Source of the DNA: a virus | Taxonomy: Duplodnaviria; Heunggongvirae; Uroviricota; Caudoviricetes | Virus record (IMG/VR): IMGVR_UViG_2713896799_000014 | Coordinates: 1 to 40,878 of that record | Reading direction: 5' to 3' (one strand) | Length of the DNA: 40,878 nucleotides | Shown: positions 1-40,878 of the stretch, piece after piece | Position numbering within the stretch: position 1 is the first letter of the stretch | Layout: each line of letters opens with the position of its first letter | The notes under the pieces: model-generated | The model's input: the letters and a program-made list of their open reading frames with translations, nothing else | The model's database searches: none | What the model was told of the DNA's origin: nothing | Program-made: the position numbers and the translations under genes

Positions 1-933
1 ATGGACAACGACAAAATTGATCAACACAGCGACGAAATTGAAGTTGAGAGCGAAGAAAAAGAGCGCGGCAAAAAAATAGAAATAGATGAAGACCGACTCC
101 CCTCCCGGGCGATGGCAATTCATGAGCATATCCGCCAGGATGGTGAAAAAGAGCTGGAACGCGACGCAATGGCGCTACTGTGGTCAGCCATTGCGGCGGG
201 TCTGTCGATGGGCGCTTCGTTACTGGCAAAAGGGATATTTCAAGTCGAACTGGAAGGTGTGCCGGGCAGCTTCTTGCTGGAGAATCTCGGTTATACCTTT
301 GGTTTTATTATCGTCATTATGGCCCGCCAGCAATTATTTACCGAAAATACCGTGACTGCGGTACTACCCGTCATGCAAAAACCGACAATGAGCAACGTCG
401 GCTTACTTATACGGTTATGGGGCGTCGTGCTGCTGGGTAATATTCTCGGGACAGGTATTGCGGCGTGGGCATTTGAATATATGCCTATCTTCAATGAAGA
501 AACTCGCGATGCATTTGTCAAAATCGGCATGGATGTGATGAAGAACACCCCCAGCGAGATGTTTGCCAACGCGATCATTTCCGGCTGGCTGATCGCCACT
601 ATGGTTTGGATGTTTCCTGCAGCGGGTGCGGCAAAGATTGTGGTGATTATATTGATGACCTGGCTTATTGCCCTGGGTGACACCACCCATATCGTGGTCG
701 GTTCTGTTGAAATCCTCTATCTGGTGTTTAACGGTACGCTGCACTGGAGCGATTTCATCTGGCCCTTCGCACTACCTACTTTAGCGGGGAACATCTGCGG
801 CGGCACCTTTATCTTCGCGTTAATGAGTCATGCACAGATTCGTAACGACATGAGCAATAAGCGTAAAGCAGAAGCACGCCAAAAAGCAGAACGTGCGGAA
901 AACATTAAGAAAAATTATAAAAACCCGGCATAA
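1..933 (+). CDS. yfdC: Inner membrane protein, formate/nitrite transporter family (YfdC-like); host gene flanking argW
   Basis: 310-aa ORF with hydrophobic segments; matches my recollection of E. coli YfdC, which sits beside argW/intS in K-12. Confidence 0.8.
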   Translation: MDNDKIDQHSDEIEVESEEKERGKKIEIDEDRLPSRAMAIHEHIRQDGEKELERDAMALLWSAIAAGLSMGASLLAKGIFQVELEGVPGSFLLENLGYTFGFIIVIMARQQLFTENTVTAVLPVMQKPTMSNVGLLIRLWGVVLLGNILGTGIAAWAFEYMPIFNEETRDAFVKIGMDVMKNTPSEMFANAIISGWLIATMVWMFPAAGAAKIVVIILMTWLIALGDTTHIVVGSVEILYLVFNGTLHWSDFIWPFALPTLAGNICGGTFIFALMSHAQIRNDMSNKRKAEARQKAERAENIKKNYKNPA

Positions 934-1008
934 ATGGCGAGGGTTTAAGCAATCGAGCGGCAGCGTACTTACCCCGCACTCCATTAGCGGGTATACTCAT
1001 GCCGCATT

Positions 1009-1083
1009 GTCCTCTTAGTTAAATGGATATAACGAGCCCCTCCTAAGGGCTAATTGCAGGTTCGATTCCTGCAGGGGACACCA
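1009..1083 (+). tRNA. argW: tRNA-Arg (anticodon CCU)
   Basis: 75-nt cloverleaf read by eye: acceptor GTCCTCT/AGGGGAC, anticodon loop CT-CCT-AA, T-arm GGTTCGATTCC, 3' CCA. Confidence 0.9.
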
Positions 1084-1244
1084 TTTATCAGTTCGCTCCC
1101 ATCCGTACCAGTCCGCAAAATCCCCTGAATATAAAGCCTTCCGTAGATTCACAGTTCGTAATGGTTCGCGTCAGATCGTTGACAGCCGCACTCCATGACG
1201 GGTAAAAAGTGGATAAAATAATTTTACCCACCGGATTTTTACCC

Positions 1245-2402
1245 ATGCTCACCGTTAAGCAGATTGAAGCAGCAAAGCCGAAAGAAAAACCATACCGCCT
1301 TCTCGATGGTAATGGCCTGTACCTTTATGTCCCTGTATCCGGGAAAAAGGTATGGCAGCTTCGCTACAAGATTGACGGTAAGGAGAAAATCATGACCGTC
1401 GGAAAATATCCGCTTATGACTTTGCAGGAGGCCAGGGATAAAGCATGGACTGCGAGGAAAGACATCTCGGTTGGCATCGATCCGGTAAAAGCGAAAAAGG
1501 CTTCGTCTAATAACAATTCCTTTAGTGCGATTTACAAGGAATGGTACGAGCACAAGAAGCAAGTCTGGTCTGTAGGGTATGCGACTGAACTTGCCAAAAT
1601 GTTTGATGACGACATTTTACCCATCATCGGCGGTCTTGAAATTCAGGATATTGAGCCGATGCAACTGCTGGAAGTAATCCGCAGATTTGAAGATCGCGGC
1701 GCAATGGAGCGAGCCAACAAAGCACGCAGAAGATGCGGCGAGGTTTTCCGTTACGCTATTGTCACCGGAAGGGCTAAATATAACCCGGCACCTGACCTTG
1801 CTGACGCCATGAAGGGATACCGCAAGAAGAACTTCCCGTTTCTTCCTGCAGACCAGATCCCGGAATTCAACAAAGCACTGGCAACATTTTCAGGAAGTAT
1901 CGTATCGCTCATTGCCACCAAGGTTTTACGCTACACAGCCCTAAGAACGAAAGAGCTTCGTTCCATGCAATGGAAGAACGTCGATTTTGAAAACAGGATT
2001 ATCACCATCGACGCCAATGTGATGAAGGGACGCAAAATTCATGTGGTTCCTATGTCAGACCAGGTAGTTGAACTTCTCACTACGCTAAGCTCAATCACCA
2101 AACCAGTATCAGAGTTTGTTTTTGCCGGGCGCAACGATAAGAAGAAGCCAATTTGCGAGAACGCTGTACTGCTTGTGATCAAACAAATCGGCTATGAAGG
2201 TCTGGAAAGCGGTCACGGATTCAGGCATGAATTCAGCACGATTATGAACGAGCACGAATGGCCTGCTGATGCTATTGAAGTGCAACTGGCACATGCCAAC
2301 GGCGGATCTGTGCGCGGAATTTACAACCATGCTCAGTATCTCGATAAGCGCAGAGAAATGATGCAGTGGTGGGCGGATTGGATTGATGAAAAGGTGGAGT
2401 GA
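1245..2402 (+). CDS. intS: Tyrosine integrase, P4-type (IntS-like)
   Basis: 385 aa from internal Met MLTVKQIEAAKP; transcribed away from adjacent tRNA; matches recollection of K-12 IntS. Confidence 0.9.
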   Translation: MLTVKQIEAAKPKEKPYRLLDGNGLYLYVPVSGKKVWQLRYKIDGKEKIMTVGKYPLMTLQEARDKAWTARKDISVGIDPVKAKKASSNNNSFSAIYKEWYEHKKQVWSVGYATELAKMFDDDILPIIGGLEIQDIEPMQLLEVIRRFEDRGAMERANKARRRCGEVFRYAIVTGRAKYNPAPDLADAMKGYRKKNFPFLPADQIPEFNKALATFSGSIVSLIATKVLRYTALRTKELRSMQWKNVDFENRIITIDANVMKGRKIHVVPMSDQVVELLTTLSSITKPVSEFVFAGRNDKKKPICENAVLLVIKQIGYEGLESGHGFRHEFSTIMNEHEWPADAIEVQLAHANGGSVRGIYNHAQYLDKRREMMQWWADWIDEKVE

Positions 2403-2544
2403 TCCACCTTAACCACTATCGAAGAGCGCAAAGCCTTGCAATACAGTGCAAAGCTTTGTGTTTCTCATTTTTTCTCACCAGCAACAGAGATAACCGCCCT
2501 ATGTCTACTTAACGAACTAAATAACGTAGATAGTTCAAAATATA

Positions 2545-4503
2545 TTAACCTATTTTTGTGTAGGTCCAATTAAAAGTGCCTGTGCCCTGGCTTGTAATGG
2601 TTACAATTCTCCCTGTTGCTGAAAAACTAAGAAATGCTGCTATTTTTAACGCAACAAGAATTAGCTTATCTCCATCATACATTGCCAGTTGTGTAGATGC
2701 GTAATTTTCTCCGCTTCCAGCCCCCCATACGCTAATAATGTAAGTACCTTGCGAATCTGGTATAGAGAAAAGTGTTGTCGGAGTATTTTCAGCCACAGCA
2801 GTAGAGCCTTTACTGGTAGAGAAGCATGATGTTTGCAATCCTTCCTTAGATGTTATTTGTGAATAACCATCTACGATAAGTCCTGTTTTTTTAGGGCAGT
2901 CATACCATGATACATCACCAGTACTTAGCGTACTTAAAACAGGAGTTCCTGTAGTGGTTGCTCTGAACCGGCTATTAAAGACACTTATTTTAGCTGTGTC
3001 TATTGCATGTAACATAATGGGATACCCAGACCCAGTATATGCAACTGTGTTGTTGTCAGATAAATCATCTTCTGATGACTCAATTTTAACATCGCTGCTA
3101 CCTGACGCCCTGATGTAGGAAACTACACCAGCATCACTTGGCGCAACACTTCGCATGCTGTTCTGATGTGCAGTCAGGCCAGAAATGCCACCACTACTAT
3201 TTTCGAAATGGAATAGTGCTGCCTCTCCATAACCATCTGTAGAGATGGTGTTACCCTCCGCATCAAAACCAATAATGTTAAAACTATGTGTGTTAAGAAC
3301 ATGAACGCCAGCCCCACCAAGCGAACCTGCGTTTAACGAAATATTTGATCCATCCATGGCACAGTTAATCATTGTAGCTGCAAAGACAGAACCAAACTGA
3401 TATGGTGATATACATCCAGATGTATAACATCTTTCCATCAGAATGGTAGTGCCAGTTCCTTTTGTAAAACCATTATGGCAGTTTCTGGCCCACACATTCG
3501 TAAGTTTTGTCAAGTATGTGCCAGTCTGATCATTAAAGCATGACCATGCACCATGAACTGTACAGTTTTTAATTTCAGACATTTCCAAGCTTGTTGAATT
3601 TGGAATTGTCGAGTAGAAATTAAATGCAATTTTCCCACCATCATTTTCAGGATTCGTTGGTGTGGTTCCTGGATCATAGAAAATATAAAGACCATCAATA
3701 AAAATCTGAATCATTTTTGTCGATAGGGAATCACCTTGATCTAAAGCAAAGGCTGAAATATTACCAATAATAGACATAAATGATTGCGCTCTATTTATTG
3801 TATCAGTTCCCTCTCCAACAATCCTAACGGAGTTTTTCAGAAAAATAGTTGAATTATAGTAACCAGTTCCCTTTGGAATAAGCACTGTTTTCCCCGTGTT
3901 ACATGCGGACTGAAGCGCAGCATAATCAACAGATTGAGATAGAGATGAAACAAATGGATATACCATCTGAGCGGCTGATAGTGTTGAAAATATCTCGCTT
4001 AAAGGGTGAAGCGTTCCGTCAATTGTAGCGCCAAAATCAATAACACTTATAGCCTGTGAATTTTTAATGTGCTGTGAAATAGAAGTAGCACCAGTGTACG
4101 GTTGTTTAACTGTAACTAATGCATCCCCCATTCCATCAGCATCGCTTTCTAACTGCTGCTTAAACTGATCAGGGTCATACTTCAGCACATTAGGGAAATA
4201 GAACTGCTGCGCACCATACGCATCGTACACAGCCATAGAATGACCTTGCACAGTTACGAACTTGGCAATCTGTCCATTATATACCGGGTAACCAGCAGCG
4301 TTAATGATGATTGGTTGCGATACAGGAACGTGAGAACCGTCTTCATTCTCCACATAAACCTGAATCCGGTTTTCAGGATTTACCGGGTCAGTGTCAATTT
4401 TTCCGATATAAATTTCTCCATTGGCTACGGCTTTAAAAGAACGCGCCATAGTGAAAAGTTGCGAAGGCATCGATACGATCACATTGGCTGTAATGTCTGT
4501 CAT
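2545..4503 (-). CDS. Tailspike protein (P22 gp9-like N-terminal head-binding domain, divergent receptor-binding domain)
   Basis: N-terminus [29 protein letters not shown] matches P22 gp9 head-binding domain; remainder differs from P22 endorhamnosidase. Confidence 0.85.
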
Positions 4504-4561
4504 TTAATTTGCTCCAGATACAATGAATCGCCGCAGCGTGGCCACGGTGAATTTTGGGCAT

Positions 4562-4584
4562 AAAAAAACCCAGCCGAAGCTGGG
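4562..4584 (-). terminator. Rho-independent terminator between ant and tailspike gene
   Basis: Minus strand CCCAGC-TTCG-GCTGGG followed by TTTTTTT. Confidence 0.65.
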
Positions 4585-4603
4585 TCGTTGCGTTGGTTAT
4601 CTG

Positions 4604-5506
4604 TCAGTAGTTATGTACTGAAGGAGGTAATTCTTTATTCTTAAGTCTCATCCATGCGGAAAGATTCGTTGGTCCGTCTGGCTCATTAATATCAACATCT
4701 CGTGTGTGATTGATTAAAACGTCTCTCGCCATTCCGATAACATACGAGAATTCATGACCGTAGTCGTAGCATCTGCCGGAATAGTTCGATTGAATTTGTT
4801 TTAATGCCGGATACAGTTCGCGGAATAATGCCTGTGAACGGTTAGCATAATCCCATAGCCATACAAGGCTGTTTGCTTCTTTTGCAGAAAGCTCGTTGGT
4901 TTTCTTCTCTTGTTTGCCAATGAACTCACCTTCAAGCACCACCCTGTGGATGTACTCTACGGCTTGCGGTATCTGAGATGCATCAAGCTCTTCAATACTT
5001 TCCACATTGAAACGCTGATGAATCATTGCATAAGCTTCTGGGTACATTAGATGCTTTTTGCTGACCAGCATATTTACAGCATCACGAAGCGGAGTCCTGT
5101 CATCAACAGATGTTTTCTTACGTGCATTTTCTGCCTTTCCCTTTGTCCAGTAGTCATGCAGCACAGTAAAGCATTCTTCCTGGTACTGAATCAGTTTATC
5201 GCGGATGTCAGCACGAACTTTCTCAGGGTTGATGCTGAACAGCCATCCATTTAACTTCTTCAAAGGAAGGCAGAGTAGCTTACGAAGCTTTCCATCAGCA
5301 GCAACCATATTCATATGAATACAGTTGAACTTATCTAGTTGTTTCATAAGTTTTTGTTGCTGAGTACCCCAGCTCATTCCGAGGTTTTCAACGATTGGCT
5401 TCATCGCAACATATGCAACTCCGGCAGCCATGGCGGTGATAATTTGCTGACCGTTGAATGGCACGTAAGAGGTGTTCACTGCTTCTAAAATTGCTATACT
5501 ATTCAT
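4604..5506 (-). CDS. ant: Antirepressor Ant (P22 immI)
   Basis: 300 aa from [12 protein letters not shown] with GGAGA 6 nt upstream; positional and sequence similarity to P22 Ant. Confidence 0.8.
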
Positions 5507-5568
5507 GTTGGTTTTTCTCCAAGGATTTACCGACAACCGAAGCCCTGACTGTTACCGCAGTTGGGGCT

Positions 5569-5793
5569 TCAACTTTTCACTTCTTTAAAGTGCCTACCTT
5601 CTACAGTTGCTCTGAGATAAAAATTCTTATCTTTACCGTTTAGTGCTTCCCAAGCATCAACAATGCACTTATTACAGATGTGGACTTCTCGATAACCAAT
5701 AGCTTTCCTGTCAATATTAGTGAACATAACAGCTTCTTTATCTGTCAATGTGGATGCATGACAGAAGTCGCAATCTATATAAGATACCTTCAT
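5569..5793 (-). CDS. Small Cys4 zinc-ribbon protein, unknown function, inserted between arc and ant
   Basis: 74-aa ORF with CDFC...CNKC; start ATG overlaps arc stop (ATGA); not part of canonical P22 immI. Confidence 0.45.
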   Translation of the reverse strand: MKVSYIDCDFCHASTLTDKEAVMFTNIDRKAIGYREVHICNKCIVDAWEALNGKDKNFYLRATVEGRHFKEVKS

Positions 5794-5948
5794 ACCGTTA
5801 TCCCCTCTCTCTTCAGGCTGTCCATCACTCGCTTGTAAATCTCAGAGTTAACAGATCGCCCGTTCTCTTCCGCCACCTTACGCACCAAATCCAATACTTC
5901 TTTAGGCCACCGCAAATTGAACTGCGGCATTTTGCTCATTCCTTTCAT
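5790..5948 (-). CDS. arc: Arc repressor (ribbon-helix-helix)
   Basis: MKGMSKMPQFNLRWPKEVLDLVRKVAEENGRSVNSEIY matches P22 Arc from memory. Confidence 0.9.
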   Translation of the reverse strand: MKGMSKMPQFNLRWPKEVLDLVRKVAEENGRSVNSEIYKRVMDSLKREGITV

Positions 5949-6038
5949 ATTCACCTCACAATATAGGTCCACCGTGGACCTATTGAGAATATAGTAGAGT
6001 GCTTCTATCATGTCAATACACTAACTTGGGGTGATGGC

Positions 6039-6293
6039 ATGGCTAGAGACGATCCGCACTTTAACTTCCGTATGCCTTTGGAAGTAAGAGAAAAATTGAA
6101 ATTAAGAGCAGAGGCTAACGGAAGGTCAATGAACTCTGAGTTATTACAAATCGTTCAGGATGCTCTCTCAAAGCCATCATCAATTGTAGGCTATCGAGAC
6201 GAAGCTGAGCGAGTCGCGGATGAGCAATCTGACGTTGTTAAGAAGATGGTCTTTGAAACGCTGAAAAATATTTATAGCAAAAGTAAGTTATAG
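6039..6293 (+). CDS. mnt: Mnt repressor (ribbon-helix-helix), divergent from arc-ant
   Basis: MARDDPHFNFRMPLEVREKLKLRAEANGRSMNSELLQIVQDAL matches P22 Mnt from memory. Confidence 0.9.
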   Translation: MARDDPHFNFRMPLEVREKLKLRAEANGRSMNSELLQIVQDALSKPSSIVGYRDEAERVADEQSDVVKKMVFETLKNIYSKSKL

Positions 6294-6342
6294 GCTTATG
6301 ACGTACAGTTAACCATATCGATATTGGCTCGCGTGATGACAA

Positions 6343-7062
6343 ATGAAAAAAAGCAATGGACTCACATTAAAACTTGACGGAACCACCCCTGGCCAGCTGT
6401 CAATGGCTAAGTTGGTCAAGTATATGTCTGCTCTCGTAGATCTATACGGTTCTGCAGATTCTGTTCACTTCGACTGTGTAAGTGAAGGATCGGCTGACTT
6501 AAATGCATGGGTCGATAATGATATTTGTTATAACGCTGTCATAGCAAGGGCCTCTCTCTCAGCCAAAGAGAAATCACCCGCGTATCAAAAAATTGTTAAT
6601 TTACTGGAACATGATGGTTTTTCAGCGAAACTACTCGGACGAAACCACTCAACCATTATCGCATTCCCGCGAGTAAAAAAGGAGCCAATCCCTTTACTCA
6701 TAACAAAAACGTCAGAAGTTCAAGGAAGGCTATACAGTGTTGGTGGAAAAGACAACTCAATACCTGTGCGTATTGAGGGAGCCAACGGTGAAACATTCAA
6801 GTGCGAGGCAACCCCTGATTTGGCGGCAGCTCTTGGGTCCCATCTATTCAAATATATTAGGGTTAAAGGAGATGGGTGCTGGGAAAAAAAGAACAACAAA
6901 TGGGAGCTAAAGAAACTAAAAATAACTTCATTTGTATTGCTCAAAAAATCATCACTCAAGGATGCTATTAATGCTATCAAGCAAGTTCCTGGAGATCAGT
7001 GGTCCGAGGAACGCGATGTTGATTCAATCCTTAGGACTCTGAGGAAGATAAATTGCGAGTAA
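6343..7062 (+). CDS. Hypothetical protein, 239 aa; first gene of mnt-linked moron cassette
   Basis: Long ORF on mnt strand in an AT-rich stretch; no family recognised by eye; stop overlaps next ORF start. Confidence 0.6.
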   Translation: MKKSNGLTLKLDGTTPGQLSMAKLVKYMSALVDLYGSADSVHFDCVSEGSADLNAWVDNDICYNAVIARASLSAKEKSPAYQKIVNLLEHDGFSAKLLGRNHSTIIAFPRVKKEPIPLLITKTSEVQGRLYSVGGKDNSIPVRIEGANGETFKCEATPDLAAALGSHLFKYIRVKGDGCWEKKNNKWELKKLKITSFVLLKKSSLKDAINAIKQVPGDQWSEERDVDSILRTLRKINCE

Positions 7063-7601
7063 TTTTAGATACCAATATTCTGGTATACCTACTATCAGAT
7101 ATAGAACACGATTATAGATTATCTGACCCTATACTTGGTTCTGAGATTCCAGATGCCAAAAGAAGAGCAGAAGCTCTTGTTGATCGAATAGATAACAAGA
7201 ACGGGACAATCATCGTTCCAACTCCTGTATTGGCGGAGTTTTTAGTTGGAATCCATAAAGATTACCAACAAGAAAAACTAAATGTTATCAAATCGTTATC
7301 GTGCTTCGAGACTGTATCATTTGATGAGTTGGCTGCTATTGAATGCGCATCGATACCAACATTAAAAGAATTAAGGAAAATTAGCACAGAAGGTACAGCA
7401 AATAAAATTAAGTTTGACAGACAAATAATAGCAATTGCAAGAGCAATTAATGCTGACGAGGTATGGACTCATGATAAGGGAGTGTTTGAGCGTTGCAAAA
7501 GTCTCAATATTCCTGTGTTCACATTGTCATCAATAGAACCAATTCCGGTTCAAAGTCTCATGGAGTTCTTACACGATTCAGACGATCAGAGATTACACTA
7601 A
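7053..7601 (+). CDS. PIN-domain nuclease-like protein (TTG start)
   Basis: N-terminal ILDTNIL motif with acidic residues at about 6, 62, 122, 141; GAGGAAG 5 nt before TTG; 10-nt overlap with upstream ORF. Confidence 0.6.
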   Translation: MRVILDTNILVYLLSDIEHDYRLSDPILGSEIPDAKRRAEALVDRIDNKNGTIIVPTPVLAEFLVGIHKDYQQEKLNVIKSLSCFETVSFDELAAIECASIPTLKELRKISTEGTANKIKFDRQIIAIARAINADEVWTHDKGVFERCKSLNIPVFTLSSIEPIPVQSLMEFLHDSDDQRLH

Positions 7602-7728
7602 AATATAATTTTTATGCATCCGTGATAATTACATCCGTCACGGATACATAAAGCTATAGCCAAAAGTGGACAAACCTTTATCTCACTCCAAACCATCTGG
7701 TATCCTGCGTAAAACTAAGGAGGTTGGT

Positions 7729-8118
7729 GTGAAGCAATTTCTTGCTGCTATGTTCTTATTCATATCTTTTGGGGCTACAGCAGAGTGCTGGGTCGTTGGA
7801 GATATGCGCGGAATAAGCTATTCAGAACGAAATAATTTCCATCCGGAAGAAGATGGTTTTAGTGGAACATTCATCATTAAGACAAGCGGTGAAGATGCCA
7901 GCATCACATATTCTGGGACAGATGCGGGCGGCATGGCTTACAAAGCATTGTCTAAAAACTCCATCATAGGAATCGGCGCGAATGGCGAAACTCAACGCGT
8001 TATCGACTCATGGGTAATACATCCTACTGGAACAGTTTTAATGTCAAAAACCATTTCCGGTTATGGAAATATGGATTCAACCAAAGCTTTTGTTGGAAAA
8101 GTAAAAAGAAAATGTTAG
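7729..8118 (+). CDS. Small secreted/periplasmic protein, unknown function
   Basis: GTG start preceded by AAGGAGG; N-terminal signal peptide KQFLAAMFLFISFGATA then mature ECWVVGD; the track's upstream start has no RBS. Confidence 0.5.
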   Translation: MKQFLAAMFLFISFGATAECWVVGDMRGISYSERNNFHPEEDGFSGTFIIKTSGEDASITYSGTDAGGMAYKALSKNSIIGIGANGETQRVIDSWVIHPTGTVLMSKTISGYGNMDSTKAFVGKVKRKC

Positions 8119-8142
8119 CGATTGAATCCAATTTCCCATACG

Positions 8143-9984
8143 TTACTGCTGTGTTGCCTCAGTAGCAAACAGCGGTCTGATGGCATTCGCAGCGTTATTT
8201 AGCGCTCTTTCATAGGCTGGTGTTCCTGCTTTGGTGTTTGCCAAACGAAGAAGCATATTCCTTGCGGCTTTGGACTCATACAAACGCATCATTGCACCAA
8301 AGCCAGCCTCAAGCCCCATTGATACTCCAAGAGTCGCAGTTGCGCCAATCGTCCTTATCCTGTTGGCTTGTGATTGCCCCGTCTGAGTTACTACATTTGC
8401 GGTGTCTGACCTTGCTGTTTGCTGTAGAACTTCATGAAGAGCATCAAGCTCTTTCATGTGCTTTCCAGAAAAAATAGTGTTGTAAATTTCACCGCCTGAC
8501 TGAGATTTAAGCTTATTAACTTCAGTGATGAACTTGGCTGGAGAGTCACCGGCCTTTTCCGCTATTTTGCTGACGTAAGCTGCACGCATAGCATCTTTCC
8601 CTTTATCATCCAATGCGCTCCAGATTCGTTTCACGTCAGATGGCTTTCTGCTTAATACAACGGTATTTATAAGTTCAGGACTGGCTTCACTGCTTGCCTT
8701 GTTGAGCTTGTTAGCAATGTTTTTATTAAGCACCTTATTATAAACGTTTGCATAATCGGAGTTTGCTTTAAGGTATTTTGCTGCGTCTGATGCACCGAGG
8801 TTTTTTGCAACTGCGTTACGAAGATCTTTTGACATTGCATTCTCTACCATATTGGTAGCTGCTTTTGCCTGGTTGGGGAAGACCATAGCATCTCCCTGAA
8901 CATTGGATCTAAATACTGTTCTGTGCTGACGCAAGAGATCAAACGTAACATCCAAATCAGTTGCAGGGTTTGCTAATTCTTCACGTAGGTTACGCAAGGA
9001 TGTAAGCAGGCTTTGATTGGCAGACGTCCCAAGCCGTTCCTGTCTTGCGATCGCTGTATTCAGAGCATTCATGGTATTTGTGGTATCAACTGCGGCATTA
9101 CCCATTTTATTGGTGACGTCATTGATAACAGCGCCAGCGGCATCCTTCCGTCCCCTTAACGTGGTGGTCAGAGATTTCACCACATCATCAGGGTTGTACT
9201 CACCAAAACGGTCAAAATAATTGCTTACCAGCTTACTACGCGTTGCATATTGCTCCGCTCGCTTTGAGCCTGTCCCGAGCAAAGCCCCCTCAGCATCCTG
9301 AGTAAGTCCGCGAGTGAAAGCATTTTTCGGCGGGATAACATCAGATGTCATTGGTGTCACGCCCATCGATTCTGATGTGGCAATTTTCTTCGCCACTTCT
9401 GGCGCAATATCACCTTTTATAGCCGTTATTCCACGCCCTATTCCCTTTGCTGCTGCGGAAAGAACACCCTGAGCGGCAAGGTTAACTCCGGCATTTTTAG
9501 CTGCATTTTGTGCGAAATCACCTTTCTGATTTGCGGCCTCTGCCAGTGATCCAATAGCCATGCTTCCTGCCGTTCCAACTCCTGGAACTAAATACCCGCC
9601 AATTGTTTCTCCAGCTTGAGCGTAGGGGTCTGTCGGTCTGTCTACTGGACGATAGACATCATCCAATACTTTTGGCCCACCAAGCCCCTGACTGATTGCA
9701 TTAATCAGACTTGCGCCACCCTGCAATACGTCAAATGGTATGTTTACCAGACCACGACCAGCCTGTTCTGCAATTTGCCCTGCACTTTGACCACCAGTGA
9801 GCCAATCGCCAGCTTGTTGCATCAATGATGGTTCTTCCCGTGTTGGTGCATTATTGTCCTGATTAACTGTTTTTTGCTGAACAGCCTGACCAGCAAAATA
9901 CTCATCAATGGCGGTGCCAATATCTTCCGTGCTCGTACCATCAGGGAAGGTAAATGTCTTACCGTTTGCAGTTACTTTCATCAT
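8143..9984 (-). CDS. DNA ejection/injection protein (P22 gp16-like)
   Basis: 613 aa, position and size match P22 gene 16; overlaps gp20 stop. Confidence 0.8.
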
Positions 9985-11387
9985 TCCACCGTAAATTGAA
10001 TGCCTGATTTTGAGGTATATGATCCAACCTGATTCCGTGGTTCTCCTGAAGGCGTCGAATCTTGTGCTGGCGCTGCGTCAGTATTCATTGACATATACCG
10101 CTTAACGGCACTCCCCAATGATTCACCTTTTTTAACATCCAACCCCAATATCTGACCGCCATTACGCGATTGTCCAGGGTTGCCATTCGCGCTCATCCAC
10201 TCGGCTTTAAACTCATTAAACTGCGCGTTTCGTCGCTCAAGGTTTGCCATTGCATCAAGCCATCTTGCGACCGTCTCAGGGTTATCCATGTCAGTTGGCG
10301 CACCCTGTCGAACGATCTCAACGTCTTTATCCGTTGCTGGGCCGGGAGGTAGGAATTTAAGAACCTGACTGTTAACAAGGGCATTTTGGCGAATGCGCAA
10401 ATCACGCAATGTCGTATCACTTCCGGTAAGTTTTGCGAACATGTTCTGTGCGTTACCGAACAAACCTGTCGTTGGTTTTTCTGCTCTGAACTGTTGAGCA
10501 AGCGCACTCATAGAATTGGCTGAGTTTGATGATGCTGTGGCATTGTTTACAGCCGTCTCGATGCCTTTTTCCATGTTTACTGACAGCTTAGGTGCTTCGC
10601 TAATCAACTGCTGAGCCTTTTCCTGCGCTTGCTGCATCTTAAACCCGAACTCTTGCTGATCTAGAGCCAAGCGTTGTGCTGCGATATTGTGCCCAGTCAT
10701 TGCTGACTGATAGGAAAGGTTTTGCCCTCTCGCCTGAAGCGCCTCGCCAGCCTGATTGCTGCGGATTGTCTCTGCAAGTTTTCCGCGATCAATCTCACGC
10801 CCAACGATTCTGTCTTGCGCCTGAAAATATTGTTCTGGACCAAGAGCAGCCATCCCAAGGTGATCAACAAACTCACCAAATCCTGAAGGGTTCTGCTGAT
10901 ACATCTGAGCAACGCTGTTAGGGTCAACACCGACGCGAGTCAGTTCCTTGGCGTTGTTTTGCAGCCATGATTGCATCGCTTCTGGAGATGATGACGCAAG
11001 GCGAGCGCCAGCCGCTAATGTGCCGATAGAACTGCGCTGGTCTTCATCAATGAATCCCATGCCTTTACGAACGGATTCAATCTGGTCTGGATATTGAGTA
11101 GCCAACTGACGCAAAGCACCGCGATCACCAGACGCATAAGCATTAGCGTATGCCTGCTGAAATTCTTTCTGCCGCTGAGCCTGCTTTTCCTGCTGAAACA
11201 CCCCCGCAATACCTGAAAGGCCTTGCAAAGCAGTCAGCCCAACATTGTTAGCGCCTGAACGCTCAATATCATTGTTCTGCCTGATAAGCTGAAGCGTATT
11301 GCCGATGTCATTTACGCTCGGAGCGTTTGAGTTGACGCCGCCGATACCAGCCAACAATCCGCCGTTTGTTCCTTGCCAAGTAGCCAT
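9981..11387 (-). CDS. DNA ejection protein (P22 gp20-like)
   Basis: 468 aa, position and size match P22 gene 20. Confidence 0.8.
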
Positions 11388-11396
11388 GATTACCCC

Positions 11397-12089
11397 TTAA
11401 AACAACGAGCCAAGCAATCCGATACCAGCACCAATGCCAGCGCCCCAAGGCGTTGATGTTCCCAAAAGGCTGGCAAGACCTGCACCGGCAATCGCACCAG
11501 ACGTGCCACCGCTAATTGCAGTCTGAAGACTTGATGGTTTATTGGCATTAGCAGCGGCAAGTGCTGCGCTTTGCTGTGCAATGCTGCTCATGTTGTTGGC
11601 GTACGTCTGCCCGGCGTTTGCCTGACCTTGCAGCGCACCAAGCCCAACGTTTGCCAGATTGTTGTAATTGCTCATCTGGTTTGATAACCAAGACTGACCG
11701 AGTGTCGGCGCGATCGTAGCCAGTTGATTGCTTGTGGCTGTCGAACCAAGTCCACCCGTCGCCTCCGCAGCAGCAAGACTCTGGTAACGCGCCTGACCTG
11801 CAAGGTCTTTATACTGCTGAGAGTTGTAATACTGATTAAGTGCCTGCCCCTGACCTTCTAAACTGGAAAGATTCTGCAACTGGTTAACATACTGCTCCGC
11901 AAGAGGCGTGAACGGAGCAAGGTTTTTCATGATCGTCTGCCACTGCTGATTTTGCAGGTCTGCGGCATACTTCTGAGCTTCTGCGGCATACTTTGCACTT
12001 TTATCAGAACTGCCACCTTTCCCGCCTTTTTCAGGGCAATAAGGTTCCTCGCCGCGCAGTTTTCTGCCCAGCTTAAATGCATATAACAT
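11397..12089 (-). CDS. DNA ejection protein (P22 gp7-like)
   Basis: 230 aa, Gly/Ala/Gln-rich C-terminus, position matches P22 gene 7. Confidence 0.7.
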   Translation of the reverse strand: MLYAFKLGRKLRGEEPYCPEKGGKGGSSDKSAKYAAEAQKYAADLQNQQWQTIMKNLAPFTPLAEQYVNQLQNLSSLEGQGQALNQYYNSQQYKDLAGQARYQSLAAAEATGGLGSTATSNQLATIAPTLGQSWLSNQMSNYNNLANVGLGALQGQANAGQTYANNMSSIAQQSAALAAANANKPSSLQTAISGGTSGAIAGAGLASLLGTSTPWGAGIGAGIGLLGSLF

Positions 12090-12091
12090 GG

Positions 12092-12547
12092 CTATCTCCC
12101 GTAATTCAGGAAGTCGATTAGTTCTTCGCGTGTAGCACTGTAAAATGTCACGTCATCCACGCCTTTGAAGTATTTCTTGATGGTTCCTACACGCTTAAGG
12201 CCAATCATTGCGCAGTACATCTGCCCGTGGCGGAATTTGCGTGCAGCGAACGATGTGACGCACTGAACGGTGGTGTTAGTCAGAATGTATCGCCAGAACG
12301 CCAGCCCGATTTCCTTGCTGAAGCCGCGAATCTCTGGCAGGTACATGGCGTGGCAATCGAATGTCAGCGGCTGAATCTCCTGATAGTAAACAATTCCGCC
12401 AAACTGACCGTGCACGTTAACCTCAAAGTAACGGCATTCAGGCTTGTAGTCGTATCCATCACCATTGTTGCTTCCGGCAATAATGTCAGGGTGATTTCCG
12501 ACTGCTTCGATCAGGTCGATGTTTCGCGTTGGTTTGAACTGAATCAT
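12092..12547 (-). CDS. Virion assembly/ejection-associated protein at P22 gene 14 position
   Basis: 151-aa ORF between tail needle and gp7 genes; positional call only. Confidence 0.5.
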   Translation of the reverse strand: MIQFKPTRNIDLIEAVGNHPDIIAGSNNGDGYDYKPECRYFEVNVHGQFGGIVYYQEIQPLTFDCHAMYLPEIRGFSKEIGLAFWRYILTNTTVQCVTSFAARKFRHGQMYCAMIGLKRVGTIKKYFKGVDDVTFYSATREELIDFLNYGR

Positions 12548-13395
12548 TACTGCTCCGCAATGATTTTGATGGTTGTGGCAGTAAACGCCGCACCATTCGA
12601 CTGAATGGTTAACGCGCTGCCATTTGTGGCAAGAAAGCCGTCTTTATCCACGCTGAAGAACGTAGCTAACAGGATGTTATCGGTTGTTGTCGCAGAGTTA
12701 CGACTGCTTACCAGTGTGTCAGGAACAGAACCGGAAAATGTTAGCTGCATTGACCTGTTGGCGGTTCCGCTGGGCCACGTCCCGACGATCGACAGCTTGA
12801 AGAACAAGGTTTTGTTCTCGTTGAACACAACCATCTTGTTGTTAACGGTGTCGAAGAATGGTGCCAACGTGCCGGATGACGGCGTGAGAGTTTTCAGTAG
12901 GCTAACAAGGTTGGTCGGCGCTGTCGGGATGGTTACAGATACGCCAGAGTAAACAACCTCCGACTTCTTGCGAGTAGTGGCATACTCCAGAGCATCGATG
13001 CGCGTTTCATGGTCTGAAACCTGCGACTCCAGCGACTGAACTCTTGTGTCAAGCGACGAAATATCGCTTTCATTCTGAGCTATTCGTGTTTCATGGTCCT
13101 GAAGAGTTGATTCTGCCTGGCTGATTCGCTCCTCATGATTAACAAGCGTTGCTTCCGCAGCAGAAATTCGCTGCTCATGGTCAGCGAGAATCACATCCTG
13201 CTCATCGTTCCTGACTTGTGCGTCATAAGCGCCCTGTCCGGCCTCGTTGGCCTTGTTAGCCACATTACCAACATCAGTACCCTGTGCAATAACGTACAGC
13301 AGATATGACTGCGAGAAGATATTGCGTGGAAGGACTGATGTATCGAGTCGTGTAGCCTGAATGATTACCGGCACATTGAGATTCGAATCCGCCAT
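12547..13395 (-). CDS. Tail needle protein (P22 gp26-like) with non-P22 C-terminal knob
   Basis: N-terminus [43 protein letters not shown] matches P22 gp26; heptad-like coiled-coil repeats; C-terminal domain differs. Confidence 0.85.
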
Positions 13396-14813
13396 TACTC
13401 AATCCTTATCTGGCAGCCAGACAGAGTGACAGGTGACTTCGTGATAACGCGCAATTTGAAGCCAATGTTTTTCCTGATGCGCCCTACTCGCTTCCACAAA
13501 ACGCGTTTGTCGTAAACGAACGGTTCATTCTGCTCAATCATCTTTTCACGCCCGTAATTTATGCCGTCAGTGGTTGCAGAGAGAAAAAGGCGGTCAGCGT
13601 ACTGCGCAACGCCAGTGGATGATTCCACCTCCAGATCGAAGCATCTGGCGTTATCCGCTTTGAACAACGGAGTAAACAGCAGGTGTTCCTGCTGCTTGTC
13701 GTACTGGCTGCTGATGTCGAATTGCAATTTCCCGGTCACGGACTCCAGCTTATCGCCGCACGTTATCTGATTGCCTTCATAAATGAAGTCGATAGCGCGG
13801 TACACATCGTCATACAGGCCTGTTTTCAACACACACCATTGCGGACCATTGGCGCTTGAAGATGCGTCGTAAACAAGAACATGGCGCGGCAGGTGAATAA
13901 TCAGCAACTCATGAGCATCAAACCGCAACGATTCCATCACGCCATCAGCCAGTTCATCAGCAGTGTAGGAGCGGAGGATTTTCTCAATGCTCGCGCTGGC
14001 GATTGGTGATACCTGACCGGAGCCGATGATGTATACAGACGGTGCACCTGTTGCCGGATTGCTGATGAACGCATAAGAATCAGCGAATGGCGTTTTGCAG
14101 TAAGTCCCGGCAATACCTTTCTGCACCATCAGCGATGGCTGTGCGACATACAAAGCAGCACCAACGGTGGTTGCACCAGTCAGGGAGAAATATTCAATCG
14201 TCGATGAACCAAAGCAGACGATGAAGTCTCGCCATGTTCCGATGCCGAGGATACCGTCCGGCTGAGACTCGGCACGATATTGTGCGCTGTAACGGTCAGG
14301 ATGCGATTCGTCTTCAAGATCAGTGATAAACCATGAATCTGTACCGTCTTTTGACCACGCATAACGCCCGCGTAAGCGCGTAATGTCACGAACAGAACCT
14401 AACTCATACTGCGTGAATCCGCTGTCTGTAGGCCAGTTTGAGACTGTTTTAACCGTGCCATCATAGCGATACTCGACCAGTTGACCATTAACGCCTACCG
14501 CCTGAGATGTTCGACCATGCGCCATTGATACGCGACCACTTCCGGCGACGTCACCGACTTCACTTTCGCCCTTATACAGCTTGCCACCACATACGCGATA
14601 AACAGCATTCTGCGCCATGTTGTACTCAACGCCGCGAGATACACCGTTCACATCGGAACGTTTGGCAATGCCCGGGAATGAGCGAAGATATCCGCTGCTG
14701 TTGAGGATTTCTTTGGGTGTAGCCAGCATATTCACTGGCAGATAGTCGATATAGTCCGCGTTTCGAAAGTCTTTGCCGACACCTTTCATAAGCGGAAGTT
14801 GCTGAATCGGCAT
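13395..14813 (-). CDS. Tail hub protein (P22 gp10-like)
   Basis: 472 aa, same length and position as P22 gp10. Confidence 0.85.
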
Positions 14814-15290
14814 TATTCGCTCCCGTTATCGCAAGGTTCCTTTCGCTGGAAGTAATTCCAACCGTTCCACTTCGCCAACTGATTACCGCTACCAACAGGC
14901 ATACGGTTTGGATAACCGGACTTACATTTAGCGGCTTTTGCTCTGTCCATTGCAGACAGTTTGACGAGTCGCTCTTTCCCGTATCTGGCAGTGGTTATAA
15001 GTTTTGCTGACGCTTCCAGCGCATAATCTGGAGCAATGCGGCAGGCAAGGTTGAAAATGACGGCATTGATAGCGTTATTTGATAAACCGTGCTCATCGCC
15101 CGGATCCGGAGCAACATCTGCATCAGCAAAAATGTAGCCAACGTTGATACCAGGTGACGCATCACCGCCAAGCCATTCAGCCATCATCATTTCAAGGTCG
15201 TTGACGCCGTCTTCCATAGACTGCGGTTCGACATCGGTTAACGTGGCATTTGATGCCACACCGAGCTTACGTAATGCCGCAAGAACTAAA

Positions 15291-15313
<23 letters not shown>
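14813..15313 (-). CDS. Tail adaptor protein (P22 gp4-like)
   Basis: 166 aa from internal Met [20 protein letters not shown], aligning with P22 gp4 N-terminus; the longer SQ-repeat start was rejected. Confidence 0.8.
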
Positions 15314-15587
<274 letters not shown>

Positions 15588-15601
15588 GCTTGTCTCCAGA
15601 T

Positions 15602-15623
15602 AAAAAAGGGAGCCGAAGCTCCC
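15602..15623 (-). terminator. Rho-independent terminator downstream of coat gene
   Basis: Minus strand GGGAGC-TTCG-GCTCCC followed by TTTTTT, immediately after coat stop. Confidence 0.7.
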
Positions 15624-15631
15624 TCTGGTTA

Positions 15632-16927
15632 TCACGCGGTCTGGTTAGGCAGACCAACACCAATTGCCTCTGGTCGTACAGCACATGCTGAATACCACAC
15701 AGCAATACGGCACTTACCAGACAGAGTGTTGATATCACCCTGCGTTGCGAAGATGCCGTTAACACCAATACCAGGAATGCTGAAGGAAGACGTTTTCATG
15801 CCAGCAAACAGTTCATGGGTTACCGGGATCGGCTGAGACAGCAGACGGATTGAGTCATCAGCCCAGAACACGTTAGCGGTGGTTGTTGCCACGTTCAGAA
15901 CGTTTACCGGAGTGGTATCAGCAAGAGAGGTGTTTACGTTAGCGTAAGCCTTCTCTTCTTTTGTCAGTGACGCGTCATCAAGCGCAATCGGCTTCGGCGT
16001 GATTTCGATGTGAGTACCATCGATCACACGGGTGATTGAGAAAGTAGCATCATCAGTCAGCACGTTCTTCGCCATCTGAGACAGGAATTTCACACCAGTG
16101 AAGCTGATTTTGTCGCCGCGCTTAAATCCGGTGGTGGAGGATACGGTCACCGTTGCAACACGGTTGTCGACGTTCTCTTTGTTACCATCGGTATCAAGAG
16201 TGTATGCCTGCGGCTTAAACTTCTGCGCACCAGAAACAGTTACACCAGTAGCGGTTGACTTGGTAACTGCCGGAAGTTTCGGTGAGCGAAGAATTTCATC
16301 AAAGCCAGCAATCTGACGCTGAATAGTACCGTTGCGATACGCTTCTTCATGAACGCGCCCGAAGATGTCACCATCTACAAGATTGCGGCCTGCTTTGCGG
16401 TAATCGTCAGGGTTCAGGAAGTAACTGATACCCATGTCGCGGTTGAGTTCGCGGGAGAACATCAGTCGCTCTGCATCAGACACAAAATCCCAGCCAGACA
16501 GGCCAGTAGATGGACCAATTGCGCGGGTATCGTGAACAACAAGCGAGCCCATTTCAGTTGCCTGTTTGGCAATCGCTGACTCAATGTTATTCGCCAGTTT
16601 TTTGGCGGATGCCTGGATGCGGCGACGGTAAGAACGCTCATCACGCAGGTCATCTGCACGAAGCTCGAAGAAATCGTTATCCGGATCGCCCATGTTGCAT
16701 TTCACGGACAGCTCCAGAATCCCGGTTGCGTTGCCAGTTAAATCCCAGCCAGTCTGAGTTGGCGCTTCCTGCTCAACAGGCATCCACACGGTGTTGCTTG
16801 AACGTTGCATGGATTCTGCCGGAGGGGTGTATTTTGTCACTTTGGATGCCATTGGCGTCAGGTTCTGGACGGTTTCGATGATTTCATCCAGAGCATACGT
16901 GACCAGTTGACCTTCATTTAATGCCAT
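15632..16927 (-). CDS. Major coat protein (P22 gp5-like)
   Basis: 431 aa, size and position match P22 coat. Confidence 0.9.
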
Positions 16928-17838
16928 TATCGAATTCCTTTATTCAGTTGCGCCTTGAGCTTGCGGTACGTCTCTACATCCCCTTTGTTTGCTGCCGCTT
17001 CCATCTGCTTTTCAATCGCAGAGATATTTGCAGCAACAGCGTGCCCCTGAATGGGTTCATCAGGTAACGGGGCTTCTGAAACAGGCTTGGCTCGAGGCTT
17101 GAGAGTTAAACGTTCTGACAGTCGAGTGAGTTCAATCAGCGCGGATTGCCCGTCCATCGCCAGCAACTGGCGTGTTTTCTCAGGATTAGCACCAAGGTGA
17201 TACATGAGTGCAGCGGATTTCTCCGGGAAGAGGCGCATGATGTCGGCGCCGACTGCTGGCGGCACCAGTTGCATGAATGCATCCTCTTTCTCCTGATAGT
17301 CAGGGATATTGAGCTTTTCCGCTGCGTCGTAGTGCTTACGGGCTGCCTCGACGTATTGCGCTGATTGCTGGGTGAACTCCTGAGTTTTGCGACCCTGCTC
17401 GGCGACAGCCTGGCTTCGTGCGTCCATAGCCTTGATCTGCCATTCACTGTTTGCCTGCTGGAAGGCAGCCAGTGCGCGGCTCTGGTCATAGTCGTACTTA
17501 GCCAGTGCATCTTCGGAAAGATAATCGTTAGGGTCTGGTTGTTTTGGTAACTCAGGGTTCACCCGCAGGTGCTCCGGCAACTCTCCACGCTTAACCGCTT
17601 CCATCTGCTGCTCAAGCTCACGCTGGCGTTTGCGTTCGATGCGGCGACGGGCAAATTCAGCATTAGTTGCCGGGTCTTGTTTTGGTTTCTCATCGTCTTT
17701 CAGGACAATCTCAAAGCCTTCTTCCTGACCTGCGCTGTCGTTGGCATTATCGACAACTAAGCCATCAGCAGATGCCGCTGCATGATTGCCGGGCAGGGTT
17801 AATTCTTCAGAAGCCTGAATGTCGGTGGTTTGGTCCAT
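16927..17838 (-). CDS. Scaffolding protein (P22 gp8-like)
   Basis: 303 aa; sequence closely matches my recollection of P22 gp8. Confidence 0.9.
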
Positions 17839-17851
17839 GATTAACTCTCTC

Positions 17852-20017
17852 TTATTGAGGTGTCTCGGCTACTCCGCCGGAGGGGATTTGAACTTGACGC
17901 ATAAGATTCGCGAAATCCATGCGTTGTGAATGAGTCTGGTCTGCATCTTTAAGAAGCAGCTCAGCGTTAGCACGAGCATCTTTGCTGCGCTGTTGCTGGA
18001 ATTGACCTACGAGCTTGAGGTACTCACGCAGTTCTGCCTGCTTGTCGAGGTCCATATTGTTGAAGATCTCTGCGATCTTCGCGGCGTTGAGTTGGTTTTG
18101 GGCTTCAACCTTGGCGGCTTCAACCTGAATCTGCGCCTGTTGGTTCTCTGCCTTGAGCAATTCAGCCTGACCTTGCAGAAGGATACCCTGCGCCTGAATT
18201 TGCTCTGCTGATGGCTGCTGCGGCTGTTGTTGTGCCTGCTGCACCATCTCCATCTCTTCAGGTGTTTCTGGTTTCTTCAGCCCCATCATCACCAGTTGCT
18301 TGTTCGCGTACTCTCGCATCATCTCGACGCCTTTACCGTCAAGCATCGTGAAGTATTGCAGCATCAGCATCTGGAACTCTGGAGTGCCTTGCGGAACCTT
18401 GGTGAGCAACTCCTGAATCTCTGCGCGGTTCTGTTCCTTCATACTCTGGAAGGATGGTCCGACGTCTGTATAGCACTCATAGCGACCGCGAATGTCGTTG
18501 AGTGTGACCACATTGCCGGACTGGTAATCGACAACTTGCGCATAGAGTTGAACGTCTTTCTCGCTTCCATCTTCAAGTGTCAGCGTTACATGACGAGGAA
18601 CGTCATAAATATCGTTGACCATTGAGGCATAAATCTCGCCATCACGTCGCATTGCGGTAGCCAGGTTATCCTGAAACACGTATGTCTCAAGGTCTGCCCG
18701 CATGTTCAGTTGATTGACGGTATCGAAAGCGACCTGAGAGTTTGCTGCCTGCGCATCCACACCAAGACTAGCCACCTCTTTCACTGCGTTGGTGGCAGCC
18801 TCAAGCATATAAGCGTTGGCTTGCGGCACTTCAGGGTTTTCCATGTAGGAGATTGGACCAATCGGCAGGTCGTTACCGTTTTCATCGGTCCTGTTCTGCA
18901 GATAGTACGGATAGTCATCATTTCCACCGTACATGTATTCGTAGCCTTCGATTTGCTCAGGGAAGAAGGTCGGTTTCTTCTTCGGTGAGCGAGCAACAAT
19001 ATCGGCGTTGAATGACATGATCATGTTACGAAGGCGTTGACCGTCTTTCGTCAGCCTTACCACTCCTTCGTAGCACTCCTTGTCACCAGCGAATGACCAT
19101 TCGCCATACACTGGAACGATTGGAATATGCTCTCCAGCTATCTTCTCGCGGTCTTTCAGTATCTGCGTGCAGGTGATGATCGACTTATACACACGCCGAC
19201 GCTTCACCTTGCGCTCTGCTACCTTAATGAATCCACGATTAGCCAGGTCGTCGATGACGTCTTTGATATCCTGCTGGTAATAGCTGACCGGCTCACCTGT
19301 CAGCGGGTCGCGGTAGATGAAGACCTTCTCCTTCTTCTCTTCTACCTCGTAATACTCAGCGACATAGACGACATCATTCGATACCCACGGGAACAGCCAT
19401 GTATCGTTCGGATTCTGGAAAGATGGCAAGGTGTCCGGATCAATACCGTAATCCTCTGCGAACTCTTTCCAGCCATTGCGCGACAAGGCGTTAATCACCG
19501 TGCAGTGCTTAGCGTCGCTCTTATCCATCTGCTTGCTGTTGGCGTCCCATATGACGTGTGAGCAGGCTTCATGAATTGGCAGGCGTCGAATTACCTGATT
19601 GTTGCTTGTTGGGTCGTTGTCTTCGTACTGGGTGACCAGACGCCATGCACCAACGCCGGACTCTATCTGCTCACGAACGCCAACGTTAACGGCAATCTTT
19701 GCCGTGTTATGGCGCATATCAGTACGATACATCCCCATCAACACATCGGCTGCATCAGGATTAGCGCCGTCTTTTGGTCTGAATAGAACGTCGATAGGGT
19801 TCCGGCGCATCTCTGCGACCAGTTTCCTGACCACCGGGCGAACAACATCGAATTGTCCGCGATATTGCAGGGTGGTGTAGTTTGATAGCCAGTCATCCCA
19901 TTGCGACACTCGGCTAAAATACAGGTCATTTGTTGCCTCGGTTCTGGCTTCATCGCTCGCCATCCAGTCCGCGTCAAACTTACACAGAATGGAATTGAGT
20001 CTGTTTTCGTCGGCCAT
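17852..20017 (-). CDS. Portal protein (P22 gp1-like)
   Basis: 721 aa with Gln-rich C-terminal barrel region; position after large terminase. Confidence 0.9.
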
Positions 20018-21517
20018 TTAAGTTCTCCGTGCGATGGGCCTGATTGGGGCTGGTATCTTTTTCTCTTTTGGTTTTTTGATGTCGCGCATCATTTTGGCGA
20101 AGCGGCGCATCATGTATGCATAGCGAACGGCTGAGAGAACGTCGTCGTTAAGCTTGACGATCTTCCCGTTTTCATCACGGTGATAGAGGCGGAACTCCTC
20201 AAAGAATGGCTCACAGGTGTTGAATACTTTGAAGCGACCATCGAGCATCATGTCGCGCAATTCAGTGATGCCAGGCTCAACAGCATTACCGCCATCAGGC
20301 CATGTCGCATGCTCCTGTAACATCATAAATCCAGCGTCTGCATACTGCCCTTTGAGCTGCTCACCGCCGCCCTTCTCATGCTGGTTTCCGTCATGAGGCC
20401 ATGCGGTTGGCACTTTATGCGCCCATGATTTAACGGCTCCCCATGCCTGAACGGCTGTCTTTTCTTTCGCCTTCCACACGCGTGAAACGTAGATTGTGTC
20501 TGCGTCCTTATCCCACCAAAGCTGAACCTGCGCCTGCGGGTGATCCCATCCGAAATCCATCCCGCCAATTACGTAGAAGTGATCAGGACACTCGAACGGC
20601 TGACACTTAATCGTTTCTTCCGGTATCTGGAAGATTCGACCACTACCCATCGTAGGAATACCGCGAGCACGCGCCTCTCTCTCATGCTCAGGATAGGATG
20701 CGATGATTTGCTCTTTCTGCTCGTCGGTGTAGTGCTCAGCGTCATAGATGGTCATGTTGACCACTTTCTGCGACTTGCTGGGATTCTTCAGGAACTTGGT
20801 AACAACGTCAGACATCCCCATCAGCGGGGTAAACGTCAGAATTGAGAATTGACCGTATTTGTTGGTACGGGTAAGACCTTCGCCATAAATGCTGTATGGT
20901 GGCTCTTCGTCAAACCACACACCGTGGATTGTGTCACCCTGCCAGCGAGCGCGGCCTTGCGAGTATGGTTTGAAGTAGCAGATTGAAATGCCATCTTCAA
21001 CGCCATCAGCCGTGTGATGCTTAACCAGAAGATGATCAACAAGGTTCGGAAAGAAAGGAGACTTCTTCCAGCTAATGATGTCCTCTTTCGGTATTGAACC
21101 GTAGCCCGGCTCATCATTCTCTTCAATACGACCGCACAGGATGCGTTGAGTCGTTTTGGTTACAGTCTCGTTTGTCTCGCCGCCAATCCAGAAGACAACA
21201 GGCTCATAGAAACGCTTACCTTTCCACTCACCGCCATATTTACCATCAGCAGGATAGCCTTTTGTGCCAGGATAACGCCCTGTAAGGTGAAACGCGACTT
21301 CAGCAGCACCAGTAAATGACTTACCAAGCTGGTTACCAGCCATAAAACAGCGCTCTGGATAGTCATGACCGGCGTCGATGAACTCACGCTGTTTGCTGTA
21401 TGGCGTAAATTCATATAGCAGGTGTGTGTTACGATAGTTCTCTTCTTCTTCGAGTAGCTCGAGCAATTCTATTTGCTCTTCGTCGCTCAGGTTATCAAGA
21501 ATCGCGTCCAGTTCCAC
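20018..21517 (-). CDS. Terminase large subunit (P22 gp2-like)
   Basis: 499 aa, same length as P22 gp2; overlaps small terminase 3' end. Confidence 0.9.
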
Positions 21518-21983
21518 GGTTGAATAGCTCCTTGATACGAGAGCGCCGCTTATCGCGATCTCCCTTATCAGGTGTCACGTCTTCAACTTGCGACTGCTCT
21601 TTGAGGCCCAAATCACGGGCGATGATGTTAGCGTTGAGAAGGTCAGCGGCTGCGCCAGAGAATTTCTGGTCGTAGATGATGTCTTCCGCTCGTGATGTGA
21701 CGTCAGAAAAACCTTCCATTGACCGGAAGGTTCCCCATGTTTGTCTGGTGATATCAAGGAAGGTACACAATCCTGAAATAGTCATGGCTCGCATCTTAGG
21801 GACATTAGCCTTAATTATTTCTCCCTGATATGAAAATACCTTACCCTCCCATAGCGGGTTATCATCAGCCCACTCGAAGTATTCACAACAAGCAGCCCAC
21901 AGCGCCTCAGGCGATTCGAATTTAGGGTTTCGCCCATGACTACTGCGGGCCTCCCAAAATCGGTTGCCCTTTGGTGCTGCCAT
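21495..21983 (-). CDS. Terminase small subunit (P22 gp3-like)
   Basis: 162 aa from [38 protein letters not shown], matching P22 gp3 N-terminus. Confidence 0.85.
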
Positions 21984-22015
21984 ATTCATCTCACTTATTT
22001 GTTATTTCAGGCTGA

Positions 22016-22186
22016 TGACTCTTTCGCGCTTTCAATCAGTGACTGCTTCAGCAATTCGAGTGTTCCAATCTCCTCGCATAAACTGATTTCACCATCGTAA
22101 TCATGAATGACGCTTTCCAGTCGCTCGTATAGCTCTTGAGTAATTGGGAATTTCTTCTCCTTACCCAAATTGATTACGCGGCTCAC
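22016..22186 (-). CDS. Small hypothetical protein (GTG start)
   Basis: 56-aa ORF below the track length cut-off; GGAG 6 nt upstream of GTG; sits between the 80-aa ORF and small terminase. Confidence 0.25.
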
Positions 22187-22187
22187 A

Positions 22188-22430
22188 TCATGCTCCGGTA
22201 GTGAACAGGTCTAACGCTTCCTTAGATTTACGCACCGCTTCGATAGTGCGGGTCGTGATATCCGAATTAGCGCCGCCTGACTGGAAGTGAATTTTGAATA
22301 GCTCAAGCTTCAGCTCGTCAGTGCCAATAAACTGAAATGCTTCTTCTGCGGCTGCGTTCTGGTTCATGACCAGTTTATAAATCTCTAACTGGAATTTCTG
22401 TTCTTCAGTCATGGGAATAATCTCTGCCAT
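22188..22430 (-). CDS. Hypothetical protein, 80 aa, between lysis cassette and terminase
   Basis: ORF on late-operon strand; no family recognised. Confidence 0.5.
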   Translation of the reverse strand: MAEIIPMTEEQKFQLEIYKLVMNQNAAAEEAFQFIGTDELKLELFKIHFQSGGANSDITTRTIEAVRKSKEALDLFTTGA

Positions 22431-22877
22431 TGTTGGCTCCGTTTATCCGTTAAAAGGGATATCAGTTAAGTTATCCCGTGTAGGGTATAAGCCATTGTCG
22501 AGACCACTCATTGAATGGCCTCTGCAATAACCGATGTCTTTCCATCAGTCCGCCACCACAAAGAATCTTTTTTGCCATAAGGCAGGAGGTTCATCTTTCA
22601 GTGGCTGCCAGTGTTATTTTCCCACTTTCTGGCTTGGGTTGTTTCGCTGTACTGCCGTAACTGGTTACCCAGAATAAATTCCGGTTTCATTATCAAGCCC
22701 ACCCGTAGATGGGCTTTGTAATGAACTGGCTCTTATCTCAACGCAGCCCCTTACCGCGCGCCAGATGCTCAACTTCAAGCATCAGCAATGAGATGTTTAA
22801 TCTGGATTCACTCCAGAAGTGATCACCACCCTGTCTACAGAGCCAGATGTGAAGGATGATGAGTAAAATTATCGCTA

Positions 22878-23315
22878 TCATCGAAGGCATTGCGTCCTGA
22901 TGTATTCCTGCAAGTAGTTAACCTGCGCGGTTATCCTGTCGATTCCACTTCGGAGACGGTAATAATTGAGTTCAGCATCTGCTGTAAGTCCTGGGCTTTC
23001 TCCATCGCCCATGCTGCTGGCTCCGGTCGTTGACTTTGCACAGGTGGCGGCGACTTGCAGGCGCTTACGACCAGCAGAAACATCAGCACGGAGACTTTCG
23101 ATAGTCGCGTTAGCATCAGCAAGTTCCTTTGTATATCTTGCGTCGAGTTCTGCTACATCACGTTGACGCTTCTGCATATCAGCGATGATGGATGTGGCTT
23201 TATCGCGCTGTTCTTTGTAGGCGATGGCGTTATCACGGTAATGATTAACAGCCCATGACAGGCAGACGATGATGCAGATAACCAGAGCAGAGATAATCGC
23301 GGTGACTCTGCTCAT
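22878..23315 (-). CDS. Rz: Spanin inner-membrane subunit Rz
   Basis: N-terminus [31 protein letters not shown] matches lambda Rz; single N-terminal TM segment. Confidence 0.85.
22931..23122 (-). CDS. Rz1: Spanin outer-membrane lipoprotein subunit Rz1, embedded in Rz in +1 frame
   Basis: Embedded ORF with lipobox LVVSAC and Pro-rich mature region. Confidence 0.7.
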
Positions 23316-23788
23316 ACCTCAATCTCTCTGACCGTTCCGCCAGCCTCTTTGAATTTTGCAATCAGGTTGTCAGCCTTATGCTCGAACTGACCATAACCAG
23401 CGCCCGGCAGTGAAGCCCAGATATTGCTGCAACGGTCGATTGCCTGACGAATATCACCGCGGTCAATCATCGGTAAAGCGCCACGCTCTTTAATCTGCTG
23501 CAATGCCACTGCGTCCTGGCTTTTGGGAGAGAAGTCTTTCAGGCCAAGTTGCTTGCGGTAGGCATCCCACCAACGTGAAAGAAGCTGGTAACGTCCGGCG
23601 GCTGTTGATTTGAGCTTTGGGTTTAGCGTGACAAGTTTGCGAGGGTGATCGGAGTAATCAGTGAATAGCTCTCCGCCAACAATGACGTCATAACCATGAT
23701 TTCTGGTTTTCTGACGTCCGTTATCAGTTCCCTCTGACCACGCCAGCATATCGAGGAACGCCTTACGTTGATTATTGATTTCCACCAT
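23312..23788 (-). CDS. R: Endolysin R (lytic transglycosylase)
   Basis: 158 aa; [42 protein letters not shown] matches lambda R from memory. Confidence 0.95.
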
Positions 23789-24095
23789 CTTCTACTCCGG
23801 CTTTTTTAGCAGCGAAGCGTTTGATAAGCGAACCAATCGAGTCAGTACCGATGTAGCCGATGAACACGCTCGTTATATAAGCGAGATTGCTACTTAGTCC
23901 GGCGAAGTCGAGAAGGTCACGAATGAACCAGGCGATAATGGCGCACATCGTTGCGTCGATTACTGTTTTTGTAAACGCACCGCCATTATATCTGCCGCGA
24001 AGGTACGCCATTGCAAACGCAAGGATTGCCCCGATGCCTTGTTCCTTTGCCGCGAGAATGGCGGCTAACAGGTCATGTTTTTCTGGCATCTTCAT
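23772..24095 (-). CDS. S: Holin S (S107/S105 dual start)
   Basis: 107 aa [39 protein letters not shown] matches lambda S. Confidence 0.95.
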
Positions 24096-24337
24096 GTCTT
24101 ACCCCCAATAAGGGGATTTGCTCTATTTAATTAGGAATATGGTCGGTTACTGATAGAACAAATCCAGGCTACTGTGTTTAGTAATCAGATTTGTTCGTGA
24201 CCGATATGCACGGGCAAAACGGCAGGAGGTTGTTAGCGCAACCCCTTGCCACCCGCTTTCACGAAGATCATGTGTAGAAGGCCGCAGCGTAACTATCACT
24301 GATGAATTCAGAATAGCCAGTGGCTACGGCTCAGTTA

Positions 24338-24413
24338 TGGTGCTGGTTAACGGACTTGAACCGCTACCCATTCGCTTACAAGGCGACTGCTCTACCATTA
24401 GAGCTAAACCAGC
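24338..24413 (-). tRNA. Phage-encoded tRNA-Thr (anticodon UGU), hand-folded
   Basis: Minus strand: 7-bp acceptor GCTGGTT/AACCAGC, D-stem GCTC/GAGC, anticodon loop CT-TGT-AA, T-loop TTCAAGT, 3' ACCA. Confidence 0.55.
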
Positions 24414-24418
24414 ATGTT

Positions 24419-24493
24419 TGGCGGGACAGCGTGGACTCGAACCACGATAAGAAGGTTAACAGCCTTCCGTAATGACCTTTATACGACTGACCC
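24419..24493 (-). tRNA. tRNA-like gene, probable tRNA-Asn (anticodon GUU), one acceptor-stem mismatch
   Basis: Minus strand: anticodon stem GAAGG/CCTTC perfect, loop CT-GTT-AA, T-arm CGTGG-TTCGAGT-CCACG, 3' GCCA; acceptor 6 of 7 pairs. Confidence 0.45.
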
Positions 24494-24553
24494 AAATAAA
24501 AAATCCCGAAACCGTTATGCAGGCTCCTATTACCTGCGAACTGTTTCGGGATT
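24494..24553 (-). terminator. tR' terminator ending the short 6S-like late leader transcript
   Basis: Minus strand AATCCCGAAAC...GTTTCGGGATT followed by TTTTTATTT; matches lambda tR' from memory. Confidence 0.8.
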
Positions 24554-24685
24554 GCATTTGCAGACCTCTCAGCCTGCGATGGTTGGAGTTCCAGACGATA
24601 CGTCGAAGTGACCAACTAGGCGGAATCGGTAGTAAGCGCCGCCTCTTTTTATCTCACTACCACAACGAGCGAATTAACCCATCGT

Positions 24686-24721
24686 TGGGTCAAATTTACC
24701 CAACTTTATTCAAAAAGTCAA
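24686..24721 (-). promoter_or_regulatory. Late promoter pR' with Q-utilisation region
   Basis: Minus strand TTGACT, 17-bp spacer, TAAATT, downstream of Q stop; near-identical to lambda pR' as I recall it. Confidence 0.8.
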
Positions 24722-24763
24722 TATCATGCCGTTAATATGTTGCCATCCGTGGCAATCATGCTG

Positions 24764-25387
24764 CTAACGTGTGACCGCATTCAAAATGTTGTCTGCGATT
24801 GACTCTTCTTTGTGGCATTGCACCACCAGAGCGTCATACAGCGGCTTAACAGTGCGTGACCAGGTGGGTTGAGTAAGGTTTGGGATTAGCATCGTTACAG
24901 CGCGATATGCGGCGCTTGCTGGCATTCTTGAATAGCCGACACCTTTGCATCTTCCGCATTCTTTCTCAACAACTCTCCCCCACAGCTCTGTTTTTGATAT
25001 ATCAACCGCACGGCCTGTACCGTGACAATCTCTGCATCTTGCGCCCGGCGTCGCGGCACTACGGCAATAATCCGCATAAGCGAATGTTGCGAGCACTTGC
25101 AGTACCTTTGCCTTAGTATTTCCTTCAAGCTTTGCCACACCACGGTATTTCCCCGATACCTTGTGTGCAAATTGCATCAGATAGTTGATAGCCTTTTGTT
25201 TGTCGTTCTGGCTGAGTTCGTGCTTACCACAGAATGCAGCCATTCCGAATCCGGCTTGTGATTGCGCCATCCCCATAGCAGCCATCACATCAGTACCGGA
25301 AAGAGAGTCAGAAGCCGTGGCCCGTGGTGAGTCACTCATCATCGGGCTTTTTGGCGAATGAAATTTAGCTACGCTTTCGAGTCTCAT
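24764..25387 (-). CDS. Q: Late antiterminator Q
   Basis: 207 aa; [31 protein letters not shown] and zinc-finger CRDCHGTGR...CGRCKG match lambda Q. Confidence 0.95.
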
Positions 25388-26049
25388 GCGCCTTCTCCCT
25401 GTACCTGAATCAATGTGAGGTTTCCGCAGAACACTGCGCCGGTATCGATATACATCTGGTTGGCAAATTTGAGCGGTTTCACTGCTGGCGTATGACCAAA
25501 GATGAACGTGTCCGCTCCTTTGATTTCTTTCACGATCCCGTCTTGTGAGTTGCTGATTCGTTCGCGGTTCCAGATTACCTGCTGATGATCAACTGGCTTT
25601 CCGAACTCGTATTCATCACAAGGATAATCGGCGTGGCAGATGATATATTTTTTATCTTTGCTCACCAGTTCGATGATTAACGGAAGTTCATCTGCTTTAT
25701 GGGCAAGAGCTTTAGCCAGAATTTCTTTGTCGTAATCGAGATTAAAGAACCAGCCACCGCCATTAAGCAGCCAGTGATTGACGTTTCCACGCTCTGATAA
25801 GCCATCAATCATCATTTGCTCATGGTTTCCACGTACAGCTCTGAACCAGGGGAATGTGATTAATTCCAGGCATTCGACGTTCTCTGTACCGCGATCAACC
25901 AAATCGCCAACCGAGATAAGCAGGTCTTTTTTGGTGTCGAATCCTATCGTCTCCAGTTTTTTCATCAGGTTCGTGTAGCATCCGTGCAGATCGCCAACTA
26001 CCCAAATATTTCGGTATTTGCTGCCATCAATTCTTTCGTAATAGCGCAT
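25384..26049 (-). CDS. ninI: Ser/Thr protein phosphatase NinI
   Basis: 221 aa from [25 protein letters not shown]; metallophosphatase motifs GDLHG, GDLVDRG, GNHE. Confidence 0.9.
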
Positions 26050-26233
26050 CTCTTTCACTCCATCCGCGATGAACCATGAGAACGTCGTTGACGATGGCGT
26101 GCATTTTCCCGTCTTTATCATCAACGTATTTTCTGACCGTACCGCGACTACATTTCAGTCTGCGTGCTACTTCTGTCTGGTTTCCGTATGCTTCAACGAG
26201 CATGTCTGGAATGGTTTTTACTGAGAACGTCAT
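26027..26233 (-). CDS. ninH: NinH
   Basis: 68 aa [37 protein letters not shown] matches lambda NinH. Confidence 0.9.
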
Positions 26234-26832
26234 GCGGCCTCACTTCTGCTATTTCGCAGGTCTTTGAGTTTCTGTTGGTACTCTGCCTTGATCGCCTTGC
26301 ACTCTTCGATAGTCCAGCGATGGCGGTTATGGTTTGATTCGATTTCGTCTACTGCTTCCTGCCCGATTCGGTTAATAAGTTCGACGCGATACGGAACGAG
26401 ATTTCCGCTTTTATGCTGGTTGCACACCACGCATTGCTTGTGAATATTGCGTTCATCAAATCGGAGTTGAGGTGCCGCAGAAGTTGTCCGGTAATGTCCG
26501 GCATCCCACTGAGCAGACGTGAGCGTTCCGCACGAGATACATGGTAAGTCGCGGTCTCTTTCTCTGATGAAGGCGTTTACGGCTTGTTGGGCTTGTTTAA
26601 TCCAGTAACTGCGGGGCTTTAAGGCGAGTTTTCGAATCTTCAGTTTATCTTTCTGTTTCTGCTCCTCTCGTCGTAGTTTCTTCTCTGCTGCTTTTTCCGC
26701 TTTTTCGCGTTCTTTACTTCGTCGTTCGAGTGCTATCTTTGTTCCACAAATCTCATTACACCAATATTGATTTTGATATTTTGGTATAAACCATTCATTG
26801 CAACATTTACATTTCCTTCGATAGATTCGCAT
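26230..26832 (-). CDS. ninG: NinG (Rap-like recombination-associated endonuclease), variant N-terminus
   Basis: 200 aa from [15 protein letters not shown] with AAAGGAG upstream; C-terminal 170 aa match lambda NinG. Confidence 0.85.
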
Positions 26833-27373
26833 AAGTGCTCCTTTCGTTGCCGGAAAAATCACCGTAATACTTATCTCGGGCTTCTTCAGCAACTAGTACC
26901 GCTAACTCCAGATCATCAAAGCATCCGAAGTGTTTACTCTTGCCATGGAAACCTAGCCTAACATTCCATTTTTTCTGTCGTTTGTGCCAAGTAACTCCTC
27001 TGCAACCTGATTTGCTATTCTTTCGGATCCTTATATTTCTTGAATTTTCTATTGGCAGGCATTCTCTTAAATTTTCTGGCCTATTGTCGGTCCTAATTCC
27101 ATTAACGTGGTCAATTTGACCAGCAGGCCAACGATTATGAGTTATGTAAAAAACTAAGACGTGAGTTTTATATCTACGCCCATCTATCATGATCATTGAA
27201 TAACCGTTGGAATCAAAAGTTCCAGCAACACTATTTAATGCTATCCTTCCCTGAGTGGGAACTTTCCATCTAAATACCCCGGTAGATTTATCGAAACTTA
27301 GTAACTCAAATATCCTTTTAACAGTTAAATCTTCTCTTTTACGGTTACATCGTCTTCGCGCTGGTTTAGCCAT
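26807..27373 (-). CDS. HNH homing endonuclease with AP2-type DNA-binding domain
   Basis: HNH motif [33 protein letters not shown] and AP2-like [20 protein letters not shown]; first 9 codons MAKPARRRC copy the ninG start. Confidence 0.7.
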
Positions 27374-27542
27374 CGTCTTCTTCCTCGTGCATCGAGCTAT
27401 TCGGATCGCTCATCAGTTCTGCGCAGCAATCGGAGCACACGTGAACTTCCAGCACATGCAGCTTCTTACCGCAGTTAGCGCACGTTAAAGCCCGCTCGAC
27501 GCTTTCTTTCTGGTATTGAAGGGATTGGGATGGGCTAAGCAT
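27366..27542 (-). CDS. ninF: NinF
   Basis: 58-aa ORF hand-translated as [40 protein letters not shown]; matches lambda NinF. Confidence 0.85.
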   Translation of the reverse strand: MLSPSQSLQYQKESVERALTCANCGKKLHVLEVHVCSDCCAELMSDPNSSMHEEEDDG

Positions 27543-27909
27543 TATTGGCGTCCTGCATCATGAGAAAGACAATCATGGCAGCGCGGAGTGGGTTATTGTC
27601 TATGGTAATAAATTCACAAAATCTATCCGCCTCCCACCAATATTCATTCTTCATTCCATGATTATTTCTTTCGTATGCACATATGCTGATCTGATGTTTT
27701 GCGATTACAGGCCATGCAGCTCTCGGATCATTGCAGTAGTCAGGTAAAGGGTTTAATGGCTCAAGACTTGTATCAGCATTTCCGTAATACCATTTATTGG
27801 TATTATTCCCTGATGTTTCAGGCTTACATGCCCAAAGGCCCTTAAAAATTATGTCTCCTACCATTCTGTTAATTTCAAAATCACTTAACTGTGAATAATC
27901 CATTGTCAT
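27535..27909 (-). CDS. Hypothetical nin-region protein (NinX-like position)
   Basis: ORF between ninE and ninF; start at Met13 overlaps ninE stop (ATGA). Confidence 0.5.
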
Positions 27910-28082
27910 TTCCTCGCACGATATCTTAGCCACCGGATATCCCACAGGTGAGCCGTGTAATTGAAGGTTTTTACGTCAGATTCTTTTGGGATTGGCTTGC
28001 GTTTATTTCTGGAGCGTTTCGTTGGAAGGTATTTGCAGTTTTCGCAGATGATGTCGGTGAAACTTCGTCGCTGTCGTCTCAT
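27906..28082 (-). CDS. ninE: NinE
   Basis: 58 aa from [30 protein letters not shown]; start overlaps ninB stop. Confidence 0.7.
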
Positions 28083-28525
28083 GCCGCCCTCCCTTTTCGT
28101 TGTGACCATTCATACTCTCGCCGGGAGTCATCACTCCACCGCACGTTGCGCTCTGAGCCGAACCAAAACATGATTTCGATAAGCTCAGTCATGCTGGCCT
28201 TTCGCATTTTGCTGGTACGCACGCCAAGCATGACAACGCCACCGTCGATACCAGGAACACTTCGTTGCTCCAGTTTTTTGGTCTTAAGCCACAGGGCAGT
28301 GAACAGGTCTTTCCAGTCTTCCGGTGCCAGCCGTTGACCATGCCATAGCACCTGACGCGAAACATCGTTCAGCATCGGCCACATACGGTCATTCTGCGCT
28401 TTGCTGCGTTTTGGTTCTTTAAGGTGGACTTCGTGGGGTGACTTGTCGTCGATGGGAAGTGAGAGTATTGCGTCTATGGCGTTATTTCTGATTGCTTCGT
28501 TGCGAAGCATGTATATTTGCTTCAT
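28079..28525 (-). CDS. ninB: NinB (Orf-family recombination mediator)
   Basis: 148 aa with LWACL/DVSRQV...WHG-like core resembling lambda NinB. Confidence 0.8.
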
Positions 28526-28826
28526 CGAAATTCTTCTCTTTAATTCCAGCAGCTCTGATAGCTTTCATCACTGCAATTACCGTTTTGTCCTTCCCATCCT
28601 CATGCCCCATCGCATAAGCACCTTCTTCACCATCTTTCCAAAAGTCGTCATTCGATTCGGGCCAGTCGATATCCAGTTCAATAGCTGCTCGCGATGCCTG
28701 CCATGCCTCCCATGCAATCTCGACCTTGATGTGCATAATCTTCATCACGTCACTTGAAACGTGATATTTGTTTTTAAACCATTCTTCAAACTGCTTTCTT
28801 GATTCGTCCATATTCCTCTCCATCAC
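28482..28826 (-). CDS. Hypothetical protein, 114 aa
   Basis: ORF in the nin operon upstream of ninB; no family recognised. Confidence 0.5.
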   Translation of the reverse strand: MMERNMDESRKQFEEWFKNKYHVSSDVMKIMHIKVEIAWEAWQASRAAIELDIDWPESNDDFWKDGEEGAYAMGHEDGKDKTVIAVMKAIRAAGIKEKNFDEANIHASQRSNQK

Positions 28827-29089
28827 CGCTTGAACCAGGTGAAATTAGTAAACTGTGACATGCTTATGCCCATCAGACGCTTAAGCACCCTGTCTCGCGG
28901 GCTTCTCTTTGGCTTAGGCCTGCGATTGTATCGCTCTATAATCGGAAGTCTTGAGGCTTTCCAGTAGCGATAATGCCGTGCGCCTGACTCTTCCAGGTCT
29001 GCATTAATCAATTGAGCCAATGTACTCATCATTCCTCTCCAACAGCGTGCTGGGTTGTTAGTTAAGTGGCGTAAACGTGTAATCTTCAT
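28823..29089 (-). CDS. Hypothetical protein, 88 aa
   Basis: ORF in operon orientation with overlapping stop/start. Confidence 0.45.
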   Translation of the reverse strand: MKITRLRHLTNNPARCWRGMMSTLAQLINADLEESGARHYRYWKASRLPIIERYNRRPKPKRSPRDRVLKRLMGISMSQFTNFTWFKR

Positions 29090-29096
29090 CGTTACC

Positions 29097-29303
29097 TCAA
29101 CTCACAAAACGCCACGCCATTTTTGCTACAGCGACAGGCGCAACACCGATAATCACCCACATGAGAATGCTACCGAAAAGCACACCCACCATGTCTTTAC
29201 CTTCACCTACCAACCGGATAAAACTGCTGGCCACCACAATGAACGTCGCCACCATCCACATAGCACCGAGAATCCTCAATGCAGAGAAAACCAACTCAGC
29301 CAC
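29097..29303 (-). CDS. Small hydrophobic membrane protein, 68 aa
   Basis: Two predicted hydrophobic helices; located between ren and the nin genes. Confidence 0.45.
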   Translation of the reverse strand: MAELVFSALRILGAMWMVATFIVVASSFIRLVGEGKDMVGVLFGSILMWVIIGVAPVAVAKMAWRFVS

Positions 29304-29375
29304 GATTTACTCTCCCCCAAATAAAAAGGCCTGCGATTACCAGCAGGCCTGTTATTAGCTCAGTGATGTAGATGG

Positions 29376-29666
29376 TCATCTTTTAACTCCATATACCGCC
29401 AATACCCGTTTCATCGCGGCACTCTGGCGACACTCCTTAAAAATCAGGTTCGTGCTCATCTTTCCTTCCCGTTCTTCCCTGGTAGCAAACCGGTAATACA
29501 CCGTTCGCCAGACCTTACCTTCGATAACCAGAAGACCTGCCCGTGCCATTTTAGCCGCGGCCTGATTTATGCTGGTTACTGTTGCGCCTGTTAGCGCGGC
29601 AACGTCCGGCGCACAGAAGCTATTATGCGTCCCCAGGTAATGAATAATTGCCTCTTTGCCCGTCAT
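29376..29666 (-). CDS. ren: Ren (protects against Rex exclusion)
   Basis: 96 aa MTGKEAIIHYLGTHNSFCAPDVAALTGATVTSINQAAAKMARAG matches lambda Ren. Confidence 0.9.
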   Translation of the reverse strand: MTGKEAIIHYLGTHNSFCAPDVAALTGATVTSINQAAAKMARAGLLVIEGKVWRTVYYRFATREEREGKMSTNLIFKECRQSAAMKRVLAVYGVKR

Positions 29667-30364
29667 ACACTTGCTCCTTTCAGTCCGAACTTAGCTTTGA
29701 TTTCTGCGATCTTCGCCAGAGCCTGTGCACGATTTAGAGGTCTACCGCCCATGACAGGAAGTTGTTTTACTGGTTCAGGGATCGCCTCACCACGGTTAAT
29801 TCTCGCAGTCATATGGACAAGCTCATCTGCGGCCTTACGGCGTAATTCCGCATCAGTAAGCGCATTGGCCCGCATGTTCTGATACAGGTTGGTAACCAGC
29901 CAGTAGTGCGCGTTTGATTTCCACGGATAAGACTCCGCATCCGGATACAGGCCTCGCTTCCGGCAATACTCGTAAACCATATCAACCAGCTCGCTGACGT
30001 TTGGCAGTCCGGCGATAACGGATGCTTCTTCCCGGCACCATGCAACAAACTGCCCGGGTGATGGCAGAAATGGTCGATTCTGCCGACGGGCTACGCGCAT
30101 TCCTGCGTTAACCTGTTCCATTGTGGTGATCCCGTTTTCCCGGAAAGCCAGCACCCACTGGCGGCGGATTTCGTTCAGTTCGTTCTGGTCCCGGTTAGCC
30201 AGGCTCGCCGGGAAAGTTGCCAGTAACTGGCTGAACACACCATTGATGATCTGCGCTACCTGTTGTACCTGCGGCTTTTCGTCGTACTGTTCCGGCATGT
30301 TGTTGGCGATCCGACGCATCTGCTCACGGTCAAAGTTAACCATCTGTGCGGCGATGTTTTTCAT
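29663..30364 (-). CDS. P: Replication protein P (DnaB helicase loader)
   Basis: 233 aa matching lambda P. Confidence 0.95.
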   Translation of the reverse strand: MKNIAAQMVNFDREQMRRIANNMPEQYDEKPQVQQVAQIINGVFSQLLATFPASLANRDQNELNEIRRQWVLAFRENGITTMEQVNAGMRVARRQNRPFLPSPGQFVAWCREEASVIAGLPNVSELVDMVYEYCRKRGLYPDAESYPWKSNAHYWLVTNLYQNMRANALTDAELRRKAADELVHMTARINRGEAIPEPVKQLPVMGGRPLNRAQALAKIAEIKAKFGLKGASV

Positions 30365-31260
30365 AAATCCACCCCGTAAATCCAGTCAGTGTTTGTCAGG
30401 TCGAGTTTTGGTTTGCTGGCTGTCACGCCTGCCTGTTGCTTGTTACGGTTGATTTCGAGCTGGGTCCACTTGTCGCGGAGTTTGGCCGGACTCAGCACGT
30501 TACCGGACCAGAAGTTGTCCTGGCAGGCCCAGCGGAAAAGCACACACATATCGCGGTGGTTACGTCCGTCACGTTCACGCATCAGGCGGATATCGTTAGC
30601 CCACCCAGCAAAATTCGGTTTTCTGGCTGATGGCGCGATGGTCTTCACCATGTCAAACATCCACTCTGCGGCGGTCAGGTCTTCTGCTGTTCCCCACTTG
30701 CTGCCGCTCTGAATTGCAGCATCCGGTTTAACCACAGAAAGATCGTTTTCTGGCTGGTCAGAGGATTCGCCAGAATTCTCGGACGAATAATCTTTTCTTT
30801 TTTCTTTTGTAATAGTGTCTTTTGTGTCCCCCTGTTTTGAGGGATAGCAATCCCCCAATTTGAGGGATGTTTTATCCCTCGTTTTAGGGGATTTTCCCTC
30901 GTTTTGAGGGATACACCATTCTGAGATGTTTTTATTTGGTCCAAACATGCCGCCTTGCTGCTTGATAATATTCATTCTGACGAGTTCTAACTTGGCTTCA
31001 TTGCACCGTTTGACAGGTAACTTTGTAATCTCGCTAAGTTGAGAATCGGTGATTCTGTCCATTGGTTTATTCCACCCATAGGTTTTACGCAGAATGGCAA
31101 GCAGCACTTTAAACTGTCGCTTGGTCAGATCTGCGCCCGAATAAGCCTCAAGCAGCATATTTGATAGTCTGGCGTAACCATCATCGAGATCTGCCACATT
31201 ACGCTCCTGTCCGGCAAAGTTACCTCTGCCGAAGTTGAGTATTTTTGCTGTATTTGTCAT
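30361..31260 (-). CDS. O: Replication initiator protein O
   Basis: 299 aa matching lambda O; contains ori iterons internally. Confidence 0.95.
   Translation of the reverse strand: MTNTAKILNFGRGNFAGQERNVADLDDGYARLSNMLLEAYSGADLTKRQFKVLLAILRKTYGWNKPMDRITDSQLSEITKLPVKRCNEAKLELVRMNIIKQQGGMFGPNKNISEWCIPQNEGKSPKTRDKTSLKLGDCYPSKQGDTKDTITKEKRKDYSSENSGESSDQPENDLSVVKPDAAIQSGSKWGTAEDLTAAEWMFDMVKTIAPSARKPNFAGWANDIRLMRERDGRNHRDMCVLFRWACQDNFWSGNVLSPAKLRDKWTQLEINRNKQQAGVTASKPKLDLTNTDWIYGVDL
30825..30950. other. Replication origin: four ~19-bp iterons plus adjacent AT-rich tract, inside O
   Basis: Direct repeats of TCCCTC-N-TTTGAGGGA type at about 30827, 30850, 30872, 30893, then AT-rich GATGTTTTTATTTGG. 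Confidence 0.8.
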
Positions 31261-31292
31261 AATGACTCCTGTTGATAGATCCAGTAATGACC

Positions 31293-31586
31293 TCAGAACT
31301 CCATCTGGATTTGTTCAGAACGCTCGGTTGCCGCCGGGCGTTTTTTATTGGTGAGAATCGCAGCAACTTGTCGCGCCAATCGAGCCATGTCGTCGTCAAC
31401 GACCCCCCATTCAAGAACAGCAAGCAGCATTGAGAACTTTGGAATCCAGTCTCTCTTCCACCTGCTTATCTGCGACTTATCAACTCCCACAGCTTCCGCT
31501 GTCTTCTCAGTTCCAAGCATTGCGATTTTGTTAAGCAACGCACTCTCGATTCGTAGAGCCTCGTTGCGTTTGTTTGCACGAACCAT
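31293..31586 (-). CDS. cII: Transcriptional activator cII
   Basis: 97 aa MVRANKRNEALRIESALLNKIAMLGTEKTAEAVGVDKSQISRWKRDWIPK matches lambda cII. Confidence 0.95.
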   Translation of the reverse strand: MVRANKRNEALRIESALLNKIAMLGTEKTAEAVGVDKSQISRWKRDWIPKFSMLLAVLEWGVVDDDMARLARQVAAILTNKKRPAATERSEQIQMEF

Positions 31587-31665
31587 ATGTAAGTATTTCC
31601 TTAGATAACAATTGATTGAATGTATGCAAATAAATGCATACACCATAGGTGTGGTTTAATTTGAT

Positions 31666-31697
31666 GCCCTTTTTCAGGGCTGGAATGTGTAAGAGCG
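31666..31697 (-). promoter_or_regulatory. nutR (boxA plus boxB hairpin)
   Basis: Minus strand CGCTCTTAC and GCCCTGAAAAAGGGC between cro and cII. Confidence 0.8.
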
Positions 31698-31705
31698 GGA
31701 ATGTC

Positions 31706-31921
31706 TTAAGCGGCTTTGTGTTCCGGAGGGAACACGTCATCAAGACTGACTTTTGCGCCTAACTTGTTTAGGCATGCAACAAGAGCGCGGCATGTTTTAA
31801 GGTCTGGGAAGCGACGACCAGATTCCCAATGCCCAATAGCTCCCTGTGTGCATCCAACCGCCTTAGCAAGTGTTGTTTGAGAGATATTCAGTGACTCTCG
31901 ATATTTTCGTAGGTTGCTCAT
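31706..31921 (-). CDS. cro: Cro-like HTH repressor (non-lambda immunity)
   Basis: 71 aa from MSNLRKYRESLNISQTTLAKAVGCTQGAIGHWESG (XRE-type HTH); GGAGGG RBS; divergent from cI. Confidence 0.75.
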   Translation of the reverse strand: MSNLRKYRESLNISQTTLAKAVGCTQGAIGHWESGRRFPDLKTCRALVACLNKLGAKVSLDDVFPPEHKAA

Positions 31922-32032
31922 ATGCCCTCCATAGTAACCATGAGACAATAATACGATATGTACTTTTGGAATGCAAACAAAAAATACATCTTGTGCATGG
32001 ATGGTTTTAGTACAGAGCGTAATAATAAGGAT
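31922..32032. promoter_or_regulatory. Divergent pR/pRM promoter and operator region
   Basis: 111-bp AT-rich spacer between divergent cro and cI starts; CGATA-N-GTAC-like motifs shared with the pL region; operators not resolved. Confidence 0.5.
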
Positions 32033-32692
32033 ATGAAAATGAAATGGTATGAACTGGCTAGATCCAGAATGAAAGAGCTCGGCATAACTCAAGAGAAGTT
32101 GGCTGAAGAGCTTGGTATGACGCAGGGTGGAATTGGTCACTGGTTGCGCGGATCTCGTCATCCATCTCTTGACGAGATTGGTGTGGTGTTTAAATACCTT
32201 GGTATTGATAACGTCTCATTCAACCACGACGGTACATTTTCACCTGTTGGCGAATACTCATCTGCCCCCGTTAAAAAACAATATGAGTACCCTGTTTTTT
32301 CTCATGTTCAGGCCGGGATGTTCTCGCCTGAGCTTAGAACCTTTACCAAAGGTGATGCGGAGAGATGGGTCAGCACAACCAAAAAAGCCAGTGATTGTGC
32401 GTTTTGGCTTGAAGTTGAAGGTAATTCCATGACCGCGCCAACAGGATCGAAGCCAAGCTTTCCTGACGGGATGTTAATTCTCGTTGACCCCGAGCAGGCT
32501 GTTGAGCCAGGTGATTTCTGCATAGCCAGACTTGGTGGTGACGAGTTTACCTTCAAGAAACTGATCAGGGATAGCGGTCAGGTGTTCCTACAGCCACTAA
32601 ACCCGCAATATCCAATGATTCCATGCAATGATAGCTGTTCCGTAGTAGGGAAAGTTATCGCCAGCCAGTGGCCTGAAGAGACATTTAGTTAA
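32033..32692 (+). CDS. cI: CI repressor with LexA-like S24 autocleavage domain (non-lambda immunity)
   Basis: 219 aa from [28 protein letters not shown] with AAGGA RBS; C-terminal S24 motifs GNSM and FKKL. Confidence 0.85.
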
Positions 32693-32723
32693 CAGCCTCA
32701 CCACTCTAAAACACACAACAATA

Positions 32724-32752
32724 ACCCGACCTTAGCGTCGGGTTTTCTTTTT
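32724..32752 (+). terminator. Rho-independent terminator downstream of cI
   Basis: ACCCGAC-CTTAGC-GTCGGGT followed by TTTTCTTTTT. Confidence 0.7.
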
Positions 32753-32817
32753 CCAAAATATAAACCCATTAAATACAAAGCGTTATAAAAAACTAATTAT
32801 ATTTAGAACATTTTGTA

Positions 32818-32853
32818 TTGACTCGATAAAGTACAAATCGTACTATTTAGCCA
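32818..32853 (+). promoter_or_regulatory. Early leftward promoter pL with putative OL
   Basis: TTGACT, 17-bp spacer containing GTACAAATCGTAC, TACTAT; transcript start region ATCAGCAGGACGCACTGACC as in lambda pL. Confidence 0.75.
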
Positions 32854-32885
32854 TCAGCAGGACGCACTGACCACCATGAAGGTGA

Positions 32886-32916
32886 GGCTCTTAAAAATTA
32901 AGCCCTGAAGAAGGGC
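32886..32916 (+). promoter_or_regulatory. nutL (boxA plus boxB hairpin)
   Basis: GCTCTTAAAAATTAA then GCCCTGAAGAAGGGC, as in lambda nutL. Confidence 0.85.
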
Positions 32917-33114
32917 AGCCTTCAAAGCAGAAGGCTTTGGGATTGGATGAATGAGCAGGCTGATGCTCGACCAATGTATAAACAGCGCTCATGGCAAGCA
33001 GTAACCAATCTGCGCCTCAAGACAGCGTCACTGGTAGTGCGGGCGCTCTAACCAGTAAGCCGGGGTTCAGCGCCGGCCATCCAATCACCAAAGCTAACTG
33101 ACAGGAGAATCCAG

Positions 33115-33447
33115 ATGGATGCACAAACACGCCGCCGCGAACGTCGCGCAGAGAAACAGGCTCAATGGAAAGCAGCAAATCCCCTGTTGGTTGGGGTAAG
33201 CGCAAAACCAGTTAACCGCCCTATTCTCTCGCTGAATCGCAAACCGAAATCACGAGTAGAAAGCGCACTGAATCCGATAGACCTTACAGTGCTGGCTGAA
33301 TACCACGAACAGATTGAAAGCAACCTGCAACGTATTGAACGCAAGAATCAGCGCACATGGTACAGCAAGCCACGCAGTGAAATGGGTGTGACATGCTCAG
33401 GCCGCCAGAAGCAACGCGGAAAATCAATTCCGGCTTATTACGATTGA
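33115..33447 (+). CDS. N: Antiterminator N
   Basis: MDAQTRRRERRAEKQAQWKAANPLLVGVSAKPVNRPILSLNRKPKSRVESALNPIDL matches lambda N incl. arginine-rich motif. Confidence 0.9.
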   Translation: MDAQTRRRERRAEKQAQWKAANPLLVGVSAKPVNRPILSLNRKPKSRVESALNPIDLTVLAEYHEQIESNLQRIERKNQRTWYSKPRSEMGVTCSGRQKQRGKSIPAYYD

Positions 33448-33649
33448 GGTAGTCATGCTCAAGAAAGTCAAACGCCGACTTTACAAAGAAGGTAGATATT
33501 CATGCCAATTGCCAAAATGCGACACAGCAAAATGGAGTGTCGACGATTGGTGTAACTGGATAGATAGATACGGAACTTGGTGGGATAAATAACAGGTAAC
33601 TTAAGCGGATTTATTTTCGCAGCAAACCACTTATTTGAGAGGAATTAAT

Positions 33650-34273
33650 ATGTCATCAATTCGCTTAACTACGAGAATGAAAGAGGAAATCGCTCGTAAC
33701 GCTTTAATTAAGTCTGGGGTTTTCACTGAACTTGAAGAAGTAACAAAGTTAAAGAACCAGCTTGCACTTGACGCCAGAGTTATTGCGTTTGGCGGTAAAA
33801 AGAAAACTGAGGAAGTGGATCAGTTATCATCCAAGTTGGTAGCTATAAGTGAAGAACTTGAAAAGATGGGATGTTCATTTTACTCATACGATTTTCGTTC
33901 TACTTCAATTTATCTGACTGTATCTGGAAGAAGGGTTGGATGGCATTCATATGGGAAAGACGGCAACGGCGAAGATATATTGCTTCCTACTCCGACAAAA
34001 GATAAATGCATGTTTGACGCAGAACACAAAATAACAAAAAGGTTTGATGAAATCTGCGCATTGCAACAAAACCTTGAAGCCTTGAAAAAGGATATCGAAT
34101 CAAATGTATGGGCTGCTTTGAACTCAGTCACAACAGTTAAGCGACTTATTGAAGTTTGGCCTGAAAGCAAAGAATTGCTACCAAAAGAAGCAGATAAAGC
34201 AAGTACAGCACTTCCTGCTTTACGGGTAGAAGATTTGAATAAGATGATTGGACTTCCTTCCGAGGCCGCATAG
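33650..34273 (+). CDS. Hypothetical protein, 207 aa; pL-proximal moron
   Basis: ATG with GAGAGGAA RBS; AT-rich; followed by its own terminator; no family recognised. Confidence 0.55.
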   Translation: MSSIRLTTRMKEEIARNALIKSGVFTELEEVTKLKNQLALDARVIAFGGKKKTEEVDQLSSKLVAISEELEKMGCSFYSYDFRSTSIYLTVSGRRVGWHSYGKDGNGEDILLPTPTKDKCMFDAEHKITKRFDEICALQQNLEALKKDIESNVWAALNSVTTVKRLIEVWPESKELLPKEADKASTALPALRVEDLNKMIGLPSEAA

Positions 34274-34288
34274 TCGGCCTTTATTTTT
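34263..34288 (+). terminator. Rho-independent terminator overlapping stop of the 207-aa gene
   Basis: AGGCCG-CATAGT-CGGCCT followed by TTATTTTT. Confidence 0.6.
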
Positions 34289-34407
34289 GGCATAAACAAC
34301 AGAATAAACACTGCACTGTGTATTCATTCCAACGAGTGAATACACGGAGCAATGTCGCTCGTAACTAAACAGGAGTCGACTTGTTCTGATTATTGGAAAT
34401 CTTCTTT

Positions 34408-34433
34408 GCCCTCCAGTGTGAGGGCATTTTTTT
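34408..34433 (+). terminator. Rho-independent terminator upstream of the 138-aa gene
   Basis: GCCCTC-CAGTGT-GAGGGC followed by ATTTTTTT. Confidence 0.7.
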
Positions 34434-34445
34434 GACGGAGGAATT

Positions 34446-34862
34446 ATGGAAATTACAGATATTCTGGTTAATCCAGATAATTACGACCAATTCAATATCT
34501 CTACTCAATCAGTTGATTTGGGATGTGCAACTGTCAGCGCATGGCTACTTAATGGTAAACAGTTGGATAAATGCCTTGATGCACATATGACGGTTAACAG
34601 CTTCCTTGCAGAAAAAACACACTGGCAAGATGCTGGAGGGAAATATGCTGGATGGCTTGAAAGCATGGGATTTGAATATCAATCTGATGAAGGTTGGTGG
34701 AGCCTTATAGCTGTAACGCCTGAGACAATAGAGTGCTTCGTTAAATACTCAAACGACGATGACTATAAACACCAGGTAGATTCTGCGATAGAAAGATATA
34801 AAAGAAAATCATTCAGCCACGAAATATCATCAGTTCTTGATTTCATAGAAGTCTTCAAATAA
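34446..34862 (+). CDS. Hypothetical acidic protein, 138 aa
   Basis: ORF with GACGGAGGAA RBS; no family recognised. Confidence 0.55.
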   Translation: MEITDILVNPDNYDQFNISTQSVDLGCATVSAWLLNGKQLDKCLDAHMTVNSFLAEKTHWQDAGGKYAGWLESMGFEYQSDEGWWSLIAVTPETIECFVKYSNDDDYKHQVDSAIERYKRKSFSHEISSVLDFIEVFK

Positions 34863-34946
34863 GCCGCCTAAGCGCGGCTTTACCGCATACCAATAACGCT
34901 TCACTCGAGGCGTTTTCGTTATGCAATCAAACAGAAGGAGCATCCT

Positions 34947-35117
34947 ATGCAACAGTTCGCTATTGCAGGGGCGGCATCGGTTCGCCCTTTCAACCCGATT
35001 TTATCGGTGCAGCATTCACGAAAAAATATTTTAACCGGAGCAGACTTTAAACAACCAAGAATGAAAAGTTTGCTCGAAAAGCTTTGGGATATTTTGAAAC
35101 AACAAGGCCGTCCATGA
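34947..35117 (+). CDS. cIII: CIII-like protein (protease inhibitor)
   Basis: 56-aa ORF with AAGGAG RBS; MQQFAIAG...LLEKLWDILKQQGRP resembles lambda CIII. Confidence 0.55.
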   Translation: MQQFAIAGAASVRPFNPILSVQHSRKNILTGADFKQPRMKSLLEKLWDILKQQGRP

Positions 35118-35284
35118 GTTTTACAGATAACTGGTCAGACGAAGAATTCATTCGTCAGATGAAAGAATTAATCGGTAACGAAGGAGATATTCATGTCACT
35201 TGCAACCACAGTGAAGGAGAGCAAGTTACAGAGACGCATGTACACGCAGCAGGCGTTAATGTATCGCCAGAATGGAGATCGTGA
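35114..35284 (+). CDS. Small hypothetical protein at kil-like position
   Basis: 56-aa ORF whose ATG overlaps cIII stop (ATGA); positional only. Confidence 0.35.
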   Translation: MSFTDNWSDEEFIRQMKELIGNEGDIHVTCNHSEGEQVTETHVHAAGVNVSPEWRS

Positions 35285-35371
35285 AGGTGTTCGCGTCTTT
35301 TTAAATGCGGCAAAGACTGAAGTATTAAATCAGCGTTATTTCCTTGGGCCATGTCCATTCTGAGGTGAATT

Positions 35372-36079
35372 ATGGATTTGAACAAATTCGATGAGCCATT
35401 CAGCCCTGAAGATATCGAATGGCGAATACAGCAAAGCGGTAAAACACGCGATGGCAAGGTGTGGGCTATGGTGCTGGCTTATGTCACGAACAGGGCAATC
35501 ATGAAACGCCTGGACGATGTTTGCGGCAAAGCAGGATGGCGCAATGAATACCGCGATATTCCCAACAACGGAGGCGTTGAATGCGGCATATCAATAAAGA
35601 TTGATTCCGAATGGGTAACCAAATGGGATGCAGCTGAAAACACGCAGGTAGAAGCCGTAAAAGGTGGTCGTTCCGGTGCAATGAAGCGCGCTGCCGTTCA
35701 GTGGGGAATCGGTCGGTATCTGTATAACCTTGAGGAAGGTTTCGCACAAACATCTCTCGACAAAAAGCAGGGATGGCACAGGGCAAAACTCAAGGATGGA
35801 ACAGGATTTTACTGGCTCCCTCCATCGCTGCCGGGCTGGGCAATCCCAGCATCAGATAACAAACCATCACCAGAAAATACCAACCAGAAATCTCCATCGG
35901 TTGACTGCGAACAAATCCTGAAAGACTTCAGCGATTATGCATCAACAGAAACTGACAAGAAAAAACTCATCGAGCGTTATCAGCGTGACTGGCAATTAAT
36001 GGCTGGCAACGAGGAGGCGCAGGCTAAATGCGTTCAGGTAATGAACATCAGAGTTAACGAACTAAAACAGGCGGCATAA
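35372..36079 (+). CDS. Rad52/Sak-family single-strand annealing protein
   Basis: 235 aa with WGIGRYLY motif typical of Rad52-like recombinases; GAGGTGA RBS; immediately precedes ssb. Confidence 0.7.
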   Translation: MDLNKFDEPFSPEDIEWRIQQSGKTRDGKVWAMVLAYVTNRAIMKRLDDVCGKAGWRNEYRDIPNNGGVECGISIKIDSEWVTKWDAAENTQVEAVKGGRSGAMKRAAVQWGIGRYLYNLEEGFAQTSLDKKQGWHRAKLKDGTGFYWLPPSLPGWAIPASDNKPSPENTNQKSPSVDCEQILKDFSDYASTETDKKKLIERYQRDWQLMAGNEEAQAKCVQVMNIRVNELKQAA

Positions 36080-36553
36080 ATGGCAAGCAGAGGCGTAAAT
36101 AAGGTGATCATTATTGGTCGCCTTGGGCATGATCCAGAAATCAGATATTCACCATCAGGAACGGCATTTGCAAACCTTACAGTTGCTACGTCAGAACAAT
36201 GGCGTGATAAGCAAACTGGAGAGCAAAAGGAGCAGACGGAGTGGCACCGCGTGGTAATGAGCGGGAAACTGGCAGAAATTGCCAGCGAATATCTGCGAAA
36301 AGGCTCTGAGGTTTATCTTGAAGGCAAATTGCGGACAAGAAAATGGCAGGATCAAAGCGGACAGGATCGGTTCACTACCGAAGTTATCGTAGGCGTTGGT
36401 GGAACCATGCAAATGCTTGGTGGAAAGCAAGGAAGCAATGAACAGTCTTCACCTCAGCGAAATAACGGCCAGCAACAAAGACAGCAATCTCAGCAGCATG
36501 GGAATCACAGCGAACCACCTATGAACTTCGACGATTCGGATATTCCGTTCTAG
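36080..36553 (+). CDS. ssb: Single-stranded DNA-binding protein SSB
   Basis: OB-fold N-terminus [23 protein letters not shown], Gly/Gln-rich linker, acidic tail ending DDSDIPF. Confidence 0.9.
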
Positions 36554-36562
36554 GAGCTGAAT

Positions 36563-37042
36563 ATGAAAATCTGCTCAAGATGCCATCAATAGAAGGAAGA
36601 AAGGGACTTTCAAATCAGAAGAGCATCCAGAGATGGATTAACTGCCGCTTGCCGGGCTTGCCTGGCTGAATACGACAAAGAACGCGCTGGATTGCCACAT
36701 CGAGTATCAGCAAGGAGAGAATATCAATCATCGGAACGCGGAAGAGAACGGTGTAACGCAGCCAAAAAGCGGTTCATTCAGAGCAACCCATGGAAAAGAA
36801 AAGCCCACATCATTGTGGGTAATTTTTTGCGCGACGGTAAGCTAATCCGACCACCAAAATGTGAGTGCTGCGGATCAGAATGTAAACCACAGGCGCACCA
36901 CTGCGACTACAGCAAACCAACCGATGTGATGTGGCTCTGCAAGTCATGTCATGTCGAGTGGCACAAACATAACAAACCTATCTACCCAGACGAGGAGCCA
37001 GTAACCCTCCCCTTCCCTCGTCACGCTATTCACGCAATTTAA
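36563..37042 (+). pseudogene. HNH-like zinc-finger nuclease gene interrupted by in-frame amber codon at codon 10
   Basis: ATG with AGGAG 7 nt upstream, then MKICSRCHQ, TAG at 36590-36592, same frame open to 37042; C-terminal HHCD...CKSCHVEWH. Confidence 0.45.
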
Positions 37043-37055
37043 TCAGGAGAAAATC

Positions 37056-37352
37056 ATGCCAGCGCCTCTGTATGGTGCGGACGACGCGCGCCGCTGTTCC
37101 GGCAATTCCGTATTGGAGGTGCTGGAAAATATCAAAAACAATTTCGATGCATTTCTTACTCTGCCACCAGAAACAAAAGCGGAACGGATGTACCGACGCG
37201 ATATACAACTCGCGCTAAAACAGGAGAAGGACCGAACAAACGAAACAGCAATGAGACCGTTGCGAAAAGCGACAATAGACAAATTCCCTGAATATATCGA
37301 CCCACGCCTGCGTAATTACCGCTCACGCTATGGCGCTATCAGTAATGACTGA
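37056..37352 (+). CDS. Hypothetical protein, 98 aa
   Basis: ORF with CAGGAGAAAA RBS in the early-left operon. Confidence 0.5.
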
Positions 37353-37362
37353 GGAATTTACC

Positions 37363-37530
37363 ATGAGAGGACTTGCATACAATCCCGGCATTCTTCCGGC
37401 AGAAATGATTATTCGCCAACGCGTAAAGACAATGCCATCGAGAGAGGAATCACTTAAGCGAAACTCGTTTCCATCAGTGAATCAGAACAAATATCTGAAT
37501 GCGATGTGGCGTAAAGGAGGCAACCAGTGA
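37363..37530 (+). CDS. Small hypothetical protein
   Basis: 55-aa ORF from MRGLAYNPG with GAGGAA RBS; stop overlaps next GTG start. Confidence 0.4.
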
Positions 37531-38171
37531 GCAACCGTTTTTACATGATGTGTTTGCGTGAAACTGTGGGTAATAACGCCTCATTCCATTGCCATAACGG
37601 CAATGGTTACAGTTCTGATATCGATCGCGCTCATGTTTACACGCTGGAAGAAGCCCTAAAAGCCTGGAATTGTGGGCGAGATATCGATCAGCCTGTTTGT
37701 GCCGATAGTGTGGATGCAATGGCTGTGTGGCACGTTGATTGCCAGTACATCCCTACAGAAAGCCTGATTGAGTCAGATTGCACTGCGTATGTAGCCTACA
37801 AAAAAGGTAGCTGGAACGGCAACGATGTTTACTGGCTTCAACACGGTGGATTGCCAACAGATGACTTCAGTAAAGCGACCATCTTTAGCGTCGCCAACAA
37901 AAACGAACCAGGAATAGTTTGGTTGCCATTTTCCATCGCCGATGCAGCAAAGCGCCGGACGTTCAATATCAATAACTTTAACCGCAGAACAATGGTTCAG
38001 GGCGCAGGTTTGGTCATGCCTGACTGGTTGAAAGAGCAGAACAGAAGAAAGAAGTCGCGAAGCGGGAAGGTGCGTTGGAATTGTCCGCATTGCGGAAAAA
38101 TCACCTGGCAGTACAGCCCATATGATTTTGAAGGCTGTAGTGATTACAACTGTGAAGGATGGCGAGAATGA
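37527..38171 (+). CDS. Hypothetical Cys-rich protein, 214 aa
   Basis: GTG start after AAAGGAGG; several Cys/His clusters incl. C-terminal CPHCG...CEGW. Confidence 0.55.
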
Positions 38172-38635
38172 CAATTGACTATCAGGCACTGCGTGAGGCG
38201 GCAGAACGTGCAACTCCAGCAATGGAACGCCTGTTAATGTTGCCAGTTGATGATGATTTGTTAAGTGAACAGGAGCTTAAAGATTACGGTGTGGATATTG
38301 ATGCGCTCAACGCCTTCAAATTTCTGACCGGACCAGAAACCGTGCTGGCGCTGCTGGATGAACGGGAAAGAAACCAGCAATACATCAAACGCCGCGACCA
38401 GGAGAACGAGGATATTGCGCTAACGGTAGGGAAACTGCGTGTTGAGCTGGAAGCCGCAGAGAAGCGGATTGCTGACATGGAGGCGCGGGAGGTTGTACTG
38501 CCGCGTGCGCACGATGTTCACCCATTAGGGCCGCAGTCGGCGAAAATTTTTTGTGAGTTTCACCGGAGTATCGTGAACAGATGCGCCGATGAGATTCGCA
38601 AGGTTGGCGTCAAAGTCAGCATCAAGGGGAATTAG
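38168..38635 (+). CDS. Ead/Ea22-like protein
   Basis: ATG overlaps upstream stop (ATGA); coiled-coil-rich sequence resembling prophage Ead/Ea22-family proteins. Confidence 0.5.
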   Translation: MTIDYQALREAAERATPAMERLLMLPVDDDLLSEQELKDYGVDIDALNAFKFLTGPETVLALLDERERNQQYIKRRDQENEDIALTVGKLRVELEAAEKRIADMEAREVVLPRAHDVHPLGPQSAKIFCEFHRSIVNRCADEIRKVGVKVSIKGN

Positions 38636-38639
38636 GGAT

Positions 38640-39422
38640 ATGGCTGAACTAACCAAAGAATGGCTGAAGCAAACTATCGCTGAATACGAAGCCAATCGTG
38701 ATGAATTACCGTTTGGACTGGATACCAACAGTGCCATTGAGCTTCAGGCGTTCAAGTTGGCGCTGGCATCGCTGGAAGCAGAACCAGTTGCTTATATTTT
38801 CAAACATCCGGCTGGAAAATTATTCTGGGCTTTAACGGATGAAAGCAATAAAGAGCAATCGGACGTTATTCCTGTTTATGCCGCCCCTCCAGTGCCAGTA
38901 GTACCTGAAGAAAAACCAATGCCTAACCCTCTTAAAATGTACGCGGTTGATGCTGTTGCCGCTATTGCAGAGGTGAGAGGCTGGAACGCCTGCCGCGCCG
39001 CCATGCTTCAGGGTAGCCAACCTGTAAGCCAAACTTACAACTTGCCAGAATTAATCGAAGGCATGGAAGTTTCCATTGATGTAAGCACTTGTGATGCTGA
39101 TTTAGGTAATCGCTATTTCGGCACCGTCACCGAGGCGTTAGAACTTGATACAGCCAAGAATGGTTACATCCTCCTGGTTCAGGACGCAGAGCCAAACTTC
39201 GATGTAAATGGCAACTCTCCGGGAACTCCGGATAGTTGGATTCCGCTAAGCGAAAGGATGCCGGAACCTTATGAATACGTTCTTGTAACTGATGGTTTTG
39301 ATGGCTGTGAGGTTATGCGTGTTAATACAGATGGCTACTGGGGGCCAGCAAAGAGTTTATATCCAGGTAGTATTACCCACTGGATGCCACTGCCAGCAGC
39401 ACCGCAGCAGGAGGTGAAGTGA
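38640..39422 (+). CDS. DUF551-like prophage protein
   Basis: C-terminal WIPLSERMPE...YVLVTDG...HWMPLP resembles the DUF551 module common in enterobacterial prophages. Confidence 0.5.
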   Translation: MAELTKEWLKQTIAEYEANRDELPFGLDTNSAIELQAFKLALASLEAEPVAYIFKHPAGKLFWALTDESNKEQSDVIPVYAAPPVPVVPEEKPMPNPLKMYAVDAVAAIAEVRGWNACRAAMLQGSQPVSQTYNLPELIEGMEVSIDVSTCDADLGNRYFGTVTEALELDTAKNGYILLVQDAEPNFDVNGNSPGTPDSWIPLSERMPEPYEYVLVTDGFDGCEVMRVNTDGYWGPAKSLYPGSITHWMPLPAAPQQEVK

Positions 39423-39424
39423 GT

Positions 39425-39610
39425 ATGAGTGCATCACTAATAACCGCCTTCAATCAAAGTGCAAATCCAAGCAATGAGCAGGTTGTTGTGTTCGGCTGGA
39501 TTGCTGAGTATTTCGAAAGCATTTTCGACGATGAATCCGCTAGGTATTGCAGGAATATTTCTGAATCACTCAAAAATCAGGTTTCTGCTCAACAGGAGGT
39601 GAAGTCGTGA
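39425..39610 (+). CDS. Small hypothetical protein
   Basis: ORF starting just after a conserved CAGGAGGTGAAGTGA junction. Confidence 0.45.
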   Translation: MSASLITAFNQSANPSNEQVVVFGWIAEYFESIFDDESARYCRNISESLKNQVSAQQEVKS

Positions 39611-39819
39611 GCAAGCACATCATCAAATATGACTATCGAGAGGGAGTTAAACTCCCTAAGCACGAGATTGAGACATGGTGCGGTCATCGGCCAGGGTCAT
39701 TCGAATGGCTTTTTCAGGATGCTCAGCATGCGCTATTGAGCATTGAGCAGGGAACGCTGCTTGTTCCTTGCAAGAATTGTCTGGCAGCAATCATCAAAAC
39801 GGCGCAGGAGGTGAAGTGA
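39607..39819 (+). CDS. Small hypothetical protein
   Basis: GTG start within the second junction motif; 70 aa. Confidence 0.45.
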   Translation: MSKHIIKYDYREGVKLPKHEIETWCGHRPGSFEWLFQDAQHALLSIEQGTLLVPCKNCLAAIIKTAQEVK

Positions 39820-40103
39820 TGGACCCCTTCGCGAAATATACGATTATTGACTGGATAGCCTTCCTTCAGGTTTTGCTCATCTGGTTTTATATGGCTTACA
39901 GGAGTGGACAGTGGATTGTCAGTGTAGCCTGTAGCAAGGGATGGCGTTGGTGGAACCGAAAGAATAAAAAAGCACTGGCATTGGATTCGTTTTACGAAGC
40001 ATTCAATCTTAACAGTCTTCGGCCTGGTTCTGTCGTTGTAGTCACCACTCAAAGCGGCATGACGATACAAATTCACAAGCCAAAGGAGGAAGGTCGTGGC
40101 TAA
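39819..40103 (+). CDS. Small hydrophobic protein
   Basis: 94 aa from MDPFAKYTIIDWIAFLQVLLIWFYMAY (one TM helix); ATG within the third junction motif. Confidence 0.45.
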   Translation: MDPFAKYTIIDWIAFLQVLLIWFYMAYRSGQWIVSVACSKGWRWWNRKNKKALALDSFYEAFNLNSLRPGSVVVVTTQSGMTIQIHKPKEEGRG

Positions 40104-40380
40104 CCTGCAACTTGCCGTCAAAGGTGAATACTTCGATGCCATGATTCGCGGGGAGAAAACGGAAGAGTATCGCCTGTGCAATGACTACTGGAATAAGCGA
40201 ATTATGTTCCGGGAATATGACCGTCTGATTATCACAAAGGGATATCCGAAGCGCGACGATTCCAGCCGTAGAATTGACGTCCCGTATGACGGGTATGAAA
40301 TCAAGACAATCACACATCCGCACTTCGGCGATAAACCGGTAAAGGTGTTCGCGATAAAGGTAAATATCGGCACTGAATAA
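40096..40380 (+). CDS. Hypothetical protein, 94 aa
   Basis: GTG start after AAAGGAGGAAGG; followed by tandem terminators. Confidence 0.5.
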   Translation: MANLQLAVKGEYFDAMIRGEKTEEYRLCNDYWNKRIMFREYDRLIITKGYPKRDDSSRRIDVPYDGYEIKTITHPHFGDKPVKVFAIKVNIGTE

Positions 40381-40384
40381 CAAT

Positions 40385-40439
40385 CCTCGCACTCGCGGGG
40401 ATTTCTTTTATCTGAACTCGCTACGGCGAGTTTTGTTTT
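40385..40439 (+). terminator. Two tandem rho-independent terminators
   Basis: CCTCGC-ACTC-GCGGGG + ATTTCTTTT and ACTCGC-TACG-GCGAGT + TTTGTTTT. Confidence 0.6.
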
Positions 40440-40452
40440 ATGGAGATGATAA

Positions 40453-40620
40453 ATGCACTTCCGAGTCACAGGTGAATGGAATGGAGAACCATTCAACAGA
40501 GTTATCGAAGCAGAGGACATCAACGACTGCTATAACCACTGGATGATATGGGCGCAGATAGCACATGCAGACGTAACCAATATTCGAATTGAAGAACTGA
40601 AAGAACACAAAAACGCCTGA
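40453..40620 (+). CDS. Small hypothetical protein, 55 aa
   Basis: ATG with GGAGA RBS; ORF below track cut-off; weak hairpin plus T-run at its 3' end. Confidence 0.35.
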   Translation: MHFRVTGEWNGEPFNRVIEAEDINDCYNHWMIWAQIAHADVTNIRIEELKEHKNA

Positions 40621-40677
40621 TGGCGGTTTTTTATTGCCTGATTTGCAGGTTCGATTCCCTATTCGGAGATAGCACTC

Positions 40678-40878
40678 ATGCAACACGAACTACAACCTGA
40701 TTCACTGGTTGATTTGAAATTCATCATGGCCGATACTGGCTTCGGTAAGACCTTCATCTACGACCGGATTAAGTCCGGCGACCTGCCTAAAGCCAAAGTT
40801 ATCCACGGACGAGCAAGATGGTTATATCGTGACCATTGTGAATTCAAAAATAAGCTCTTAAGCCGCGCCAATGGGTAA
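40678..40878 (+). CDS. torI: Excisionase / recombination directionality factor, AlpA family (TorI-like)
   Basis: 66 aa MQHELQPDSLVDLKFIMADTGFGKTFIYDRIKSGDLPKAKVIHGRARWLYR; matches my recollection of E. coli TorI, the KplE1 excisionase. Confidence 0.85.
   Translation: MQHELQPDSLVDLKFIMADTGFGKTFIYDRIKSGDLPKAKVIHGRARWLYRDHCEFKNKLLSRANG

Follow-up and report, generated by a model that had tools for sequence, protein, structure and literature searches.

The DNA analysed here (40,878 nt in total, referred to as the window) starts in host sequence with yfdC and argW and runs to torI; homologues of virion, lysis, regulatory and replication genes lie between the recombination genes intS and torI (Table 1), with about 38 kb of phage genes after intS. 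An earlier note had described a complete phage genome bracketed by these two genes at argW, and this description was borne out. Its span of 1009-40878 held in that a prophage extends from argW to torI, but the element starts at 1069, within argW, and not at 1009.

Table 1 Features of the window, in order of position
Feature	Position	Strand	Basis or remark
yfdC, host flank	1..933	+	Protein 100% identical to K-12 YfdC
argW tRNA-Arg(CCT), integration target	1009..1083	+	ARAGORN and Rfam tRNA model
attL core CTGCAGGGGACACCAT	1069..1084	+	Identical to published KplE1 core
attL P' arm, overlapping intS promoter	1085..1244	+	Alignment with relatives; role of region per PMC2951348
intS, tyrosine integrase, 385 aa	1245..2402	+	Protein comparison
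Empty O-antigen-modification slot between int and tailspike	2403..2544		142 bp, no ORF
Tailspike, 652 aa	2545..4503	-	Pfam Head_binding; full-length phrog_8649 match
immI region	4604..6293		ant, sar RNA, 74-aa ORF, arc, mnt
ant	4604-5506	-	86% protein identity to P22 Ant
sar RNA	5507-5574	+	RF00262 at 97 bits
74-aa ORF in immI	5569-5793	-	
arc	5790-5948	-	90% protein identity to P22 Arc
mnt	6039-6293	+	82% protein identity to P22 Mnt
sieA-slot cargo: 239-aa OB-fold protein, 182-aa PIN protein, 150-aa ORF	6343..8118	+	
Ejection and tail: gp16, gp20, gp7, gp14, needle (Sf6 type), gp10, gp4	8143..15313	-	
Head and packaging: coat, scaffold, portal, TerL, TerS	15632..21989	-	Full length
Lysis cassette: S holin, R endolysin, Rz, Rz1	22878..24095	-	All full length
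tRNA-Thr(TGT) and tRNA-Asn(GTT)	24338..24493	-	ARAGORN and Rfam
Late-control leader pR'/qut/tR', lambda-like	24496-24763	-	3' of Q on its coding strand
Q, lambda type	24764-25387	-	99.5% identical to lambda Q
nin region: ninB, E, X, F, G, H, I	25384..29303	-	Protein matches, Pfam, context
HNH-AP2 endonuclease inserted in nin region	26807-27373	-	
ren, P, O (with ori), cII, all lambda type	29376..31586	-	99-100% protein identity to lambda
immC region	31706..32860		cro, OR, cI, OL/PL
cro	31706-31921	-	HTH_3 match
OR	31922-32032		Between cro and cI; operator-like repeats
cI	32033-32692	+	Read from sequence
OL/PL	about 32770-32850		Operator-like repeats
nutL and N antiterminator (33115-33447)	32885..33447	+	boxB GCCCTGAAGAAGGGC
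Early-left accessory and recombination genes	33635..40620	+	Protein matches, family searches
Sf6 gene 26 homologue, accessory, nonsense-interrupted	36563-37042	+	CAG-to-TAG at codon 10 (36590-36592)
torI, recombination directionality factor, 66 aa	40678..40878	+	Last gene of the window; its stop codon is the window end

Attachment junctions and distribution of the prophage

The prophage was found integrated in the 3' end of argW, and the attL junction could be placed exactly at 1069. Identity of the window DNA to K-12 was 100% over 1-1068 and fell to 95.9% from 1069 on, and in the alignment the sequence left of the core was host-type (100% K-12) and that right of it phage-type. The 16-nt core CTGCAGGGGACACCAT has been published for KplE1, as has the role of the region 1085..1244 as attL arm and intS promoter (PMC2951348). 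When window positions 1060-1250 were aligned with K-12, HK620, Sf6 and IME10 (193 columns), mean column identity was 97%, and the TTGACA -35 box of the intS promoter in the attL arm was kept in all five sequences.

The window holds a single copy of the core, at attL; as it ends at the torI stop codon, attR lies beyond it. Where other assemblies carried this right end at 99.99-100% identity, the attR core was located 73 bp past torI; the K-12 dsdC flank came next in L007 and L009. We infer the right junction of the present copy from these identical copies in other assemblies.

IntS was 98.7% identical to K-12 IntS, 98.4% to the Sf6 and IME10 integrases and 97.9% to that of HK620, and all 66 residues of TorI were identical to those of K-12 TorI, HK620 HkaC and Sf6 gp18. 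Upstream of torI, an exact cII-type site TTGC-N6-TTGC was not found; the sequence there has a spacing of N5, in agreement with the site of 13 nt annotated in HK620.

Neither any cultured phage nor any of 5,426 complete E. coli genomes covered at least 80% of any 12-25 kb piece of the window. It was tiled, however, by 99.99-100% identical DNA from independent draft assemblies: L031 covered 1-15401 at 100%, L028 covered 1-21429 apart from a single mismatch and a break of 2 bases at 15401-15402, L049 covered 18823-39089 at 100% and L008 covered 33289-40878 at 100%. An assembly chimera behind the unique mosaic was thereby ruled out, since overlapping tiles of this identity span every junction.

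Gene content and comparison with cultured P22-like phages

All 13 genes of the P22 virion set (3-2-1-8-5-4-10-26-14-7-20-16-9) were present as complete ORFs, in P22 order and on one strand, within 2545-21989. Compared with the P22, Sf6, HK620 and IME10 proteins, their products were full length with the exception of gp20, whose alignment to the reference phages was limited to the N-terminal ~270 residues; its entire 468-aa sequence recurred exactly in 54 index blocks. For the same virion genes in sibling assemblies, P22 Pfam families were called. Coat, scaffold, portal, TerL and TerS were 98.8-100% identical at the protein level to those of the cultured phage IME10 (TerS 100%), and the DNA at 13193-22015 was 96.3% identical to it. 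Among the ejection and tail proteins, gp7 was 100% identical to IME10, the needle 98.9% to Sf6 and gp10 98.9% to HK620, and gp16 was 74.6% identical to P22 over 613 aa. A search of the window for a 22-bp P22 pac sequence, allowing up to 3 mismatches, gave no match. Because TerS is only 82% identical to that of P22, we do not hold the miss against function.

Residues 1-113 of the tailspike corresponded to PF09008 (Head_binding, E=1.3e-65), and the PDB matches were to the N-termini of the Sf6 and P22 tailspikes. The receptor-binding part shared at most 53% identity with any cultured phage; the specificity predicted for it is one that no cultured phage represents. The lysis proteins were 98-100% identical to their Sf6, HK620, IME10 or lambda counterparts, and the tRNA-Thr/tRNA-Asn pair is also carried by Sf6.

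A lambdoid early region was present, with cI, cro, cII, N and Q in addition to the replication genes. Identity to lambda DNA amounted to 97.5% over 24496-26748 (the Q and qut segment) and 98.8% over 29310-31699, a segment including nutR, which we take to be identical to lambda nutR. The boxB of nutL was read as GCCCTGAAGAAGGGC, and N was 99% identical to Sf6 gp37. Within the nin region, exact look-up returned 14,190 blocks for the HNH endonuclease, too common for useful context, and no record for a 114-aa ORF at 28482-28826. In immC, about three operator-like repeats lie at each side, and cI contains the motifs QAG/M, GNSM and FKKL. The immC DNA was 98-99% identical to that of the cultured phages 720R6 and phi458 and of the cultured temperate phages Dewey and Louie (for the latter two, see PMC11990801). 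In immI, divergent promoter-like sites were seen at 5983-6016. The early-left genes comprised Nmad5, cIII, erf, ssb, the gene 26 homologue, abc2, ea22-like, DUF551 and DUF4752.

The nonsense codon in the gene 26 homologue was the sole lesion found in the prophage. That no essential gene is frameshifted, as read earlier from the sequence, was upheld by a tblastn screen, which was clean for frameshift and truncation in virion, lysis, regulatory and replication genes. The absence of gtr genes was likewise confirmed: the stop codons of intS and the tailspike gene are just 142 bp apart, and no homologue of K-12 gtrA/gtrB/gtrS, P22 gtrABC, Sf6 oac or HK620 hkcF was found anywhere in the window. In other argW prophages this slot is filled by gtr or acyltransferase genes, and the content of the sieA slot varies among sibling prophages. 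The two slots, one empty and one variable, mark places of cargo swapping in such phages.

The cargo of the sieA slot was assigned by family searches together with context and fold evidence. The genes for the OB-fold protein (6343-7062, 239 aa) and the PIN protein (7053-7601, 182 aa) overlap. The same pair of neighbours occurs immediately downstream of the repressor in Pseudomonas prophages, as well as in a Pectobacterium chromosomal islet. The accessory genes, this pair included, gave no meaningful PADLOC (2023) match; for the PIN protein, NCBIfam VapC matches were weak and below cut-off, and no sequence match was obtained in PDB. Tentatively, the predicted OB-fold protein and its PIN partner might form an undescribed prophage exclusion, abortive-infection or toxin-antitoxin module, a possibility that we consider rather doubtful.

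The best overall DNA match among cultured phages was the E. coli Lederbergvirus IME10 (JF974339), with 96.5% identity over 53-59% of two query halves. Besides the head, packaging and gp7 proteins mentioned above, it shares the integrase and the attP core with the window prophage, but it differs in a helicase-type P gene, another repressor, a P22-type needle (233 aa) and another tailspike, and showed no match to the ant/arc/mnt region or the sieA-slot cargo of the window. Sf6 and HK620 have the attP core between int and the TorI homologue (TorI 100%, Int 98% identical) and a P22-like gene order, with needle (Sf6 type), N, erf, ssb and lysis genes 97-100% identical. On the other hand, their terminase, portal, scaffold and coat are of Sf6 type (portal identity only 33%) and their replication genes are different, as is Q in Sf6. 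The slot beside int is occupied by oac in Sf6 and by hkcF in HK620, and immI of HK620 is reduced to remnants (annotated mnt, ant).

P22 shares all 13 virion genes in the same order (47-93% protein identity), immI (mnt, arc, sar, ant) and the tailspike head-binding domain. Its integrase and excisionase are different and lie side by side, and its attachment site is thrW, not argW. P22 furthermore carries gtrABC and sieA, and has genes 18 and 12 as compared with lambda O and P in the window.

Altogether, the region from 1069 to the window end very probably represents a structurally complete temperate P22-like (Lederbergvirus) podovirus prophage of ~39.9 kb, residing in argW by means of an IntS/TorI module. 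Judged by sequence comparison it is a mosaic whose head is of IME10/P22 type, whose needle is of Sf6 type and whose O, P, ren, cII and Q are of lambda type; its predicted tailspike specificity is unlike that of cultured phages. The OB-fold/PIN pair aside, it offers nothing new in kind beyond this specificity.

Predicted life cycle and inducibility

In the lysogen, cI, which keeps the motifs for lambda-type RecA-dependent self-cleavage, would repress PL and PR from three operator-like sites at either side. Repression would be lifted by DNA damage, or by the Ant antirepressor once freed from control by Mnt, Arc and sar. N acting at nutL and nutR, and then Q at the lambda-type qut, would drive early and subsequently late transcription. 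TorI from the early-left transcript, together with IHF and with IntS made from its own autoregulated promoter inside attL, would excise the genome between attL and attR. Lambda-type O and P would replicate it, the P22-type terminase would package it by the headful mechanism, and S, R, Rz and Rz1 would lyse the cell.

Since no disabling lesion was detected in any essential gene, it is plausible that the prophage is inducible. Missense or regulatory defects are nevertheless possible, function being deduced here from sequence only. If such defects blocked the formation of infectious particles, the prophage would be intact-looking but cryptic, kept for immunity, exclusion or cargo. The nonsense mutation in an accessory gene and the split needle gene of the metagenomic sibling L029, a sign of decay within the lineage, point in this direction, as does the fact that the exact module combination is absent among cultured phages. 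Yet all essential genes have their full length and a counterpart of 75-100% identity in a phage that forms plaques, and the recombination module is complete. The regions for lysis, replication and antitermination are intact as well, as are the two immunity regions. Moreover, identical DNA was present across many independent assemblies, as expected of a recently mobile element. A cryptic state is in our judgement unlikely.

Strains carrying this prophage probably harbour an inducible generalized-transducing phage near the dsd or csc loci. P22-like prophages have been reported to begin replication and packaging before excision (PMC11990801), so lateral transfer of these adjacent genes would be possible.

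Relation to the KplE1/CPS-53 element of K-12

KplE1 has been described as a 10.2 kb remnant without a repressor (PMC2951348), and it is already published that the IntS/TorI module is common to HK620, Sf6, CUS-3 and other argW prophages (PMC2951348, PMC3509656). The earlier note had regarded the prophage in the window as an apparently intact, progenitor-type version of the KplE1/CPS-53 element. On such a reading, internal deletion and gain of gtr genes would have given rise to the K-12 remnant. Consistent with such a descent, both elements have the argW site, the 16-nt core and the attL arm with the intS promoter. Their IntS proteins are 98.7% identical and their TorI proteins 100%, and in both elements the int and RDF genes occupy opposite ends of the prophage.

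The whole-region alignment with the K-12 argW locus that had been proposed as a check, however, matched only the ends. In blastn, homology in the window was confined to 1-2487 (yfdC, argW, intS) and 40628-40878 (torI), so that only ~1.4 kb of the attL-intS end and ~0.25 kb of the torI end are shared with KplE1, and the K-12 interior of ~8.5 kb (gtrABS, tfaS, yfdK, yfdL, yfdM-T) gave no nucleotide match in the window. This interior was 93.4% identical to Shigella phage SfIV over 68% of its length and also matched SfV and SfII. Its counterparts on the SfIV map are tail-fibre and tail-fibre-assembly genes adjoining baseplate genes, gtr, and the early genes yfdQ-T. The window prophage lacks gtrABS and, as a P22-like podovirus, has no tail-fibre or tail-fibre-assembly genes of SfIV type.

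Because the KplE1 interior is unmatched in the window and matches SfIV, SfV and SfII instead, KplE1 is, on the sequences compared, a different mosaic that has only the recombination module in common with the window prophage. With that interior wholly unaligned and 93% identical to SfIV, SfV and SfII, tail-fibre and tail-fibre-assembly genes included, descent of the K-12 remnant from a prophage of the present kind is hardly credible. The interior of the K-12 remnant derives from an SfIV/SfV-like phage, and the intS and torI genes shared with the window prophage represent a widely exchanged module rather than common descent of whole prophages. The significance of the comparison reaches little beyond annotation, where it corrects a tempting inference. 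At the protein level, the K-12 interior resembled the window only in YfdO, weakly similar to the C-terminus of lambda O.

Relation to the K-12 argW locus

As an earlier note made from the sequence had stated, the element is a prophage at argW bracketed by intS and torI (for the identities of IntS and TorI to their K-12 counterparts, see the Table). Its attL is exact. The note had further proposed an intact progenitor-type version of KplE1/CPS-53, the cryptic prophage remnant at this locus in K-12, and this part was not supported. In the whole-region alignment suggested there, only positions 1-2487 (97.7%) and 40628-40878 (96.4%) aligned with the K-12 argW locus, and the K-12 interior (gtrABS, yodE, tfaS, yfdK, yfdL and yfdM-T) had no DNA counterpart in the window. 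When this interior (positions 3290-11760 of the K-12 locus) was compared with the phage collection, the Shigella serotype-converting phage SfIV matched at 93.4% identity over 68% of the interior's length; further matches were obtained with SfV and SfII, and over the yfdN-T block with several E. coli phages. The SfIV genes concerned are those of the gtr cluster, the early counterparts of yfdQ-T, and the tail-fibre and tail-fibre-assembly genes, which adjoin baseplate genes. Thus, KplE1 is an SfIV/SfV-like remnant with the IntS/TorI module, and the idea that it is a decayed P22-like phage was rejected.

The window is related to KplE1 through the recombination module only. This module is described as highly conserved in CUS-3, HK620, Sf6 and the prophages of APEC-O1 and UTI89, and TorI, HkaC and Sf6 P18 were reported to be 100% identical (PMC2951348, PMC3509656); the module-level relationship of these prophages is already published in the same papers. 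Judged from its sequence, the element is a new mosaic and an intact prophage of a well-known kind, a Lederbergvirus at argW.

DNA identity to K-12 MG1655 is 100% over positions 1-1068 and falls to 95.9% exactly at 1069, where the 16-nt KplE1 core given by Panis et al. (PMC2951348) begins. Window positions 1060-1250 were aligned with the K-12 attL and with attP of HK620, Sf6 and IME10. To the left of the core, tRNA sequence in the window stands opposite phage sequence in the three phages; to the right, the five sequences hardly differ, and this also applies to the -35 box of the intS promoter. The window thus carries a precise attL. Its IntS is also about 98% identical to the integrases of Sf6, IME10 and HK620. 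The interval from intS to the tailspike gene (142 bp) contains no gene, whereas Sf6, HK620 and other argW prophages have O-antigen-modification genes in this slot. Comparison of the ORFs with reference proteins revealed no homologues of gtr, oac or O-antigen polymerase in the window, in agreement with the absence of gtr genes noticed earlier.

The core is present once in the window, the last bases of which are the torI stop codon, and attR must therefore lie outside. In three assemblies with an identical or near-identical right end (L007, L008 and L009) the core follows 73 bp past the torI stop, which places the whole element at about 39.9 kb, a normal size for this phage group. After the core, L007 and L009 continue with the same dsdC-side flank as K-12. 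Right of attR, L008 and the further carrier locus L018 have a csc sucrose-utilisation cluster (LacY-type permease, PfkB kinase and GH32 invertase) instead of dsdC, and carrier locus L019 has an omptin gene. A 15-nt T-arm sequence of argW, TGCAGGTTCGATTCC (1055-1069), has an exact second copy at 40644-40658 (+), 20 bp upstream of the torI start. Homology near torI starts at 40628 for K-12, at 40623 for IME10 and from about 40570 for Sf6 and HK620, and the second T-arm copy may be what remains of an older attachment site in a tRNA gene, marking the module boundary.

Gene map, intactness and occurrence of the mosaic

Comparison of every ORF of the window with proteins annotated in P22, Sf6, HK620, IME10 and lambda gave a complete P22-like gene map (Table).

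Table. Predicted features of the prophage and its left flank
Feature	Positions	Strand	Remarks
yfdC, host DNA	1-933		protein 100% identical to K-12 YfdC
argW, tRNA-Arg(CCT)	1009-1083
attL core, 16 nt	1069-1084		CTGCAGGGGACACCAT; same as published KplE1 core
intS, 385 aa	1245-2402		98.7% identical to K-12 IntS
Tailspike	2545-4503		P22 head-binding domain, Pfam E=1e-65
immI: ant, sar antisense RNA, arc, mnt	4604-6293		sar: Rfam, 97 bits
Divergent promoter-like sites in immI	5983-6016
Cargo, three ORFs in sieA slot	6343-8118
Ejection and tail: gp16, gp20, gp7, gp14, Sf6-type needle, gp10, gp4	8143-15313
Head and packaging: coat, scaffold, portal, TerL, TerS	15632-21989		98.8-100% identical to cultured phage IME10
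Lysis: S, R, Rz, Rz1	22878-24095
tRNA-Thr, tRNA-Asn	24338-24493		pair same as in Sf6
Late control: lambda-type Q, lambda-like pR'/qut/tR' segment	24496-25387		Q 99.5%
nin region	25384-29303		with inserted HNH-AP2 endonuclease
HNH + AP2-domain endonuclease	26807-27373	-	between ninF and ninG
lambda ren, P, O, cII	29376-31586		99-100%
immC: cro, OR, cI, OL/PL	31706-32860
nutL and Sf6-type N	32885-33447		N 99%
Early-left operon: cIII, erf, ssb, abc2, ea-type genes	33635-40620
Nmad5 (nucleotide-modification-associated domain 5) protein and 138-aa protein of unknown function	33635-34862	+	directly downstream of N
Sf6 gene 26 homologue, 159 aa, Cys-rich	36563-37042	+	annotated endonuclease; rest 98.7% identical to Sf6
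torI, last gene	40678-40878		66/66 residues identical to K-12 TorI, HK620 HkaC, Sf6 gp18

Neither frameshifts nor truncations showed up in any virion, lysis, replication or regulatory gene in a reverse tblastn screen; the earlier note, too, had seen no obvious frameshifts in essential genes. The alignment of gp20 with the reference phages was limited to its N-terminal ~270 residues; the complete 468-aa protein was found exactly in 54 index blocks. The sole lesion is a CAG-to-TAG nonsense mutation at codon 10 (36590-36592) of the Sf6 gene 26 homologue, an accessory early gene; assemblies L008 and L049, with 100%-identical copies, share this stop. No transposase or insertion sequence was seen in the protein comparisons of the window ORFs. 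In a metagenomic sibling (L029, 8033-8841) the needle gene, intact in the window, is split into ORFs of 204 and 67 aa, an instance of decay in this lineage.

None of the cultured phages and complete E. coli genomes covers at least 80% of any 12-25 kb piece of the window. Exact-protein look-ups recovered draft assemblies that tile it at 99.99-100% identity: L031 covers 1-15401 at 100%, L028 matches 1-21429 apart from a single mismatch and a break of 2 bases at 15401-15402, a 5.2 Mb contig (L049) covers 18823-39089, and L008 and L009 cover 33289-40878. Each module junction is thereby supported independently, which rules out an assembly artefact as the source of the mosaic. In E. coli assemblies, 59 index blocks contain the exact tailspike protein. 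At the places shown, the tailspike and gp20 copies adjoin intS, argW and yfdC, with the exception of one gp20 copy, which belongs to another mosaic. The prophage is therefore common in sequenced E. coli.

Regulation and accessory genes

The cI protein (219 aa) combines a lambda-type C-terminal domain, with Ala-Gly cleavage context (VQAGMF), Ser motif (GNSM) and Lys motif (FKKL), with an N-terminal DNA-binding domain unlike that of lambda. Matching operator-like repeats (AGTACAnnnCGTAnT) number about three in the cro-cI interval, and three more lie upstream of N; the boxB of nutL is present and nutR matches that of lambda. By analogy with what is established for lambda and P22, repression would be SOS-inducible, antirepressor control would act via immI, N and Q would antiterminate, replication would be of the lambda type, DNA would be packaged by headfuls, and holin, endolysin and spanin would lyse the cell. 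The prophage is probably inducible. The same immunity region, at 98-99% DNA identity, is found in cultured phages; among them are Dewey and Louie, whose plaques on E. coli are turbid (PMC11990801).

A 74-aa ORF (5569-5793, -) lies between arc and ant, a position at which P22 lacks a gene, and abuts the sar RNA locus (5507-5574); its zinc-finger match was weak and below the cut-off. The tRNA-Thr and tRNA-Asn genes lie directly downstream of the lambda-type pR'/tR' leader, in a segment (24338-24652) where the lambda orf64 homologue is split over two frames.

Among 50,697 phage records, no protein exceeded 53% identity to the receptor-binding part of the tailspike (2548-4152, -); siphovirus lateral tail fibres and tailspikes were the best matches, and the predicted O-antigen specificity of this part has no representative among cultured phages. 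The exact HNH-AP2 endonuclease was present in 14,190 index blocks from a wide range of lambdoid prophages, a spread that would be expected if the gene is a mobile homing-endonuclease gene. The slot downstream of N, here with the Nmad5 gene, holds exclusion or restriction-alleviation genes in other lambdoid phages.

The slot between mnt and gene 16 (window 6300-8140), occupied by sieA in P22, is a cargo hotspot, variable among prophages identical over window 1-4936. In the window, a gene for a 239-aa protein overlaps a PIN-domain protein gene there; the content of the slot in the sibling loci (L010-L017) is this pair or a P63C-domain protein, a SocA/Panacea protein, a ClpP-like protease or SieA. 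All 58 homologue clusters of the 239-aa protein are annotated hypothetical. The pair had no match in PADLOC, is kept together directly after the repressor gene in Pseudomonas prophages, and is also found in a Pectobacterium islet adjoining Fic and IS1; its conservation and context make it a candidate two-gene exclusion or toxin-antitoxin module. The third cargo ORF (about 7694-8140) has 99% DNA identity to Salmonella phage Emek.

What the first reader, a model, noticed from the sequence alone, without database searches (positions are those of the whole stretch)
2545..4503. Tailspike with P22-type head-binding domain but a different receptor-binding body
The first roughly 110 residues match the P22 gp9 head-binding domain, after which the sequence no longer resembles the P22 endorhamnosidase. 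The body is rich in Gly/Ser/Thr/Asn, suggesting a beta-helix. This predicts a different O-antigen or capsule receptor specificity from P22.
Basis: partly seen in the sequence, partly recalled or inferred. Interest (0 to 1): 0.4.

Follow-up and report, generated by a model that had tools for sequence, protein, structure and literature searches.

The report
Prophage tailspike probably specific for O2 antigen
This is an ordinary modular tailspike gene of a P22-like E. coli prophage: a standard P22-type attachment domain is fused to an uncharacterised beta-helix receptor domain that, judging from its hosts, most likely recognises and cuts the E. coli O2/O50 O-antigen.

Summary
ORF 2545-4503 (minus strand, 652 aa) starts with a P22-type head-binding domain (Pfam PF09008, residues 1-113, E 1e-65; 71% identical to P22 gp9, about 94% to CUS-3). 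From about residue 117 it no longer resembles the P22 endorhamnosidase. The AlphaFold model of residues 150-652 is confident: a right-handed parallel beta-helix followed by a C-terminal beta-sandwich. Its closest structural matches are tailspikes and polysaccharide-active beta-helix enzymes, at no more than 18% identity.

The body is an exchangeable cassette. At 98% identity it also occurs in a 751-aa tail protein of an epsilon15/phiV10-like prophage. At 50-65% identity it occurs in T1-like siphophage tailspikes. The family is small and unannotated (phrog_8649; 17 representatives among 1.84 billion).

All 7 complete E. coli genomes that carry this body at 97% nucleotide identity or more have the O2/O50 wzx/wzy cluster, against 133 of 5,426 genomes overall. 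They span three prophage contexts. I therefore predict an O2(/O50) O-antigen-specific endoglycosidase. A lyase is unlikely because that O-unit has no uronic acid. D384 and E416 are the only invariant acidic residues.

No characterised tailspike matches it full-length, so the refutation test fails. It is a new member of a known kind, of modest interest.

The parts
2545..4503 (-). Tailspike gene (652 codons plus stop), the gene 9 equivalent of a P22-like prophage
   Evidence: ORF list. Pfam Head_binding. PDB and phage matches. The exact protein occurs in at least 59 assembly blocks, always next to int-argW-yfdC.
4165..4503 (-). Residues 1-113: P22-type head-binding (tail-attachment) domain
   Evidence: PF09008 E 1.3e-65. 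71% identical to P22 gp9, about 94% to the CUS-3 tailspike N-terminus, and 84-89% to the Sf6 gp14 N-domain in Foldseek. The low pLDDT here reflects the shallow alignment in this region, not disorder.
4054..4164 (-). Residues 114-150: linker/neck and module junction (YDPDQF | [15 protein letters not shown]...)
   Evidence: Identity to CUS-3 ends at about residue 124. Identity to the 751-aa epsilon15-like tail protein begins at residue 117. Megablast identity to the FT130 gene starts at nt 420 of the query. The CUS-3 record annotates a 'boundary sequence' under this match.
2899..4053 (-). Residues 151-535: right-handed parallel beta-helix, the predicted O-antigen-binding and catalytic domain. 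Its first ~90 residues (151-240) are a cap shared with many tailspikes.
3352..3354 (-). Codon D384 (NCAMD): candidate catalytic carboxylate
   Evidence: Invariant in 40 homologues and in 21 homologues down to 27% identity. Codon checked. The catalytic role is inferred, not shown.
3256..3264 (-). Codons D414-A415-E416 (GFDAEGN): candidate catalytic carboxylates, about 32 residues from D384 (roughly one helix rung, by analogy with P22)
   Evidence: E416 is invariant and D414 at least 90% conserved. Both are conserved in the 639-aa paralogue. Codons checked. The catalytic role is inferred.
2548..2898 (-). Residues 536-652: C-terminal beta-sandwich domain (probably for trimer assembly or stability)
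   Evidence: The model shows about 10 antiparallel strands with pLDDT 79-94. The C-terminal motif TFNWTYTK-G is conserved across the family. The function is inferred by analogy with other tailspikes.
4567..4586 (-). Terminator-like hairpin plus T-run between ant and the tailspike gene
   Evidence: Consensus scan and sequence. This is the same position as the terminator after ant in P22 (own knowledge). Function not tested.
4604..5536 (-). Antirepressor (ant) upstream of the tailspike; immI region context
   Evidence: ORF. The equivalent genes in identical contexts carry P22_AR_N/P22_AR_C.
1209..2402 (+). IntS-type integrase, convergent with the tailspike gene. No gene lies in the 142-bp gap between them.
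   Evidence: ORF. Phage_integrase Pfam families in identical contexts. Annotated intS in MFDS1019527.
1009..1083 (+). tRNA-Arg(CCU) argW, the integration site. The attL core TTGCAGGTTCGATTCC is at 1054-1069.
   Evidence: ARAGORN. Exact 16-nt repeat.
40643..40658 (+). attR core (same 16-mer), giving a prophage of about 39.6 kb

Best explanation
The gene encodes the tailspike of a P22-like (IME10/CUS-3/Sf6-type) temperate podovirus integrated at argW.

Residues 1-113 dock the trimer onto the tail (shown by homology). Residues 151-535 form a parallel beta-helix that binds the host O-polysaccharide and most likely cleaves it by hydrolysis. This lets the virion work its way down to the outer membrane, as P22, Sf6 and HK620 tailspikes do (inferred by analogy). 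Residues 536-652 form a C-terminal beta-sandwich.

The predicted substrate is the E. coli O2 O-antigen, and possibly O50, which shares its main chain. That main chain is three L-Rha plus GlcNAc, with a D-Fuc3NAc branch in O2. The enzyme would therefore be an endoglycosidase, for example an endorhamnosidase. D384 and E416, assisted by D414 and D325, are the candidate catalytic carboxylates.

The receptor-binding body is a horizontally exchanged cassette joined to different virion adaptors at a semi-conserved linker around residue 117.
For: Tailspike identity: PF09008 E 1e-65. N-domain matches to P22, Sf6 and CUS-3. The gene sits in the canonical gp16-immI-ant-tailspike-int order. The virion module is 96-97% identical to phages IME10 and APC_JM3.2.

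Specificity:
- The body occurs at 97% nucleotide identity or more in only 7 of 5,426 complete E. coli genomes.
- All 7 carry the O2/O50 wzx/wzy: ETEC1730; ETEC1703, ETEC1717, ETEC1718 and PEC422; FT130; MFDS1019527.
- Only 133 of 5,426 genomes have that wzy. The hypergeometric P is 4.5e-12 if all 7 are treated as independent, or about 1.5e-5 counting only three independent lineages.
- The carriers come from swine in Belgium, cattle in Korea and a migratory bird in China.
- They hold the cassette in three contexts: argW P22-like, a torT-adjacent P22-like prophage, and a yfgI-adjacent epsilon15-like prophage.
- One source name on a 97%-body 751-aa homologue (P0005) reads 'Escherichia coli O2'; the same label also appears on P0141, a member of the 639-aa paralogue family.
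- A 97% copy exists in E. marmotae, a species in which O2-O50 is a common O-genotype (PMC11546641).
- FdtB of ETEC1730 is identical to that of an O2:K1:H5 strain. None of the three hosts checked has the His-to-Arg change reported for O50 (PMC7685785).

Hydrolase rather than lyase: O2 and O50 units contain Rha, GlcNAc and Fuc3NAc, with no uronic acid reported (PMC7685785 and PMC5293828).

Catalytic candidates: D384 and E416 are the only acidic residues invariant down to 27% identity. They lie about one rung apart.
Against: - No biochemical or host-range data exist for this protein or any close relative. No paper on an O2-specific tailspike was found.
- The host association is correlative. Five of the seven carriers are related porcine isolates.
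- A resident prophage shows that the ancestor of the host was infectable, not what the spike cleaves.
- Some carriers have a frameshifted wzy (ETEC1730), or a disrupted tailspike (PEC422 by IS3; MFDS1019527 by frameshift), so current phenotypes are uncertain.
- The O-type of the window's own host could not be read, because it lies outside the window.
- The active-site assignment rests on conservation only.
Confidence: 0.72

Rival explanations
1. The spike recognises a modified form of the O2 antigen (for example O-acetylated), or distinguishes O2 from O50, rather than the plain O2/O50 backbone. The divergent 639-aa paralogue found in the same hosts would then cover the other form.
For: Two distinct body types are both tied to O2/O50 hosts and co-occur in FT130, MFDS1019527 and two other chromosomes. 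They are 55% identical overall, and only 20-40% in the central helix. The 639-aa spike and the 751-aa spike are each followed by an acyltransferase gene. This is the classic arrangement for O-antigen-modifying seroconversion (own knowledge: Sf6 oac, phiV10). The window prophage has no homologue of the 639-aa prophage's Oac-type acyltransferase, the only modification gene searched for.
Against: No evidence that the acyltransferases act on the O-antigen. ETEC17xx genomes carry the 652-aa type without the 639-aa type (one search lists none of them). This is a refinement of the main explanation, not a contradiction of it.
Confidence: 0.15
2. The receptor is a capsule or other exopolysaccharide (K-antigen, colanic acid) and the enzyme is a lyase, as with the CUS-3 endosialidase or K5 lyase. 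On this view the O2/O50 link is a by-product of host clonality.
Against: The CUS-3 and phrog_8280 matches cover the shared N-terminal adaptor and cap only. The carriers are ecologically and geographically diverse, use three prophage contexts, and share the O2/O50 cluster 7 out of 7 times. O2 strains in the collection carry different K types (K1, K2; names).
Confidence: 0.06
3. The protein binds the O-antigen but has no enzymatic activity (a fibre-like adhesin), or it is a decaying gene in a defective prophage.
For: No catalytic motif from a known family was detected. Pfam PF12708 scores only 15.7 bits, below its cut-off. Copies in PEC422 and MFDS1019527 are disrupted.
Against: The window copy is intact. 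An identical protein occurs in at least 59 assembly blocks. Strictly conserved D384 and E416 on the helix across 27-98% identity homologues suggest a preserved active site. The related siphophage SU57, whose spike is 51% identical in the body, forms plaques with halos (PMC7718038), though that paper doubts the gene is expressed.
Confidence: 0.07

Closest known systems
Sf6 gp14 tailspike (endorhamnosidase; PDB 2vbk, 4urr, 7sg7)
   Same: Same N-terminal head-binding domain (about 90% identical). Weak but significant homology continues into the beta-helix cap to about residue 256 (E 1e-75 overall; 1e-6 for residues 120-256 alone). Best Foldseek PDB hit. Its substrate is also a Rha3-GlcNAc O-antigen backbone (own knowledge). 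The prophage integrates at argW with the same gene order (own knowledge).
   Different: The central helix and C-terminal domain show no sequence similarity (13-14% identity in the structural alignment). The catalytic residues of Sf6 could not be mapped onto this protein. The host O-antigen differs (S. flexneri Y/X against E. coli O2).
P22 gp9 tailspike (endorhamnosidase)
   Same: Head-binding domain 71% identical over residues 2-117. Same overall architecture of adaptor, beta-helix and C-terminal domain, and the same genomic position after ant.
   Different: No sequence match beyond residue 117. Different C-terminal fold type in the model (a separate beta-sandwich). Different host and O-antigen.
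CUS-3 endosialidase tailspike and HK620 tailspike
   Same: CUS-3 has the most similar N-terminal adaptor (94% over residues 1-124) and the same argW prophage type. HK620 is 61% identical over residues 1-216.
   Different: Their bodies are unrelated. CUS-3 carries an endosialidase. HK620 carries an endo-N-acetylglucosaminidase beta-helix, with 12-13% structural-alignment identity.
751-aa tail protein of epsilon15/phiV10-like E. coli prophages (e.g. FT130 WP_178969917.1; P0002-P0028)
   Same: Receptor-binding body 98% identical over residues 117-652. Its hosts are also O2/O50.
   Different: A completely different 215-residue N-terminal adaptor and a different virion type (T7 gp14-family core protein). 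It is followed by an acyltransferase gene. It is itself uncharacterised.
Tailspikes / 'lateral tail fibres' of T1-like Drexlerviridae (Veterinaerplatzvirus JeanPiccard, SU57, RobRod40) and PF18668-headed metagenomic spikes
   Same: The body is homologous over its full length at 46-65% identity. Same PHROG, phrog_8649.
   Different: Different adaptors and siphovirus chassis. At this divergence the specificity may differ. No receptor has been assigned; the SU57 paper only notes the gene.
Pseudomonas phage LKA1 gp49 and phi297 gp27 tailspikes (PDB 4ru4, 4ru5)
   Different: The similarity is confined to the helix cap. Identity is 13-18% elsewhere. Different host genus and substrate.

Membership tests
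P22-like (Lederbergvirus-type) tailspike | N-terminal head-binding domain (Pfam PF09008) | tested here: met
   E 1.3e-65, 219 bits against a cut-off of 24, residues 1-113 covering the full profile. 71% identical to P22 gp9.
P22-like (Lederbergvirus-type) tailspike | Last late gene of a P22-like virion module, after gp16 / immI (mnt, arc, ant) | tested here: met
   ORF order in the window. Pfam labels in identical contexts: Inj_translocase, Phage_P22_gp16, Arc/Mnt, P22_AR. Virion genes are 96-97% identical to IME10 and 83% to P22.
P22-like (Lederbergvirus-type) tailspike | Right-handed parallel beta-helix receptor-binding domain | tested here: met
P22-like (Lederbergvirus-type) tailspike | Homotrimer | not tested
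   Only a monomer was modelled. Trimerisation is assumed by analogy.
P22 gp9 / Sf6 gp14 endorhamnosidase bodies specifically | Sequence homology across the catalytic beta-helix, with the known catalytic carboxylates | tested here: not met
   No alignment to P22 beyond residue 117. Alignment to Sf6 only as far as about residue 256. 13-20% identity in structural alignments.
O-antigen-specific depolymerase (glycoside hydrolase) tailspike | Cleaves a defined O-polysaccharide | not testable with these tools
   Indirect only: 7 of 7 carrier genomes are O2/O50 against 2.45% background. The substrate lacks uronic acid.
O-antigen-specific depolymerase (glycoside hydrolase) tailspike | Conserved acidic catalytic residues on the helix | tested here: inconclusive
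   D384 and E416 are invariant; D325 and D414 are at least 90% conserved. Their geometry and role were not verified.
Pfam PF12708 Pect-lyase_RHGA_epim | Score above the gathering threshold (27 bits) | tested here: not met
   15.7 bits, E 0.014. Some homologues carry the precomputed hit.
Polysaccharide lyase / mannuronan epimerase (AlgE4-like) | Uronic-acid substrate and the YG(F/I)DPH(D/E) catalytic motif | tested here: not met

The most novel reading that the evidence does not exclude
O2 E. coli and its prophages may preserve a receptor arms race. At least two divergent beta-helix spikes are both tied to O2/O50 hosts: the 652/751-aa type and the 639-aa type. They often sit in the same polylysogenic genome, and two of the three carrier prophage types encode an acyltransferase right next to the spike. 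The most novel reading not excluded is that the window's spike has evolved to use an O2 antigen already modified by a resident seroconverting prophage. That would let it superinfect lysogens that exclude the other phages. The spike family would then give a natural pair of enzymes discriminating acetylated from non-acetylated O2 glycan.
Probability: 0.12. Interest if true: 0.6.

Novelty: new member of a known kind. Interest (0 to 1): 0.3.

Why it matters
O2 is one of the major ExPEC and APEC serogroups. A defined O2-specific tailspike would be directly useful as a typing or capture reagent. It could also serve as a glycan-degrading anti-virulence enzyme, or as a receptor-binding module for retargeting tailocins or therapeutic phages. 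That approach has already been used for O26, O111, O145 and O157 prophage spikes (PMC11762384; PMC10408124).

It is also a clean example of one receptor-binding cassette moving between P22-like, epsilon15-like and T1-like phages at a conserved linker. Conceptually it adds nothing new to what is known about modular tailspikes.

Tried and rejected
- Searched papers for the carrier strains' serotypes (ETEC1730 etc.). Nothing relevant came back, so I read the O-antigen clusters from the genome annotations instead.
- Searched for a published O2-specific tailspike or depolymerase. None was found; the 'serogroup O2' hits were word-start matches to O26 and similar.
- Read the SU57 paper hoping for receptor data on the 51%-identical spike. 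It reports only halo-forming plaques and doubts that the gene is expressed.
- Profile search of the family against PDB sequences. This did not extend homology beyond the roughly 90-residue helix cap, so catalytic residues could not be transferred from a solved structure.
- The BFVD fold search returned only uncharacterised 'pectate lyase superfamily' phage proteins, at 20% identity or less.
- Considered that frameshifted wzy in ETEC1730, ETEC1703 and PEC422 (962 nt against 963 nt) shows selection for receptor loss in lysogens. I did not pursue this, because single-base indels in long-read assemblies are unreliable and several non-carrier O2 genomes show the same length.
- The first MAFFT alignment misaligned the head-binding domains of some homologues. 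I used pairwise BLASTP to place the junction instead.
- Looked for an O-antigen acetyltransferase homologue in the window by tblastn and found none. gtrABC-type genes were not searched exhaustively.

Full report
**What is there.** The window holds a complete P22-like prophage of about 39.6 kb, inserted in the tRNA-Arg(CCU) gene argW beside yfdC. The 16-nt core TTGCAGGTTCGATTCC occurs at 1054-1069 inside the tRNA and again at 40643-40658. The flagged ORF, 2545..4503 on the minus strand, is real: ATG start, GGAG 9 nt upstream, 652 codons. It follows the antirepressor gene ant (4604-5536, minus strand) and a terminator-like hairpin (4567-4586). It converges on the IntS-type integrase gene (1209-2402), with nothing in the 142-bp gap between them. 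The virion module of the prophage is 96-97% identical at DNA level to coliphages IME10 and APC_JM3.2, and 83% to P22.

**Check of the observation.**
- Pfam Head_binding (PF09008) covers residues 1-113 with E 1.3e-65.
- Against PDB sequences, residues 2-117 align to P22 gp9 (E about 1e-50; 83/117 = 71% identity). Residues 1-256 align to Sf6 gp14 (E 1e-75), nearly identical up to about residue 113 and weak afterwards. Nothing of P22 gp9 aligns after residue 117.
- G+S+T+N is 38.8% in residues 117-652, against 25.0% in the window's long ORFs.
- An AlphaFold2 model built on 40 homologues is confident for residues 150-652 (pLDDT mostly 85-97). It shows the short, regularly spaced strands of a parallel beta-helix (about 205-535), followed by a beta-sandwich (536-652). 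The N-terminal domain scored low only because few aligned sequences contain it.
- Foldseek ranks Sf6, P22, phi297, LKA1 and HK620 spikes first.

Both the observation and the beta-helix guess are confirmed.

**Module structure and relatives.** The N-terminal adaptor is most like that of the K1-capsule phage CUS-3 (94% over residues 1-124). It matches more than a thousand E. coli prophage spikes over the first ~350-400 nt, mostly at 80-95% DNA identity.

From residue 117 (QLESDADG...) the protein is 98% identical to the C-terminal 536 residues of a 751-aa 'phage tail protein' with an unrelated 215-residue N-terminus. In strain FT130 that gene lies in an epsilon15/phiV10-like prophage, with a T7 gp14-family core protein, beside yfgI. 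It is followed by a 619-aa acyltransferase gene.

The same body occurs at 46-65% identity on PF18668-type adaptors and in T1-like siphophages (Veterinaerplatzvirus JeanPiccard, SU57, RobRod40).

An exhaustive HMMER scan of 1.84 billion cluster representatives finds only 17 with E no greater than 1e-30, about a dozen of them covering the full length. The many weaker hits cover only the first ~90 residues of the body. That cap is the only part with sequence similarity to solved structures: LKA1 gp49, phi297 gp27 and Sf6. PHROGs files the body under phrog_8649, 'unknown function'. The body is therefore a small, uncharacterised, horizontally mobile receptor-binding cassette. It is joined to different adaptors at a semi-conserved linker. 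The CUS-3 record even annotates a 'boundary sequence' there.

**Is it already known?** The exact 652-aa sequence is in public databases. It belongs to a 90%-identity cluster of 122 members and occurs in at least 59 assembly blocks, always beside int-argW-yfdC. It is named only 'phage head-binding domain-containing protein'. No record in the 50,697-genome phage collection has this body at more than 55% identity on a P22-type spike. I found no paper assigning a receptor to it or to any relative.

**Receptor inference.**
- *Carriers and background.* Among 5,426 complete E. coli genomes, the body is present at 97% nucleotide identity or more in seven: ETEC1730, ETEC1703, ETEC1717, ETEC1718, PEC422, MFDS1019527 and FT130. 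I read or searched the O-antigen locus of each. All seven carry genes that RefSeq annotates as the O2/O50-family flippase and polymerase, with the rmlBDAC and fdtABC genes expected for an O-unit containing L-Rha and D-Fuc3NAc. Only 133 of 5,426 genomes (2.45%) have this wzy.
- *Statistics.* The chance of 7 out of 7 is 4.5e-12 if the carriers are independent. It is still about 1.5e-5 if the related porcine isolates are collapsed, leaving three lineages.
- *Independence.* The carriers have different hosts and countries. They hold the cassette in three contexts: the argW P22-like prophage, a torT-adjacent P22-like prophage, and the epsilon15-like prophage.
- *Other support.* One source name on a close homologue reads 'E. 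coli O2'. A 97% copy is found in E. marmotae, a species in which O2-O50 is a frequent O-genotype (PMC11546641).
- *O2 versus O50.* O2 and O50 share the main chain, and O2 adds a D-Fuc3NAc branch. The reported genetic difference is a His-to-Arg change in FdtB (PMC7685785). FdtB of ETEC1730 is identical to that of an O2:K1:H5 strain. MFDS1019527 and FT130 have no His-to-Arg change relative to it. The hosts therefore look like O2 rather than O50.

Across 40 homologues, and then 21 homologues down to 27% identity, the only invariant acidic residues are D384 (NCAMD) and E416 (GFDAEGN). D325 and D414 are at least 90% conserved. All four are also conserved in the 639-aa paralogue. D384 and E416 are 32 residues apart, about one rung. 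This resembles the spacing of the P22 catalytic carboxylates (own knowledge). They are my candidates for the catalytic pair, but this is inference only: I could not inspect model coordinates.

**Rivals.**
- A capsule or colanic-acid depolymerase is suggested only by matches that cover the shared adaptor and cap. It does not explain the O2/O50 association.
- A non-enzymatic adhesin or decaying gene is possible for individual copies. PEC422 is IS3-interrupted and MFDS1019527 is frameshifted. However, the window copy is intact and widely conserved.
- The most interesting refinement is that the spike prefers a modified O2 antigen. A second P22-type spike of 639 aa is 55% identical overall and only 20-40% in the central helix. 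It occurs in 8 complete genomes, at least 7 of them O2/O50, and co-resides with the present type in FT130 and MFDS1019527. It is followed by an Acyl_transf_3 gene, as is the 751-aa form. The window prophage has no such acyltransferase homologue.

**Verdict.** This is a correct and well-described finding, but of a familiar kind: a mosaic P22-type tailspike with an uncharacterised beta-helix cassette. The added value here is a specific, testable receptor prediction (E. coli O2, perhaps also O50; a hydrolase; D384 and E416), together with the map of where else the cassette travels. Novelty: new member of a known kind. Interest: about 0.3.

Noticed in passing
L018:5001-8044 (GCA_000194575.2) and 8 complete genomes, e.g. 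NZ_CP169309.1 3494519-3495839: A second P22-type tailspike family of 639 aa lies in a P22-like prophage beside ybhB/bioA, immediately followed by a 374-aa Acyl_transf_3 gene. It is 55% identical to the window spike overall and 20-40% in the central helix. Its body occurs in 8 complete E. coli genomes, at least 7 of them O2/O50. It co-occurs with the window-type body in FT130 and MFDS1019527.
   Followed up: partly
L017:11285-15435 (FT130, NZ_CP040090.1): The same receptor-binding body (98%) sits on a 751-aa tail protein of an epsilon15/phiV10-like prophage next to yfgI. A 619-aa acyltransferase gene lies convergently downstream and may be an O-antigen-modifying seroconversion gene.
   Followed up: partly
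window 6343-7601 (+): Cargo in the immI region: a 239-aa ORF with no Pfam hit overlaps by 10 nt a 182-aa PIN-domain ORF (PF01850, E 4e-10). This looks like a two-gene toxin-antitoxin or defence-type module. Other copies of the same argW prophage carry P63C, SocA_Panacea, ClpP-like or SieA genes at this spot instead.
   Followed up: partly
window 7666-8118 (+): A 150-aa ORF with a hydrophobic N-terminal segment and no Pfam hit lies between the PIN gene and the gp16-like injection gene. It is a possible secreted or membrane-bound moron protein.
   Followed up: no
window 24338-24493 (-): Two tRNA genes, tRNA-Thr(UGU) and tRNA-Asn(GUU), lie inside the prophage.
   Followed up: no
L003:22461-23422 (ETEC1730 wzy); NZ_CM168005.1 1463069-1466363; L021:5001-6958: Signs of decay in lysogens. 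The O2/O50 wzy is annotated as frameshifted in ETEC1730. The tailspike is split by an IS3 element in PEC422. In MFDS1019527 the tailspike is frameshifted and ant is also cut by IS2. These could reflect receptor or spike loss under phage pressure, or assembly errors.
   Followed up: partly
L001 (ETEC1730, NZ_CP122832.1 3128092-3142050): In the Belgian porcine ETEC strain ETEC1730, the only one of them whose context was fetched, the 98.4%-identical (DNA) tailspike belongs to a P22-like prophage lying next to torT, with only an integrase fragment left, not at argW. The spike has therefore moved between P22-like prophages with different integration modules.
   Followed up: partly
window 25000-28000 and 2000-8000: G+C drops to 39-45% in the tailspike/immI region and around 26-28 kb, against about 50% in the virion module. 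This is consistent with mosaic acquisition of these segments.
   Followed up: no

Follow-up and report, generated by a model that had tools for sequence, protein, structure and literature searches.

The immI region of phage P22 is a textbook regulatory circuit made up of the Arc and Mnt repressors, the sar antisense RNA, and the Ant antirepressor. The promoter Pant fires early in infection and is shut off by Arc. In lysogens Pant is repressed by Mnt, and sar blocks the ribosome site of ant. Phage P1 has an immI operon (c4-icd-ant1/2) that is also under antisense-RNA control, and in this operon a small ORF of about 73 aa, icd, lies directly 5' of the antirepressor gene. The P1 antisense RNA acts at icd, and translation of ant depends on icd. 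A 1994 report by Heinrich et al. is said, going by its title, to deal with the interdependence of P1 c4, icd, and ant. The immI region is highly variable and has been called the 'ant moron' (PMC2629481).

The other described protein with which this locus is compared below is ClpX. Its N-terminal domain (ZBD; PF06689; PDB 1OVX, 2DS5) carries four cysteines in a CxxC...CxxC arrangement and is fused to an AAA+ module. TF, SspB, and RssB use a hydrophobic pocket of ClpX that includes Phe16, and mutation of this residue abolishes TF stimulation (PMC7804408).

The window analysed here, that is, the whole stretch of 40,878 nucleotides of viral DNA, contains the elements of a P22-type immI operon. The divergent promoters Pant (5988..6016, minus strand; TTGACA-17-TATATT, 11 of 12 matches) and Pmnt (5983..6011, plus strand) overlap each other and together span 5983..6016, and the arc and mnt operators, placed by identity with P22, overlap Pant. 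The arc gene (5790..5948, minus strand) encodes a P22-type protein of 52 aa (Pfam Arc, 95 bits), and ant (4604..5506, minus strand) encodes a 300-aa antirepressor with P22_AR_N and P22_AR_C domains. The sar antisense RNA is encoded on the plus strand at 5507..5574 (Rfam RF00262, 97.4 bits versus a gathering score of 43). A putative Psar promoter (5472..5500, plus strand) lies within the first ant codons, its coordinates being transferred from the annotated P22 feature. The repressor of Pant in lysogens, Mnt, with Arc and Repressor_Mnt domains, is encoded at 6039..6293 on the plus strand.

Pant drives not two but three genes, arc, orf74, and ant. The middle one (5569..5793, minus strand) is an ATG-started ORF of 74 aa with the translation MKVSYIDCDFCHASTLTDKEAVMFTNIDRKAIGYREVHICNKCIVDAWEALNGKDKNFYLRATVEGRHFKEVKS, and its RefSeq entry, WP_000868958.1, is named 'hypothetical protein'. 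The original prediction had described a 74-aa ORF with two CxxC pairs between arc and ant, and both its position and the pairs CDFC (C8/C11) and CNKC (C40/C43) were confirmed. As predicted, the two genes share 4 nt, an ATGA at 5790..5793 in which the start codon of orf74 (5793..5791) runs into the TGA stop of arc (5792..5790). A Shine-Dalgarno-like run, GAGGGG (5802..5807, minus strand), is situated inside the arc codons for R-E-G, 9-14 nt 5' of the ATG; the spacing is slightly long but plausible, in agreement with the ribosome site that had been proposed. At the other end of the gene, sar (5507..5574, plus strand) is antisense to orf74, whose final sense codon and stop codon (TGA, 5571..5569) are complementary to the sar 3' end. 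The gene thus closes precisely at the base of the terminator stem of sar (GAAGCCCC...GGGGCTTC). A promoter-like site on the plus strand within orf74 (5758..5785, 9 of 12 matches) was discarded as chance-level.

When the window was aligned with P22 (NC_002371), the two sequences were near-identical across Pant and arc up to arc codon 48. After this codon the window has a net insertion of 221 nt, by which the C-terminus of Arc is changed from ..EGRIGA in P22 to ..EGITV; in full, the two ends read ESFKKEGRIGA and DSLKREGITV. Identity resumes at AAAGTTGAAGCCCC, which belongs to the sar terminator, and extends over sar and the ribosome site of ant into the 5' part of this gene. Over the aligned flanks the identity was about 95%. 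In P22, arc is followed by the sar terminator with no gene in between. The claim that the window carries an extra gene relative to P22 therefore stands. All 52 records matched in the phage collection aligned with the flanks only, in two pieces covering 59-61% of the query; in P22 and 51 other sequenced phages, arc is joined directly to sar and ant. A tblastn search of orf74 against 50,697 phage records gave no match at E <= 1.

A word-indexed search of 5.8 billion proteins recovered 7 clusters related to orf74, and 15 after a profile query, while 5 were found when 1.84 billion representatives were searched exhaustively with HMMER. Every named member of the family is from E. coli, Salmonella, or Citrobacter, and the members share 42-99% identity with the protein of the window. 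C8, C11, C40, and C43 are invariant in every full-length relative down to 42% identity. The residues that are invariant or nearly so in full-length members are M1, S4, Y5, C8, D9, F10, C11, S14, T15, N26, I39, C40, C43, R67, F69, and K73; the last three, R67, F69, and K73, fall in the tail formed by residues 53-74. The length of 74-75 aa and the start overlap are also conserved among homologues. At 100% nucleotide identity, orf74 is present in 23 of 5,426 complete E. coli genomes. The one hit from a scan of genome contigs, in a Terracidiphilus MAG, was rejected as chance, as it lies within a 373-aa protein unlike the orf74 family.

Pairwise dN/dS values between orf74 homologues (Nei-Gojobori) were 0.08-0.37. 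For the window and the L008 gene, pS was 0.515 and pN was 0.088, and in a test of all six frames pN/pS was 0.27 in the orf74 frame and 0.53-1.06 in the other five. Thus, orf74 is under purifying selection in its own frame. Judged from these comparisons, orf74 is a genuine gene and not a chance reading frame, because relatives were found, residues are invariant among them, dN/dS is low, and pN/pS is lowest in its own frame.

We retrieved loci with orf74-type ORFs (L002-L012, L014-L020, and L024-L031) and examined about 18 that were distinct in sequence. Every retrieved locus has the same gene order, with mnt (divergent), arc, the orf74-type ORF overlapping arc by 4 nt, the sar terminator, ant, and the tailspike gene, and these loci sit between gene 16 and the tailspike gene of a P22-like prophage. 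The comparison of immI regions that had been proposed as a check thus found the reading frame conserved in the loci examined, with the NTGA overlap kept at each of them. The overlap is ATGA or GTGA in all cases; L008 and L031 have a GTG start, and the L008-type protein is cut to 52 aa by gene callers. This NTGA overlap suggests that orf74 is coupled to arc by termination and reinitiation. With such an arrangement, orf74 should be made whenever Pant is active. Among the loci retrieved, the family was seen only between arc and ant.

The position that orf74 occupies can hold other genes. Megablast of the 601-nt region against E. coli genomes gave 23 full matches and 700 partial ones. Two of the partial matches (L021 and L022) have an arc 99.6% identical to that of the window, including the ITV stop, followed by different small ORFs. 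At L021 (2758-3027) the cargo has 89 aa, belongs to phrog_27312, and has a hydrophobic N-terminal stretch resembling a membrane helix; it is also found in phage EC.P3 and in 14 complete E. coli genomes. At L022 (2758-2979) the cargo has 73 aa and belongs to phrog_11805, and it is also found in phages Emek and 611R6 and in 51 complete E. coli genomes. Both ORFs start on the arc stop and end in TGAAGCCCC.

A scan of IMG/VR for the DSLKREG codons, which encode the Arc end common to these loci, then gave 87 loci (L032-L111 among them). Every one of the 87 carries an ORF that overlaps the arc stop (66 by ATGA and 21 by GTGA), and these ORFs fall into nine sequence types of 57-89 aa, all of which start on the arc stop and end in TGAAGCCCC. 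The 57-aa type (phrog_17642) was found at 21 loci, the 67-aa type (c67; phrog_7150) at 13 loci intact and at 11 frameshifted, the 73-aa type (phrog_11805) at 15, the 89-aa type (phrog_27312) at 12, and orf74, which has no PHROG, at six. The 80-aa and 60-aa (c60) types were found at three loci each, the 63-aa type (c63) at two, and the 71-aa type (c71) at one. The 57-, 73-, 80-, and 89-aa types have the same boundaries as orf74 but are unrelated to it in sequence. Unlike the cargo of phrog_7150, phrog_11805, phrog_27312, and phrog_17642, orf74 belongs to no PHROG, and none of the sequenced-phage records searched contains it. Taken at the level of sequence, the position between arc and sar is a cassette slot with fixed boundaries and exchangeable small cargo, the 3'-end codons of arc being its left boundary and the sar terminator stem its right boundary.

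Three otherwise different Arc types (the P22-like MKGMSK.., MEKEVSKILV.., and MIVKSDAPKY..) end in DSLKREG plus three hydrophobic residues when cargo follows. This shared end (5790..5820, minus strand, in the window), in which GAGGGG is kept, looks like a recombination linker that also supplies the ribosome site. We considered whether the hydrophobic end (..ITV/..VVV) might be a ClpX-type degron of Arc tied to the ZBD-like cargo described below, and set this idea aside, since the cargo types without a zinc finger have the same Arc end. In the 11 frameshifted copies of the 67-aa cargo (for example, L033), a length difference of 1 nt leaves 10 codons (MSKECCFLRH); these copies are either a pseudogenised lineage or a recurrent sequencing error. 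The phrog_7150 cargo also occurs in phage CUS-3 (L119, CP000711 6505-6986), where 'bsq2; boundary sequence' is the only label on the 482 bp between mnt and ant. The 67-aa Cys4 cargo is encoded in these 482 bp (100% tblastn match), presumably together with an arc gene, judging from the position. CUS-3 has been stated to lack arc (PMC2629481). Our literature searches found no account of a gene between arc and ant, of the slot, or of its cargo.

The original prediction had called the orf74 product a zinc ribbon. No curated family reaches its threshold for orf74, and NCBIfam, PADLOC, and PHROGs gave nothing significant. Below threshold, the top Pfam hit was zf-C4_ClpX (PF06689) in all 15 family members (best E = 0.00077). 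The window protein itself scored 18.9 bits (E = 0.0015) against a gathering threshold of 27 bits, and only the second half of the profile was aligned. It has the Cys4 CxxC...CxxC arrangement and the ClpX-specific profile similarity of this family, but the gap between C11 and C40 is 28 residues, compared with about 18-19 in canonical PF06689 and 24 in the sister type c71. We did not file orf74 under PF06689 because it falls short of the Pfam threshold and departs from the canonical knuckle spacing.

In a profile comparison with hhalign, the family matched the N-terminus of E. coli ClpX with a probability of 93.7%. Both knuckles were aligned, with an insertion of 10 residues between them; CDFCHAST was paired with CSFCGKSQ of ClpX, and RKAIGYREVHICNKCIVDA with RKLIAGPSVYICDECVDLC of ClpX. 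Shuffled versions of ClpX with the cysteines fixed (n = 200) scored 13.2 +/- 3.1 and at most 24.4, compared with 38.6 for real ClpX. The N-termini of E. coli, B. subtilis, and Caulobacter ClpX gave 93-95% (score 37-39), and DksA, YacG, Ogr, Com, MqsA, and TraR gave 0.2-3.5% (score 9-16); the control sequences were entered by hand. The motif common to the ClpX ZBD and orf74 is C-x-F-C...(R)K-x-(I/L)-x-G...(H/Y)-I-C-x-x-C-(I/V). F10 of orf74, which is kept in every full-length member, is aligned with ClpX Phe16, so the equivalent of this residue is retained. A match to endothelin-1 in a PDB sequence search with the family profile was due to chance (E = 0.79).

AlphaFold2 gave an unusable model from 7 close sequences (pLDDT 40), and hence an alignment of 15 sequences was used, which yielded a moderate model (pLDDT 72, pTM 0.59). 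In this model, strands are predicted at 23-26, at 38-40, and, C-terminally, at 69-73, and residues 41-52 form a helix whose start coincides with the second CxxC. The predicted fold superposes on the ClpX ZBD with 1.9 A over 41 residues, the model being a moderate one, and its best fold matches are treble-clef, protein-binding domains (ZZ, RING, and the ClpX ZBD). A Foldseek search of the model against BFVD gave no significant match (best E 0.3). A zinc ribbon has both knuckles on the beta-hairpins of a three-stranded sheet and no ligand-bearing helix, whereas the second CxxC of the model (C40, C43) opens the helix at 41-52, as the second knuckle does in the treble clef of ClpX. The zinc-ribbon assignment is therefore probably wrong, and residues ~5-52 of orf74 are probably a ClpX-ZBD-like treble-clef finger. 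Compared with ClpX, orf74 stands alone without the AAA+ module, and it has 10 more residues between the knuckles (28 versus 18) and a C-terminal tail of 22 residues.

ClpX-ZBD-like Cys4 proteins account for five of the nine cargo types (orf74, c60, c63, c67, and c71), with a first knuckle of the form C-x-F-C-G. The c60 protein passes Pfam zf-C4_ClpX with 42.2 bits and matches ClpX at 98% in hhalign. The c63 and c67 proteins are related to each other (96.6%), and both match phrog_5259, as do the ClpX ZBD and c60. The c71 protein is distantly homologous to orf74, with 96% in hhalign and 43% identity across the finger. The N-terminal domain of E. coli ClpX matches phrog_5259, phrog_6797, and phrog_12435 (E = 8e-23 to 6e-7), which are small families consisting largely of a ClpX-type finger (profile lengths 65-107). 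These three PHROGs are also matched by c60, c63, and c67, whereas orf74 has no significant match to them. One of the three is labelled 'protease', and the other two are without an assigned function. Free-standing ClpX-ZBD-like proteins thus seem to recur in phages.

The best overall explanation, to which we give about an even chance, is that orf74 is a real cassette gene of the Pant operon of an E. coli P22-like prophage and encodes a zinc-finger protein with a ClpX-related action. Its protein would be translated by coupling to arc and made alongside Arc and Ant in the Pant burst, whether this burst follows directly on infection or on a loss of repression by Mnt. Arc and Mnt would turn the gene off again, and in stable lysogens it would be silent. 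It would be spared by sar, whose target, the ant ribosome site, lies 3' of orf74 and is left intact. The protein is expected to bind one Zn through C8, C11, C40, and C43 and to form, given the predicted fold, a treble-clef module that binds proteins or peptides, probably as a dimer.

As to how such a module might act, we tentatively propose that it is a mimic or decoy of the ClpX N-domain. This mechanism is speculative. A free ZBD mimic could titrate the adaptor tails, substrate tails, or degrons that dock on the ClpX N-domain, or it could pair with the ClpX ZBD itself. The outcome would be an altered ClpXP-dependent turnover of some phage or host protein in an early, pro-lytic or anti-immunity phase. 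A host target is possible and is the reading that we prefer. In the literature searched, ClpXP was nowhere linked to P22 Ant. A wider proposal, which we regard as rather doubtful, is that the slot is enriched for free-standing mimics of the ClpX docking domain, as a hitherto unrecognised class of early phage proteins that, as decoys of the ClpX ZBD or by forming heterodimers with it, reprogram the substrate selection of ClpXP. Such proteins might protect a replication initiator, Ant, or another factor, or might block adaptor-mediated degradation, at the time when the phage attacks the cell or the immunity of a resident prophage. Under the preferred explanation orf74 would have no obligatory Ant partner and would belong to a set of interchangeable cargo genes that are swapped at the slot when the conserved flanks recombine.

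The cargo may instead have nothing to do with ClpX. It could be a small, early, Zn-stabilised binder, with the ZBD-like fold serving as a scaffold alone, that takes part in an arms race by neutralising a factor for defence, exclusion, or immunity in the host or in a resident prophage, or by excluding competitors. We consider this the main rival, a minority possibility but a serious one. A slot in which nine ORF types, unrelated or far diverged, share the same boundaries is typical of diversifying accessory loci, the alleles reassort freely, and expression would be early and transient. The known role of the operon is offensive, as Ant inactivates repressors, and the 'ant moron' is itself highly variable (PMC2629481). 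However, orf74 matches neither a PADLOC model nor any family of Pfam, PHROGs, or NCBIfam that is known for anti-defence, and the recurrence of ZBD-like proteins in five of the nine cargo types is left unexplained. Moreover, the repression of Pant by Mnt would keep the gene silent in the lysogen, so it is not a classical defence gene of lysogenic conversion.

It had also been suggested that orf74 could modulate Ant or a host target, and in its strong form the Ant proposal means a dedicated modulator of the antirepressor circuit. Such a protein would tune induction or superinfection by binding Arc, a repressor, or Ant itself, on which it would act as a chaperone, an inhibitor, or a specificity factor. 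The location of the ORF strictly between arc and ant at every locus, found nowhere else, and its arrangement for co-translation with Arc just 5' of ant are what such a partner would be expected to have. The P1 operon likewise has a small ORF, icd, before its antirepressor gene and is controlled by an antisense RNA. However, tblastn (E <= 1) showed no sequence similarity of orf74 to icd in a collection that may or may not include P1, and, unlike in P1, sar acts 3' of orf74, directly at the ant ribosome site.

Across eight loci, the pairwise identities of Arc, the ORF, Ant-N, and Ant-C were uncoupled. The window and L014 share 83% identity in Arc, 49% in the ORF, 48% in Ant-N, and 95% in Ant-C; L002 and L008 share 96% in Arc and 88% in the ORF but 19% in Ant-N; and L002 and L020 share 96% in Arc and 81% in Ant-N but 42% in the ORF. 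The orf74 family is accompanied by Ant N-domains of two Pfam families, P22_AR_N and KilA-N, and P22 has a near-identical sar and ant 5' region without the ORF. These three observations argue against an obligatory, co-evolving partnership with Ant. The predicted role was further weakened by the unrelated ORFs that fill the same position, even beside an arc that is 99.6% identical. A dedicated modulator is thus unlikely, whereas a looser, putative interaction between orf74 and Ant is possible.

A nucleic-acid-binding zinc-finger regulator, that is, a transcription or translation factor like Ogr of P2 or Com of Mu, that acts on phage late genes or on the ant mRNA is very improbable. Phage Cys4 proteins of ~60-75 aa are often regulators of this kind, and orf74 adjoins an RNA-regulated ribosome site. 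However, the hhalign probabilities were 0.2-0.3% for Ogr and Com and 0.3-3.5% for TraR, DksA, YacG, and MqsA, and no Pfam match of the Ogr/Delta, Com, TraR/DksA, or MqsA type was found at E <= 1. Moreover, orf74 is near neutral (12 K/R versus 11 D/E), and its fold matches are the protein-binding domains named above. It is scarcely credible that orf74 is a nonfunctional remnant frame carried along with a recombination junction, since, although most P22-like phages lack it and frameshifted copies occur occasionally (P0007, a frameshifted copy of orf74, and the 11 of the neighbouring c67 type), the selection specific to its frame, the cysteines and other residues invariant over homologues of 42-99% identity, and the conserved length and start overlap already contradict this.

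That orf74 is annotated as hypothetical and that the region is hypervariable was already known. What goes beyond the original prediction is the fixed-boundary slot and its apparent enrichment for ClpX-ZBD-like proteins. Many natural versions of immI carry an extra gene, arranged for coupling to arc, in this slot, which is filled by at least nine alternative small genes. The annotation of the operon should change accordingly, for example, in the CUS-3 stretch with cargo and a presumed arc that is labelled 'boundary sequence'. The slot is also a source of compact phage proteins that are predicted to be expressed early. If the likeness to the ClpX ZBD is functional, these would include phage-encoded modulators of a central host protease. 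These could serve as probes or inhibitors of adaptor docking on ClpX, and they would bear on the ways in which temperate phages tilt the lysis-lysogeny decision or combat other prophages. A likeness without function would make orf74 just another small accessory gene of a region already known to be hypervariable.

Several other features were observed near the operon. A 239-aa ORF without a Pfam or PADLOC match (6343..7062, plus strand) lies 3' of mnt on the same strand, and it is overlapped by a gene for a 182-aa PIN-domain protein (7053..7601, plus strand; Pfam PIN, E = 4e-10). The pair recurs in other E. coli prophages (WP_000749484.1, WP_001263856.1), and one possibility is that lysogens express it as a toxin-antitoxin or defence module. 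It stands where P22 has orf59a and, farther on, sieA (PMC2629481). Between the PIN gene and the gene 16 homologue there is a 150-aa ORF with a GTG start (7666..8118, plus strand), which is hydrophobic near residue 25 and has no Pfam or PADLOC match. On the other side of the operon, the tailspike (2545..4503, minus strand) has a P22-type N-terminal head-binding sequence and a receptor-binding part unlike that of P22. Among related loci, at least five different tailspike C-terminal domains were found beside the same immI module.

Follow-up and report, generated by a model that had tools for sequence, protein, structure and literature searches.

A portable tRNA-Asn/tRNA-Thr pair occupies a fixed slot between the tR' terminator and the holin leader of a P22-like prophage

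The stretch of DNA analysed here (referred to as the window; 40,878 nucleotides) is a mosaic P22-like prophage. It contains a P22-type tailspike head-binding domain and a sar RNA, and in the virion genes it shares about 96% identity with IME10, Dewey and CurroJimenez. The prophage adjoins argW, and an att core of the Sf6/Kapi1 type is located at positions 1069-1085; a second copy of this core, which would mark the prophage limits, was not found within the window. ARAGORN identified three tRNAs in total, a host-type tRNA-Arg(CCU) corresponding to argW (1009-1083, plus strand) and, on the late strand, a tRNA-Thr(UGU) and a tRNA-Asn(GUU).

The two late-strand tRNA genes are embedded in the leader of the late operon, where the order is Q, pR', tR', tRNA-Asn, a 5-nt spacer, tRNA-Thr, a leader of about 240 nt and the holin gene S. 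Q (24764..25387, minus strand) encodes a late antiterminator of the lambda type (Pfam PF03589 Antiterm, 192.4 bits), which at 207 aa has the same length as lambda Q; in the alignment, the 3' end of the gene and the following pR'-tR' leader are virtually identical to lambda. The late promoter pR' (24693..24721, minus strand; TTGACT-17 nt-TAAATT) was recovered by a promoter scan and aligns to lambda pR' as well as to the HK446 site annotated as 'similar to coliphage lambda PR''. It is followed by the intrinsic terminator tR' at the end of the 6S-type leader (24498..24550, minus strand), with a stem at 24550-24505 and a T-run at 24503-24498. The tR' segment is nearly identical to the corresponding lambda region, and the homology to lambda ends directly after TTTTTTAT. 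G1 of tRNA-Asn begins 4 nt past the tR' T-run, and the spacer AACAU (24414..24418, minus strand) separates tRNA-Asn from tRNA-Thr.

Downstream of tRNA-Thr, the right junction of the slot is formed by AACUGAGCCGUAGCCACUG (24318..24336, minus strand), at which the invariant S leader starts. This exact 19-mer was found in 123 lambdoid loci that differ in slot content, and the alignment shows hardly any difference between the window, lambda, HK446 and Sf6 from this junction up to S. The S leader contains a second terminator-like hairpin, GGCAAGGGGUUG-CGCUAA-CAACCUCCUGCC followed by GUUUUG (24215..24250, minus strand). The hairpin is located downstream of the tRNAs and is present in both the MFE and the centroid folds, and its conservation extends to lambda, HK446 and Sf6; it may correspond to lambda's second late-leader terminator, reportedly described by Luk and Szybalski in 1983. 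Protein coding in the late operon begins with the holin gene S (23772..24095, minus strand; Pfam PF05106, Phage_holin_3_1, 105.3 bits).

The tRNA-Asn(GUU) gene (24419..24493, minus strand) comprises 75 nt with G73 and an encoded CCA, and the tRNA-Thr(UGU) gene (24338..24413, minus strand) comprises 76 nt with A73 and an encoded CCA. Both were called by ARAGORN, which served as an independent tRNA finder and places the anticodon at position 34 in each case, and both pass the gathering score of Rfam family RF00005 (29 bits), with 55.3 bits (E = 2.2e-09) for tRNA-Asn and 63.2 bits (E = 1.5e-11) for tRNA-Thr. The sequence-only reading that preceded this work had proposed exactly these two isoacceptors, adjacent on the late strand past tR', and had suggested ARAGORN as a check; the program accepted both folds, and its gene ends coincide to the nucleotide with the span 24338-24493 given there. 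The anticodon stem-loops are GAAGG-CUGUUAA-CCUUC in tRNA-Asn and GUCGC-CUUGUAA-GCGAA in tRNA-Thr. In E. coli, asparaginyl-tRNA synthetase recognizes G34, U35, U36 and G73, and threonyl-tRNA synthetase recognizes G1-C72, C2-G71, G35 and U36. The respective elements are present in the sequences of the window tRNA-Asn and of the window tRNA-Thr, the latter starting with G1-C72 and C2-G71. U8, A14, G18G19, U33, a purine at position 37, the T-loop GTTCRA and the discriminator plus CCA all occur in tRNA-Asn, and all but A14 in tRNA-Thr. At position 14, where an A is expected, the window tRNA-Thr has a U, most homologues have a C and P7 has an A.

Both tRNAs form canonical cloverleaves with 7/4/5/5-bp stems, apart from a few mismatched positions. 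The T-T acceptor mismatch and the weak D-stem that had been pointed out for tRNA-Asn are both real: the fourth acceptor pair is U4.U69, and the D-stem consists of three pairs plus U13.U22. tRNA-Thr has a G27.A43 mismatch. Pairs were counted over the 61 pair-bearing loci described below, to which the divergent tRNAs of Mulock, Tbat2_3, RCIP0098 and P7 were added; as MAFFT set RCIP0098 one column off in two stems, the pairs were also counted in sequence coordinates. The Thr cloverleaf was paired in 94.6% of the cells with five pairs changed on both sides, and the Asn cloverleaf in 89.4% of the cells with seven such pairs. In neither case did any of 500 shuffles reach these values, and slid controls for both tRNAs gave at most three covarying pairs. 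The exceptions to the cloverleaf are themselves conserved, namely Asn 4:69 and 13:22 and Thr 27:43. Asn 4:69 is unpaired in 14 of 14 distinct variants and 13:22 in 13 of 13, and both mismatches persist in RCIP0098, where the D, anticodon and T arms of tRNA-Asn are wholly different in sequence yet fully paired. As U4.U69 and U13.U22 are found in all distinct variants while the neighbouring pairs covary, we regard them as maintained traits of this tRNA family.

These data bear on the suggestion that one or both genes are decaying pseudo-tRNAs that are passively carried in a mosaic leader. Such a view could appeal to the two non-Watson-Crick positions U4.U69 and U13.U22 in tRNA-Asn, to G27.A43 and the U14 that replaces the near-universal A14 in tRNA-Thr, to the Thr homologue of phage L, which is now an aberrant 72-nt 'Leu(UAA)' not called by ARAGORN, and to close relatives that manage without the cassette. 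Against this, both genes score far above the Rfam threshold, the conservation of the Asn mismatches next to covarying pairs speaks for maintenance, pair-breaking variants occur only as singletons, and the anticodon loop, T-loop, G18G19, discriminator and CCA are intact. We therefore consider decay very improbable. The earlier description of the tRNA-Asn as possibly degenerate does not hold either, since, in addition to the seven covarying pairs and the mismatches shared even by RCIP0098, 47 of the 66 loci sampled have exactly this gene sequence, the copies of Sf6 and phage L included. Judged by sequence and fold, both tRNA genes are real and look functional. The identity to host genes is low (72% of tRNA-Thr to E. 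coli thrU, 63% of tRNA-Asn to asnT), which argues for an old phage lineage of tRNAs rather than for recent captures.

How the pair relates to the lambda leader was determined by a four-way alignment of the Q-S interval from the window, lambda, HK446 and Sf6. The 661 nt between the Q stop and the S start of the window match 669 nt of lambda as two separate blocks. Near-identity extends from Q through the tR' T-run and resumes at AACTGAGCCGTAGCC up to the start of S. In between, where the window has the tRNA pair of roughly 160 nt, lambda has about 165 nt of unrelated sequence, and on either side of it the two are 95-100% identical. The sequence-only reading was thus right about the retention of a lambda-like pR' and tR', the Q-pR'-tR' segment being nearly identical to that of lambda, but its estimate of an interval about 300 bp longer than in lambda has to be revised to equal length. 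Accordingly, the tRNAs are not extra DNA inserted into the leader: as a lambda segment of similar size is located at the same place, the pair is a like-for-like replacement within a fixed slot.

Collecting loci by the right flank of the slot yielded 123 loci, 61 with the tRNA pair and 62 without. The 61 pair-bearing viral loci represent 31 distinct, nearly invariant versions. The right flank is the same in all 61, and the left junction, TTTTTTATTT followed directly by GGGTC, is the same in 59 loci, in which the upstream hairpin is of the lambda type in 15 and of the 21/Sf6 type in 44. From phage to phage, both the Q/tR' module and the lysis module to which the cassette is joined vary. It is thus a portable unit of about 160 bp that occupies one fixed slot between the tR' T-run and the S leader.

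The pair as such is already known as the late-operon tRNA-Asn/tRNA-Thr of many lambda- and P22-like phages. It is annotated, at 97% identity or more, in Sf6, Kapi1, mEp506 and CurroJimenez_Bas106 and also in the vB_SosS_Oslo and SPN9CC records; the Sf6 GenBank entry lists 'tRNA-Asn ... tRNA-Thr ... similar to phage 21' after an annotated tR'. The pair is unannotated in phage 21 itself (99.4% identity over 156 nt) and in HK446. With the 661-nt Q-S interval as query, matches were obtained in 201 phage records, and a 171-nt query over the pair matched 369 of 5426 complete E. coli genomes, in which PGAP labels the genes tRNA-Thr and tRNA-Asn. As a genome feature the pair is therefore nothing new, having been annotated since the Sf6 record and labelled in hundreds of E. 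coli genomes.

The closest relatives are the pairs of Shigella phage Sf6 and coliphage 21, together with those of Kapi1, HK446, mEp506, CurroJimenez_Bas106 and the Salmonella phages SPN9CC, Oslo and S135, which are the same element at 97-99.4% identity and share the Asn-then-Thr order, the 5-nt spacer and the position after tR' and before an S-type holin. The window copy differs in that the Q/pR'/tR' to which it is fused is of the lambda type, like that of HK446 and Kapi1, whereas Sf6 has a 21-type Q/tR', and in the U14 of its tRNA-Thr, which is C14 in most copies. Other arrays start with a tRNA-Asn(GUU) of the same family, with a GGGUC... acceptor and U4.U69: Asn-Phe-Thr-Arg in Klebsiella phage Mulock, Asn-Phe-Thr in Flyfo siphovirus Tbat2_3, Asn-Arg in Klebsiella phage RCIP0098 and Asn plus the aberrant 'Leu' in Salmonella phage L/ST64T. 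Such arrays are the source of the compensatory changes counted above. In all four, Asn is located before holin or lysis genes, and in L and RCIP0098 the upstream gene is annotated as Q; the arrays differ in the tRNAs that follow Asn and in the lysis modules.

More distant systems resemble the pair in part. The temperate enterobacterial phages P1/P7 carry a dicistron of the same isoacceptors in the same order with a similarly short spacer, annotated as 5 nt between the Asn and Thr tRNAs in the P7 record. The P7 tRNA-Thr is 84% identical to that of the window, but its tRNA-Asn only 59%, and the P7 pair is located downstream of a C1-controlled operator (Op ban) and upstream of ban, not in a Q-antiterminated leader. 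In Stx phage 933W, tRNA genes are also found in the Q-to-lysis leader and are co-transcribed with the late genes under Q, the usual rationale being rare-codon supply; these tRNAs are, however, specific for Ile and Arg (AUA, AGA/AGG), and the stx genes come next. Plunkett et al. reportedly placed them, as ileZ-argN-argO, downstream of pR'/tR' in 1999. The virulent phage T5, finally, has about 24 tRNAs, expressed from promoters of their own. Two of the three isoacceptors of its Lys/Thr/Asn set are common to the window, and both sets are altered at positions 39 and 41; the T5 tRNAs share 62-67% identity with those of the window, which, unlike T5, lacks a Lys variant.

The position of the pair past tR' would make its expression part of the late programme. 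A promoter scan of 23700-25400 detected no promoter of the tRNAs' own on the late strand, pR' being the sole promoter-like site. As no promoter-like site is located between pR' and the tRNAs, read-through of tR', which is Q-dependent, is the likely route of expression: the tRNAs would be transcribed from pR' within the late transcript whenever polymerase passes the terminator, massively so once Q has been made. Host RNase P would then cut the 5' ends, RNase E and 3' exonucleases would complete the release, and host synthetases would charge the released phage tRNAs. Some expression may also occur in lysogens. pR' is constitutive in lambda, and leakage through tR' could thus give rise to some transcript, which, given the downstream hairpin at 24250-24215, could stop past the tRNAs and leave the lysis genes unexpressed. 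From the layout of the leader, low tRNA expression in lysogens is therefore possible. RNA-seq on a Kapi1 lysogen reported only antisense signal over the tRNAs (PMC12922286). For the window, no antisense promoter was called by the promoter scan on the plus strand in 24100-24340, and inspection by eye revealed nothing convincing there. We found no publication reporting sense-strand expression, processing or charging, or a functional test of the pair.

If the tRNAs are made together with the late transcript, the pools decoding AAC/AAU and ACA would grow at the time of bulk virion-protein synthesis. To compare demand, codon use was determined with a simple ATG-ORF caller on the window and on a single 50-kb sample of K-12, which served as the host baseline. 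ACA occurs at 19.3 per 1000 in the late genes versus 5.5 in the K-12 sample, an absolute excess greater than that of any other codon, and accounts for 30.7% versus 10.4% of the Thr codons; the tailspike gene alone contains 32 ACA codons. Asn codons amount to 55.3 versus 37.5 per 1000, and the combined excess of AAT and AAC (+17.8 per 1000) is the largest for any single tRNA species. By ratio, AGA is the most enriched late-gene codon (4.1x), and the larger cassettes add an Arg(UCU), which reads AGA. The late genes of lambda, which has no tRNAs, are host-like in this respect (ACA 7.5 and Asn 35.4 per 1000). In E. coli, ACA decoding rests on the single-copy thrU. The host has four tRNA-Asn genes, so a shortage of tRNA-Asn is not obvious. 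The same supplementation has been argued for phage L (PMC8022706).

Comparing late-gene codon use with the host, as the sequence-only reading had suggested, accordingly gave a split answer: the excess of ACA and Asn codons is clear, but relatives without the cassette are equally demanding. In the late genes of Dewey, which has no tRNAs, ACA and Asn codons reach 16.6 and 54.6 per 1000, compared to 14.6 and 51.4 in its tRNA-bearing sister CurroJimenez, and Asn codons reach 53.8 per 1000 in the tRNA-free P22. High ACA/Asn demand is thus a general trait of P22-like phages, to which the cassette is optional. As Dewey, with the same demand, and P22 manage without it, the cassette must be dispensable, and any benefit would have to be quantitative or conditional. 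Codon use hence fits supplementation when set against the host and fails to do so among matched relatives, so that it does not decide between supply and evasion of a defence. On balance, we slightly favour the view that the pair enlarges the tRNA pool for AAC/AAU and ACA during late virion-protein synthesis.

Defence evasion would mean that the pair provides cleavage-resistant copies of tRNAs that anticodon-stem nucleases of the host, of prophages or of satellites destroy during infection, notably AriB, the effector of PARIS. The targets of AriB include Thr(UGU) and Asn(GUU) (PMC12409363), and the isoacceptors of the pair are two of the three tRNAs that the nuclease cleaves. AriB cuts between nucleotides 40 and 41, beside U36-A-A-U39; in tRNA-Lys in vitro, U39A alone abolishes cleavage and A41C strongly inhibits it, and the Lys, Thr and Asn variants of T5 rescue infection (PMC12409363). 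Variants of tRNA-Lys(UUU), Thr(UGU) and Asn(GUU) encoded by T5 neutralise PARIS (PMC11464382, PMC12409363). Over positions 36-41, with the cut indicated by a slash, E. coli thrU reads UAAUC/A and asnT UAAUC/C, the window tRNAs read UAAGC/G (Thr) and UAACC/U (Asn), and T5 Thr reads UAAGC/A. Both window tRNAs thus lack U39 and differ from the host at position 41, and the G39-C40 of the window tRNA-Thr is also that of T5 Thr. This agreement in isoacceptors and in altered positions is striking. At 31:39, all 14 variants of tRNA-Asn have G-C, and 14 of the 16 variants of tRNA-Thr have C-G; C39 is also found in the tRNA-Asn of RCIP0098. Further points in favour are that temperate phages of unrelated kinds, P1/P7 among them, have the two tRNAs in the same Asn-then-Thr order and that codon demand fails to explain which relatives have the cassette; in addition, HepS, the Gifsy-1 nuclease, also cuts tRNA-Thr(UGU) (PMC13043305).

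Several observations do not fit evasion of AriB and make the evidence for it weak. A tRNA-Lys(UUU) is absent from the window and from every cassette variant seen, although Lys is the prime target of AriB and T5 cannot escape without its own tRNA-Lys, and the P7 tRNA-Asn, unlike that of the window, retains the host-like UAAUC/A in its anticodon stem. Ordinary tRNAs that are not targets commonly have G or C at position 39, E. coli thrT (UAAGG/G) being an example, so that two tRNAs without U39 constitute weak statistical evidence. Moreover, T5 tRNA-Lys did not become cleavable again when its site was restored, and the status of positions 39 and 41 alone is therefore no predictor of the outcome. 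The anticodon loops are the same as in the host and would thus give no protection from nucleases that cut in the loop (HepS, colicin E5 type). In the literature, we found no paper linking tRNAs of lambdoid or temperate phages to PARIS; the AriB paper mentions neither temperate phages nor Sf6, and the BASEL paper, whose assays did not include PARIS, reports no tRNA phenotype for CurroJimenez or Dewey. We therefore regard protection from AriB-like nucleases as a tentative explanation that is less likely than codon supply.

In its broader form, this explanation would make the cassette a portable 'tRNA insurance' of temperate enterobacterial phages (lambdoid, P22-like and P1-like) against Toprim nucleases of the AriB type, a speculative proposal to which, going by the anticodon-stem sequences, we assign a modest chance. 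The G/C39 variants, which are also altered at position 41, would come on together with the late operon, at the stage when tRNases of abortive infection are likeliest to be triggered. If true, the slot would serve generally for the exchange of tRNA-shaped RNAs, and the occupant of lambda's own slot would be an uncharacterised structured RNA that ends in CCA.

The tRNA-free loci show what else can occupy the slot. Among the 62 loci, 23 contain the lambda-type segment, two other large classes comprise 17 and 11 loci, and several classes are small. In all 59 scorable non-tRNA occupants, the 9-mer before a terminal CCA pairs at 8-9 of 9 positions with an upstream 9-mer, and this CCA directly abuts the same right flank. 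Lambda has the 9-bp helix GUUGUGCUG/CAGCACAAC and the other type GUUGUGGUG/CGCCACAAC, a compensatory change of one pair from C-G to G-C; 85-218 nt of unrelated sequence lie between the two strands of the helix. These alternative occupants were not accepted by ARAGORN or Rfam at normal thresholds. The lambda segment was also considered as a decayed tRNA pair, but ARAGORN at default settings returned nothing, its calls under relaxed settings were inconsistent, and Rfam at E-values up to 10 returned noise. The shared ends of the occupants suggest that the slot exchanges tRNA-shaped RNAs.

The same features could indicate a cis-acting RNA-processing module, in which the tRNA-shaped, CCA-ended element matters and decoding does not. 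The tRNAs would then be one of several interchangeable occupants of the slot, and cleavage by RNase P and RNase E would sever the pR'/tR' leader and set the 5' end of the lysis and morphogenesis mRNA. What speaks for such a module is the 9-bp helix plus CCA in 59 of 59 non-tRNA occupants, lambda's included, the compensatory switch between the two main types, and the 88-nt lambda element, which folds with z = -3.9 relative to dinucleotide shuffles. One class of occupants, moreover, has a GGUUCGAUUCC T-arm and a sub-threshold match to the tmRNA/tRNA-like domain (16.3 bits). Conversely, the rejection of the alternative occupants at normal thresholds counts against it, the lambda-type element is too invariant to reveal internal covariation, and the common ends could simply mark sites of recombination or be left over from an earlier tRNA. 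Nor would a role purely in cis account for anticodons, identity elements and entire cloverleaves being conserved. We thus consider this reading improbable as an account of the tRNA pair and prefer codon supply. Among the non-tRNA occupants, MFE folds of most representatives combine the terminal helix with an upstream domain closed by AAGAGCAUUG/CAGUGCUCUU, and, by eye, this upstream helix covaries in one further class.

The two tRNA genes are followed on the late strand, before the holin gene S is reached, by a conserved hairpin, GGCAAGGGGUUG-CGCUAA-CAACCUCCUGCC with a trailing GUUUUG (24215-24250, minus strand), which is also found in lambda, HK446 and Sf6. Since we take this hairpin to be, probably, the second late-leader terminator of lambda, the tRNA pair would be flanked by two terminators. 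Leak through tR' could therefore express the tRNAs without expression of the lysis genes.

Transcription on the opposite strand was also considered. RNA-seq of a Kapi1 lysogen displays a clear signal antisense to the cassette tRNAs, and the same paper cites a similar antisense signal in the Salmonella prophage BTP1 (PMC12922286). On the plus strand of the window, a search for a promoter-like site that could give rise to antisense RNA over the tRNAs (24338-24493) found none; a terminator-like hairpin is located on this strand at 24684-24704, inside the pR' region.

Lambda has an annotated reading frame, orf-64 (J02459, 44621-44815), which begins in the 6S leader, crosses tR' and extends into the variable slot between tR' and the S leader. 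The matching open frame of the window (24376-24615, minus strand) runs on into the tRNA genes. Thus, the C-terminus of orf-64 is not conserved, which, at the level of sequence comparison, argues against orf-64 as a real protein gene.

An A14 that pairs with U8 is near-universal in tRNAs. The tRNA-Thr of the window (24338-24413, minus strand) has U14 at this position, most of its homologues have C14, and that of P7 has A14. Its Levitt pair 15:48 covaries, being A-U in the window and G-C in P7. The tRNA annotated as 'Leu(UAA)' in the Salmonella phage L (MW013502, 37917-37988; positions 681-752 of our phage L sequence L126) and in ST64T aligns to the Thr gene of the cassette, with 89% over the tRNA pair. 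This tRNA has a length of 72 nt, its anticodon arm is disrupted, and ARAGORN made no call for it. It appears to be a Thr homologue that has diverged or decayed.

Lambda and 58 further lambdoid loci without the tRNAs have structured segments in the cassette slot. None of these segments is in the window. The lambda occupant lies at about 44790-44955 of J02459 (about 1078-1243 of L002, our lambda sequence); others occur upstream of the AACTGAGCCGTAGCCACTG flank in the loci L007, L010, L018, L023, L062, L079 and L091. Every such segment ends in a 9-bp helix (8-9 of 9 positions paired) followed by CCA, with one compensatory C-G/G-C switch between segment types, and the terminal helices enclose 85-218 nt of unrelated content. 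AAGAGCAUUG/CAGUGCUCUU closes an upstream domain, and folding of an 88-nt element in the lambda slot gave z = -3.9. None of the segments was accepted by any Rfam family or tRNA finder. They may be relics of tRNAs or a processing mimic; an uncharacterised RNA of the late leader is a third possibility.

Elsewhere in the window, the Sf6/Kapi1-type att core CTGCAGGGGACACCATT (1069-1085) is found at the 3' end of the host argW tRNA-Arg(CCU) (within 1009-1085, plus strand). This is the only copy in the window, and the other prophage end is therefore outside the window or different. A P22-type sar antisense RNA (5507-5574, plus strand; 97.4 bits) marks an immI (ant) region. An ORF of the nin region (26807-27373, minus strand), situated upstream of Q, has an HNH_3 domain (42.7 bits) as well as a weak AP2 domain and looks like a free-standing homing-endonuclease-type insertion. 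Among the late genes of the window, the tailspike gene (2545-4503, minus strand; P22 head-binding domain, PF09008) is the richest in ACA, with 32 such codons (49 per 1000), about ninefold the K-12 sample rate.

Follow-up and report, generated by a model that had tools for sequence, protein, structure and literature searches.

The nin region of a P22-like prophage

The DNA analysed here (the window, 40,878 nucleotides in full) is an integrated P22-like prophage over its whole length. It carries a tRNA-Arg(CCT) gene and, after it, an ORF where an integrase gene would stand, as well as a sar RNA and, downstream of Q, genes for tRNA-Thr and tRNA-Asn. On the minus strand, ninB, ninE, ninX, ninF, an ORF for an HNH endonuclease, ninG, ninH, a phosphatase gene, and Q succeed one another in the order of a typical lambdoid nin row, and the features that concern us here are collected in Table 1. 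The terminase genes lie elsewhere in the window and do not adjoin the HNH ORF.

Table 1. Genes and features of the ninB-ninG interval, in the direction of transcription (coordinates are those of the window)
Feature	Coordinates	Strand	Remarks
ninB	28079-28525	-	
ninE	27906-28109	-	
ninX	27535-27945	-	40% GC
ninF, 58 aa	27366..27542	-	Pfam NinF, 50.4 bits; ORF coordinates; alignment with lambda and Sf101
Native ninG ribosome-binding region, GAGGAAGAAGACG	27374..27386	-	Now serves the HNH ORF
HNH-AP2 ORF, 188 aa including captured leader	26807..27373	-	Stop codon TAA at 26809-26807
Native ninG 5′ remnant	27345..27373	-	ATG plus 8 2/3 codons (MAKPARRRC), in frame with the HNH ORF
Imperfect direct repeat, left copy, CGAAGACGATGTAA	27358-27345	-	Native ninG codons 6-10; read from the sequence
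HNH (beta-beta-alpha-metal) nuclease motif	27035..27172	-	Residues 68-113; D88/H89/N101/N110
AP2-type DNA-binding domain	26861..27007	-	Residues 123-171
AGGAG Shine-Dalgarno for restored ninG, in the 3′ end of the HNH ORF	26838..26842	-	5 nt before the ATG at 26832
Foreign ninG 5′ end	26749..26832	-	Codons 1-28 of the functional ninG; 28% GC; from alignments
Imperfect direct repeat, right copy, CGAAGGAAATGTAA	26820-26807	-	Foreign ninG codons 5-9, containing the HNH stop; read from the sequence
ninG (rap), 200 aa	26230..26832	-	Intact; chimera of foreign 5′ end and lambda-type body

Anatomy of the insertion in ninG

An initial annotation of this DNA described a minus-strand ORF of 188 codons at 26807-27373 that opens with MAKPARRRC in the manner of lambda NinG, and such an ORF is indeed present, with its first 29 nt identical to those of ninG in lambda and Sf101. 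Its start overlaps the ninF stop through ATGGCTAA, as had been noted, and the overlap measures 8 nt. Uninterrupted ninF-ninG junctions are found in lambda, Sf101, and many E. coli prophages, and the alignment proposed in the initial annotation, with lambda and other lambdoid phages, defines the boundaries and places the insertion within codon 10 of ninG. The window, lambda, and Sf101 are the same through ATGGCTAAACCAGCGCGAAGACGATGTAA (29 nt, 27373-27345) and diverge thereafter, lambda-type homology returning only at TGTGGAAC (26748), within codon 29 of ninG. These two boundaries enclose 64 nt in lambda and 596 nt in the window, the latter made up of 512 HNH-specific nucleotides (26833-27344) and 84 nt of a divergent copy of the ninG 5′ end (26749-26832). 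The mobile unit is larger than first noted, since it takes in a foreign 5′ end of ninG as well as the HNH gene, the two standing in place of 64 nt of lambda-type sequence in ninG. One earlier statement, that ninG restarts 22 nt downstream of the HNH gene, was wrong: the ninG ATG (26832-26830) lies inside the HNH ORF, and the two genes overlap by 26 nt, an overlap annotated likewise in phage AU6Stx1 and in RefSeq genomes of E. coli.

The insert had also been called conspicuously AT-rich, and its composition agrees with this description, the HNH-specific part having 38.9% GC and the divergent ninG 5′ end 28%, against 47% for the whole window, 53% for ninF, and 48.5% for the rest of ninG. The insert is not alone in its low GC, as ninX too is at 40%. 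An imperfect direct repeat brackets the element, its two copies being the native and the foreign version of corresponding ninG codons, and excision between them would be predicted from the sequence to yield an in-frame chimeric ninG. A search with Rfam returned no intron in the window, and the HNH ORF lies outside any intron or intein, with its own stop codon and with a separate start for ninG.

The proposal that the insertion in the 5′ end of ninG had captured the translation start of that gene is upheld by the position of the junctions in codon 10, which leaves the ninG ATG and Shine-Dalgarno sequence to serve the HNH ORF. No other ATG, GTG, or TTG occurs in the HNH ORF ahead of the conserved N-terminal domain, so the captured ninG ATG is the only start available. 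A scan of positions 25900-28600 found neither a promoter-like site nor a coding-strand terminator, hence no hint of autonomous expression, and the HNH gene is presumably read within the nin operon and translated from the ninG ribosome site. Annotated starts of the HNH ORF differ between records, giving proteins of 188, 201, or 215 aa.

The HNH-AP2 protein

Profile searches with the 188-aa protein returned one of the two domains expected from the initial annotation above threshold and the other below it. The Pfam family HNH_3 (PF13392) matched at 42.7 bits against a cut-off of 24.8 (E 4e-11), and AP2 (PF00847) scored 22.2 bits with the single sequence, below its cut-off of 33.3 (E 2e-4). In PHROGs, the protein matched the HNH endonuclease family phrog_99 at E 1e-71. 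A single-sequence search of solved structures gave a weak AP2 match only, and I-HmuI was reached with a family profile built from an alignment of the protein and 14 database relatives (31-42% identity), among which D88, H89, N101, L102, R103, and N110 are invariant. This 15-sequence profile matched I-HmuI at E 2.7e-8, with VDH...TNLR...KIN in register at D88-H89, N101, and N110, and it matched the solved AP2 domains of WRI1 (5e-11), TEM1 (4e-7), and AtERF1 (3e-3). The reading as an HNH nuclease with an AP2-type DNA-binding domain therefore stands, with HNH_3 above its cut-off and with I-HmuI and solved AP2 domains among the matches of the family profile. On careful alignment, the catalytic residues D88, H89, N101, and N110 are all in place relative to I-HmuI, an enzyme in which the functional roles of these residues are known from the literature.

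An AlphaFold2 (AF2) model of the 188-aa protein has a mean pLDDT of 87.8. Its HNH part adopts the beta-beta-alpha-metal fold, and its AP2 region forms a three-stranded sheet packed on a helix, like solved AP2 domains. The fold is closest to that of the homing endonuclease I-HmuI, and on these grounds the protein is a predicted nuclease. Homologues start a few residues before a conserved L..LL.YDP.TG.F.W segment, which makes the first ~10 residues of the window protein an extra leader; in the model, residues 1-10 have a pLDDT of 65 and no secondary structure. The last nine residues, encoded in the overlap with ninG, are likewise of low model confidence and without secondary structure.

It is conceivable that the ORF encodes a nin protein that cooperates with, or was split from, NinG/Rap, or else an HNH factor associated with packaging, and that it is not selfish at all. 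The protein does share its first nine residues and its translation signals with NinG, and NinG is itself a recombination endonuclease. Beyond the 29-nt leader, however, it has no similarity to NinG, and its Pfam and PHROG matches are HNH_3, AP2, and HNH endonuclease only, with none to a conserved non-endonuclease nin protein of the kind that the initial annotation had named as fatal to its reading. Most lambda-type ninF-ninG loci, moreover, lack the ORF, and it does not stand beside the terminase genes. Domain content and genomic position led us to reject a NinG isoform or a packaging HNH protein, and we regard this whole class of explanation as extremely improbable. The identity and anatomy of the element, a gene for an HNH-AP2 protein seated in ninG, are beyond reasonable doubt.

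The restored ninG and its foreign 5′ end

The restored ninG was said to have its own ribosome-binding site and a divergent N-terminus, and both are there: an AGGAG at 26842-26838 and divergence over codons 1-28. The product is recognised by the Pfam NinG family (PF05766) with 283 bits over residues 4-194 of 200, and past the boundary the gene is 98% identical to that of lambda. The N-terminal cysteines are kept, C8, C11, C25, and C29 of the window NinG corresponding to C9, C14, C28, and C32 of lambda, with the first pair two residues closer together. The foreign 5′ end is ~58% identical to the 64-nt lambda-type stretch that it replaces, and this stretch adjoins the insertion point. A closer source was sought by tblastn in a phage collection, where nothing exceeded ~62-65% amino acid identity, and in a large protein database, where the foreign N-terminus was matched only by partial copies of the same E. 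coli NinG.

Distribution of the cassette

The HNH gene is present in 538 of 5426 complete E. coli genomes (~10%), never at less than 99% identity. The foreign ninG 5′ end, searched for separately, was likewise recovered from 538 E. coli genomes, under the annotation “NinG | HNH endonuclease” in every match listed. Equal in frequency and annotated together, the two behave as one unit. The cassette is common, and in about a tenth of complete E. coli genomes it is already annotated as an HNH endonuclease; no description of it was found among open-access papers, an absence that is not proof. It also occurs in prophages of Salmonella enterica, and the backbones that carry it include P22-like prophages, Stx1 phages, and Salmonella prophages, with prophages of O157, O111, and O26 Shiga toxin-producing E. 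coli (STEC) among the carriers.

Within the phage collection, the gene was confined to the Stx1 phages AU6Stx1 and SH2026Stx1 (99.4% identity), in both of which it is annotated as an HNH endonuclease, and relatives below 60% identity were found in 3059 further phage records, many of them named homing endonucleases. The two closest protein relatives, at 44% and 47% identity, were considered as clues to a donor and set aside, since neither comes from a nin region: one was found behind an endonuclease I gene on a short contig from a metagenome, and the surroundings of the other, on a 1.5-kb contig, are uninformative. Among the species-representative genomes of GTDB there was a single distant match, in Planctomycetota, in no useful context.

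Population signature

Sixty-five further copies of the locus, comprising 59 from IMG/VR together with annotated loci, were compared with the window. The native 29-nt remnant is identical in 64 of the 65, and the element is either present or absent at a single fixed position, its junctions being the same in 64 of 65 loci. Its surroundings are far more varied. Upstream, ninF is present in 25 of the 65 loci; in the remaining 40, which include AU6Stx1 and SH2026Stx1, the ninG Shine-Dalgarno region GAGGAAGAAG is retained, and the sequence upstream of it is unrelated to ninF. At least 13 upstream and at least seven downstream flank clusters could be distinguished, in at least 22 combinations. Most carrier genomes hold a single copy of the cassette.

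Diversity was calculated as the mean pairwise difference across 47 distinct haplotypes. The values are 0.15-0.65% for the native remnant and HNH gene, 1.6% for the foreign 5′ end of ninG, 4.6-8.9% for the rest of ninG directly downstream, and 29-41% for the sequence upstream of the native remnant. In an alignment of nine loci, the first variable site downstream is position 26740, 8 nt past the boundary, and diversity rises about ten-fold within these 8 nt. Such a low-diversity island, with sharp edges inside a coding sequence, built around a gene for a nuclease of a homing class and lodged in many backbones, is what a recent spread driven by the endonuclease would be expected to leave. Ordinary exchange of modules between lambdoid phages could produce a similar sharp-edged island of low diversity without the nuclease acting.

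The principal rival to homing takes up this last point. According to it, the cassette is a passive mosaic module. A single illegitimate recombination event would have brought it into ninG, and only ordinary homologous exchange through the conserved nin flanks of lambdoid prophages would have moved it since, its nuclease serving another purpose, such as cutting the DNA of competing phages or superinfection exclusion, or none. The nin regions of lambdoid phages are highly mosaic, as the 13 x 7 flank contexts of the cassette attest, and ninG alleles lacking it persist beside it in the same genomes. On the other side, both boundaries lie within the ninG coding sequence and exactly around a gene for a nuclease of a homing class, the ten-fold rise in diversity falls within 8 nt of the right boundary, and the replaced sequence adjoins the insertion point, as immunity of the target site would predict. 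We consider a passive module unlikely, though it is the alternative that deserves the most attention.

The persistence of vacant sites counts against the homing interpretation itself. In O111 strains, for example, where 4-5 flank matches were obtained, cassette-less ninF-ninG loci coexist with the cassette on the same chromosomes, and the element has evidently not swept the resident targets, which would be expected were it silent in lysogens. A search for a cassette-less allele whose flanks match the window at 99% identity or more found none, the best full-length empty sites being ~97-98% identical. Separately, a partial match to the ninG 5′ end in H174 was considered as a shorter conversion tract and discarded; it reflects a copy of IS2 inserted into ninG.

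Of 66 copies of the ORF, 65 are intact and one is frameshifted, and two of the 66 carry substitutions at conserved asparagines (N101S and N97T). With at least 99% identity among the copies, too little time has passed for the ORFs to decay, and their intactness counts only weakly as a sign of selection for activity. The element could, on this account, be a relic: a former homing gene, now catalytically dead, that hitch-hikes in the successful prophages of O157, O111, and O26 STEC. That all copies are at least 99% identical makes their intactness little informative in this respect, many carriers come from a few heavily sequenced STEC lineages, and one frameshifted copy and one neighbour disrupted by IS2 are on record. 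Such a relic seems improbable nonetheless, given that the family-invariant residues D88, H89, N101, L102, R103, and N110 are all present, that all copies but one retain the full reading frame, and that the carriers span many unrelated backbones as well as Salmonella and are not a single clone.

A proposed homing cassette in ninG

We propose that the element is probably a free-standing HNH-AP2 homing endonuclease cassette lodged in codon 10 of ninG (rap), homing being deduced from its anatomy together with the population signature. Three parts may be distinguished in it. In the first, the 29 nt from the original ninG ATG onwards, together with the Shine-Dalgarno sequence native to that gene, now begin the endonuclease ORF and would keep its translation coupled to that of ninF. 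The second is the body of the endonuclease. In the third, the foreign, AT-rich first 28 codons of ninG, with a Shine-Dalgarno sequence of their own, restore a complete NinG.

The homing scheme that this arrangement suggests runs in four steps. The cassette, having no promoter of its own, would be transcribed with the delayed-early nin operon during lytic growth or induction. The AP2 domain would then bind, and the HNH domain nick or cut, the lambda-type ninG 5′ region of a cassette-less lambdoid genome that is co-resident or co-infecting. Recombinational repair off the carrier would copy both the endonuclease gene and the foreign ninG 5′ end into the cleaved genome. Finally, the presumed target stretch of 64 nt would have been exchanged for a sequence only ~58% identical to it, an exchange that would protect the carrier and keep NinG functional. 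Expression, target site, cleavage, and gene conversion are all inferred components of this scheme.

Other HNH elements of the nin region

The ninG cassette is not the only element of its kind in this neighbourhood. In E. coli strain 14EC007, a second HNH-AP2-like ORF of 168 aa lies inside ninF, just upstream of the ninG cassette; RefSeq marks it as partial, and on translation it is intact. This ninF element consists, in order, of a divergent, AT-rich replacement for the 3′ end of ninF, the HNH ORF, and a remnant of the native ninF 3′ end, and it occurs at an identity of at least 99% in 45 of 5426 E. coli genomes, including those of E2348/69 and B7A. It is a mirror image of the ninG cassette, replacing a 3′ end where the latter replaces a 5′ end.

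Two further observations concern the same region. The ninF gene of the window has a cluster of substitutions exactly at the insertion point of the ninF element, where it encodes CSDCC and lambda encodes CEHCC. In another strain, a third HNH gene is situated between ninB and a methyltransferase gene; its product shares 41% identity with the window protein.

It is tempting to suggest, tentatively, that the ninF-ninG junction of lambdoid phages is a hotspot at which HNH-AP2 elements, actively homing, enter coding sequence with neither intron nor intein, each of them bringing along a “prosthetic” foreign version of whichever gene end it displaces, although we hold this wider reading to be a good deal less probable than homing by the ninG cassette itself.

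Comparison with known systems

Homing without an intron is familiar from the T4 genes segF, segG, and mobE, each of which is a free-standing gene beside its presumed target gene. In these systems, the sequence next to the endonuclease gene is not the same in the carrier as in the empty allele, and co-conversion extends to flanking DNA; the endonuclease genes are intergenic and equipped with their own starts. Unlike these, the element of the window lies within a coding sequence, is fused to the start of the host gene, and restores that gene with a foreign 5′ end.

Several differences likewise separate the window protein from I-HmuI of Bacillus phage SPO1 (PDB 1u3e), its closest counterpart in fold. 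I-HmuI is encoded in a group I intron whereas the window protein is free-standing, the C-terminal DNA-binding part of I-HmuI is of the helix-turn-helix type where the window protein has an AP2 domain, and the two are only 18% identical in a structural alignment.

Genes of the HNH-AP2 class are recognised as homing endonuclease genes in phages, cyanobacteria, and protists, among them the “IPA-HNH” genes of phage ICP1 (PMC10448857). Like those, the window gene encodes an N-terminal HNH and a C-terminal AP2 domain, is free-standing, and is situated at a boundary of genetic exchange. The genes described so far are mostly from virulent phages and lie near replication or structural genes (PMC10448857). 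The window gene, by contrast, resides in the nin region of a temperate lambdoid phage, has a canonical HNH_3 match, and uses a captured host-gene start.

An architectural parallel comes from fungal mitochondria, where endonuclease ORFs carry a foreign gene end and the native end is left as a remnant, as in atp6 of Allomyces and atp6, atp9, cox2, and nad3 of Glomus (PMC3630166). The ninG cassette resembles these ORFs in having a native remnant, an endonuclease ORF in phase with the host gene, and a divergent, inserted version of the gene end by which the gene is made whole. The fungal cases, however, concern 3′ ends (C-termini), other endonuclease families, and organelles, whereas the cassette concerns the 5′ end of a phage gene; the ninF element is the 3′-end counterpart, as in the fungal ORFs.

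Finally, in the P22-like Salmonella phage epsilon34, gene 31 encodes the N-terminus of a resident gene fused in frame to an HNH homing endonuclease (PMC2629481). That gene differs in lying at another locus (the ea region) and belonging to another HNH lineage, one related to enzymes of Lactobacillus phages, and no replacement gene end was described for it.

Implications for lambdoid phages

Much is known of homing endonuclease genes in virulent phages, T4, SPO1, and ICP1 among them. They have received much less attention in temperate lambdoid phages, the mosaicism of which is usually credited to general or illegitimate recombination. Current annotation gives the gene of the window the name “HNH endonuclease” and no context. 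Seen in its context, it is a clean example of how a coding sequence can be entered without an intron or intein, through reuse of the start of the host gene and provision of a replacement gene end. If the nucleases of the ninF-ninG junction do cut cassette-less prophages at induction or co-infection, they would help to set the boundaries of nin mosaicism. Were the cassette active, it would place a site-specific maker of breaks within the recombination-gene cluster (ninB/orf and ninG/rap) of prophages that are often co-resident, and it could bias exchange around the Q-stx region.

Mosaic context of the ninG cassette

In the ninF-less context, represented by AU6Stx1 (L001), nothing that precedes ninG's Shine-Dalgarno region (GAGGAAGAAG) on its upstream side is related to the nin region, and a 590-aa gene in divergent orientation comes next. 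The left edge of the ninG cassette is therefore also a major mosaic boundary. The reading frame remains open upstream of the captured ATG (the native ninG start codon, now opening the HNH-AP2 ORF) in this context, and the annotated start of the AU6Stx1 gene H3H26_gp36 (L001:3213-3818; P0002) varies between records, giving products of 188, 201 or 215 aa.

The window itself is an integrated P22-like prophage. A tRNA-Arg(CCT) gene adjoins a 397-aa ORF, which we take from its position to be the integrase gene; the sar antisense RNA is also present (97 bits), and tRNA-Thr(TGT) and tRNA-Asn(GTT) genes lie downstream of Q. Low GC content is not particular to the HNH insert, as ninX (window 27535-27945) is likewise AT-rich relative to its adjoining genes, at 40% GC. 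The ninX segment varies among prophages that are otherwise alike.

Coordinates of features in the window and in related loci
Feature	Location	Strand	Source or remark
ninF-less upstream context	L001:3792-4337		AU6Stx1; context shared with related loci (40/65)
Prophage features	window 1009-1083, 1209-2402, 5507-5574, 24338-24493		
HNH-AP2-like ORF within ninF, 168 aa	L005:2328-2834	minus	E. coli 14EC007, NZ_CP024131.1
ninF-borne ORF together with its flanks	L005:2267-3015		
Free-standing HNH gene, 175 aa	L012:4005-4532		E. coli Br_190_kylling

Further HNH genes in the nin region

A second element, distinct in its ORF from the ninG cassette, resides within ninF of E. coli 14EC007, where the ORF reads intact on translation despite being labelled partial in RefSeq. 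Its layout is the mirror image of that of the ninG cassette: an AT-rich, divergent substitute ninF 3′ end, terminating in CERCIYECLNMVEHNEKYKQHRRIKK and a stop codon, lies upstream of the ORF, and the native ninF 3′ remnant follows it. A search of 5426 complete E. coli genomes found the element at 99% identity or higher in 45, with E2348/69 and B7A among the carriers.

The exact insertion point of the ninF-borne element corresponds to a cluster of substitutions in the window's ninF (27429-27435), which reads TGCTCCGATTGC (CSDCC) as compared to TGTGAGCACTGC (CEHCC) in lambda and Sf101, within a surrounding stretch that is at least 96% identical. Both versions occur among loci with the ninG cassette. 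The CSDCC variant could represent a version of the target that resists the ninF-borne element.

A third HNH gene, that of E. coli Br_190_kylling, is flanked by ninB on one side and an N6-adenine methyltransferase gene on the other, and its product is 41% identical to the window protein across 138 residues. The HNH family to which the window protein belongs seems to gather in the nin region.

Follow-up and report, generated by a model that had tools for sequence, protein, structure and literature searches.

Which immunity does a phage carry when its control genes are close to those of lambda and its repressor and Cro genes look foreign, and is that immunity a new one? This question is raised by a stretch of viral DNA of 40,878 nucleotides (Caudoviricetes; here called the window), for which a preliminary description had claimed a distinct immunity specificity on a lambda-like regulatory chassis. 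In our view it is very likely that the immunity cassette at positions 31706 to 32853 is a standard lambdoid one and belongs to the VT2-Sakai / Stx2-II type, in a P22-like podovirus of which the other early genes are lambda- or 434-like. The cassette is the type of Shiga-toxin phage VT2-Sakai, has already been sequenced and annotated, and is not new. The non-lambda DNA-binding specificity, the lambda-like chassis and the lack of rexAB stood, whereas the distinctness did not, as the type was already present in databases and literature. In substance a known immunity type was found, with a Cro that is 100% and a cI that is ~96-97% identical to the Stx-phage type, and with operators annotated in AP005153.

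The sequence elements of a lambdoid cI/Cro switch were present, namely a repressor with HTH and S24 domains and with the Ala-Gly and Ser/Lys residues, divergent cro and cI genes with operators, and a second operator set at pL. Cro, the repressor DNA-binding domain with its recognition helix, and the operator set all agreed with the VT2-Sakai / Stx2-II type. The cI DNA-binding domain, Cro and operators (TATCACCGCCAGTGGTA family) of imm-lambda were all absent, as were rexA and rexB of the RexAB exclusion system downstream of cI. At gathering thresholds Rfam gave no matches in 28000-36500. In lambdoid phages, cI and cro are documented to be transferred together (PMC9836094), and the cassette, deposited many times, illustrates the exchange of lambdoid modules in textbook fashion and is of small value as a discovery.

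Repressor and Cro

The cI gene (32033-32692, plus strand) encodes a repressor of 219 aa with the Pfam domains HTH_3 (E 8e-11) and Peptidase_S24 (E 9e-29). As judged from its sequence, this repressor is a hybrid of a foreign DNA-binding domain and lambda's own C-terminal half. The N-terminal domain and linker (32033-32281) had no lambda match with blastn and are identical to lambda cI at 16 of 80 residues (20%), whereas the C-terminal domain (32282-32692) is identical at 133 of 136 (97.8%), with 93.1% DNA identity between 32282-32686 and lambda 37637-37233. The earlier view that cI is unrelated to that of lambda thus applies to the DNA-binding domain only. Lambda repressor structures in the PDB matched the C-terminal domain (3bdn, E 2e-96; 8gmu, E 2e-89), with VQAGMF, EGNSMT and FTFKKLIR unchanged and with the Ala-Gly site and the catalytic Ser/Lys region covered, and this domain would serve oligomerisation and self-cleavage. 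The codon differences from lambda in this domain were 26 synonymous and 3 non-synonymous, which indicates purifying selection. The repressor is a case of mosaicism at the level of domains, joined at the linker, with a lambda C-terminal domain under strong purifying selection.

For the N-terminal domain, the PDB search gave no close solved structure. Among 50,697 phage records this domain was found at an identity of at least 95% in 63, and the next group was at or below about 55-80%. It is 95-96% identical to that of the Stx-phage type, and compared to the Stx1-converting phage (AP005153; tblastn 96.4%) it has three amino acid differences (D46S, E47D and V62I), all outside the recognition helix. 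The whole repressor is 100% identical to the cI of phage Dewey, and the cI DNA of the window and Dewey differs by about 5-9% from that of the Stx-phage lineage.

The start codon of cI is ambiguous among 32033, an ATG at 32039 that lies 7 nt after the Shine-Dalgarno sequence AAGGA, and the start annotated in databases at 31997 (231-aa product). The latter falls within OR2 and is probably wrong. The sequence ATGAAAATGAA at the cI start was kept even in the divergent phage epsilon34.

The divergent cro gene (31706-31921, minus strand) encodes a Cro of 71 aa of the HTH_3 type (Pfam, E 4e-12), not of the lambda type, and is preceded by GGAGGG as Shine-Dalgarno sequence downstream of pR. It is identical to VT2-Sa Cro at 71 of 71 residues, and a tblastn search of the window with lambda Cro gave nothing up to E<=10, in agreement with the preliminary description. 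The motif TQGxIGHW of the recognition helix is common to Cro and the cI N-terminal domain (BLASTP, E 6e-13), and the two are paralogous. The cro genes of the window and of phage 434 end in the same four codons (KAA*). The best PDB match of Cro was 28tn_A, an unannotated 'lambda repressor-like protein' (E 4.5e-17).

Operators and promoters

Six putative operators were found, three at OR, in the gap of 111 bp between cro and cI, and three at OL, next to pL. All are pseudo-palindromic sites of 17 bp that approach AAGTACA-N3-TGTACTT. The operators of this type were reportedly annotated by Sato et al. 2003 (J Bacteriol 185:3966). We built a position weight matrix (PWM) only from the operators annotated in AP005153, where the sites are labelled 'putative', and scanned the whole 40.9-kb window with it. 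The five best matches in the window all lie in OR and OL, and the sixth site, OR2, ranks 8th. A degenerate 17-mer pattern matched only at the six sites, with 8 strand-matches compared to 0.62 expected, and none of 100 shuffles reached 8.

At OR, putative OR1 (TAATACGATATGTACTT, 31949-31965) scored 18.2 bits, second-best in the window, matched the pattern on both strands and is conserved in comparison to Stx phages. Putative OR2 (AAATACATCTTGTGCAT, 31982-31998) scored weakly, at 11.0 bits, and aligns to the OR2 annotated in AP005153, and putative OR3 (TAGTACAGAGCGTAATA, 32008-32024) scored 15.0 bits and is the same as the Stx-phage OR3 except for position 1; both matched the pattern. The three putative OL sites also matched the pattern, OL1 on both strands. 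OL3 (AAATACAAAGCGTTATA, 32771-32787) scored 14.9 bits and is identical at 16 of 17 positions to an OL site annotated in AP005153. OL2 (TAGAACATTTTGTATTG, 32804-32820) scored 16.3 bits and was kept while its flanking spacers diverge, and OL1 (AAGTACAAATCGTACTA, 32829-32845) scored 20.4 bits, the best in the window.

The six sites correspond one-to-one to the AP005153 annotations, with 93 of 102 positions identical. Of the 9 differences, 4 lie in central bases outside the half-sites. The spacers between operators differ at 22 of 49 positions in the same comparison with the Stx1-converting phage (Fisher p = 8e-7). A PWM from lambda's six operators reached at most 3.1 bits in OR and OL compared to 13.6-22.5 bits on lambda's own sites, which agrees with the earlier statement that the operators differ from those of lambda. 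That statement had been tied to shared CGATA-N-GTAC elements, and this part was not upheld. The element occurs twice (0.17 expected) with unequal gaps of 1 nt and 2 nt, the CGATA at pL lies in an unconserved spacer (CTCGATA compared to CCAAGTG in Stx phages), and the G of the OR1 copy is A in Stx phages; we rejected it as operator unit, the actual repeat being the 17-bp pseudo-palindrome.

Our search of the literature on the biochemistry of the VT2-Sakai-type repressor gave no footprint or EMSA with its own operators. In-vitro data were found for lambda CI on VT2-Sa sites only (PMC10742460), and reviews give the operators of 933W and H-19B as the characterised ones of Stx phages.

The predicted promoter pR (31948-31976, minus strand) was read from the sequence as a -35 TTGCAT (31976-31971), a 17-bp spacer and a -10 TATTAT (31953-31948) and overlaps OR1; a consensus scan paired the same -10 with TTTGCA as -35, at a spacer of 18 bp (31977-31948). 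The centre of OR2 lies 43 bp upstream of the ATG at 32033. OR2 does not overlap the pR -35, because it lies 33 bp from OR1 compared to 24 bp in lambda. For pRM we infer a -10 AATAAT (32021-32026, plus strand) and a start at or near the A of the ATG at 32033 (feature 32021-32033), so that the cI transcript would be leaderless, as for lambda cI. The promoter scan list did not contain pRM, which is too weak for it, as expected for an activator-dependent promoter. In the OR alignment the homologous position of phage epsilon34 is taken by a consensus TATAAT, also 6 nt before the conserved sequence at the cI start. The assignment draws on a weak -10 and the epsilon34 comparison. The promoter pL (32818-32853, plus strand; 9/12 in the promoter scan) has a -35 TTGACT (32818-32823), a 17-bp spacer, a -10 TACTAT (32841-32846) and a +1 at about 32853. 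Its -35 is overlapped by OL2, and its spacer and -10 by OL1. The leader ATCAGCAGG starts at 32853, and since homology to lambda resumes at 32852 (and to phage 434 at 32840), a lambda-like pL leader has been retained, as had been described.

Flanking genes and the interval between cI and OL

The close match of N, nutL, nutR, cII, O, P, Q and pR' to lambda, as given in the preliminary description, was borne out by blastn against NC_001416 and by tblastn. The region 29310-31699, with ren, P, O, cII and nutR, is 98.8% identical in DNA to lambda 40636-38247; the region 32852-32941, with the pL leader and nutL, is 97.8% identical to lambda 35583-35494; Q, nin and pR' (24496-26748) are 97.5% identical, and N is 92.5% identical. 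At the protein level the identities were 100% for cII and O, 99.1% for P, 99.0% for ren, 99.5% for Q and 93.9% for N. Only two segments lack homology to lambda, namely 31700-32281, with cro, OR and the first third of cI, and 32751-32851, with OL/pL.

The boxB of nutR (GCCCTGAAAAAGGGC, 31666-31680, minus strand) and that of nutL (GCCCTGAAGAAGGGC, 32902-32916, plus strand) were read directly from the sequence, within the lambda matches that span lambda nutR (38265-38281) and nutL (35518-35534). The cII gene (31293-31586, minus strand; Pfam Phage_CII) encodes the same protein as lambda cII. A CII site of pRE, TTGC-N6-TTGC, is predicted at 31564-31577 (plus strand), since phage 434, 97.7% identical to the window around cII and pRE, has an annotated CII site and pRE at the corresponding location. 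The N antiterminator (33115-33447, plus strand; Pfam N36, E 2e-26) is of the lambda/434 type.

As the preliminary description had it, a terminator and pL come directly after cI. From the cI stop at 32692 there are only 78 bp to OL3, and in between lies an intrinsic terminator (32723-32754, plus strand), found with a terminator scan, with a stem at 32723-32744 and a T-run; the -35 to -10 region of pL follows at 32818-32846. The terminator RNA folds with a dG of -12.4 kcal/mol (z -3.8). It is homologous to the terminator after rexB in lambda, with 32715-32750 aligned to lambda 35834-35799 by blastn, and its stem carries a compensatory change, from CCCGGC/GCCGGG in lambda to CCCGAC/GTCGGG in the window. 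RexA and RexB are encoded nowhere in the window (best tblastn E values of 0.29 and 0.55, respectively), so the statement that rexAB is missing was correct. In the window, no gene occupies the accessory slot between cI and OL, which is filled by rexAB in lambda, by hex in 434 and by further ORFs in Stx phages.

Predicted switch and alternative readings

The cI protein would act as a LexA-like two-domain repressor of which the N-terminal HTH recognises the six operators. As OR1, OL1 and OL2 overlap pR and pL, the former two at the -10 and spacer and OL2 at the pL -35, bound repressor would shut both early operons, N leftward and cro-cII-O-P-Q rightward. OR2 abuts a weak predicted pRM -35 and OR3 overlaps the pRM -10, which is the lambda geometry and would give positive and then negative autoregulation. 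The C-terminal domain is expected to provide dimerisation, cooperative binding and RecA-stimulated self-cleavage at the Ala-Gly site, and the latter would lead to SOS induction. Cro, a small and predicted all-helical HTH protein with a recognition helix very similar to that of cI, would bind the same operators and switch pRM off in lytic growth. With a cII identical to that of lambda, CII at pRE may drive establishment transcription through cro, in antisense, into cI, and the cI transcript would end at the terminator that is homologous to the post-rexB one of lambda.

A new immunity specificity, with a repressor and operators that match no described lambdoid type, would agree with a cro, cI DNA-binding domain and operators that are all unlike those of lambda, and with the 5-9% of cI DNA and 9 of 102 operator positions that separate the window and Dewey from the Stx lineage. 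We consider it very improbable, as Cro is identical to VT2-Sa Cro, only three residues differ in the cI N-terminal domain and none in the recognition helix, and the six operators agree in position and half-site, with 4 of the 9 differences in central bases. Moreover, five deposited phages have the module at 98-99% identity, and it is present in 206 complete E. coli genomes. Slightly less probable still is lambda immunity in function, or partial cross-immunity with lambda. The cI C-terminal domain would fit such a reading, and lambda CI did bind VT2-Sa operators in EMSA, with an apparent KD of 3.7-6.4 uM (PMC10742460). However, in the same study these affinities were similar to or below that of the weakest site of lambda itself and fell 10- to 30-fold short of those of OR1/OL1 (0.2-0.35 uM). 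Additionally, the DNA-binding domain is only 20% identical, the lambda-operator PWM does not exceed 3.1 bits in OR and OL, and Cro is of another type.

Decay of the region, with rex deleted by prophage erosion, is just as hard to credit as cross-immunity with lambda. RexAB is gone, yet the terminator that follows rexB in lambda was kept, and the related VT2-Sa record AP000363 has a stop codon inside the cI HTH. Against this, cI and cro of the window are intact, the 26 synonymous and 3 non-synonymous changes in the C-terminal domain argue for a maintained protein, and the operators were kept while the spacers drift. Dewey and Louie have the same compact layout and are viable temperate phages (PMC11990801). 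Phages 434, epsilon34 and the Stx phages hold differing genes between cI and OL, which points to a variable slot and not to a lesion. An intact cassette of the VT2-Sakai / Stx2-II type is therefore the reading that we retain.

With a C-terminal domain that is 98% identical to lambda and under strong purifying selection in three lineages, mixed dimers or oligomers with lambda-type repressors are conceivable. We regard it as possible, although rather unlikely, that in polylysogens the repressors of the two lineages with non-lambda DNA binding (window/Dewey and Stx phages) combine with those of lambda type into mixed dimers or higher oligomers, together with homoimmunity between the phage and Sp5 / Stx2-II-type phages. 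Mixed oligomers, if true, would link heteroimmune prophages in their stability and their induction. Homoimmunity, if true, may allow E. coli that carries the module (206 of 5,426 complete genomes) to resist lysogenic conversion by Sp5 / Stx2-II-type phages. The prediction would be that non-Stx P22-like coliphages share immunity with these Shiga-toxin phages, which could influence which strains get converted.

Comparison with known phages

For the Stx type we compared VT2-Sakai/VT2-Sa (Sp5), Stx2-II, the Stx1-converting phage (AP005153), Nil2, 2851, 1717, YYZ-2008 and the PA series. The VT2-Sakai / Stx2-II / Nil2 / 2851 / 1717 type has been placed in 'Clade I' of Stx-phage CI (PMC8951638). These phages share with the window Cro, most of cI, including a lambda-like C-terminal domain, and six 17-bp operators in the same order, with nearly equal spacing and a similar overlap with pL and pR. 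The cro-cI DNA is 92% identical, with the operator differences given above. However, the interval from cI to OL, which in the window contains the terminator only, holds about 1.5 kb of additional ORFs in these phages. In addition, their N is HK97-like, their O is HK022-like, the records annotate their P either as lambda-like or as HK022-like, and stx is present.

The P22-like coliphages Dewey, Louie, vB_EcoP-720R6, vB_EcoP-683R2 and phi458 have the virion type of the window and the same compact order of cro, OR, cI, terminator and OL/pL, with lambda-type nutR and nutL flanks. The module (1,251 bp) is 98.2-99.0% identical in these five phages, and 98.2-98.6% in Dewey and Louie, which gave turbid, self-immune plaques in the BASEL study (PMC11990801). 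Their replication modules and accessory genes differ from those of the window; in Dewey the place of lambda O/P is taken by a DnaC-like loader and an HNH gene, and in phi458 the module contains about 1 kb of additional DNA. A further P22-like coliphage, E212, was matched only via the cI N-terminal domain (96.4%).

Lambda itself shares with the window the divergent cI and cro, the tripartite OR and OL of 17-bp sites, an OR2 that precedes the cI start by about 42 bp, the C-terminal domain of cI, the homologous post-operon terminator, and an identical or nearly identical pL leader, nutL, nutR, cII and pRE. It differs in its DNA-binding domain, that of the window being about 17 residues shorter at the N-terminus, in its unrelated Cro type, in having rexAB, in its operator consensus, and in the distance between OL and OR, which is about 2.4 kb in lambda compared to about 0.8-0.9 kb in the window. 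Phage 434, the classical imm434 substitution, has the same cassette junctions, from the last four cro codons to a few bases upstream of the pL start, and its Cro is also of the HTH type. However, its operators are of 14 bp, its cI is unrelated (about 32% identity) with a C-terminal domain that is not lambda-like, and it has its own accessory gene (hex) between cI and OL. The nearest divergent relatives are epsilon34 and g341c of Salmonella, with cI about 70% identical (N-terminal domain 55%, C-terminal domain 79%) and Cro 46%. They share the cI start region and the -10 position with the window, whereas they have two ORFs between repressor and OL and differ in the recognition helices and annotated sites, so that their immunity is probably different from that of the window.

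Genome type and lambda-like backbone

The 40.9-kb window is the genome of a P22-like (Lederbergvirus-type) podovirus, with the portal, coat and ejection proteins and the tailspike in its first 20 kb, and Dewey, CurroJimenez, IME10 and Louie match this first part at 95–96% identity over about half the length. The second half is a mosaic, of which about 36% can be aligned to lambda with 97% identity. Compared with the usual lambda map the orientation is inverted, with O, P, cII and cro as minus-strand genes and cI and N as plus-strand genes. Based on blastn against lambda (NC_001416), ren, P, O, cII and nutR (29310-31699) correspond to lambda 40636-38247 at 98.8%, the pL transcript start and nutL (32852-32941) to lambda 35583-35494 at 97.8%, and ninG-ninI, Q and pR' (24496-26748) to lambda 44781-42525 at 97.5%, while lambda N is matched by 33086-33431 at 92.5%. 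Protein identity to lambda was 100% for cII and O, 99.5% for Q, 99.1% for P, 99.0% for ren and 93.9% for N, and these results confirm the lambda-like N, nutL, nutR, cII, O, P, Q and pR' of the preliminary description.

In a tblastn search of lambda proteins against positions 29000-36500, no cIII, kil, sieB, ral or ea10 of the lambda type was detectable. An Erf-like annealing protein (35372-36079, phrog_1097) is encoded in the pL operon instead, together with several unknown ORFs. In the same operon, N and a 45-aa DUF5484 ORF (33455-33592, plus strand) are followed immediately, at the position of sieB/ral in lambda, by a 207-aa gene (33650-34273, plus strand) with PF18757, 'nucleotide modification associated domain 5' (Nmad5; E 1e-70), assigned to phrog_1965, of unknown function. 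The N-Nmad5 pairing is also found in an E. coli prophage with a different replication module.

Two stretches were without lambda homology by blastn: 31700-32281, which spans cro, the region between cro and cI and the 5' third of cI, and 32751-32851, upstream of the pL start. Homology with phage 434 includes the final four codons of cro (KAA-stop, 31706-31717), is lost beyond them and returns a few bases before the pL start, at AGCCATCAGCAGG (32840-32853), and therefore the cassette junctions are, within a few bases, those of the classical imm434 substitution. Transfer of cI and cro together as a unit has been documented in lambdoid phages (PMC9836094).

Hybrid repressor and non-lambda Cro

The cI repressor had been described as unrelated to that of lambda, which did not hold for the whole protein: only 16 of the first 80 residues are the same as in lambda cI, whereas from YEYPVF onward 133 of 136 are. 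At the DNA level, 32282-32686 matched lambda cI 37637-37233 at 93.1% (blastn). With phmmer against the PDB, cI matched lambda repressor 3bdn (E 2e-96) and, for the C-terminal domain of that repressor, 8gmu (E 2e-89), and the aligned residues are identical across the Ala-Gly cleavage site and the motifs of the catalytic Ser and Lys. The non-lambda and lambda parts meet in the inter-domain linker. Helix 2 reads QEKLAEEL in the window versus QESVADKM in lambda, and the residues aligned with lambda E34 and D38 are acidic. In lambda, E34 and D38 are the sigma-70-contacting residues according to the positive-control mutants, and the acidic residues of the window's helix 2 would be their counterparts.

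The C-terminal domains of lambda, the Stx-phage type (the cassette of VT2-Sakai, Stx2-II, Nil2, 2851 and 1717) and the window-Dewey type differ pairwise by 7–9% in DNA, and nearly all differences are synonymous (26–33 synonymous versus 1–4 non-synonymous codons), indicating that a lambda-type C-terminal domain common to heteroimmune phages is under strong purifying selection. As heteroimmune repressors have this domain in common, mixed oligomers are possible in polylysogens. The CI of VT2-Sakai-type phages (Clade I) has been reported to be closest to lambda CI, with 61% overall (PMC8951638).

With lambda Cro as query, no match was obtained in the window at a cutoff as permissive as E<=10, in agreement with the earlier statement that cro is not that of lambda. 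The 71-aa Cro (HTH_3) is paralogous to the cI N-terminal domain (BLASTP E 6e-13), and the recognition-helix motif TQG(G/A)IGHW is common to both, as expected because the two would read the same operators. The best solved-structure match of Cro (31706-31921) was PDB 28tn_A (E 4.5e-17, about half of the residues identical), a chain of 82 residues whose only name is 'lambda repressor-like protein'.

Predicted operators, promoters and cI start

Six 17-bp sites are annotated as 'putative operators' in the GenBank record AP005153 of the Stx1-converting phage, and a palindromised PWM made from these six sequences only was used to scan the whole window. The five top matches were at 32829 (OL1, 20.4 bits), 31949 (OR1), 32804 (OL2), 32008 (OR3) and 32771 (OL3), and OR2, at 31982, ranked eighth; the consensus is approximately AAGTACA-N3-TGTACTT. 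The degenerate 17-mer WARWACRNNNYGTDHWD, for which the informative part is the lack of matches elsewhere as it was derived from the sites themselves, matched at the six operator places only, at OR1 and OL1 on both strands (8 matches versus 0.62 expected; none of 100 shuffles reached 8). Between the window and the Stx1-converting phage, 9 of 102 operator positions differ, compared to 22 of 49 inter-operator spacer positions (Fisher p = 8e-7). A PWM of the six lambda operators gave at most 3.1 bits in the non-lambda intergenic regions versus 13.6–22.5 bits on lambda's own sites, so that the operators differ from those of lambda, as had been proposed. The CGATA-N-GTAC element earlier thought to be shared by both promoters caught the GTAC half-site core but was ruled out as the repeat unit, since there are two copies, their gaps differ and the CGATA half at pL lies in unconserved spacer. 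The OR1-OR2 spacing is 33 bp versus 24 bp in lambda, about one helical turn more, and that of OR2-OR3 is 26 bp. Previously, VT2-Sa operators were used in vitro with lambda CI, with an apparent KD of 3.7–6.4 uM compared to 0.2–0.35 uM for lambda OR1/OL1 (PMC10742460). The characterised Stx-phage operator regions are those of 933W and H-19B (2021 review), and in the literature no footprinting was found of a VT2-Sakai-type repressor on its own sites.

Predicted pL (32818-32846, TTGACT-17-TACTAT) starts at 32853 with the lambda-like ATCAGCAGG; lambda homology begins at 32852, and the leader is retained as previously noted. Relative to this start, the centres of the OL sites lie at about -16 (OL1), -41 (OL2, which overlaps the -35) and -74 (OL3). 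On the minus strand, pR (31976-31948, TTGCAT-17-TATTAT) has its -10 and spacer covered by OR1; a promoter scan gave the identical -10 with TTTGCA as another possible -35, at a spacing of 18 bp. We infer a pRM -10, AATAAT at 32021-32026, six bases before ATG 32033, and the divergent relative epsilon34 has the consensus TATAAT at the homologous place, also six bases before the conserved ATGAAAATGAA. This position would make the maintenance transcript leaderless, as in lambda. The centre of OR2 would then lie about 43 bp before the start, and OR3 would overlap the -10, which is the lambda geometry. Judged for most steps from homology and site geometry, the predicted function is close to the lambda paradigm.

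The annotated 231-aa cI (Dewey, AP005153, RefSeq WP_014532159.1) starts at ATG 31997, within OR2 and upstream of the putative pRM start, adding the stretch 31997-32032; this start is at 2792 in the AP005153 locus, 4348 in that of Dewey and 5348 in the E. coli prophage. ATG 32039 stands 7 nt after a Shine-Dalgarno AAGGA. Because of the conserved ATGAAAATGAA and the proposed pRM -10, ATG 32033 or 32039 (219 or 217 aa) is more plausible as the true start than 31997. The VT2-Sa record AP000363 has an in-frame TAG in the cI helix-turn-helix (GMT*GG, about 3085-3090 of the locus) and annotates just a 510-bp cI. VT2-Sakai (AP000422) matches the cI N-terminal domain at 96.4%, the same as intact Stx-phage sequences.

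Distribution of the cassette and the rex position

By megablast, the full module (31650-32900) was found at 98.2–99.0% in Dewey, vB_EcoP-720R6, vB_EcoP-683R2, Louie and phi458, and cro-cI matched many Stx phages with about 92% identity, among them Nil2, 2851, Stx1-converting phage, Stx2-II, 1717, YYZ-2008 and the PA series. In phi458 (OP434518.1, 8597-10898) the 1,251-bp module is in two pieces over 2,302 bp, and therefore has about 1 kb of extra DNA inside. The cI DNA-binding domain taken alone was present in 63 phage records when >=95% identity was required, and the full compact module in 206 of 5,426 complete E. coli genomes, with up to 99.4% identity; in one of these E. coli examples the replication module is different but the cII, N and Nmad5 neighbours are the same. 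The cassette is thus already sequenced, annotated and common, and not new. Dewey and Louie have been described as temperate, with turbid plaques and self-immunity (PMC11990801). Homoimmunity with Shiga-toxin phages of the Sp5/Stx2-II type is predicted for non-Stx P22-like coliphages.

RexA and RexB of lambda gave nothing significant against the window (best E 0.29 and 0.55), consistent with the reported absence of rexAB. As also described before, cI is followed directly by a terminator and pL: after the cI stop at 32692 a terminator scan predicted a hairpin at 32723-32744 followed by TTTTCTTTTT (-12.4 kcal/mol, z -3.8). By blastn, this hairpin is the homologue of the lambda terminator that directly follows rexB (35834-35799), with a compensatory G:C to A:T change in the stem. 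The homology is consistent with insertion of a rexAB cassette ahead of a terminator that already stood behind cI, or with its clean loss from this place.

The preliminary description was real in outline, apart from the relation of cI and the operator motif, and its reading, namely that a chassis of the lambda type lacks rex and has an immunity specificity other than that of lambda, was right. The cI of Dewey is 100% identical to that of the window and the Stx-type cI about 96–97%, and the Cro of VT2-Sa is identical. Between the repressor and OL, lambda carries rexAB, phage 434 hex, epsilon34 gp45/gp44 and the Stx phages several ORFs, whereas this slot is empty in the window, as it is in Dewey; the empty slot is the familiar moron pattern and no lesion.

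Follow-up and report, generated by a model that had tools for sequence, protein, structure and literature searches.

The segment at positions 33455-34946 of the window (the whole 40,878-nucleotide stretch of DNA analysed here) is probably the mosaic accessory region usual in the pL operon of lambda-type phages, here in an Sf6/P22-like prophage. The early-left stretch of the window contains nothing new in kind. The value of the analysis lies mainly in correct annotation: what the first-pass annotation had recorded as unknown genes with private terminators corresponds to the known lambdoid cassette-exchange zone, the three proteins encoded there belong to common, catalogued phage families and one of the 'terminators' appears to be part of an sRNA gene (PreS) that would reprogramme synthesis of the host sliding clamp.

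A pL-like promoter (9/12 matches in the promoter scan) is located at 32818-32846 on the + strand, as are all features described below up to the cIII-type gene. The promoter region aligns with lambda 35583-35355, and lambda position 35582, where the pL transcript starts, corresponds to approximately position 32853. The nutL site (32887-32916) contains a boxA-like sequence, GCTCTTAAA (32887-32895), with one mismatch to the lambda boxA, and a boxB, GCCCTGAAGAAGGGC (32902-32916), identical to that of lambda. The gene at 33115-33447 had been taken to encode the antiterminator N, and this identity was borne out for the 110 aa product by a match to Pfam N36 (E 1.6e-26), by 99 residues identical to the 107 aa lambda N protein and by the lambda-type nutL. 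The reported absence of rexAB also held, only ~125 bp, holding a bidirectional terminator, separating the cI stop codon (32692) from pL. Downstream of N the three ORFs lie where they had first been placed, and encode a 45 aa DUF5484 (phrog_1871) protein (33455-33592), a 207 aa Nmad5-family protein (33650-34273; counted from the ATG, the mechanical ORF beginning at TTG 33635) and a 138 aa acidic protein (34446-34862). Each is preceded by a Shine-Dalgarno sequence and each is indeed AT-rich, with a GC content of 0.41, 0.39 and 0.38, respectively, against 0.47 for the window. The variable zone ends at a cIII-type gene (34947-35117; phrog_550, E 1e-22), beyond which are Erf (35372-36079; Pfam Rad52_Rad22) and, after Erf, SSB (36080-36553).

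The spacer at 34290-34432 is 98% identical to the lambda ral-ea10 spacer (lambda 34068-33925; 141/144 positions identical, one gap), and the terminators of the region are nearly unchanged at the base level in lambda, Sf6, H-19B, PA28 and HK542. They are not private to each gene, as had been supposed, but represent the tL2a/tL2b boundary elements conserved from lambda; because conserved terminator-bearing spacers are the boundaries at which cassettes are exchanged, each gene looks individually punctuated. Of the two intrinsic terminators originally proposed, both are seen as hairpins with T-runs (34262-34288 and 34407-34433), but a third, tL2b-like hairpin at 34895-34914 (-9.9 kcal/mol, z -3.4), homologous to the lambda ea10-cIII spacer, was overlooked; it is the probable tL2b homologue. 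Also overlooked was a long hairpin of 17 bp at 34312-34350, part of the bsq4 boundary sequence, which is very stable (-22.8 kcal/mol, z -7.4, equalled by 0/200 shuffles) and invariant in lambda, Sf6, H-19B, PA28 and HK542. The intrinsic-terminator-like hairpin at 34262-34288, the first after N and presumably functional as such (terminator 1), overlaps the Nmad5 stop codon and is less distinctive in its folding (-11 kcal/mol, z -1.5, 21/200 shuffles being equally stable); it is kept in HK542 and, at the end of gene 34, in Sf6. The second (34407-34433; -12.3 kcal/mol, 7 U) has the GC-rich stem and poly-U tail of lambda tL2a, and the homologous hairpin is annotated as tL2A in Sf6. A further hairpin at 34861-34880, lacking a good T-run (-11.2 kcal/mol), marks the end of the 138 aa cassette. 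In total, 11 terminator-like sites were found in the region, compared with 5.8 +/- 2.1 in shuffled sequences.

The second terminator had been read as a plain terminator; it corresponds instead to the 3' end of a published Hfq-dependent sRNA, LPR1/PreS. In lambda, according to Silverman et al. (10.1101/2024.10.31.621285), LPR1 is located between ral and ea10 and has tL2a as its 3' end, PreS RNAs of ~88 and ~68 nt are expressed in the lytic cycle only, and PreS, in an Hfq-dependent manner, up-regulates dnaN. The same study describes PreS as conserved at at least 92% identity in 2,537 genomes, and by the authors' conservation criterion (at least 92% identity, no more than three gaps) the copy in the window belongs with these. 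With 5' ends estimated from the published RNA lengths, the homologue of ~88 nt would extend over 34346-34433 and the processed form of ~68 nt over 34366-34433. Residues 34377-34408 are predicted to pair with positions -47 to -11 of the K-12 dnaN leader, with two uninterrupted runs of 12 and 11 nt, at -29.5 kcal/mol compared with -9.8 +/- 2.4 for 500 shuffles (best -17.9); this complementarity is our own computation. The predicted pairing region of PreS has thus been preserved in the window copy. By homology to the lambda RNA, PreS would bind Hfq and open the host dnaN ribosome-binding site, and the additional sliding clamp so produced would aid phage DNA replication. The hairpin at 34312-34350, into which the estimated 5' end of PreS falls, may be a processing signal at which the RNA is cut and released from the pL transcript. 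No family was detected at the gathering threshold or at E <= 1 in an Rfam search of 32700-35400; as Rfam 15 holds no model that finds PreS, automated pipelines will keep missing it.

The genes had been described as a set, yet they behave as independently inherited cassettes. Of 5,426 complete E. coli genomes, 211 (~4%) carry Nmad5 and 37 the 138 aa gene, and the two genes are adjacent in ~14. In HK542, moreover, Nmad5 and PreS are present whereas the slot for the 138 aa gene is empty, with clean junctions; relative to this empty slot the insertion in the window spans ~34434-34884. Owing to this independent inheritance, the idea that the three ORFs form one system was rejected. Also rejected was a count of ~2,250 E. 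coli genomes as carriers of the region, which was driven by the conserved spacers rather than the genes. Nmad5 fills the first variable slot after N, and the 138 aa gene, always immediately ahead of cIII and preceded by Ral or other cassettes, occupies the Ea10/gp17 slot. In other lambdoid phages the two slots hold Ral, P22-type gp17, Ea10, Sf6 genes 33 and 34 and other uncharacterised genes. Ea10, gp17 and Sf6 gp33 share their slot with the 138 aa protein but are not homologous to it, and profile-profile comparison of these families with that of the 138 aa protein revealed no relation.

Promoter scanning found no promoter-like site ahead of the three ORFs, and terminator scanning found no terminator between N and 34262. 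The proposal that the two terminators make expression N-dependent may apply to the 138 aa gene and beyond, which lie behind both, but not to the 45 aa ORF and Nmad5, which precede the first and, to judge from the sequence, should be co-transcribed with N. We infer that the whole zone would be transcribed from pL upon induction or infection and not in the lysogen. Terminator 1 is the predicted end of an N-independent, immediate-early pL transcript of ~1.4 kb (~32853-34288) that would encode N, the 45 aa ORF and Nmad5; antitermination by N would then give access to PreS (ending at tL2a), the 138 aa protein, cIII and the Erf/SSB recombination genes.

The 207 aa protein, previously thought to lack a recognizable family, is a full-length member of Pfam Nmad5 (PF18757; 238.1 bits against a cut-off of 27, E 1e-70), residues 4-203 matching profile positions 1-206 of 206. 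It is also assigned to phrog_1965 and is the equivalent of HK542 gp33; the RefSeq name, 'Nmad5 family putative nucleotide modification protein', is applied by PGAP to genes 95-99% identical. The predicted structure (pLDDT 84.7) combines long helices with a beta-hairpin domain and has a C-terminal tail that is highly conserved although disordered. Foldseek comparison with viral models returned only other Nmad5 proteins or unnamed phage proteins, fold searches gave no useful match for either Nmad5 or the 138 aa protein, and sequence-profile searches of the PDB with both families yielded nothing beyond coiled-coil noise (E >= 0.24). Nmad5 always lies in the early-left operon, with recombination and replication genes around it, in temperate phages that infect Klebsiella, Providencia, Proteus and Salmonella as well as in one phage contig from a metagenome. 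Many temperate phages have it as the gene that comes first after N or the repressor. A survey of lambdoid early-left operons did not discuss Nmad5. Our guess would be that Nmad5 is a non-enzymatic coiled-coil adaptor, the conserved C-terminal peptide of which might attach it to a partner in replication or recombination, or else to a component of a defence system.

The 138 aa protein matches phrog_8967 over 138/138 positions (E 2.2e-87) and belongs to no Pfam family; all 49 of its aligned relatives likewise match this phrog and no Pfam family. Its acidic nature was confirmed (pI 4.5, net charge -12). Virulent rV5-like phages carry copies that are 68% identical. Structure prediction was unstable, with one model at pLDDT 77.8 and four below 50. 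Larger proteins among the distant matches offered no informative fusion, and a eukaryote-type C2-repeat protein among them was set aside as probably spurious. This protein and the 45 aa protein may, as a guess, be small proteins that bind to factors of the host or of defence systems.

As to what the three proteins do, our best guess, made with less than even confidence, is that they are lytic-cycle accessory factors. The first-pass annotation had instead suggested an exclusion or anti-restriction locus in this region; in so far as the region is a variable accessory zone of the pL operon this was right, but a role in exclusion by the lysogen is unlikely because there is no promoter-like site from which a lysogen could express the genes and because each of the three families is also represented in strictly virulent phages. 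Homologues were found in virulent T-even phages (the 45 aa family), in rV5-like phages (the 138 aa protein) and in Dhillonvirus, N4-like and Yuavirus phages (Nmad5). The reading of the ORFs as exclusion or anti-restriction morons that replace rexAB, ral or sieB and protect the lysogen or incoming DNA draws on the company they keep, since the same slots hold Ral and gp17 (annotated 'superinfection exclusion') and SieB is nearby in lambda, on the AT-richness of the ORFs and acidity of the 138 aa protein, and on the predicted presence of the 45 aa ORF and Nmad5 in the very first transcript. Some DNA-mimic anti-restriction proteins are acidic. The homology searches gave no confident match to Ral, SieB or a protein of defined function, so that the result which the first-pass annotation had named as refuting its reading did not arise. 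Yet the same searches also count against that reading: the Ral and SieB families were absent from the Pfam and PHROG matches of the three proteins at E <= 0.1, PADLOC-DB 2.0 returned 0 families at E <= 1 for any of them, and NCBIfam gave no match. Nor were Nmad5 and the 138 aa protein found on genuine plasmids, which often carry generic anti-restriction genes; plasmid searches gave a handful of matches, all to phage-sized, non-mobilizable records. None of the three sequences is present in the supplements of two screens for accessory-gene counter-defence. A point mutation in the nmad5 gene of a Dhillonvirus phage allows escape from the Tmn defence, but deletion of the gene leaves Tmn sensitivity unchanged (Yamashita et al., 2025, PMC11846954). 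For the Nmad5 family as a whole, this 30%-identical Dhillonvirus homologue is the sole source of experimental data. The residue altered in the escape mutant, K296, has R165 as its counterpart in the window protein and lies in the motif with the strongest conservation, TxKRLIEVWPE. On balance we regard the exclusion or anti-restriction reading as unlikely, although for anti-restriction or other counter-defence the evidence points in neither direction. The preferred reading of lytic-cycle factors leaves some room, on the doubtful side, for at least one of the three proteins to be a counter-defence or host-takeover factor common to temperate lambdoid and virulent phages. The likeliest candidate is Nmad5, in view of its predicted place in the first pL transcript, of its place at the head of Enterobacterales early-left operons and of the Tmn-escape motif; second is the acidic 138 aa protein, which is shared with rV5-like phages. 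Knowledge of what Nmad5 binds would help to explain the Tmn-escape phenotype and an early stage of infection by many enterobacterial phages.

Less probable still is that Nmad5, as its name implies, takes part in the chemical alteration of phage DNA by a DNA-base modification pathway. Besides the Pfam and RefSeq names, this is suggested by the Yuavirus MP1412 homologue, which has a thymidylate-synthase-like gene on one side and the gene of a 5-hmdU DNA kinase helical-domain protein on the other, and by an N4-like phage homologue that adjoins ThyX. Association with nucleotide-modification genes is nevertheless confined to Yuavirus and, in part, N4-like phages; the window and ten other temperate-phage loci have no kinase, pyrophosphorylase or hydroxymethylase neighbours, and in Dhillonvirus nmad5 stands alone on the opposite strand amid the head genes. 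An MT-A70 methylase is located two genes away at one temperate Nmad5 locus. The helical coiled-coil and beta-hairpin fold predicted has no enzyme-like structural neighbour, and the protein is single-domain in all of the 111 profile-search matches, with no fusion partners. The family name is based on gene neighbourhood only, no activity being reported in the literature searched, where other Nmad domains appear in a single mention, in DefensePredictor, that is not specific to Nmad5. The name thus implies an enzymatic function for which the predicted fold and the lambdoid context provide no support.

The 45 aa ORF encodes a Trp-rich, basic protein of the DUF5484 family (PF17583; 44.4 bits against a gathering cut-off of 27), which also matches phrog_1871 (E 5e-22) and is of the same family as the Sf6 gene 36 and T-even 55.4 products. 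Its GAGG Shine-Dalgarno sequence, 5 nt ahead of the ORF, overlaps the N stop codon. The protein had been called Cys-rich and does have three cysteines, but these are incidental (0/3 are conserved in the T-even homologues), for which reason a zinc site was rejected. A literature search found no papers on DUF5484. That one or more of the ORFs, this very short one especially, should be a random reading frame and the hairpins random matches is refuted by conservation, even though ~10% of shuffles fold as stably as terminator 1, and may be dismissed as extremely improbable: apart from its family matches, the 45 aa ORF has homologues in 880 phage records and 15 residues invariant across the lambdoid and T-even proteins (aligned with Sf6 gene 36 and 55.4-type proteins), the homologues of Nmad5 and the 138 aa protein extend to 25-33% identity with their length conserved, and the hairpins are kept across phages.

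One of the closest known systems is the lambda PreS. Over its 88 nt the window copy differs from that of lambda by one substitution, C to T at 34376, immediately on the 5' side of the pairing region, and one indel, a single G missing before the U-tail; like the lambda copy it lies after the first accessory slot and ahead of the Ea10 slot, and it has the same GC-stem and U-tail terminator and the same single-stranded stretch complementary to dnaN, but is flanked by Nmad5 and the phrog_8967 gene in place of ral and ea10. HK542 gp33, HK244 gene 01 and a hypothetical protein of mEp235 resemble the window Nmad5 protein in identity (95-97%), length (207 aa) and location after N, and their genes have the same terminator at the end, whereas the window has a DUF5484 micro-ORF between N and Nmad5; a comparable insertion is found in Sf6, where a DUF5484 micro-ORF separates N from ral. 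The Dhillonvirus SMS22 CDS6 product likewise matches Pfam Nmad5 across the whole domain, but is a 334 aa protein with an N-terminal extension and only ~30% identity to the window protein over its C-terminal half, and belongs to a virulent phage in which, unlike in the window, the gene is on the opposite strand within the head module. Ral, P22-type gp17 and Ea10 occupy the same slots, between the same flanking boundary sequences and with a shared Shine-Dalgarno sequence, GACGGAGGA, but have no sequence or profile similarity to the window proteins, so that their functions cannot be transferred to these. The spacers themselves are the same as those in Sf6 (bsq4, tL2A) and in HK542 and HK244 (boundary sequence 4), and across lambda, Sf6, H-19B, PA28, HK542 and the window the same spacers surround non-homologous genes. 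The window thus shows no material difference from other phages with these boundary sequences, and represents one more combination of their cassettes.

The three ORFs downstream of N that the first-pass annotation had read as a gene set, encoding products of 45 aa (33455-33592, + strand), 207 aa (Nmad5; 33650-34273, +) and 138 aa (34446-34862, +), are present and each is preceded by a good Shine-Dalgarno sequence, with GC contents of 0.41, 0.39 and 0.38, respectively, against 0.47 for the window. They are, however, inherited as independent cassettes, a case of the classic boundary-sequence mosaicism of lambdoid phages. Of 5,426 complete Escherichia coli genomes, 211 carry the Nmad5 gene and 37 the 138-aa gene, yet the two are adjacent in only about 14, and no single stretch of any phage record covers 80% of 33100-35400. 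The cIII gene lies directly downstream of the 138-aa gene in every case, whereas the gene ahead of it varies (Nmad5, Ral, an unknown of 156 aa or other small genes). Phage HK542 has N, Nmad5, the first terminator, a hairpin and the small RNA gene PreS, which its tL2b-like spacer abuts directly; by comparison the window has some 450 bp cleanly inserted (~34434-34884), bearing the 138-aa gene. The 45-aa ORF is likewise optional, since Sf6 has one in the interval from N to ral and it is absent from HK542 and most Nmad5-bearing E. coli prophages. A query with 34290-34930 matched 329 phage-genome records solely via its two flanks, the coding part being replaced in these by Ea10, gp17, Ral or other genes; no kinship was found between the 138-aa family and Ea10, gp17 and Sf6 gp33, which occupy the same slot. 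The upstream spacer is near-identical in lambda (the ral-ea10 spacer), Sf6, H-19B, PA28 and HK542, and the downstream spacer matches the lambda ea10-cIII spacer.

The surrounding operon is that of a lambdoid prophage with an early region like those of P22-like phages, Sf6 and IME10 among them. The three ORFs are preceded by a cI-type repressor gene (31958-32692, +), a bidirectional terminator (32723-32744), a pL-like promoter (32818-32846, +) and N (33115-33447, +; Pfam N36), and are followed by cIII (34947-35117, +), Erf (35372-36079, +) and SSB (36080-36553, +); rexAB is absent, as had been claimed. Lambda from 35583 onward aligns with the pL leader, in which boxA has one mismatch and boxB (GCCCTGAAGAAGGGC, 32902-32916) is identical to that of lambda, and 99 residues are common to the window N and the 107-aa lambda N. 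The two intrinsic terminators reported earlier were confirmed as hairpin and T-run sites at 34262-34288 (-11.0 kcal/mol) and 34407-34433 (-12.3 kcal/mol), and a third, at 34895-34914 (-9.9 kcal/mol), is presumably the homologue of lambda tL2b. Across lambdoid phages the tL2b-like spacer ahead of cIII equals the PreS spacer in its degree of conservation. A site scan of the region found no promoter-like site ahead of any of the three ORFs, and no terminator-like site from the N stop codon to 34262. The lambda pL start aligns at about 32853, and by analogy with lambda, transcription from pL would yield an N-independent RNA of about 1.4 kb carrying N, the 45-aa ORF and Nmad5, while N-modified polymerase would be required beyond 34288 and 34433, for the 138-aa gene, cIII, Erf and SSB. 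The suggestion that the terminators make the whole set N-dependent thus fits only the 138-aa gene, since the other two lie ahead of the first terminator, within the predicted N-independent RNA.

Further along the operon, two overlapping small ORFs of 66 and 56 aa (35084-35363, +) match phrog_2123 and phrog_1723; although both are labelled 'recombinase', they correspond to the HK97 gp42.1/gp42-type small proteins between cIII and Erf. Directly after SSB is a 116-aa Cys/His-rich ORF (36692-37042, +; CxxC...HH...CxxC...H) with the look of an HNH-type nuclease. The inspected part of the operon showed no Abc2/Gam-type anti-RecBCD gene, whereas in related prophages Anti-RecBCD_p2 follows SSB. Elsewhere, a full-length Rfam match (97 bits; 5507-5574, +) to sar, the antisense RNA from the ant/immI region of P22, shows that the prophage carries a P22-type immI region. 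Rfam also identifies three tRNA genes (1009-1080, +; 24341-24413 and 24422-24493, both -), the minus-strand pair lying inside the prophage body.

As judged by sequence, the second terminator closes a regulatory RNA gene that is already known, given the near-identity of its spacer to that of lambda and the published description of PreS. Window 34290-34432 and lambda 34068-33925 agree at 141 of 144 positions, and the Sf6 record labels this stretch boundary sequence 'bsq4' and its hairpin as homologous to lambda terminator tL2A. In lambda, the ral-ea10 spacer is the gene for an Hfq-bound sRNA, LPR1, now called PreS, which ends 3' at tL2a and occurs as RNAs of ~88 nt and ~68 nt in the lytic cycle only; by base-pairing ahead of the dnaN start codon it switches on translation of this host gene, and it also represses alaS and promotes phage DNA replication, with copies of at least 92% identity conserved across 2,537 genomes (Silverman et al., bioRxiv 10.1101/2024.10.31.621285). 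With 5' ends estimated by counting these lengths back from the U-tail, the homologue recognized by lambda identity would span 34346-34433 (+), and its short form 34366-34433; it differs from lambda PreS by one substitution (34376) and one indel. Rfam models did not detect PreS. The single-stranded stretch 34377-34408 is computed to be complementary to positions -47 to -11 of the dnaN leader of E. coli K-12, with perfect runs of 12 and 11 nt and a pairing energy of -29.5 kcal/mol, against -9.8 ± 2.4 kcal/mol for shuffled RNAs (best shuffle -17.9).

Between the first terminator and PreS is a 17-bp hairpin (34312-34350; -22.8 kcal/mol, z -7.4) that has no T-run, matches no Rfam family and is invariant in all five phages compared (those sharing the upstream spacer). 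Its 3' arm runs into the 5' end estimated for the 88-nt PreS. The hairpin could be an RNase processing site, a role that we infer, or the recombination 'boundary' itself.

The 207-aa protein had been assigned no recognisable family, yet it matches Pfam PF18757 (Nmad5) over its full length (238 bits against a cut-off of 27) and its RefSeq name is 'Nmad5 family putative nucleotide modification protein'. This name is probably misleading, and its enzymatic reading is not supported in the lambdoid context. Relatives, at 95% down to about 30% identity, are all single-domain proteins of about 200 aa in which conservation peaks in the C-terminal third (VWAALNSVTTxKRLIEVWPESKEL...LPAL.V.DLNKMIGLP). In the AlphaFold model (pLDDT 84.7), three to four long helices accompany a small beta-hairpin domain; a fold search found no solved structures resembling it beyond generic helical bundles. 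From residue 184 the modelled tail is of low confidence yet highly conserved, a predicted pattern typical of a partner-binding peptide. Nmad5 lies in the early-left operon of phages of Klebsiella, Providencia, Proteus and Salmonella and of a metagenomic phage contig, and in temperate phages frequently comes first behind the repressor or N, with genes of recombination and replication as neighbours (a DUF2800 nuclease, an Enc34 ssDNA-binding protein, SSB, AAA_24 and DNA polymerase A). Three non-lambdoid temperate loci from Providencia and Salmonella prophages (L014, L020 and L021) combine it with a DUF2800 PD-(D/E)XK nuclease, a family A DNA polymerase and an ssDNA-binding protein of Enc34 type, and this recurring neighbourhood may say more about Nmad5 than do the hypermodification clusters from which the name derives. 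Among virulent phages, Nmad5 sits within the replication module in N4-like members, and in Yuavirus it adjoins a protein with a 5-hmdU DNA kinase domain, from which its name probably stems.

In Dhillonvirus, also virulent, Nmad5 is a lone opposite-strand gene in the head module. According to the one experimental paper on the family, a K-to-E change in the Dhillonvirus protein allows the phage to escape Tmn defence, deletion does not, and the gene resists cloning (PMC11846954). The annotation of Escherichia phage SM_S22 has the gene (2796-3800) running against the head genes and sharing about 200 bp with the 3' portion of the scaffolding-protein gene (2183-3001), which is unusual for a gene described as toxic on cloning. 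By alignment, the counterpart of the Tmn-escape lysine in the window protein is R165, which falls in the TxKRLIEVWPE motif. We infer that Nmad5 is an adaptor with no enzymatic role that acts early, on DNA transactions or on a host factor.

The 45-aa ORF belongs to Pfam DUF5484 (phrog_1871), as do Sf6 gene 36 and T-even gp55.4. Its description as Cys-rich is meaningless, because the T-even homologues have other residues in place of its three cysteines; the invariant features are Trp, Tyr and a PKxDT motif. The 138-aa protein is acidic, as described (pI 4.5, net charge -12), and has no Pfam family; phrog_8967 matches it along its entire length and is found in all 49 aligned relatives, with a Pfam domain in none. 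Close relatives are few; a full HMMER scan gave 56 representative clusters, mostly of ~90-160 aa with a few short fragments or longer proteins, that share the motif DWGGxYAxWL...GWWS. Virulent rV5-like phages carry 68%-identical copies among their small early genes. No fold match was found with the weak structure model available as query.

Exclusion or anti-restriction had been proposed for these proteins; none of the three matched Ral, SieB or a PADLOC defence model, and their sequences are absent from the supplements of two published accessory-gene counter-defence screens. Homologues of all three in obligately virulent phages favour lytic-cycle functions over prophage-expressed exclusion. 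Nmad5 and the 138-aa protein are phage-restricted, since their few plasmid matches are phage-sized, non-mobilizable records.

The post-N region is thus real but ordinary, a known cassette-exchange zone with three catalogued phage proteins and a recently described sRNA, and nothing in it is novel in kind. Of remaining interest are Nmad5, a widespread and, by analogy, immediate-early protein linked to Tmn escape, the acidic 138-aa protein, also present in rV5-like phages, and the conserved hairpin adjoining PreS. The closest known counterparts are HK542 gp33 and the mEp235 homologues for Nmad5, Sf6 gene 36 for the 45-aa ORF, and the bsq4/tL2a/tL2b spacers and lambda PreS for the spacers and sRNA.

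Follow-up and report, generated by a model that had tools for sequence, protein, structure and literature searches.

A natural amber allele of an Sf6 gene 26-type putative nuclease gene in lambdoid prophages of Escherichia coli

In Shigella phage Sf6 the early-left recombination (Rec) module includes gene 26, a gene of 159 codons located between ssb (gene 27) and abc2 (gene 25), whose protein (AAQ12215.1 / NP_958202.1) is annotated as "endonuclease" and falls in PHROG 2340. According to the GenBank record of Sf6, a run of 14 residues of the gene 26 product is identical to E. coli SSB, although an SSB-like stretch is not obvious. No experimental report on nuclease activity of the Sf6 gp26 family was found in the literature searched. 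A comparable arrangement is known from phage ES18, where a small HNH-type gene is tightly packed with genes for a single-strand annealing protein (SAP; Erf), a single-strand binding protein (SSB) and an anti-RecBCD protein (Abc2) in the early-left operon (PMC12315714). In the same survey, 84 of 246 Enterobacteriales lambdoid Rec modules had no nuclease, and the authors describe the HNH-type genes of these modules as sporadic and possibly mobile (PMC12315714).

Here we analyze a homologue of gene 26 that is interrupted by an amber codon. It lies in a 40,878-nucleotide stretch of DNA (IMG/VR record IMGVR_UViG_2713896799_000014), referred to below as the window. The window gene has the same ribosome-binding site (RBS) and start as Sf6 gene 26 and is identical to it at 476 of 480 nt (99.2%). 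Unlike the window copy, Sf6 gene 26 is intact: its codon 10 is CAG and its residue 99 is Gln. The likeness to the ES18 HNH gene is drawn from gene context, and the window copy differs from that gene in being interrupted. As a mutation, the lesion resembles the classical phage ambers lambda Sam7 and P22/L 13-am43, being a single CAG>TAG change of the kind that a Gln-inserting suppressor host can correct. However, the classical ambers are laboratory isolates in essential or lysis genes and were kept on suppressor hosts, whereas the window allele is natural, affects a probably non-essential gene and resides in wild E. coli prophages. With a probability of roughly 0.85, we read it as a genuine, heritable amber (Q10am) null allele of an Sf6 gene 26-family nuclease gene that is dispensable for the prophage.

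A P22-like prophage at argW

The window is a slice of an E. coli chromosome that bears, at argW, a prophage of about 39.6 kb, P22-like (Lederbergvirus, Sf6/IME10-like) and mosaic in make-up. Bases 1-1068, comprising yfdC (1-933, upstream of argW) and most of argW (a tRNA-Arg(CCT) gene found by ARAGORN at 1009-1083, + strand), show 100% identity to a large number of E. coli chromosomes, and homology to phages IME10, Dewey and Bas106 starts at 1069, within the tRNA. The 3' 15 nt of argW, CTGCAGGGGACACCA (1069-1083, + strand), also occur as the same 15-mer between xis and int in phage Dewey, and therefore represent the attL core. An IntS-like integrase gene (1209-2402) follows downstream of argW. 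The prophage genes are ordered int, tailspike, ejection, head, portal, terminase, lysis, Q, nin, P/O, cro/cI, N, early-left operon and xis, with xis (40678-40878) closing the early-left operon. Because the left end is yfdC-argW-attL, the possibility that the window is a free circular phage genome was ruled out. The attR site must lie just past the window end.

An exact 16-bp direct repeat, TTGCAGGTTCGATTCC, is present at 1054-1069 and 40643-40658. The left copy is a segment of the argW T-arm and directly adjoins the 15-nt attL core on its 5' side. The right copy, just upstream of xis, occupies this place in the free phages IME10 and Dewey as well; since it is phage-borne at this position, it was rejected as a candidate for attR. 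In the phage circle, xis is thus flanked by two segments that are neighbours in the 3' half of the tRNA, an arrangement that may be the relic of an originally longer attP. Two further tRNA genes, for tRNA-Thr(TGT) and tRNA-Asn(GTT), are located at 24338-24493 on the - strand, with the Q-like antiterminator gene on one side and the lysis cassette on the other, and tRNA genes are found at the equivalent position in Stx and other lambdoid phages. We also considered whether this is a generally decaying prophage. This was ruled out, as the large structural genes are all full-length, and tblastn of relatives' ORFs against the window revealed no stop within any other real gene in the regions that the relatives cover.

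All genes of the Rec module are on the + strand. The first encodes an erf-type (Rad52/Rad22 family) single-strand annealing protein (35372-36079; PF04098 and the Sf6/RefSeq annotation) and is followed by the phage ssb gene (36080-36553), whose TAG stop (36551-36553) lies 10 nt 5' of the interrupted gene. The Shine-Dalgarno sequence AGGAG (36552-36556) is separated from the ATG at 36563 by a 6-nt spacer and has an anti-SD duplex energy of -6.5 kcal/mol. From this native start, only codons 1-9 (MKICSRCHQ; 36563-36589), which hold C4 and C7, would be translated before the amber TAG at codon 10 (36590-36592). The rest of the gene, codons 11-159 and TAA (36593-37042), would stay untranslated and contains no further lesion. 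The abc2 gene (37056-37352; PF11043) begins 13 nt past the stop of the nuclease gene, is intact and has its own RBS.

Past the TAG, the frame remains open for 149 codons, up to the TAA at 37040-37042. A stop-free run of this length has a chance of about 8e-4 in random sequence and, together with family matches that extend across the stop, this indicates that the frame is not fortuitous. The only later in-frame ATG is codon 123, within the HNH core. An earlier note on this DNA had described the RBS and ATG at 36563, the nine-residue peptide, the TAG, the long open frame beyond it and the lack of an ATG from which the bulk of the protein could restart; the sequence bears out each of these points.

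The interrupted gene and its family

By sequence similarity and gene order, the interrupted gene is a homologue of Sf6 gene 26 for a protein of about 159 aa. It lies in the early-left Rec module, whose erf-ssb-gene-abc2 order is shared by Sf6, Bas106 and E. coli prophages. When the stop is read as Gln, the repaired protein matches PHROG 2340 ("endonuclease") over residues 1-143 (E=2.8e-47) and matches database proteins across the stop with E=1.8e-104. There are 77 database relatives of the repaired protein, with identity down to ~35%. In the copies of Sf6, Bas106 and E. coli prophages codon 10 is CAG, and apart from this they are 98-99% identical to the window. The uninterrupted frame of ~159 codons that marks the PHROG 2340 family is broken in the window copy by the TAG at codon 10. 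Genes for 159-aa proteins called in two other loci (L077 and L080) were considered as family members and rejected, as their products are unrelated.

Intact alleles of the gene differ mostly at silent sites, with 53 synonymous and 26 nonsynonymous variants among 37 fetched alleles, and pN/pS is 0.09 (Nei-Gojobori, 32 distinct intact alleles). This low ratio argues that the gene is real and normally under strong purifying selection. It should also be noted that the intact 159-codon gp26 ORF (for example, L003:1664-2143 and L044:2984-3463) has no annotation in any of the ~96 RefSeq complete E. coli genomes in which it occurs, nor in the GenBank/ENA assemblies examined; it is called only in author-annotated phage records (Sf6, Bas106). 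For an ORF with a strong RBS, a pN/pS as low as 0.09 and relatives at 35% identity, this looks like a systematic gene-calling gap.

Two family alignments, of 27 and 58 sequences, were used to assess conservation. Each of the residues C4, C7, C30 and C33 is kept in 90% or more of the sequences, which include relatives down to ~35% identity, showing that the N-terminus is part of the protein. In the alignments and the AlphaFold model, these residues make up an N-terminal Cys4 zinc ribbon (36572-36661, + strand), which the TAG divides. Residues C100, C103, H112, H113 and Y116 are invariant in both alignments, and D115, W124, C126, H130, W133 and H134 recur in 90% of sequences or more, giving the core pattern CxxC...HHxDY...D..WLCxxCH..WH across codons 100-134. 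The further Cys/His clusters seen in the earlier reading of the sequence are real, being conserved in both the 27- and the 58-sequence alignment.

The AlphaFold model, built on the 58-sequence alignment, has a pLDDT of 92.9 and consists of a small N-terminal ribbon (beta strands 16-18 and 26-30, pLDDT 98), three helices and a beta-beta-alpha unit at 110-136. The signature residues of HNH/His-Me nucleases are present, namely the catalytic His ending strand 1, the distal metal-binding His and the flanking CxxC zinc ligands. Conserved columns, the modelled beta-beta-alpha unit and fold matches place a putative HNH-type (His-Me finger) core at codons 100-134 (36860-36964, + strand), and the protein may be comparable to the zinc-ribbon HNH / His-Me finger nucleases Gme HNH (4H9D) and Hpy99I (3FC3) and to T4 endonuclease VII-like phage proteins. 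Curated HNH models (Pfam, NCBIfam) matched neither the repaired protein nor any of the 58 family members, and a profile search of PDB sequences gave no match. An HNH classification by sequence models was therefore unsupported. From the conserved residues and the modelled fold, we infer that the product is a zinc-ribbon plus HNH-type (His-Me finger) nuclease, with predicted activity.

Related loci suggest that the gene is accessory. In five prophages without the gene (L054, L057, L059, L062 and L063), only its last 46 nt are left before abc2 (2442-2487), and in Bas106, L047 and L048 an exonuclease gene is inserted beside the nuclease gene. Two relatives (P0007 and P0031) are frameshifted, and an IMG/VR homologue (L040, 2261-2740) is truncated by a premature stop that arose independently, codon 145 having changed from GAA to TAA beyond the HNH core. 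In other relatives, the HNH C-terminus is joined to an SSB N-terminus at a common "IVG" tripeptide (P0011 and P0014) or fused to a DnaQ-like PF16473 3'-5' exonuclease (P0027 and P0052). These chimeras and the gene-less loci are the mark of a recombination-prone mosaic junction. Since the gene is accessory, and missing or broken in many related phages, its loss appears to be tolerated by the phage.

Rarity and spread of the TAG allele

At codon 10, the window differs from the intact homologues by one C>T at 36590 (CAG>TAG). As every intact homologue has CAG here, the window carries a single C>T transition. This is a single disabling change set against orthologues under purifying selection, as expected of a null allele caused by a point mutation, and it supports the earlier proposal of a recent nonsense pseudogene. 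The comparison with homologues that had been suggested as a check gave the same picture, since related prophage copies have CAG at codon 10. The case in which homologues naturally start 3' of the TAG was not borne out, as the family keeps the N-terminal CxxC.

To determine how common the TAG is, we searched by megablast with a 55-nt query in which base 28 was the variable one, so that no 28-mer seed could leave it out. The TAG query had no matches in 5,426 complete E. coli genomes, compared to 96 genomes for the CAG control, and none in 50,697 phage records. Exact 25-mers in IMG/VR gave 0 TAG and 37 CAG matches, metagenome contigs searched with Y at the variable base gave 0 TAG and 10 CAG, and no TAG allele was detected among GTDB species representatives. 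Combining these unbiased scans, the TAG is present in 0 of ~150 homologues. Loci L005-L041 were found by a CAG-containing pattern, so their 37/37 CAG is by construction and stands outside the unbiased evidence. The TAG allele is rare.

The idea of a TAG private to the window had to be dropped, because contigs selected for coding for proteins identical to the window's Ssb, Abc2 and 214-aa product included carriers of the same allele. All 480 nt of it, TAG and K99 included, recur unchanged in three further samples (GCA_025988865.1, GCA_036679865.1 and ENA ERZ27233550). GCA_025988865.1 is 100% identical to the window across 6.3 kb and, going by this identity, is probably the source genome or a clone of it. 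GCA_036679865.1 carries the TAG allele in two prophages, at ~2.51 Mb (L060/L082) and ~4.55 Mb (L051/L061/L083), and ERZ27233550, a metagenome assembly, carries it on an 86.5-kb contig. The flanks of both GCA_036679865.1 copies and of ERZ27233550 have 22-61 mismatches to the window, with other ssb/erf alleles and other downstream ea genes. Mismatch maps define a minimal identical haplotype block of at least 1.85 kb (36503-38349, + strand) with 100% identity among all TAG carriers. This block contains the end of ssb, the TAG nuclease gene, abc2, a DUF2737 gene and the 214-aa gene, and the flanks diverge on either side.

A second change, Q99K (CAA>AAA; C>A at 36857), is fully linked to the TAG. 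Codon 99 (36857-36859, + strand) is AAA (Lys) in 9/9 TAG loci and in 0/54 CAG loci, all of which have CAA (Gln). The fetched loci comprise 54 CAG+CAA and 9 TAG+AAA, and the nine TAG loci correspond to four genomic places and one haplotype. Residue 99 directly precedes the first Cys of the HNH zinc site and varies across the family, so Q99K is probably neutral. The TAG allele has a single origin; it arose once, on a K99 haplotype, and homologous recombination then carried the block into several prophage backgrounds, including two co-resident prophages of one genome. The two lambdoid prophages of GCA_036679865.1 have an identical TAG block and differ in erf, ssb and upstream genes, suggesting gene conversion or recombination between them.

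Consequences of the amber codon

A sequencing or assembly error over a true CAG had been raised as a possibility, and it is scarcely credible. The difference is one base only, and the TAG is missing from the 5,426 complete E. coli genomes, the 50,697 phage records, IMG/VR and the GTDB representatives, as would be expected of an error. However, the same base, with the linked Q99K, is present at two loci of a different NCBI assembly and in an ENA metagenome assembly. Systematic sequencing errors typically occur at homopolymers and Dam/Dcm motifs, and the TAG site is outside both. Because the identical allele occurs in assemblies with diverged flanks (22-61 mismatches), a sequencing error is excluded. 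Given a real TAG, the protein might still be made by leaky read-through or amber suppression, with a Gln-inserting suppressor (supE-like glnV/glnX) or near-cognate tRNA-Gln restoring the wild-type protein at reduced dosage. We regard this as improbable, while recognizing that several features fit it: CAG>TAG is the one change for which inserted Gln regenerates the wild-type sequence, the RBS and entire downstream frame are intact, the allele persists across several prophage backgrounds, and the base after the TAG is A. The UAG-A context is reportedly comparatively leaky and well suppressed, according to the context studies of Bossi and of Miller/Albertini. Against this, the tRNAs detected by ARAGORN in the window are Arg-CCT, Thr-TGT and Asn-GTT only, with no CUA anticodon. 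TAG also ends ssb and about eight other prophage genes, so that efficient suppression would extend those proteins as well. Nor is the stop conserved among homologues, as it would be for programmed read-through or recoding: the fetched loci comprise 54 CAG and 9 TAG, the latter all of one haplotype, and the stop is missing from the ~150 unbiased homologues. The open state of the frame beyond the stop carries no information on expression, since the 1.85-kb block is free of substitutions throughout. Genome-wide TAG recoding was ruled out, as there is no suppressor tRNA in the window and TAG ends several prophage genes.

Translation could instead re-initiate past the TAG, at the ATC of codon 18 or the TTG of codon 44, giving an N-truncated protein that keeps the HNH domain. 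A purine-rich SD-like sequence, AAGGAAGAAAGGGA, does follow the TAG (anti-SD -5.0 kcal/mol), 5' of the in-frame ATC at 36614, and in rare relatives (P0012, P0025, P0011 and P0014) the C-terminal domain follows an N-terminus of unrelated sequence. However, ATG, GTG and TTG are absent between the TAG and codon 44, making the non-canonical ATC the sole SD-backed candidate, and initiation at ATC is very inefficient in E. coli. The TTG of codon 44 (36692-36694, + strand) is the earliest canonical in-frame restart and would give a product of 116 aa; it has no Shine-Dalgarno sequence, with an anti-SD energy of -0.9 kcal/mol compared to -6.5 for the native start. Any restart product would be without C4 and C7 of the Cys4 ribbon kept in at least 90% of the family. 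Moreover, no gene caller predicts a gene here in any carrier, and no 116-aa TTG-start remnant is on record as a called protein. We consider re-initiation very unlikely, and the option of amber suppression or a non-ATG restart, which the earlier note had left standing, is unsupported by these data. More doubtful still is a reading in which the Rec-module nuclease is potentially toxic and the amber allele limits its dosage or ties it to certain hosts, the protein being made only by low-level Gln read-through of UAG-A or in natural E. coli hosts with amber suppressors, and in which recombination spread the allele between prophages because such restraint is advantageous.

Our data favor the amber allele being a natural knockout. 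Ribosomes loading at the strong native RBS would terminate after nine residues, and the allele would be a functional null, or at most leaky at trace level. The retention of the strong RBS and of 149 codons with no second lesion would be compatible with continued expression as well. However, the lack of a second lesion is equally expected for a young mutation, because the 1.85-kb block has zero substitutions. Survival of the allele through several recombination events suggests that it is not strongly deleterious, although this does not in itself prove a null. Loss of function of the TAG allele is the likely outcome, given the position of the stop, and the many related phages in which the gene is absent or disrupted suggest that the prophage can dispense with it.

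The finding is of an ordinary kind, a segregating knockout allele and not a recoding signal, and its significance beyond annotation is small. For annotation, the locus is best described as a pseudogene (nonsense allele) of an Sf6 gp26-type nuclease gene and not as a recoded gene. As a natural knockout, the allele offers a comparison of TAG and CAG prophages that could show what the HNH-type nuclease contributes to Erf-SSB-Abc2 modules. In addition, the 1.85-kb block, shared by the carriers and set in flanks that have diverged, provides a clean example on a small scale of the spread of an allele by recombination, among both co-resident and unrelated lambdoid prophages.
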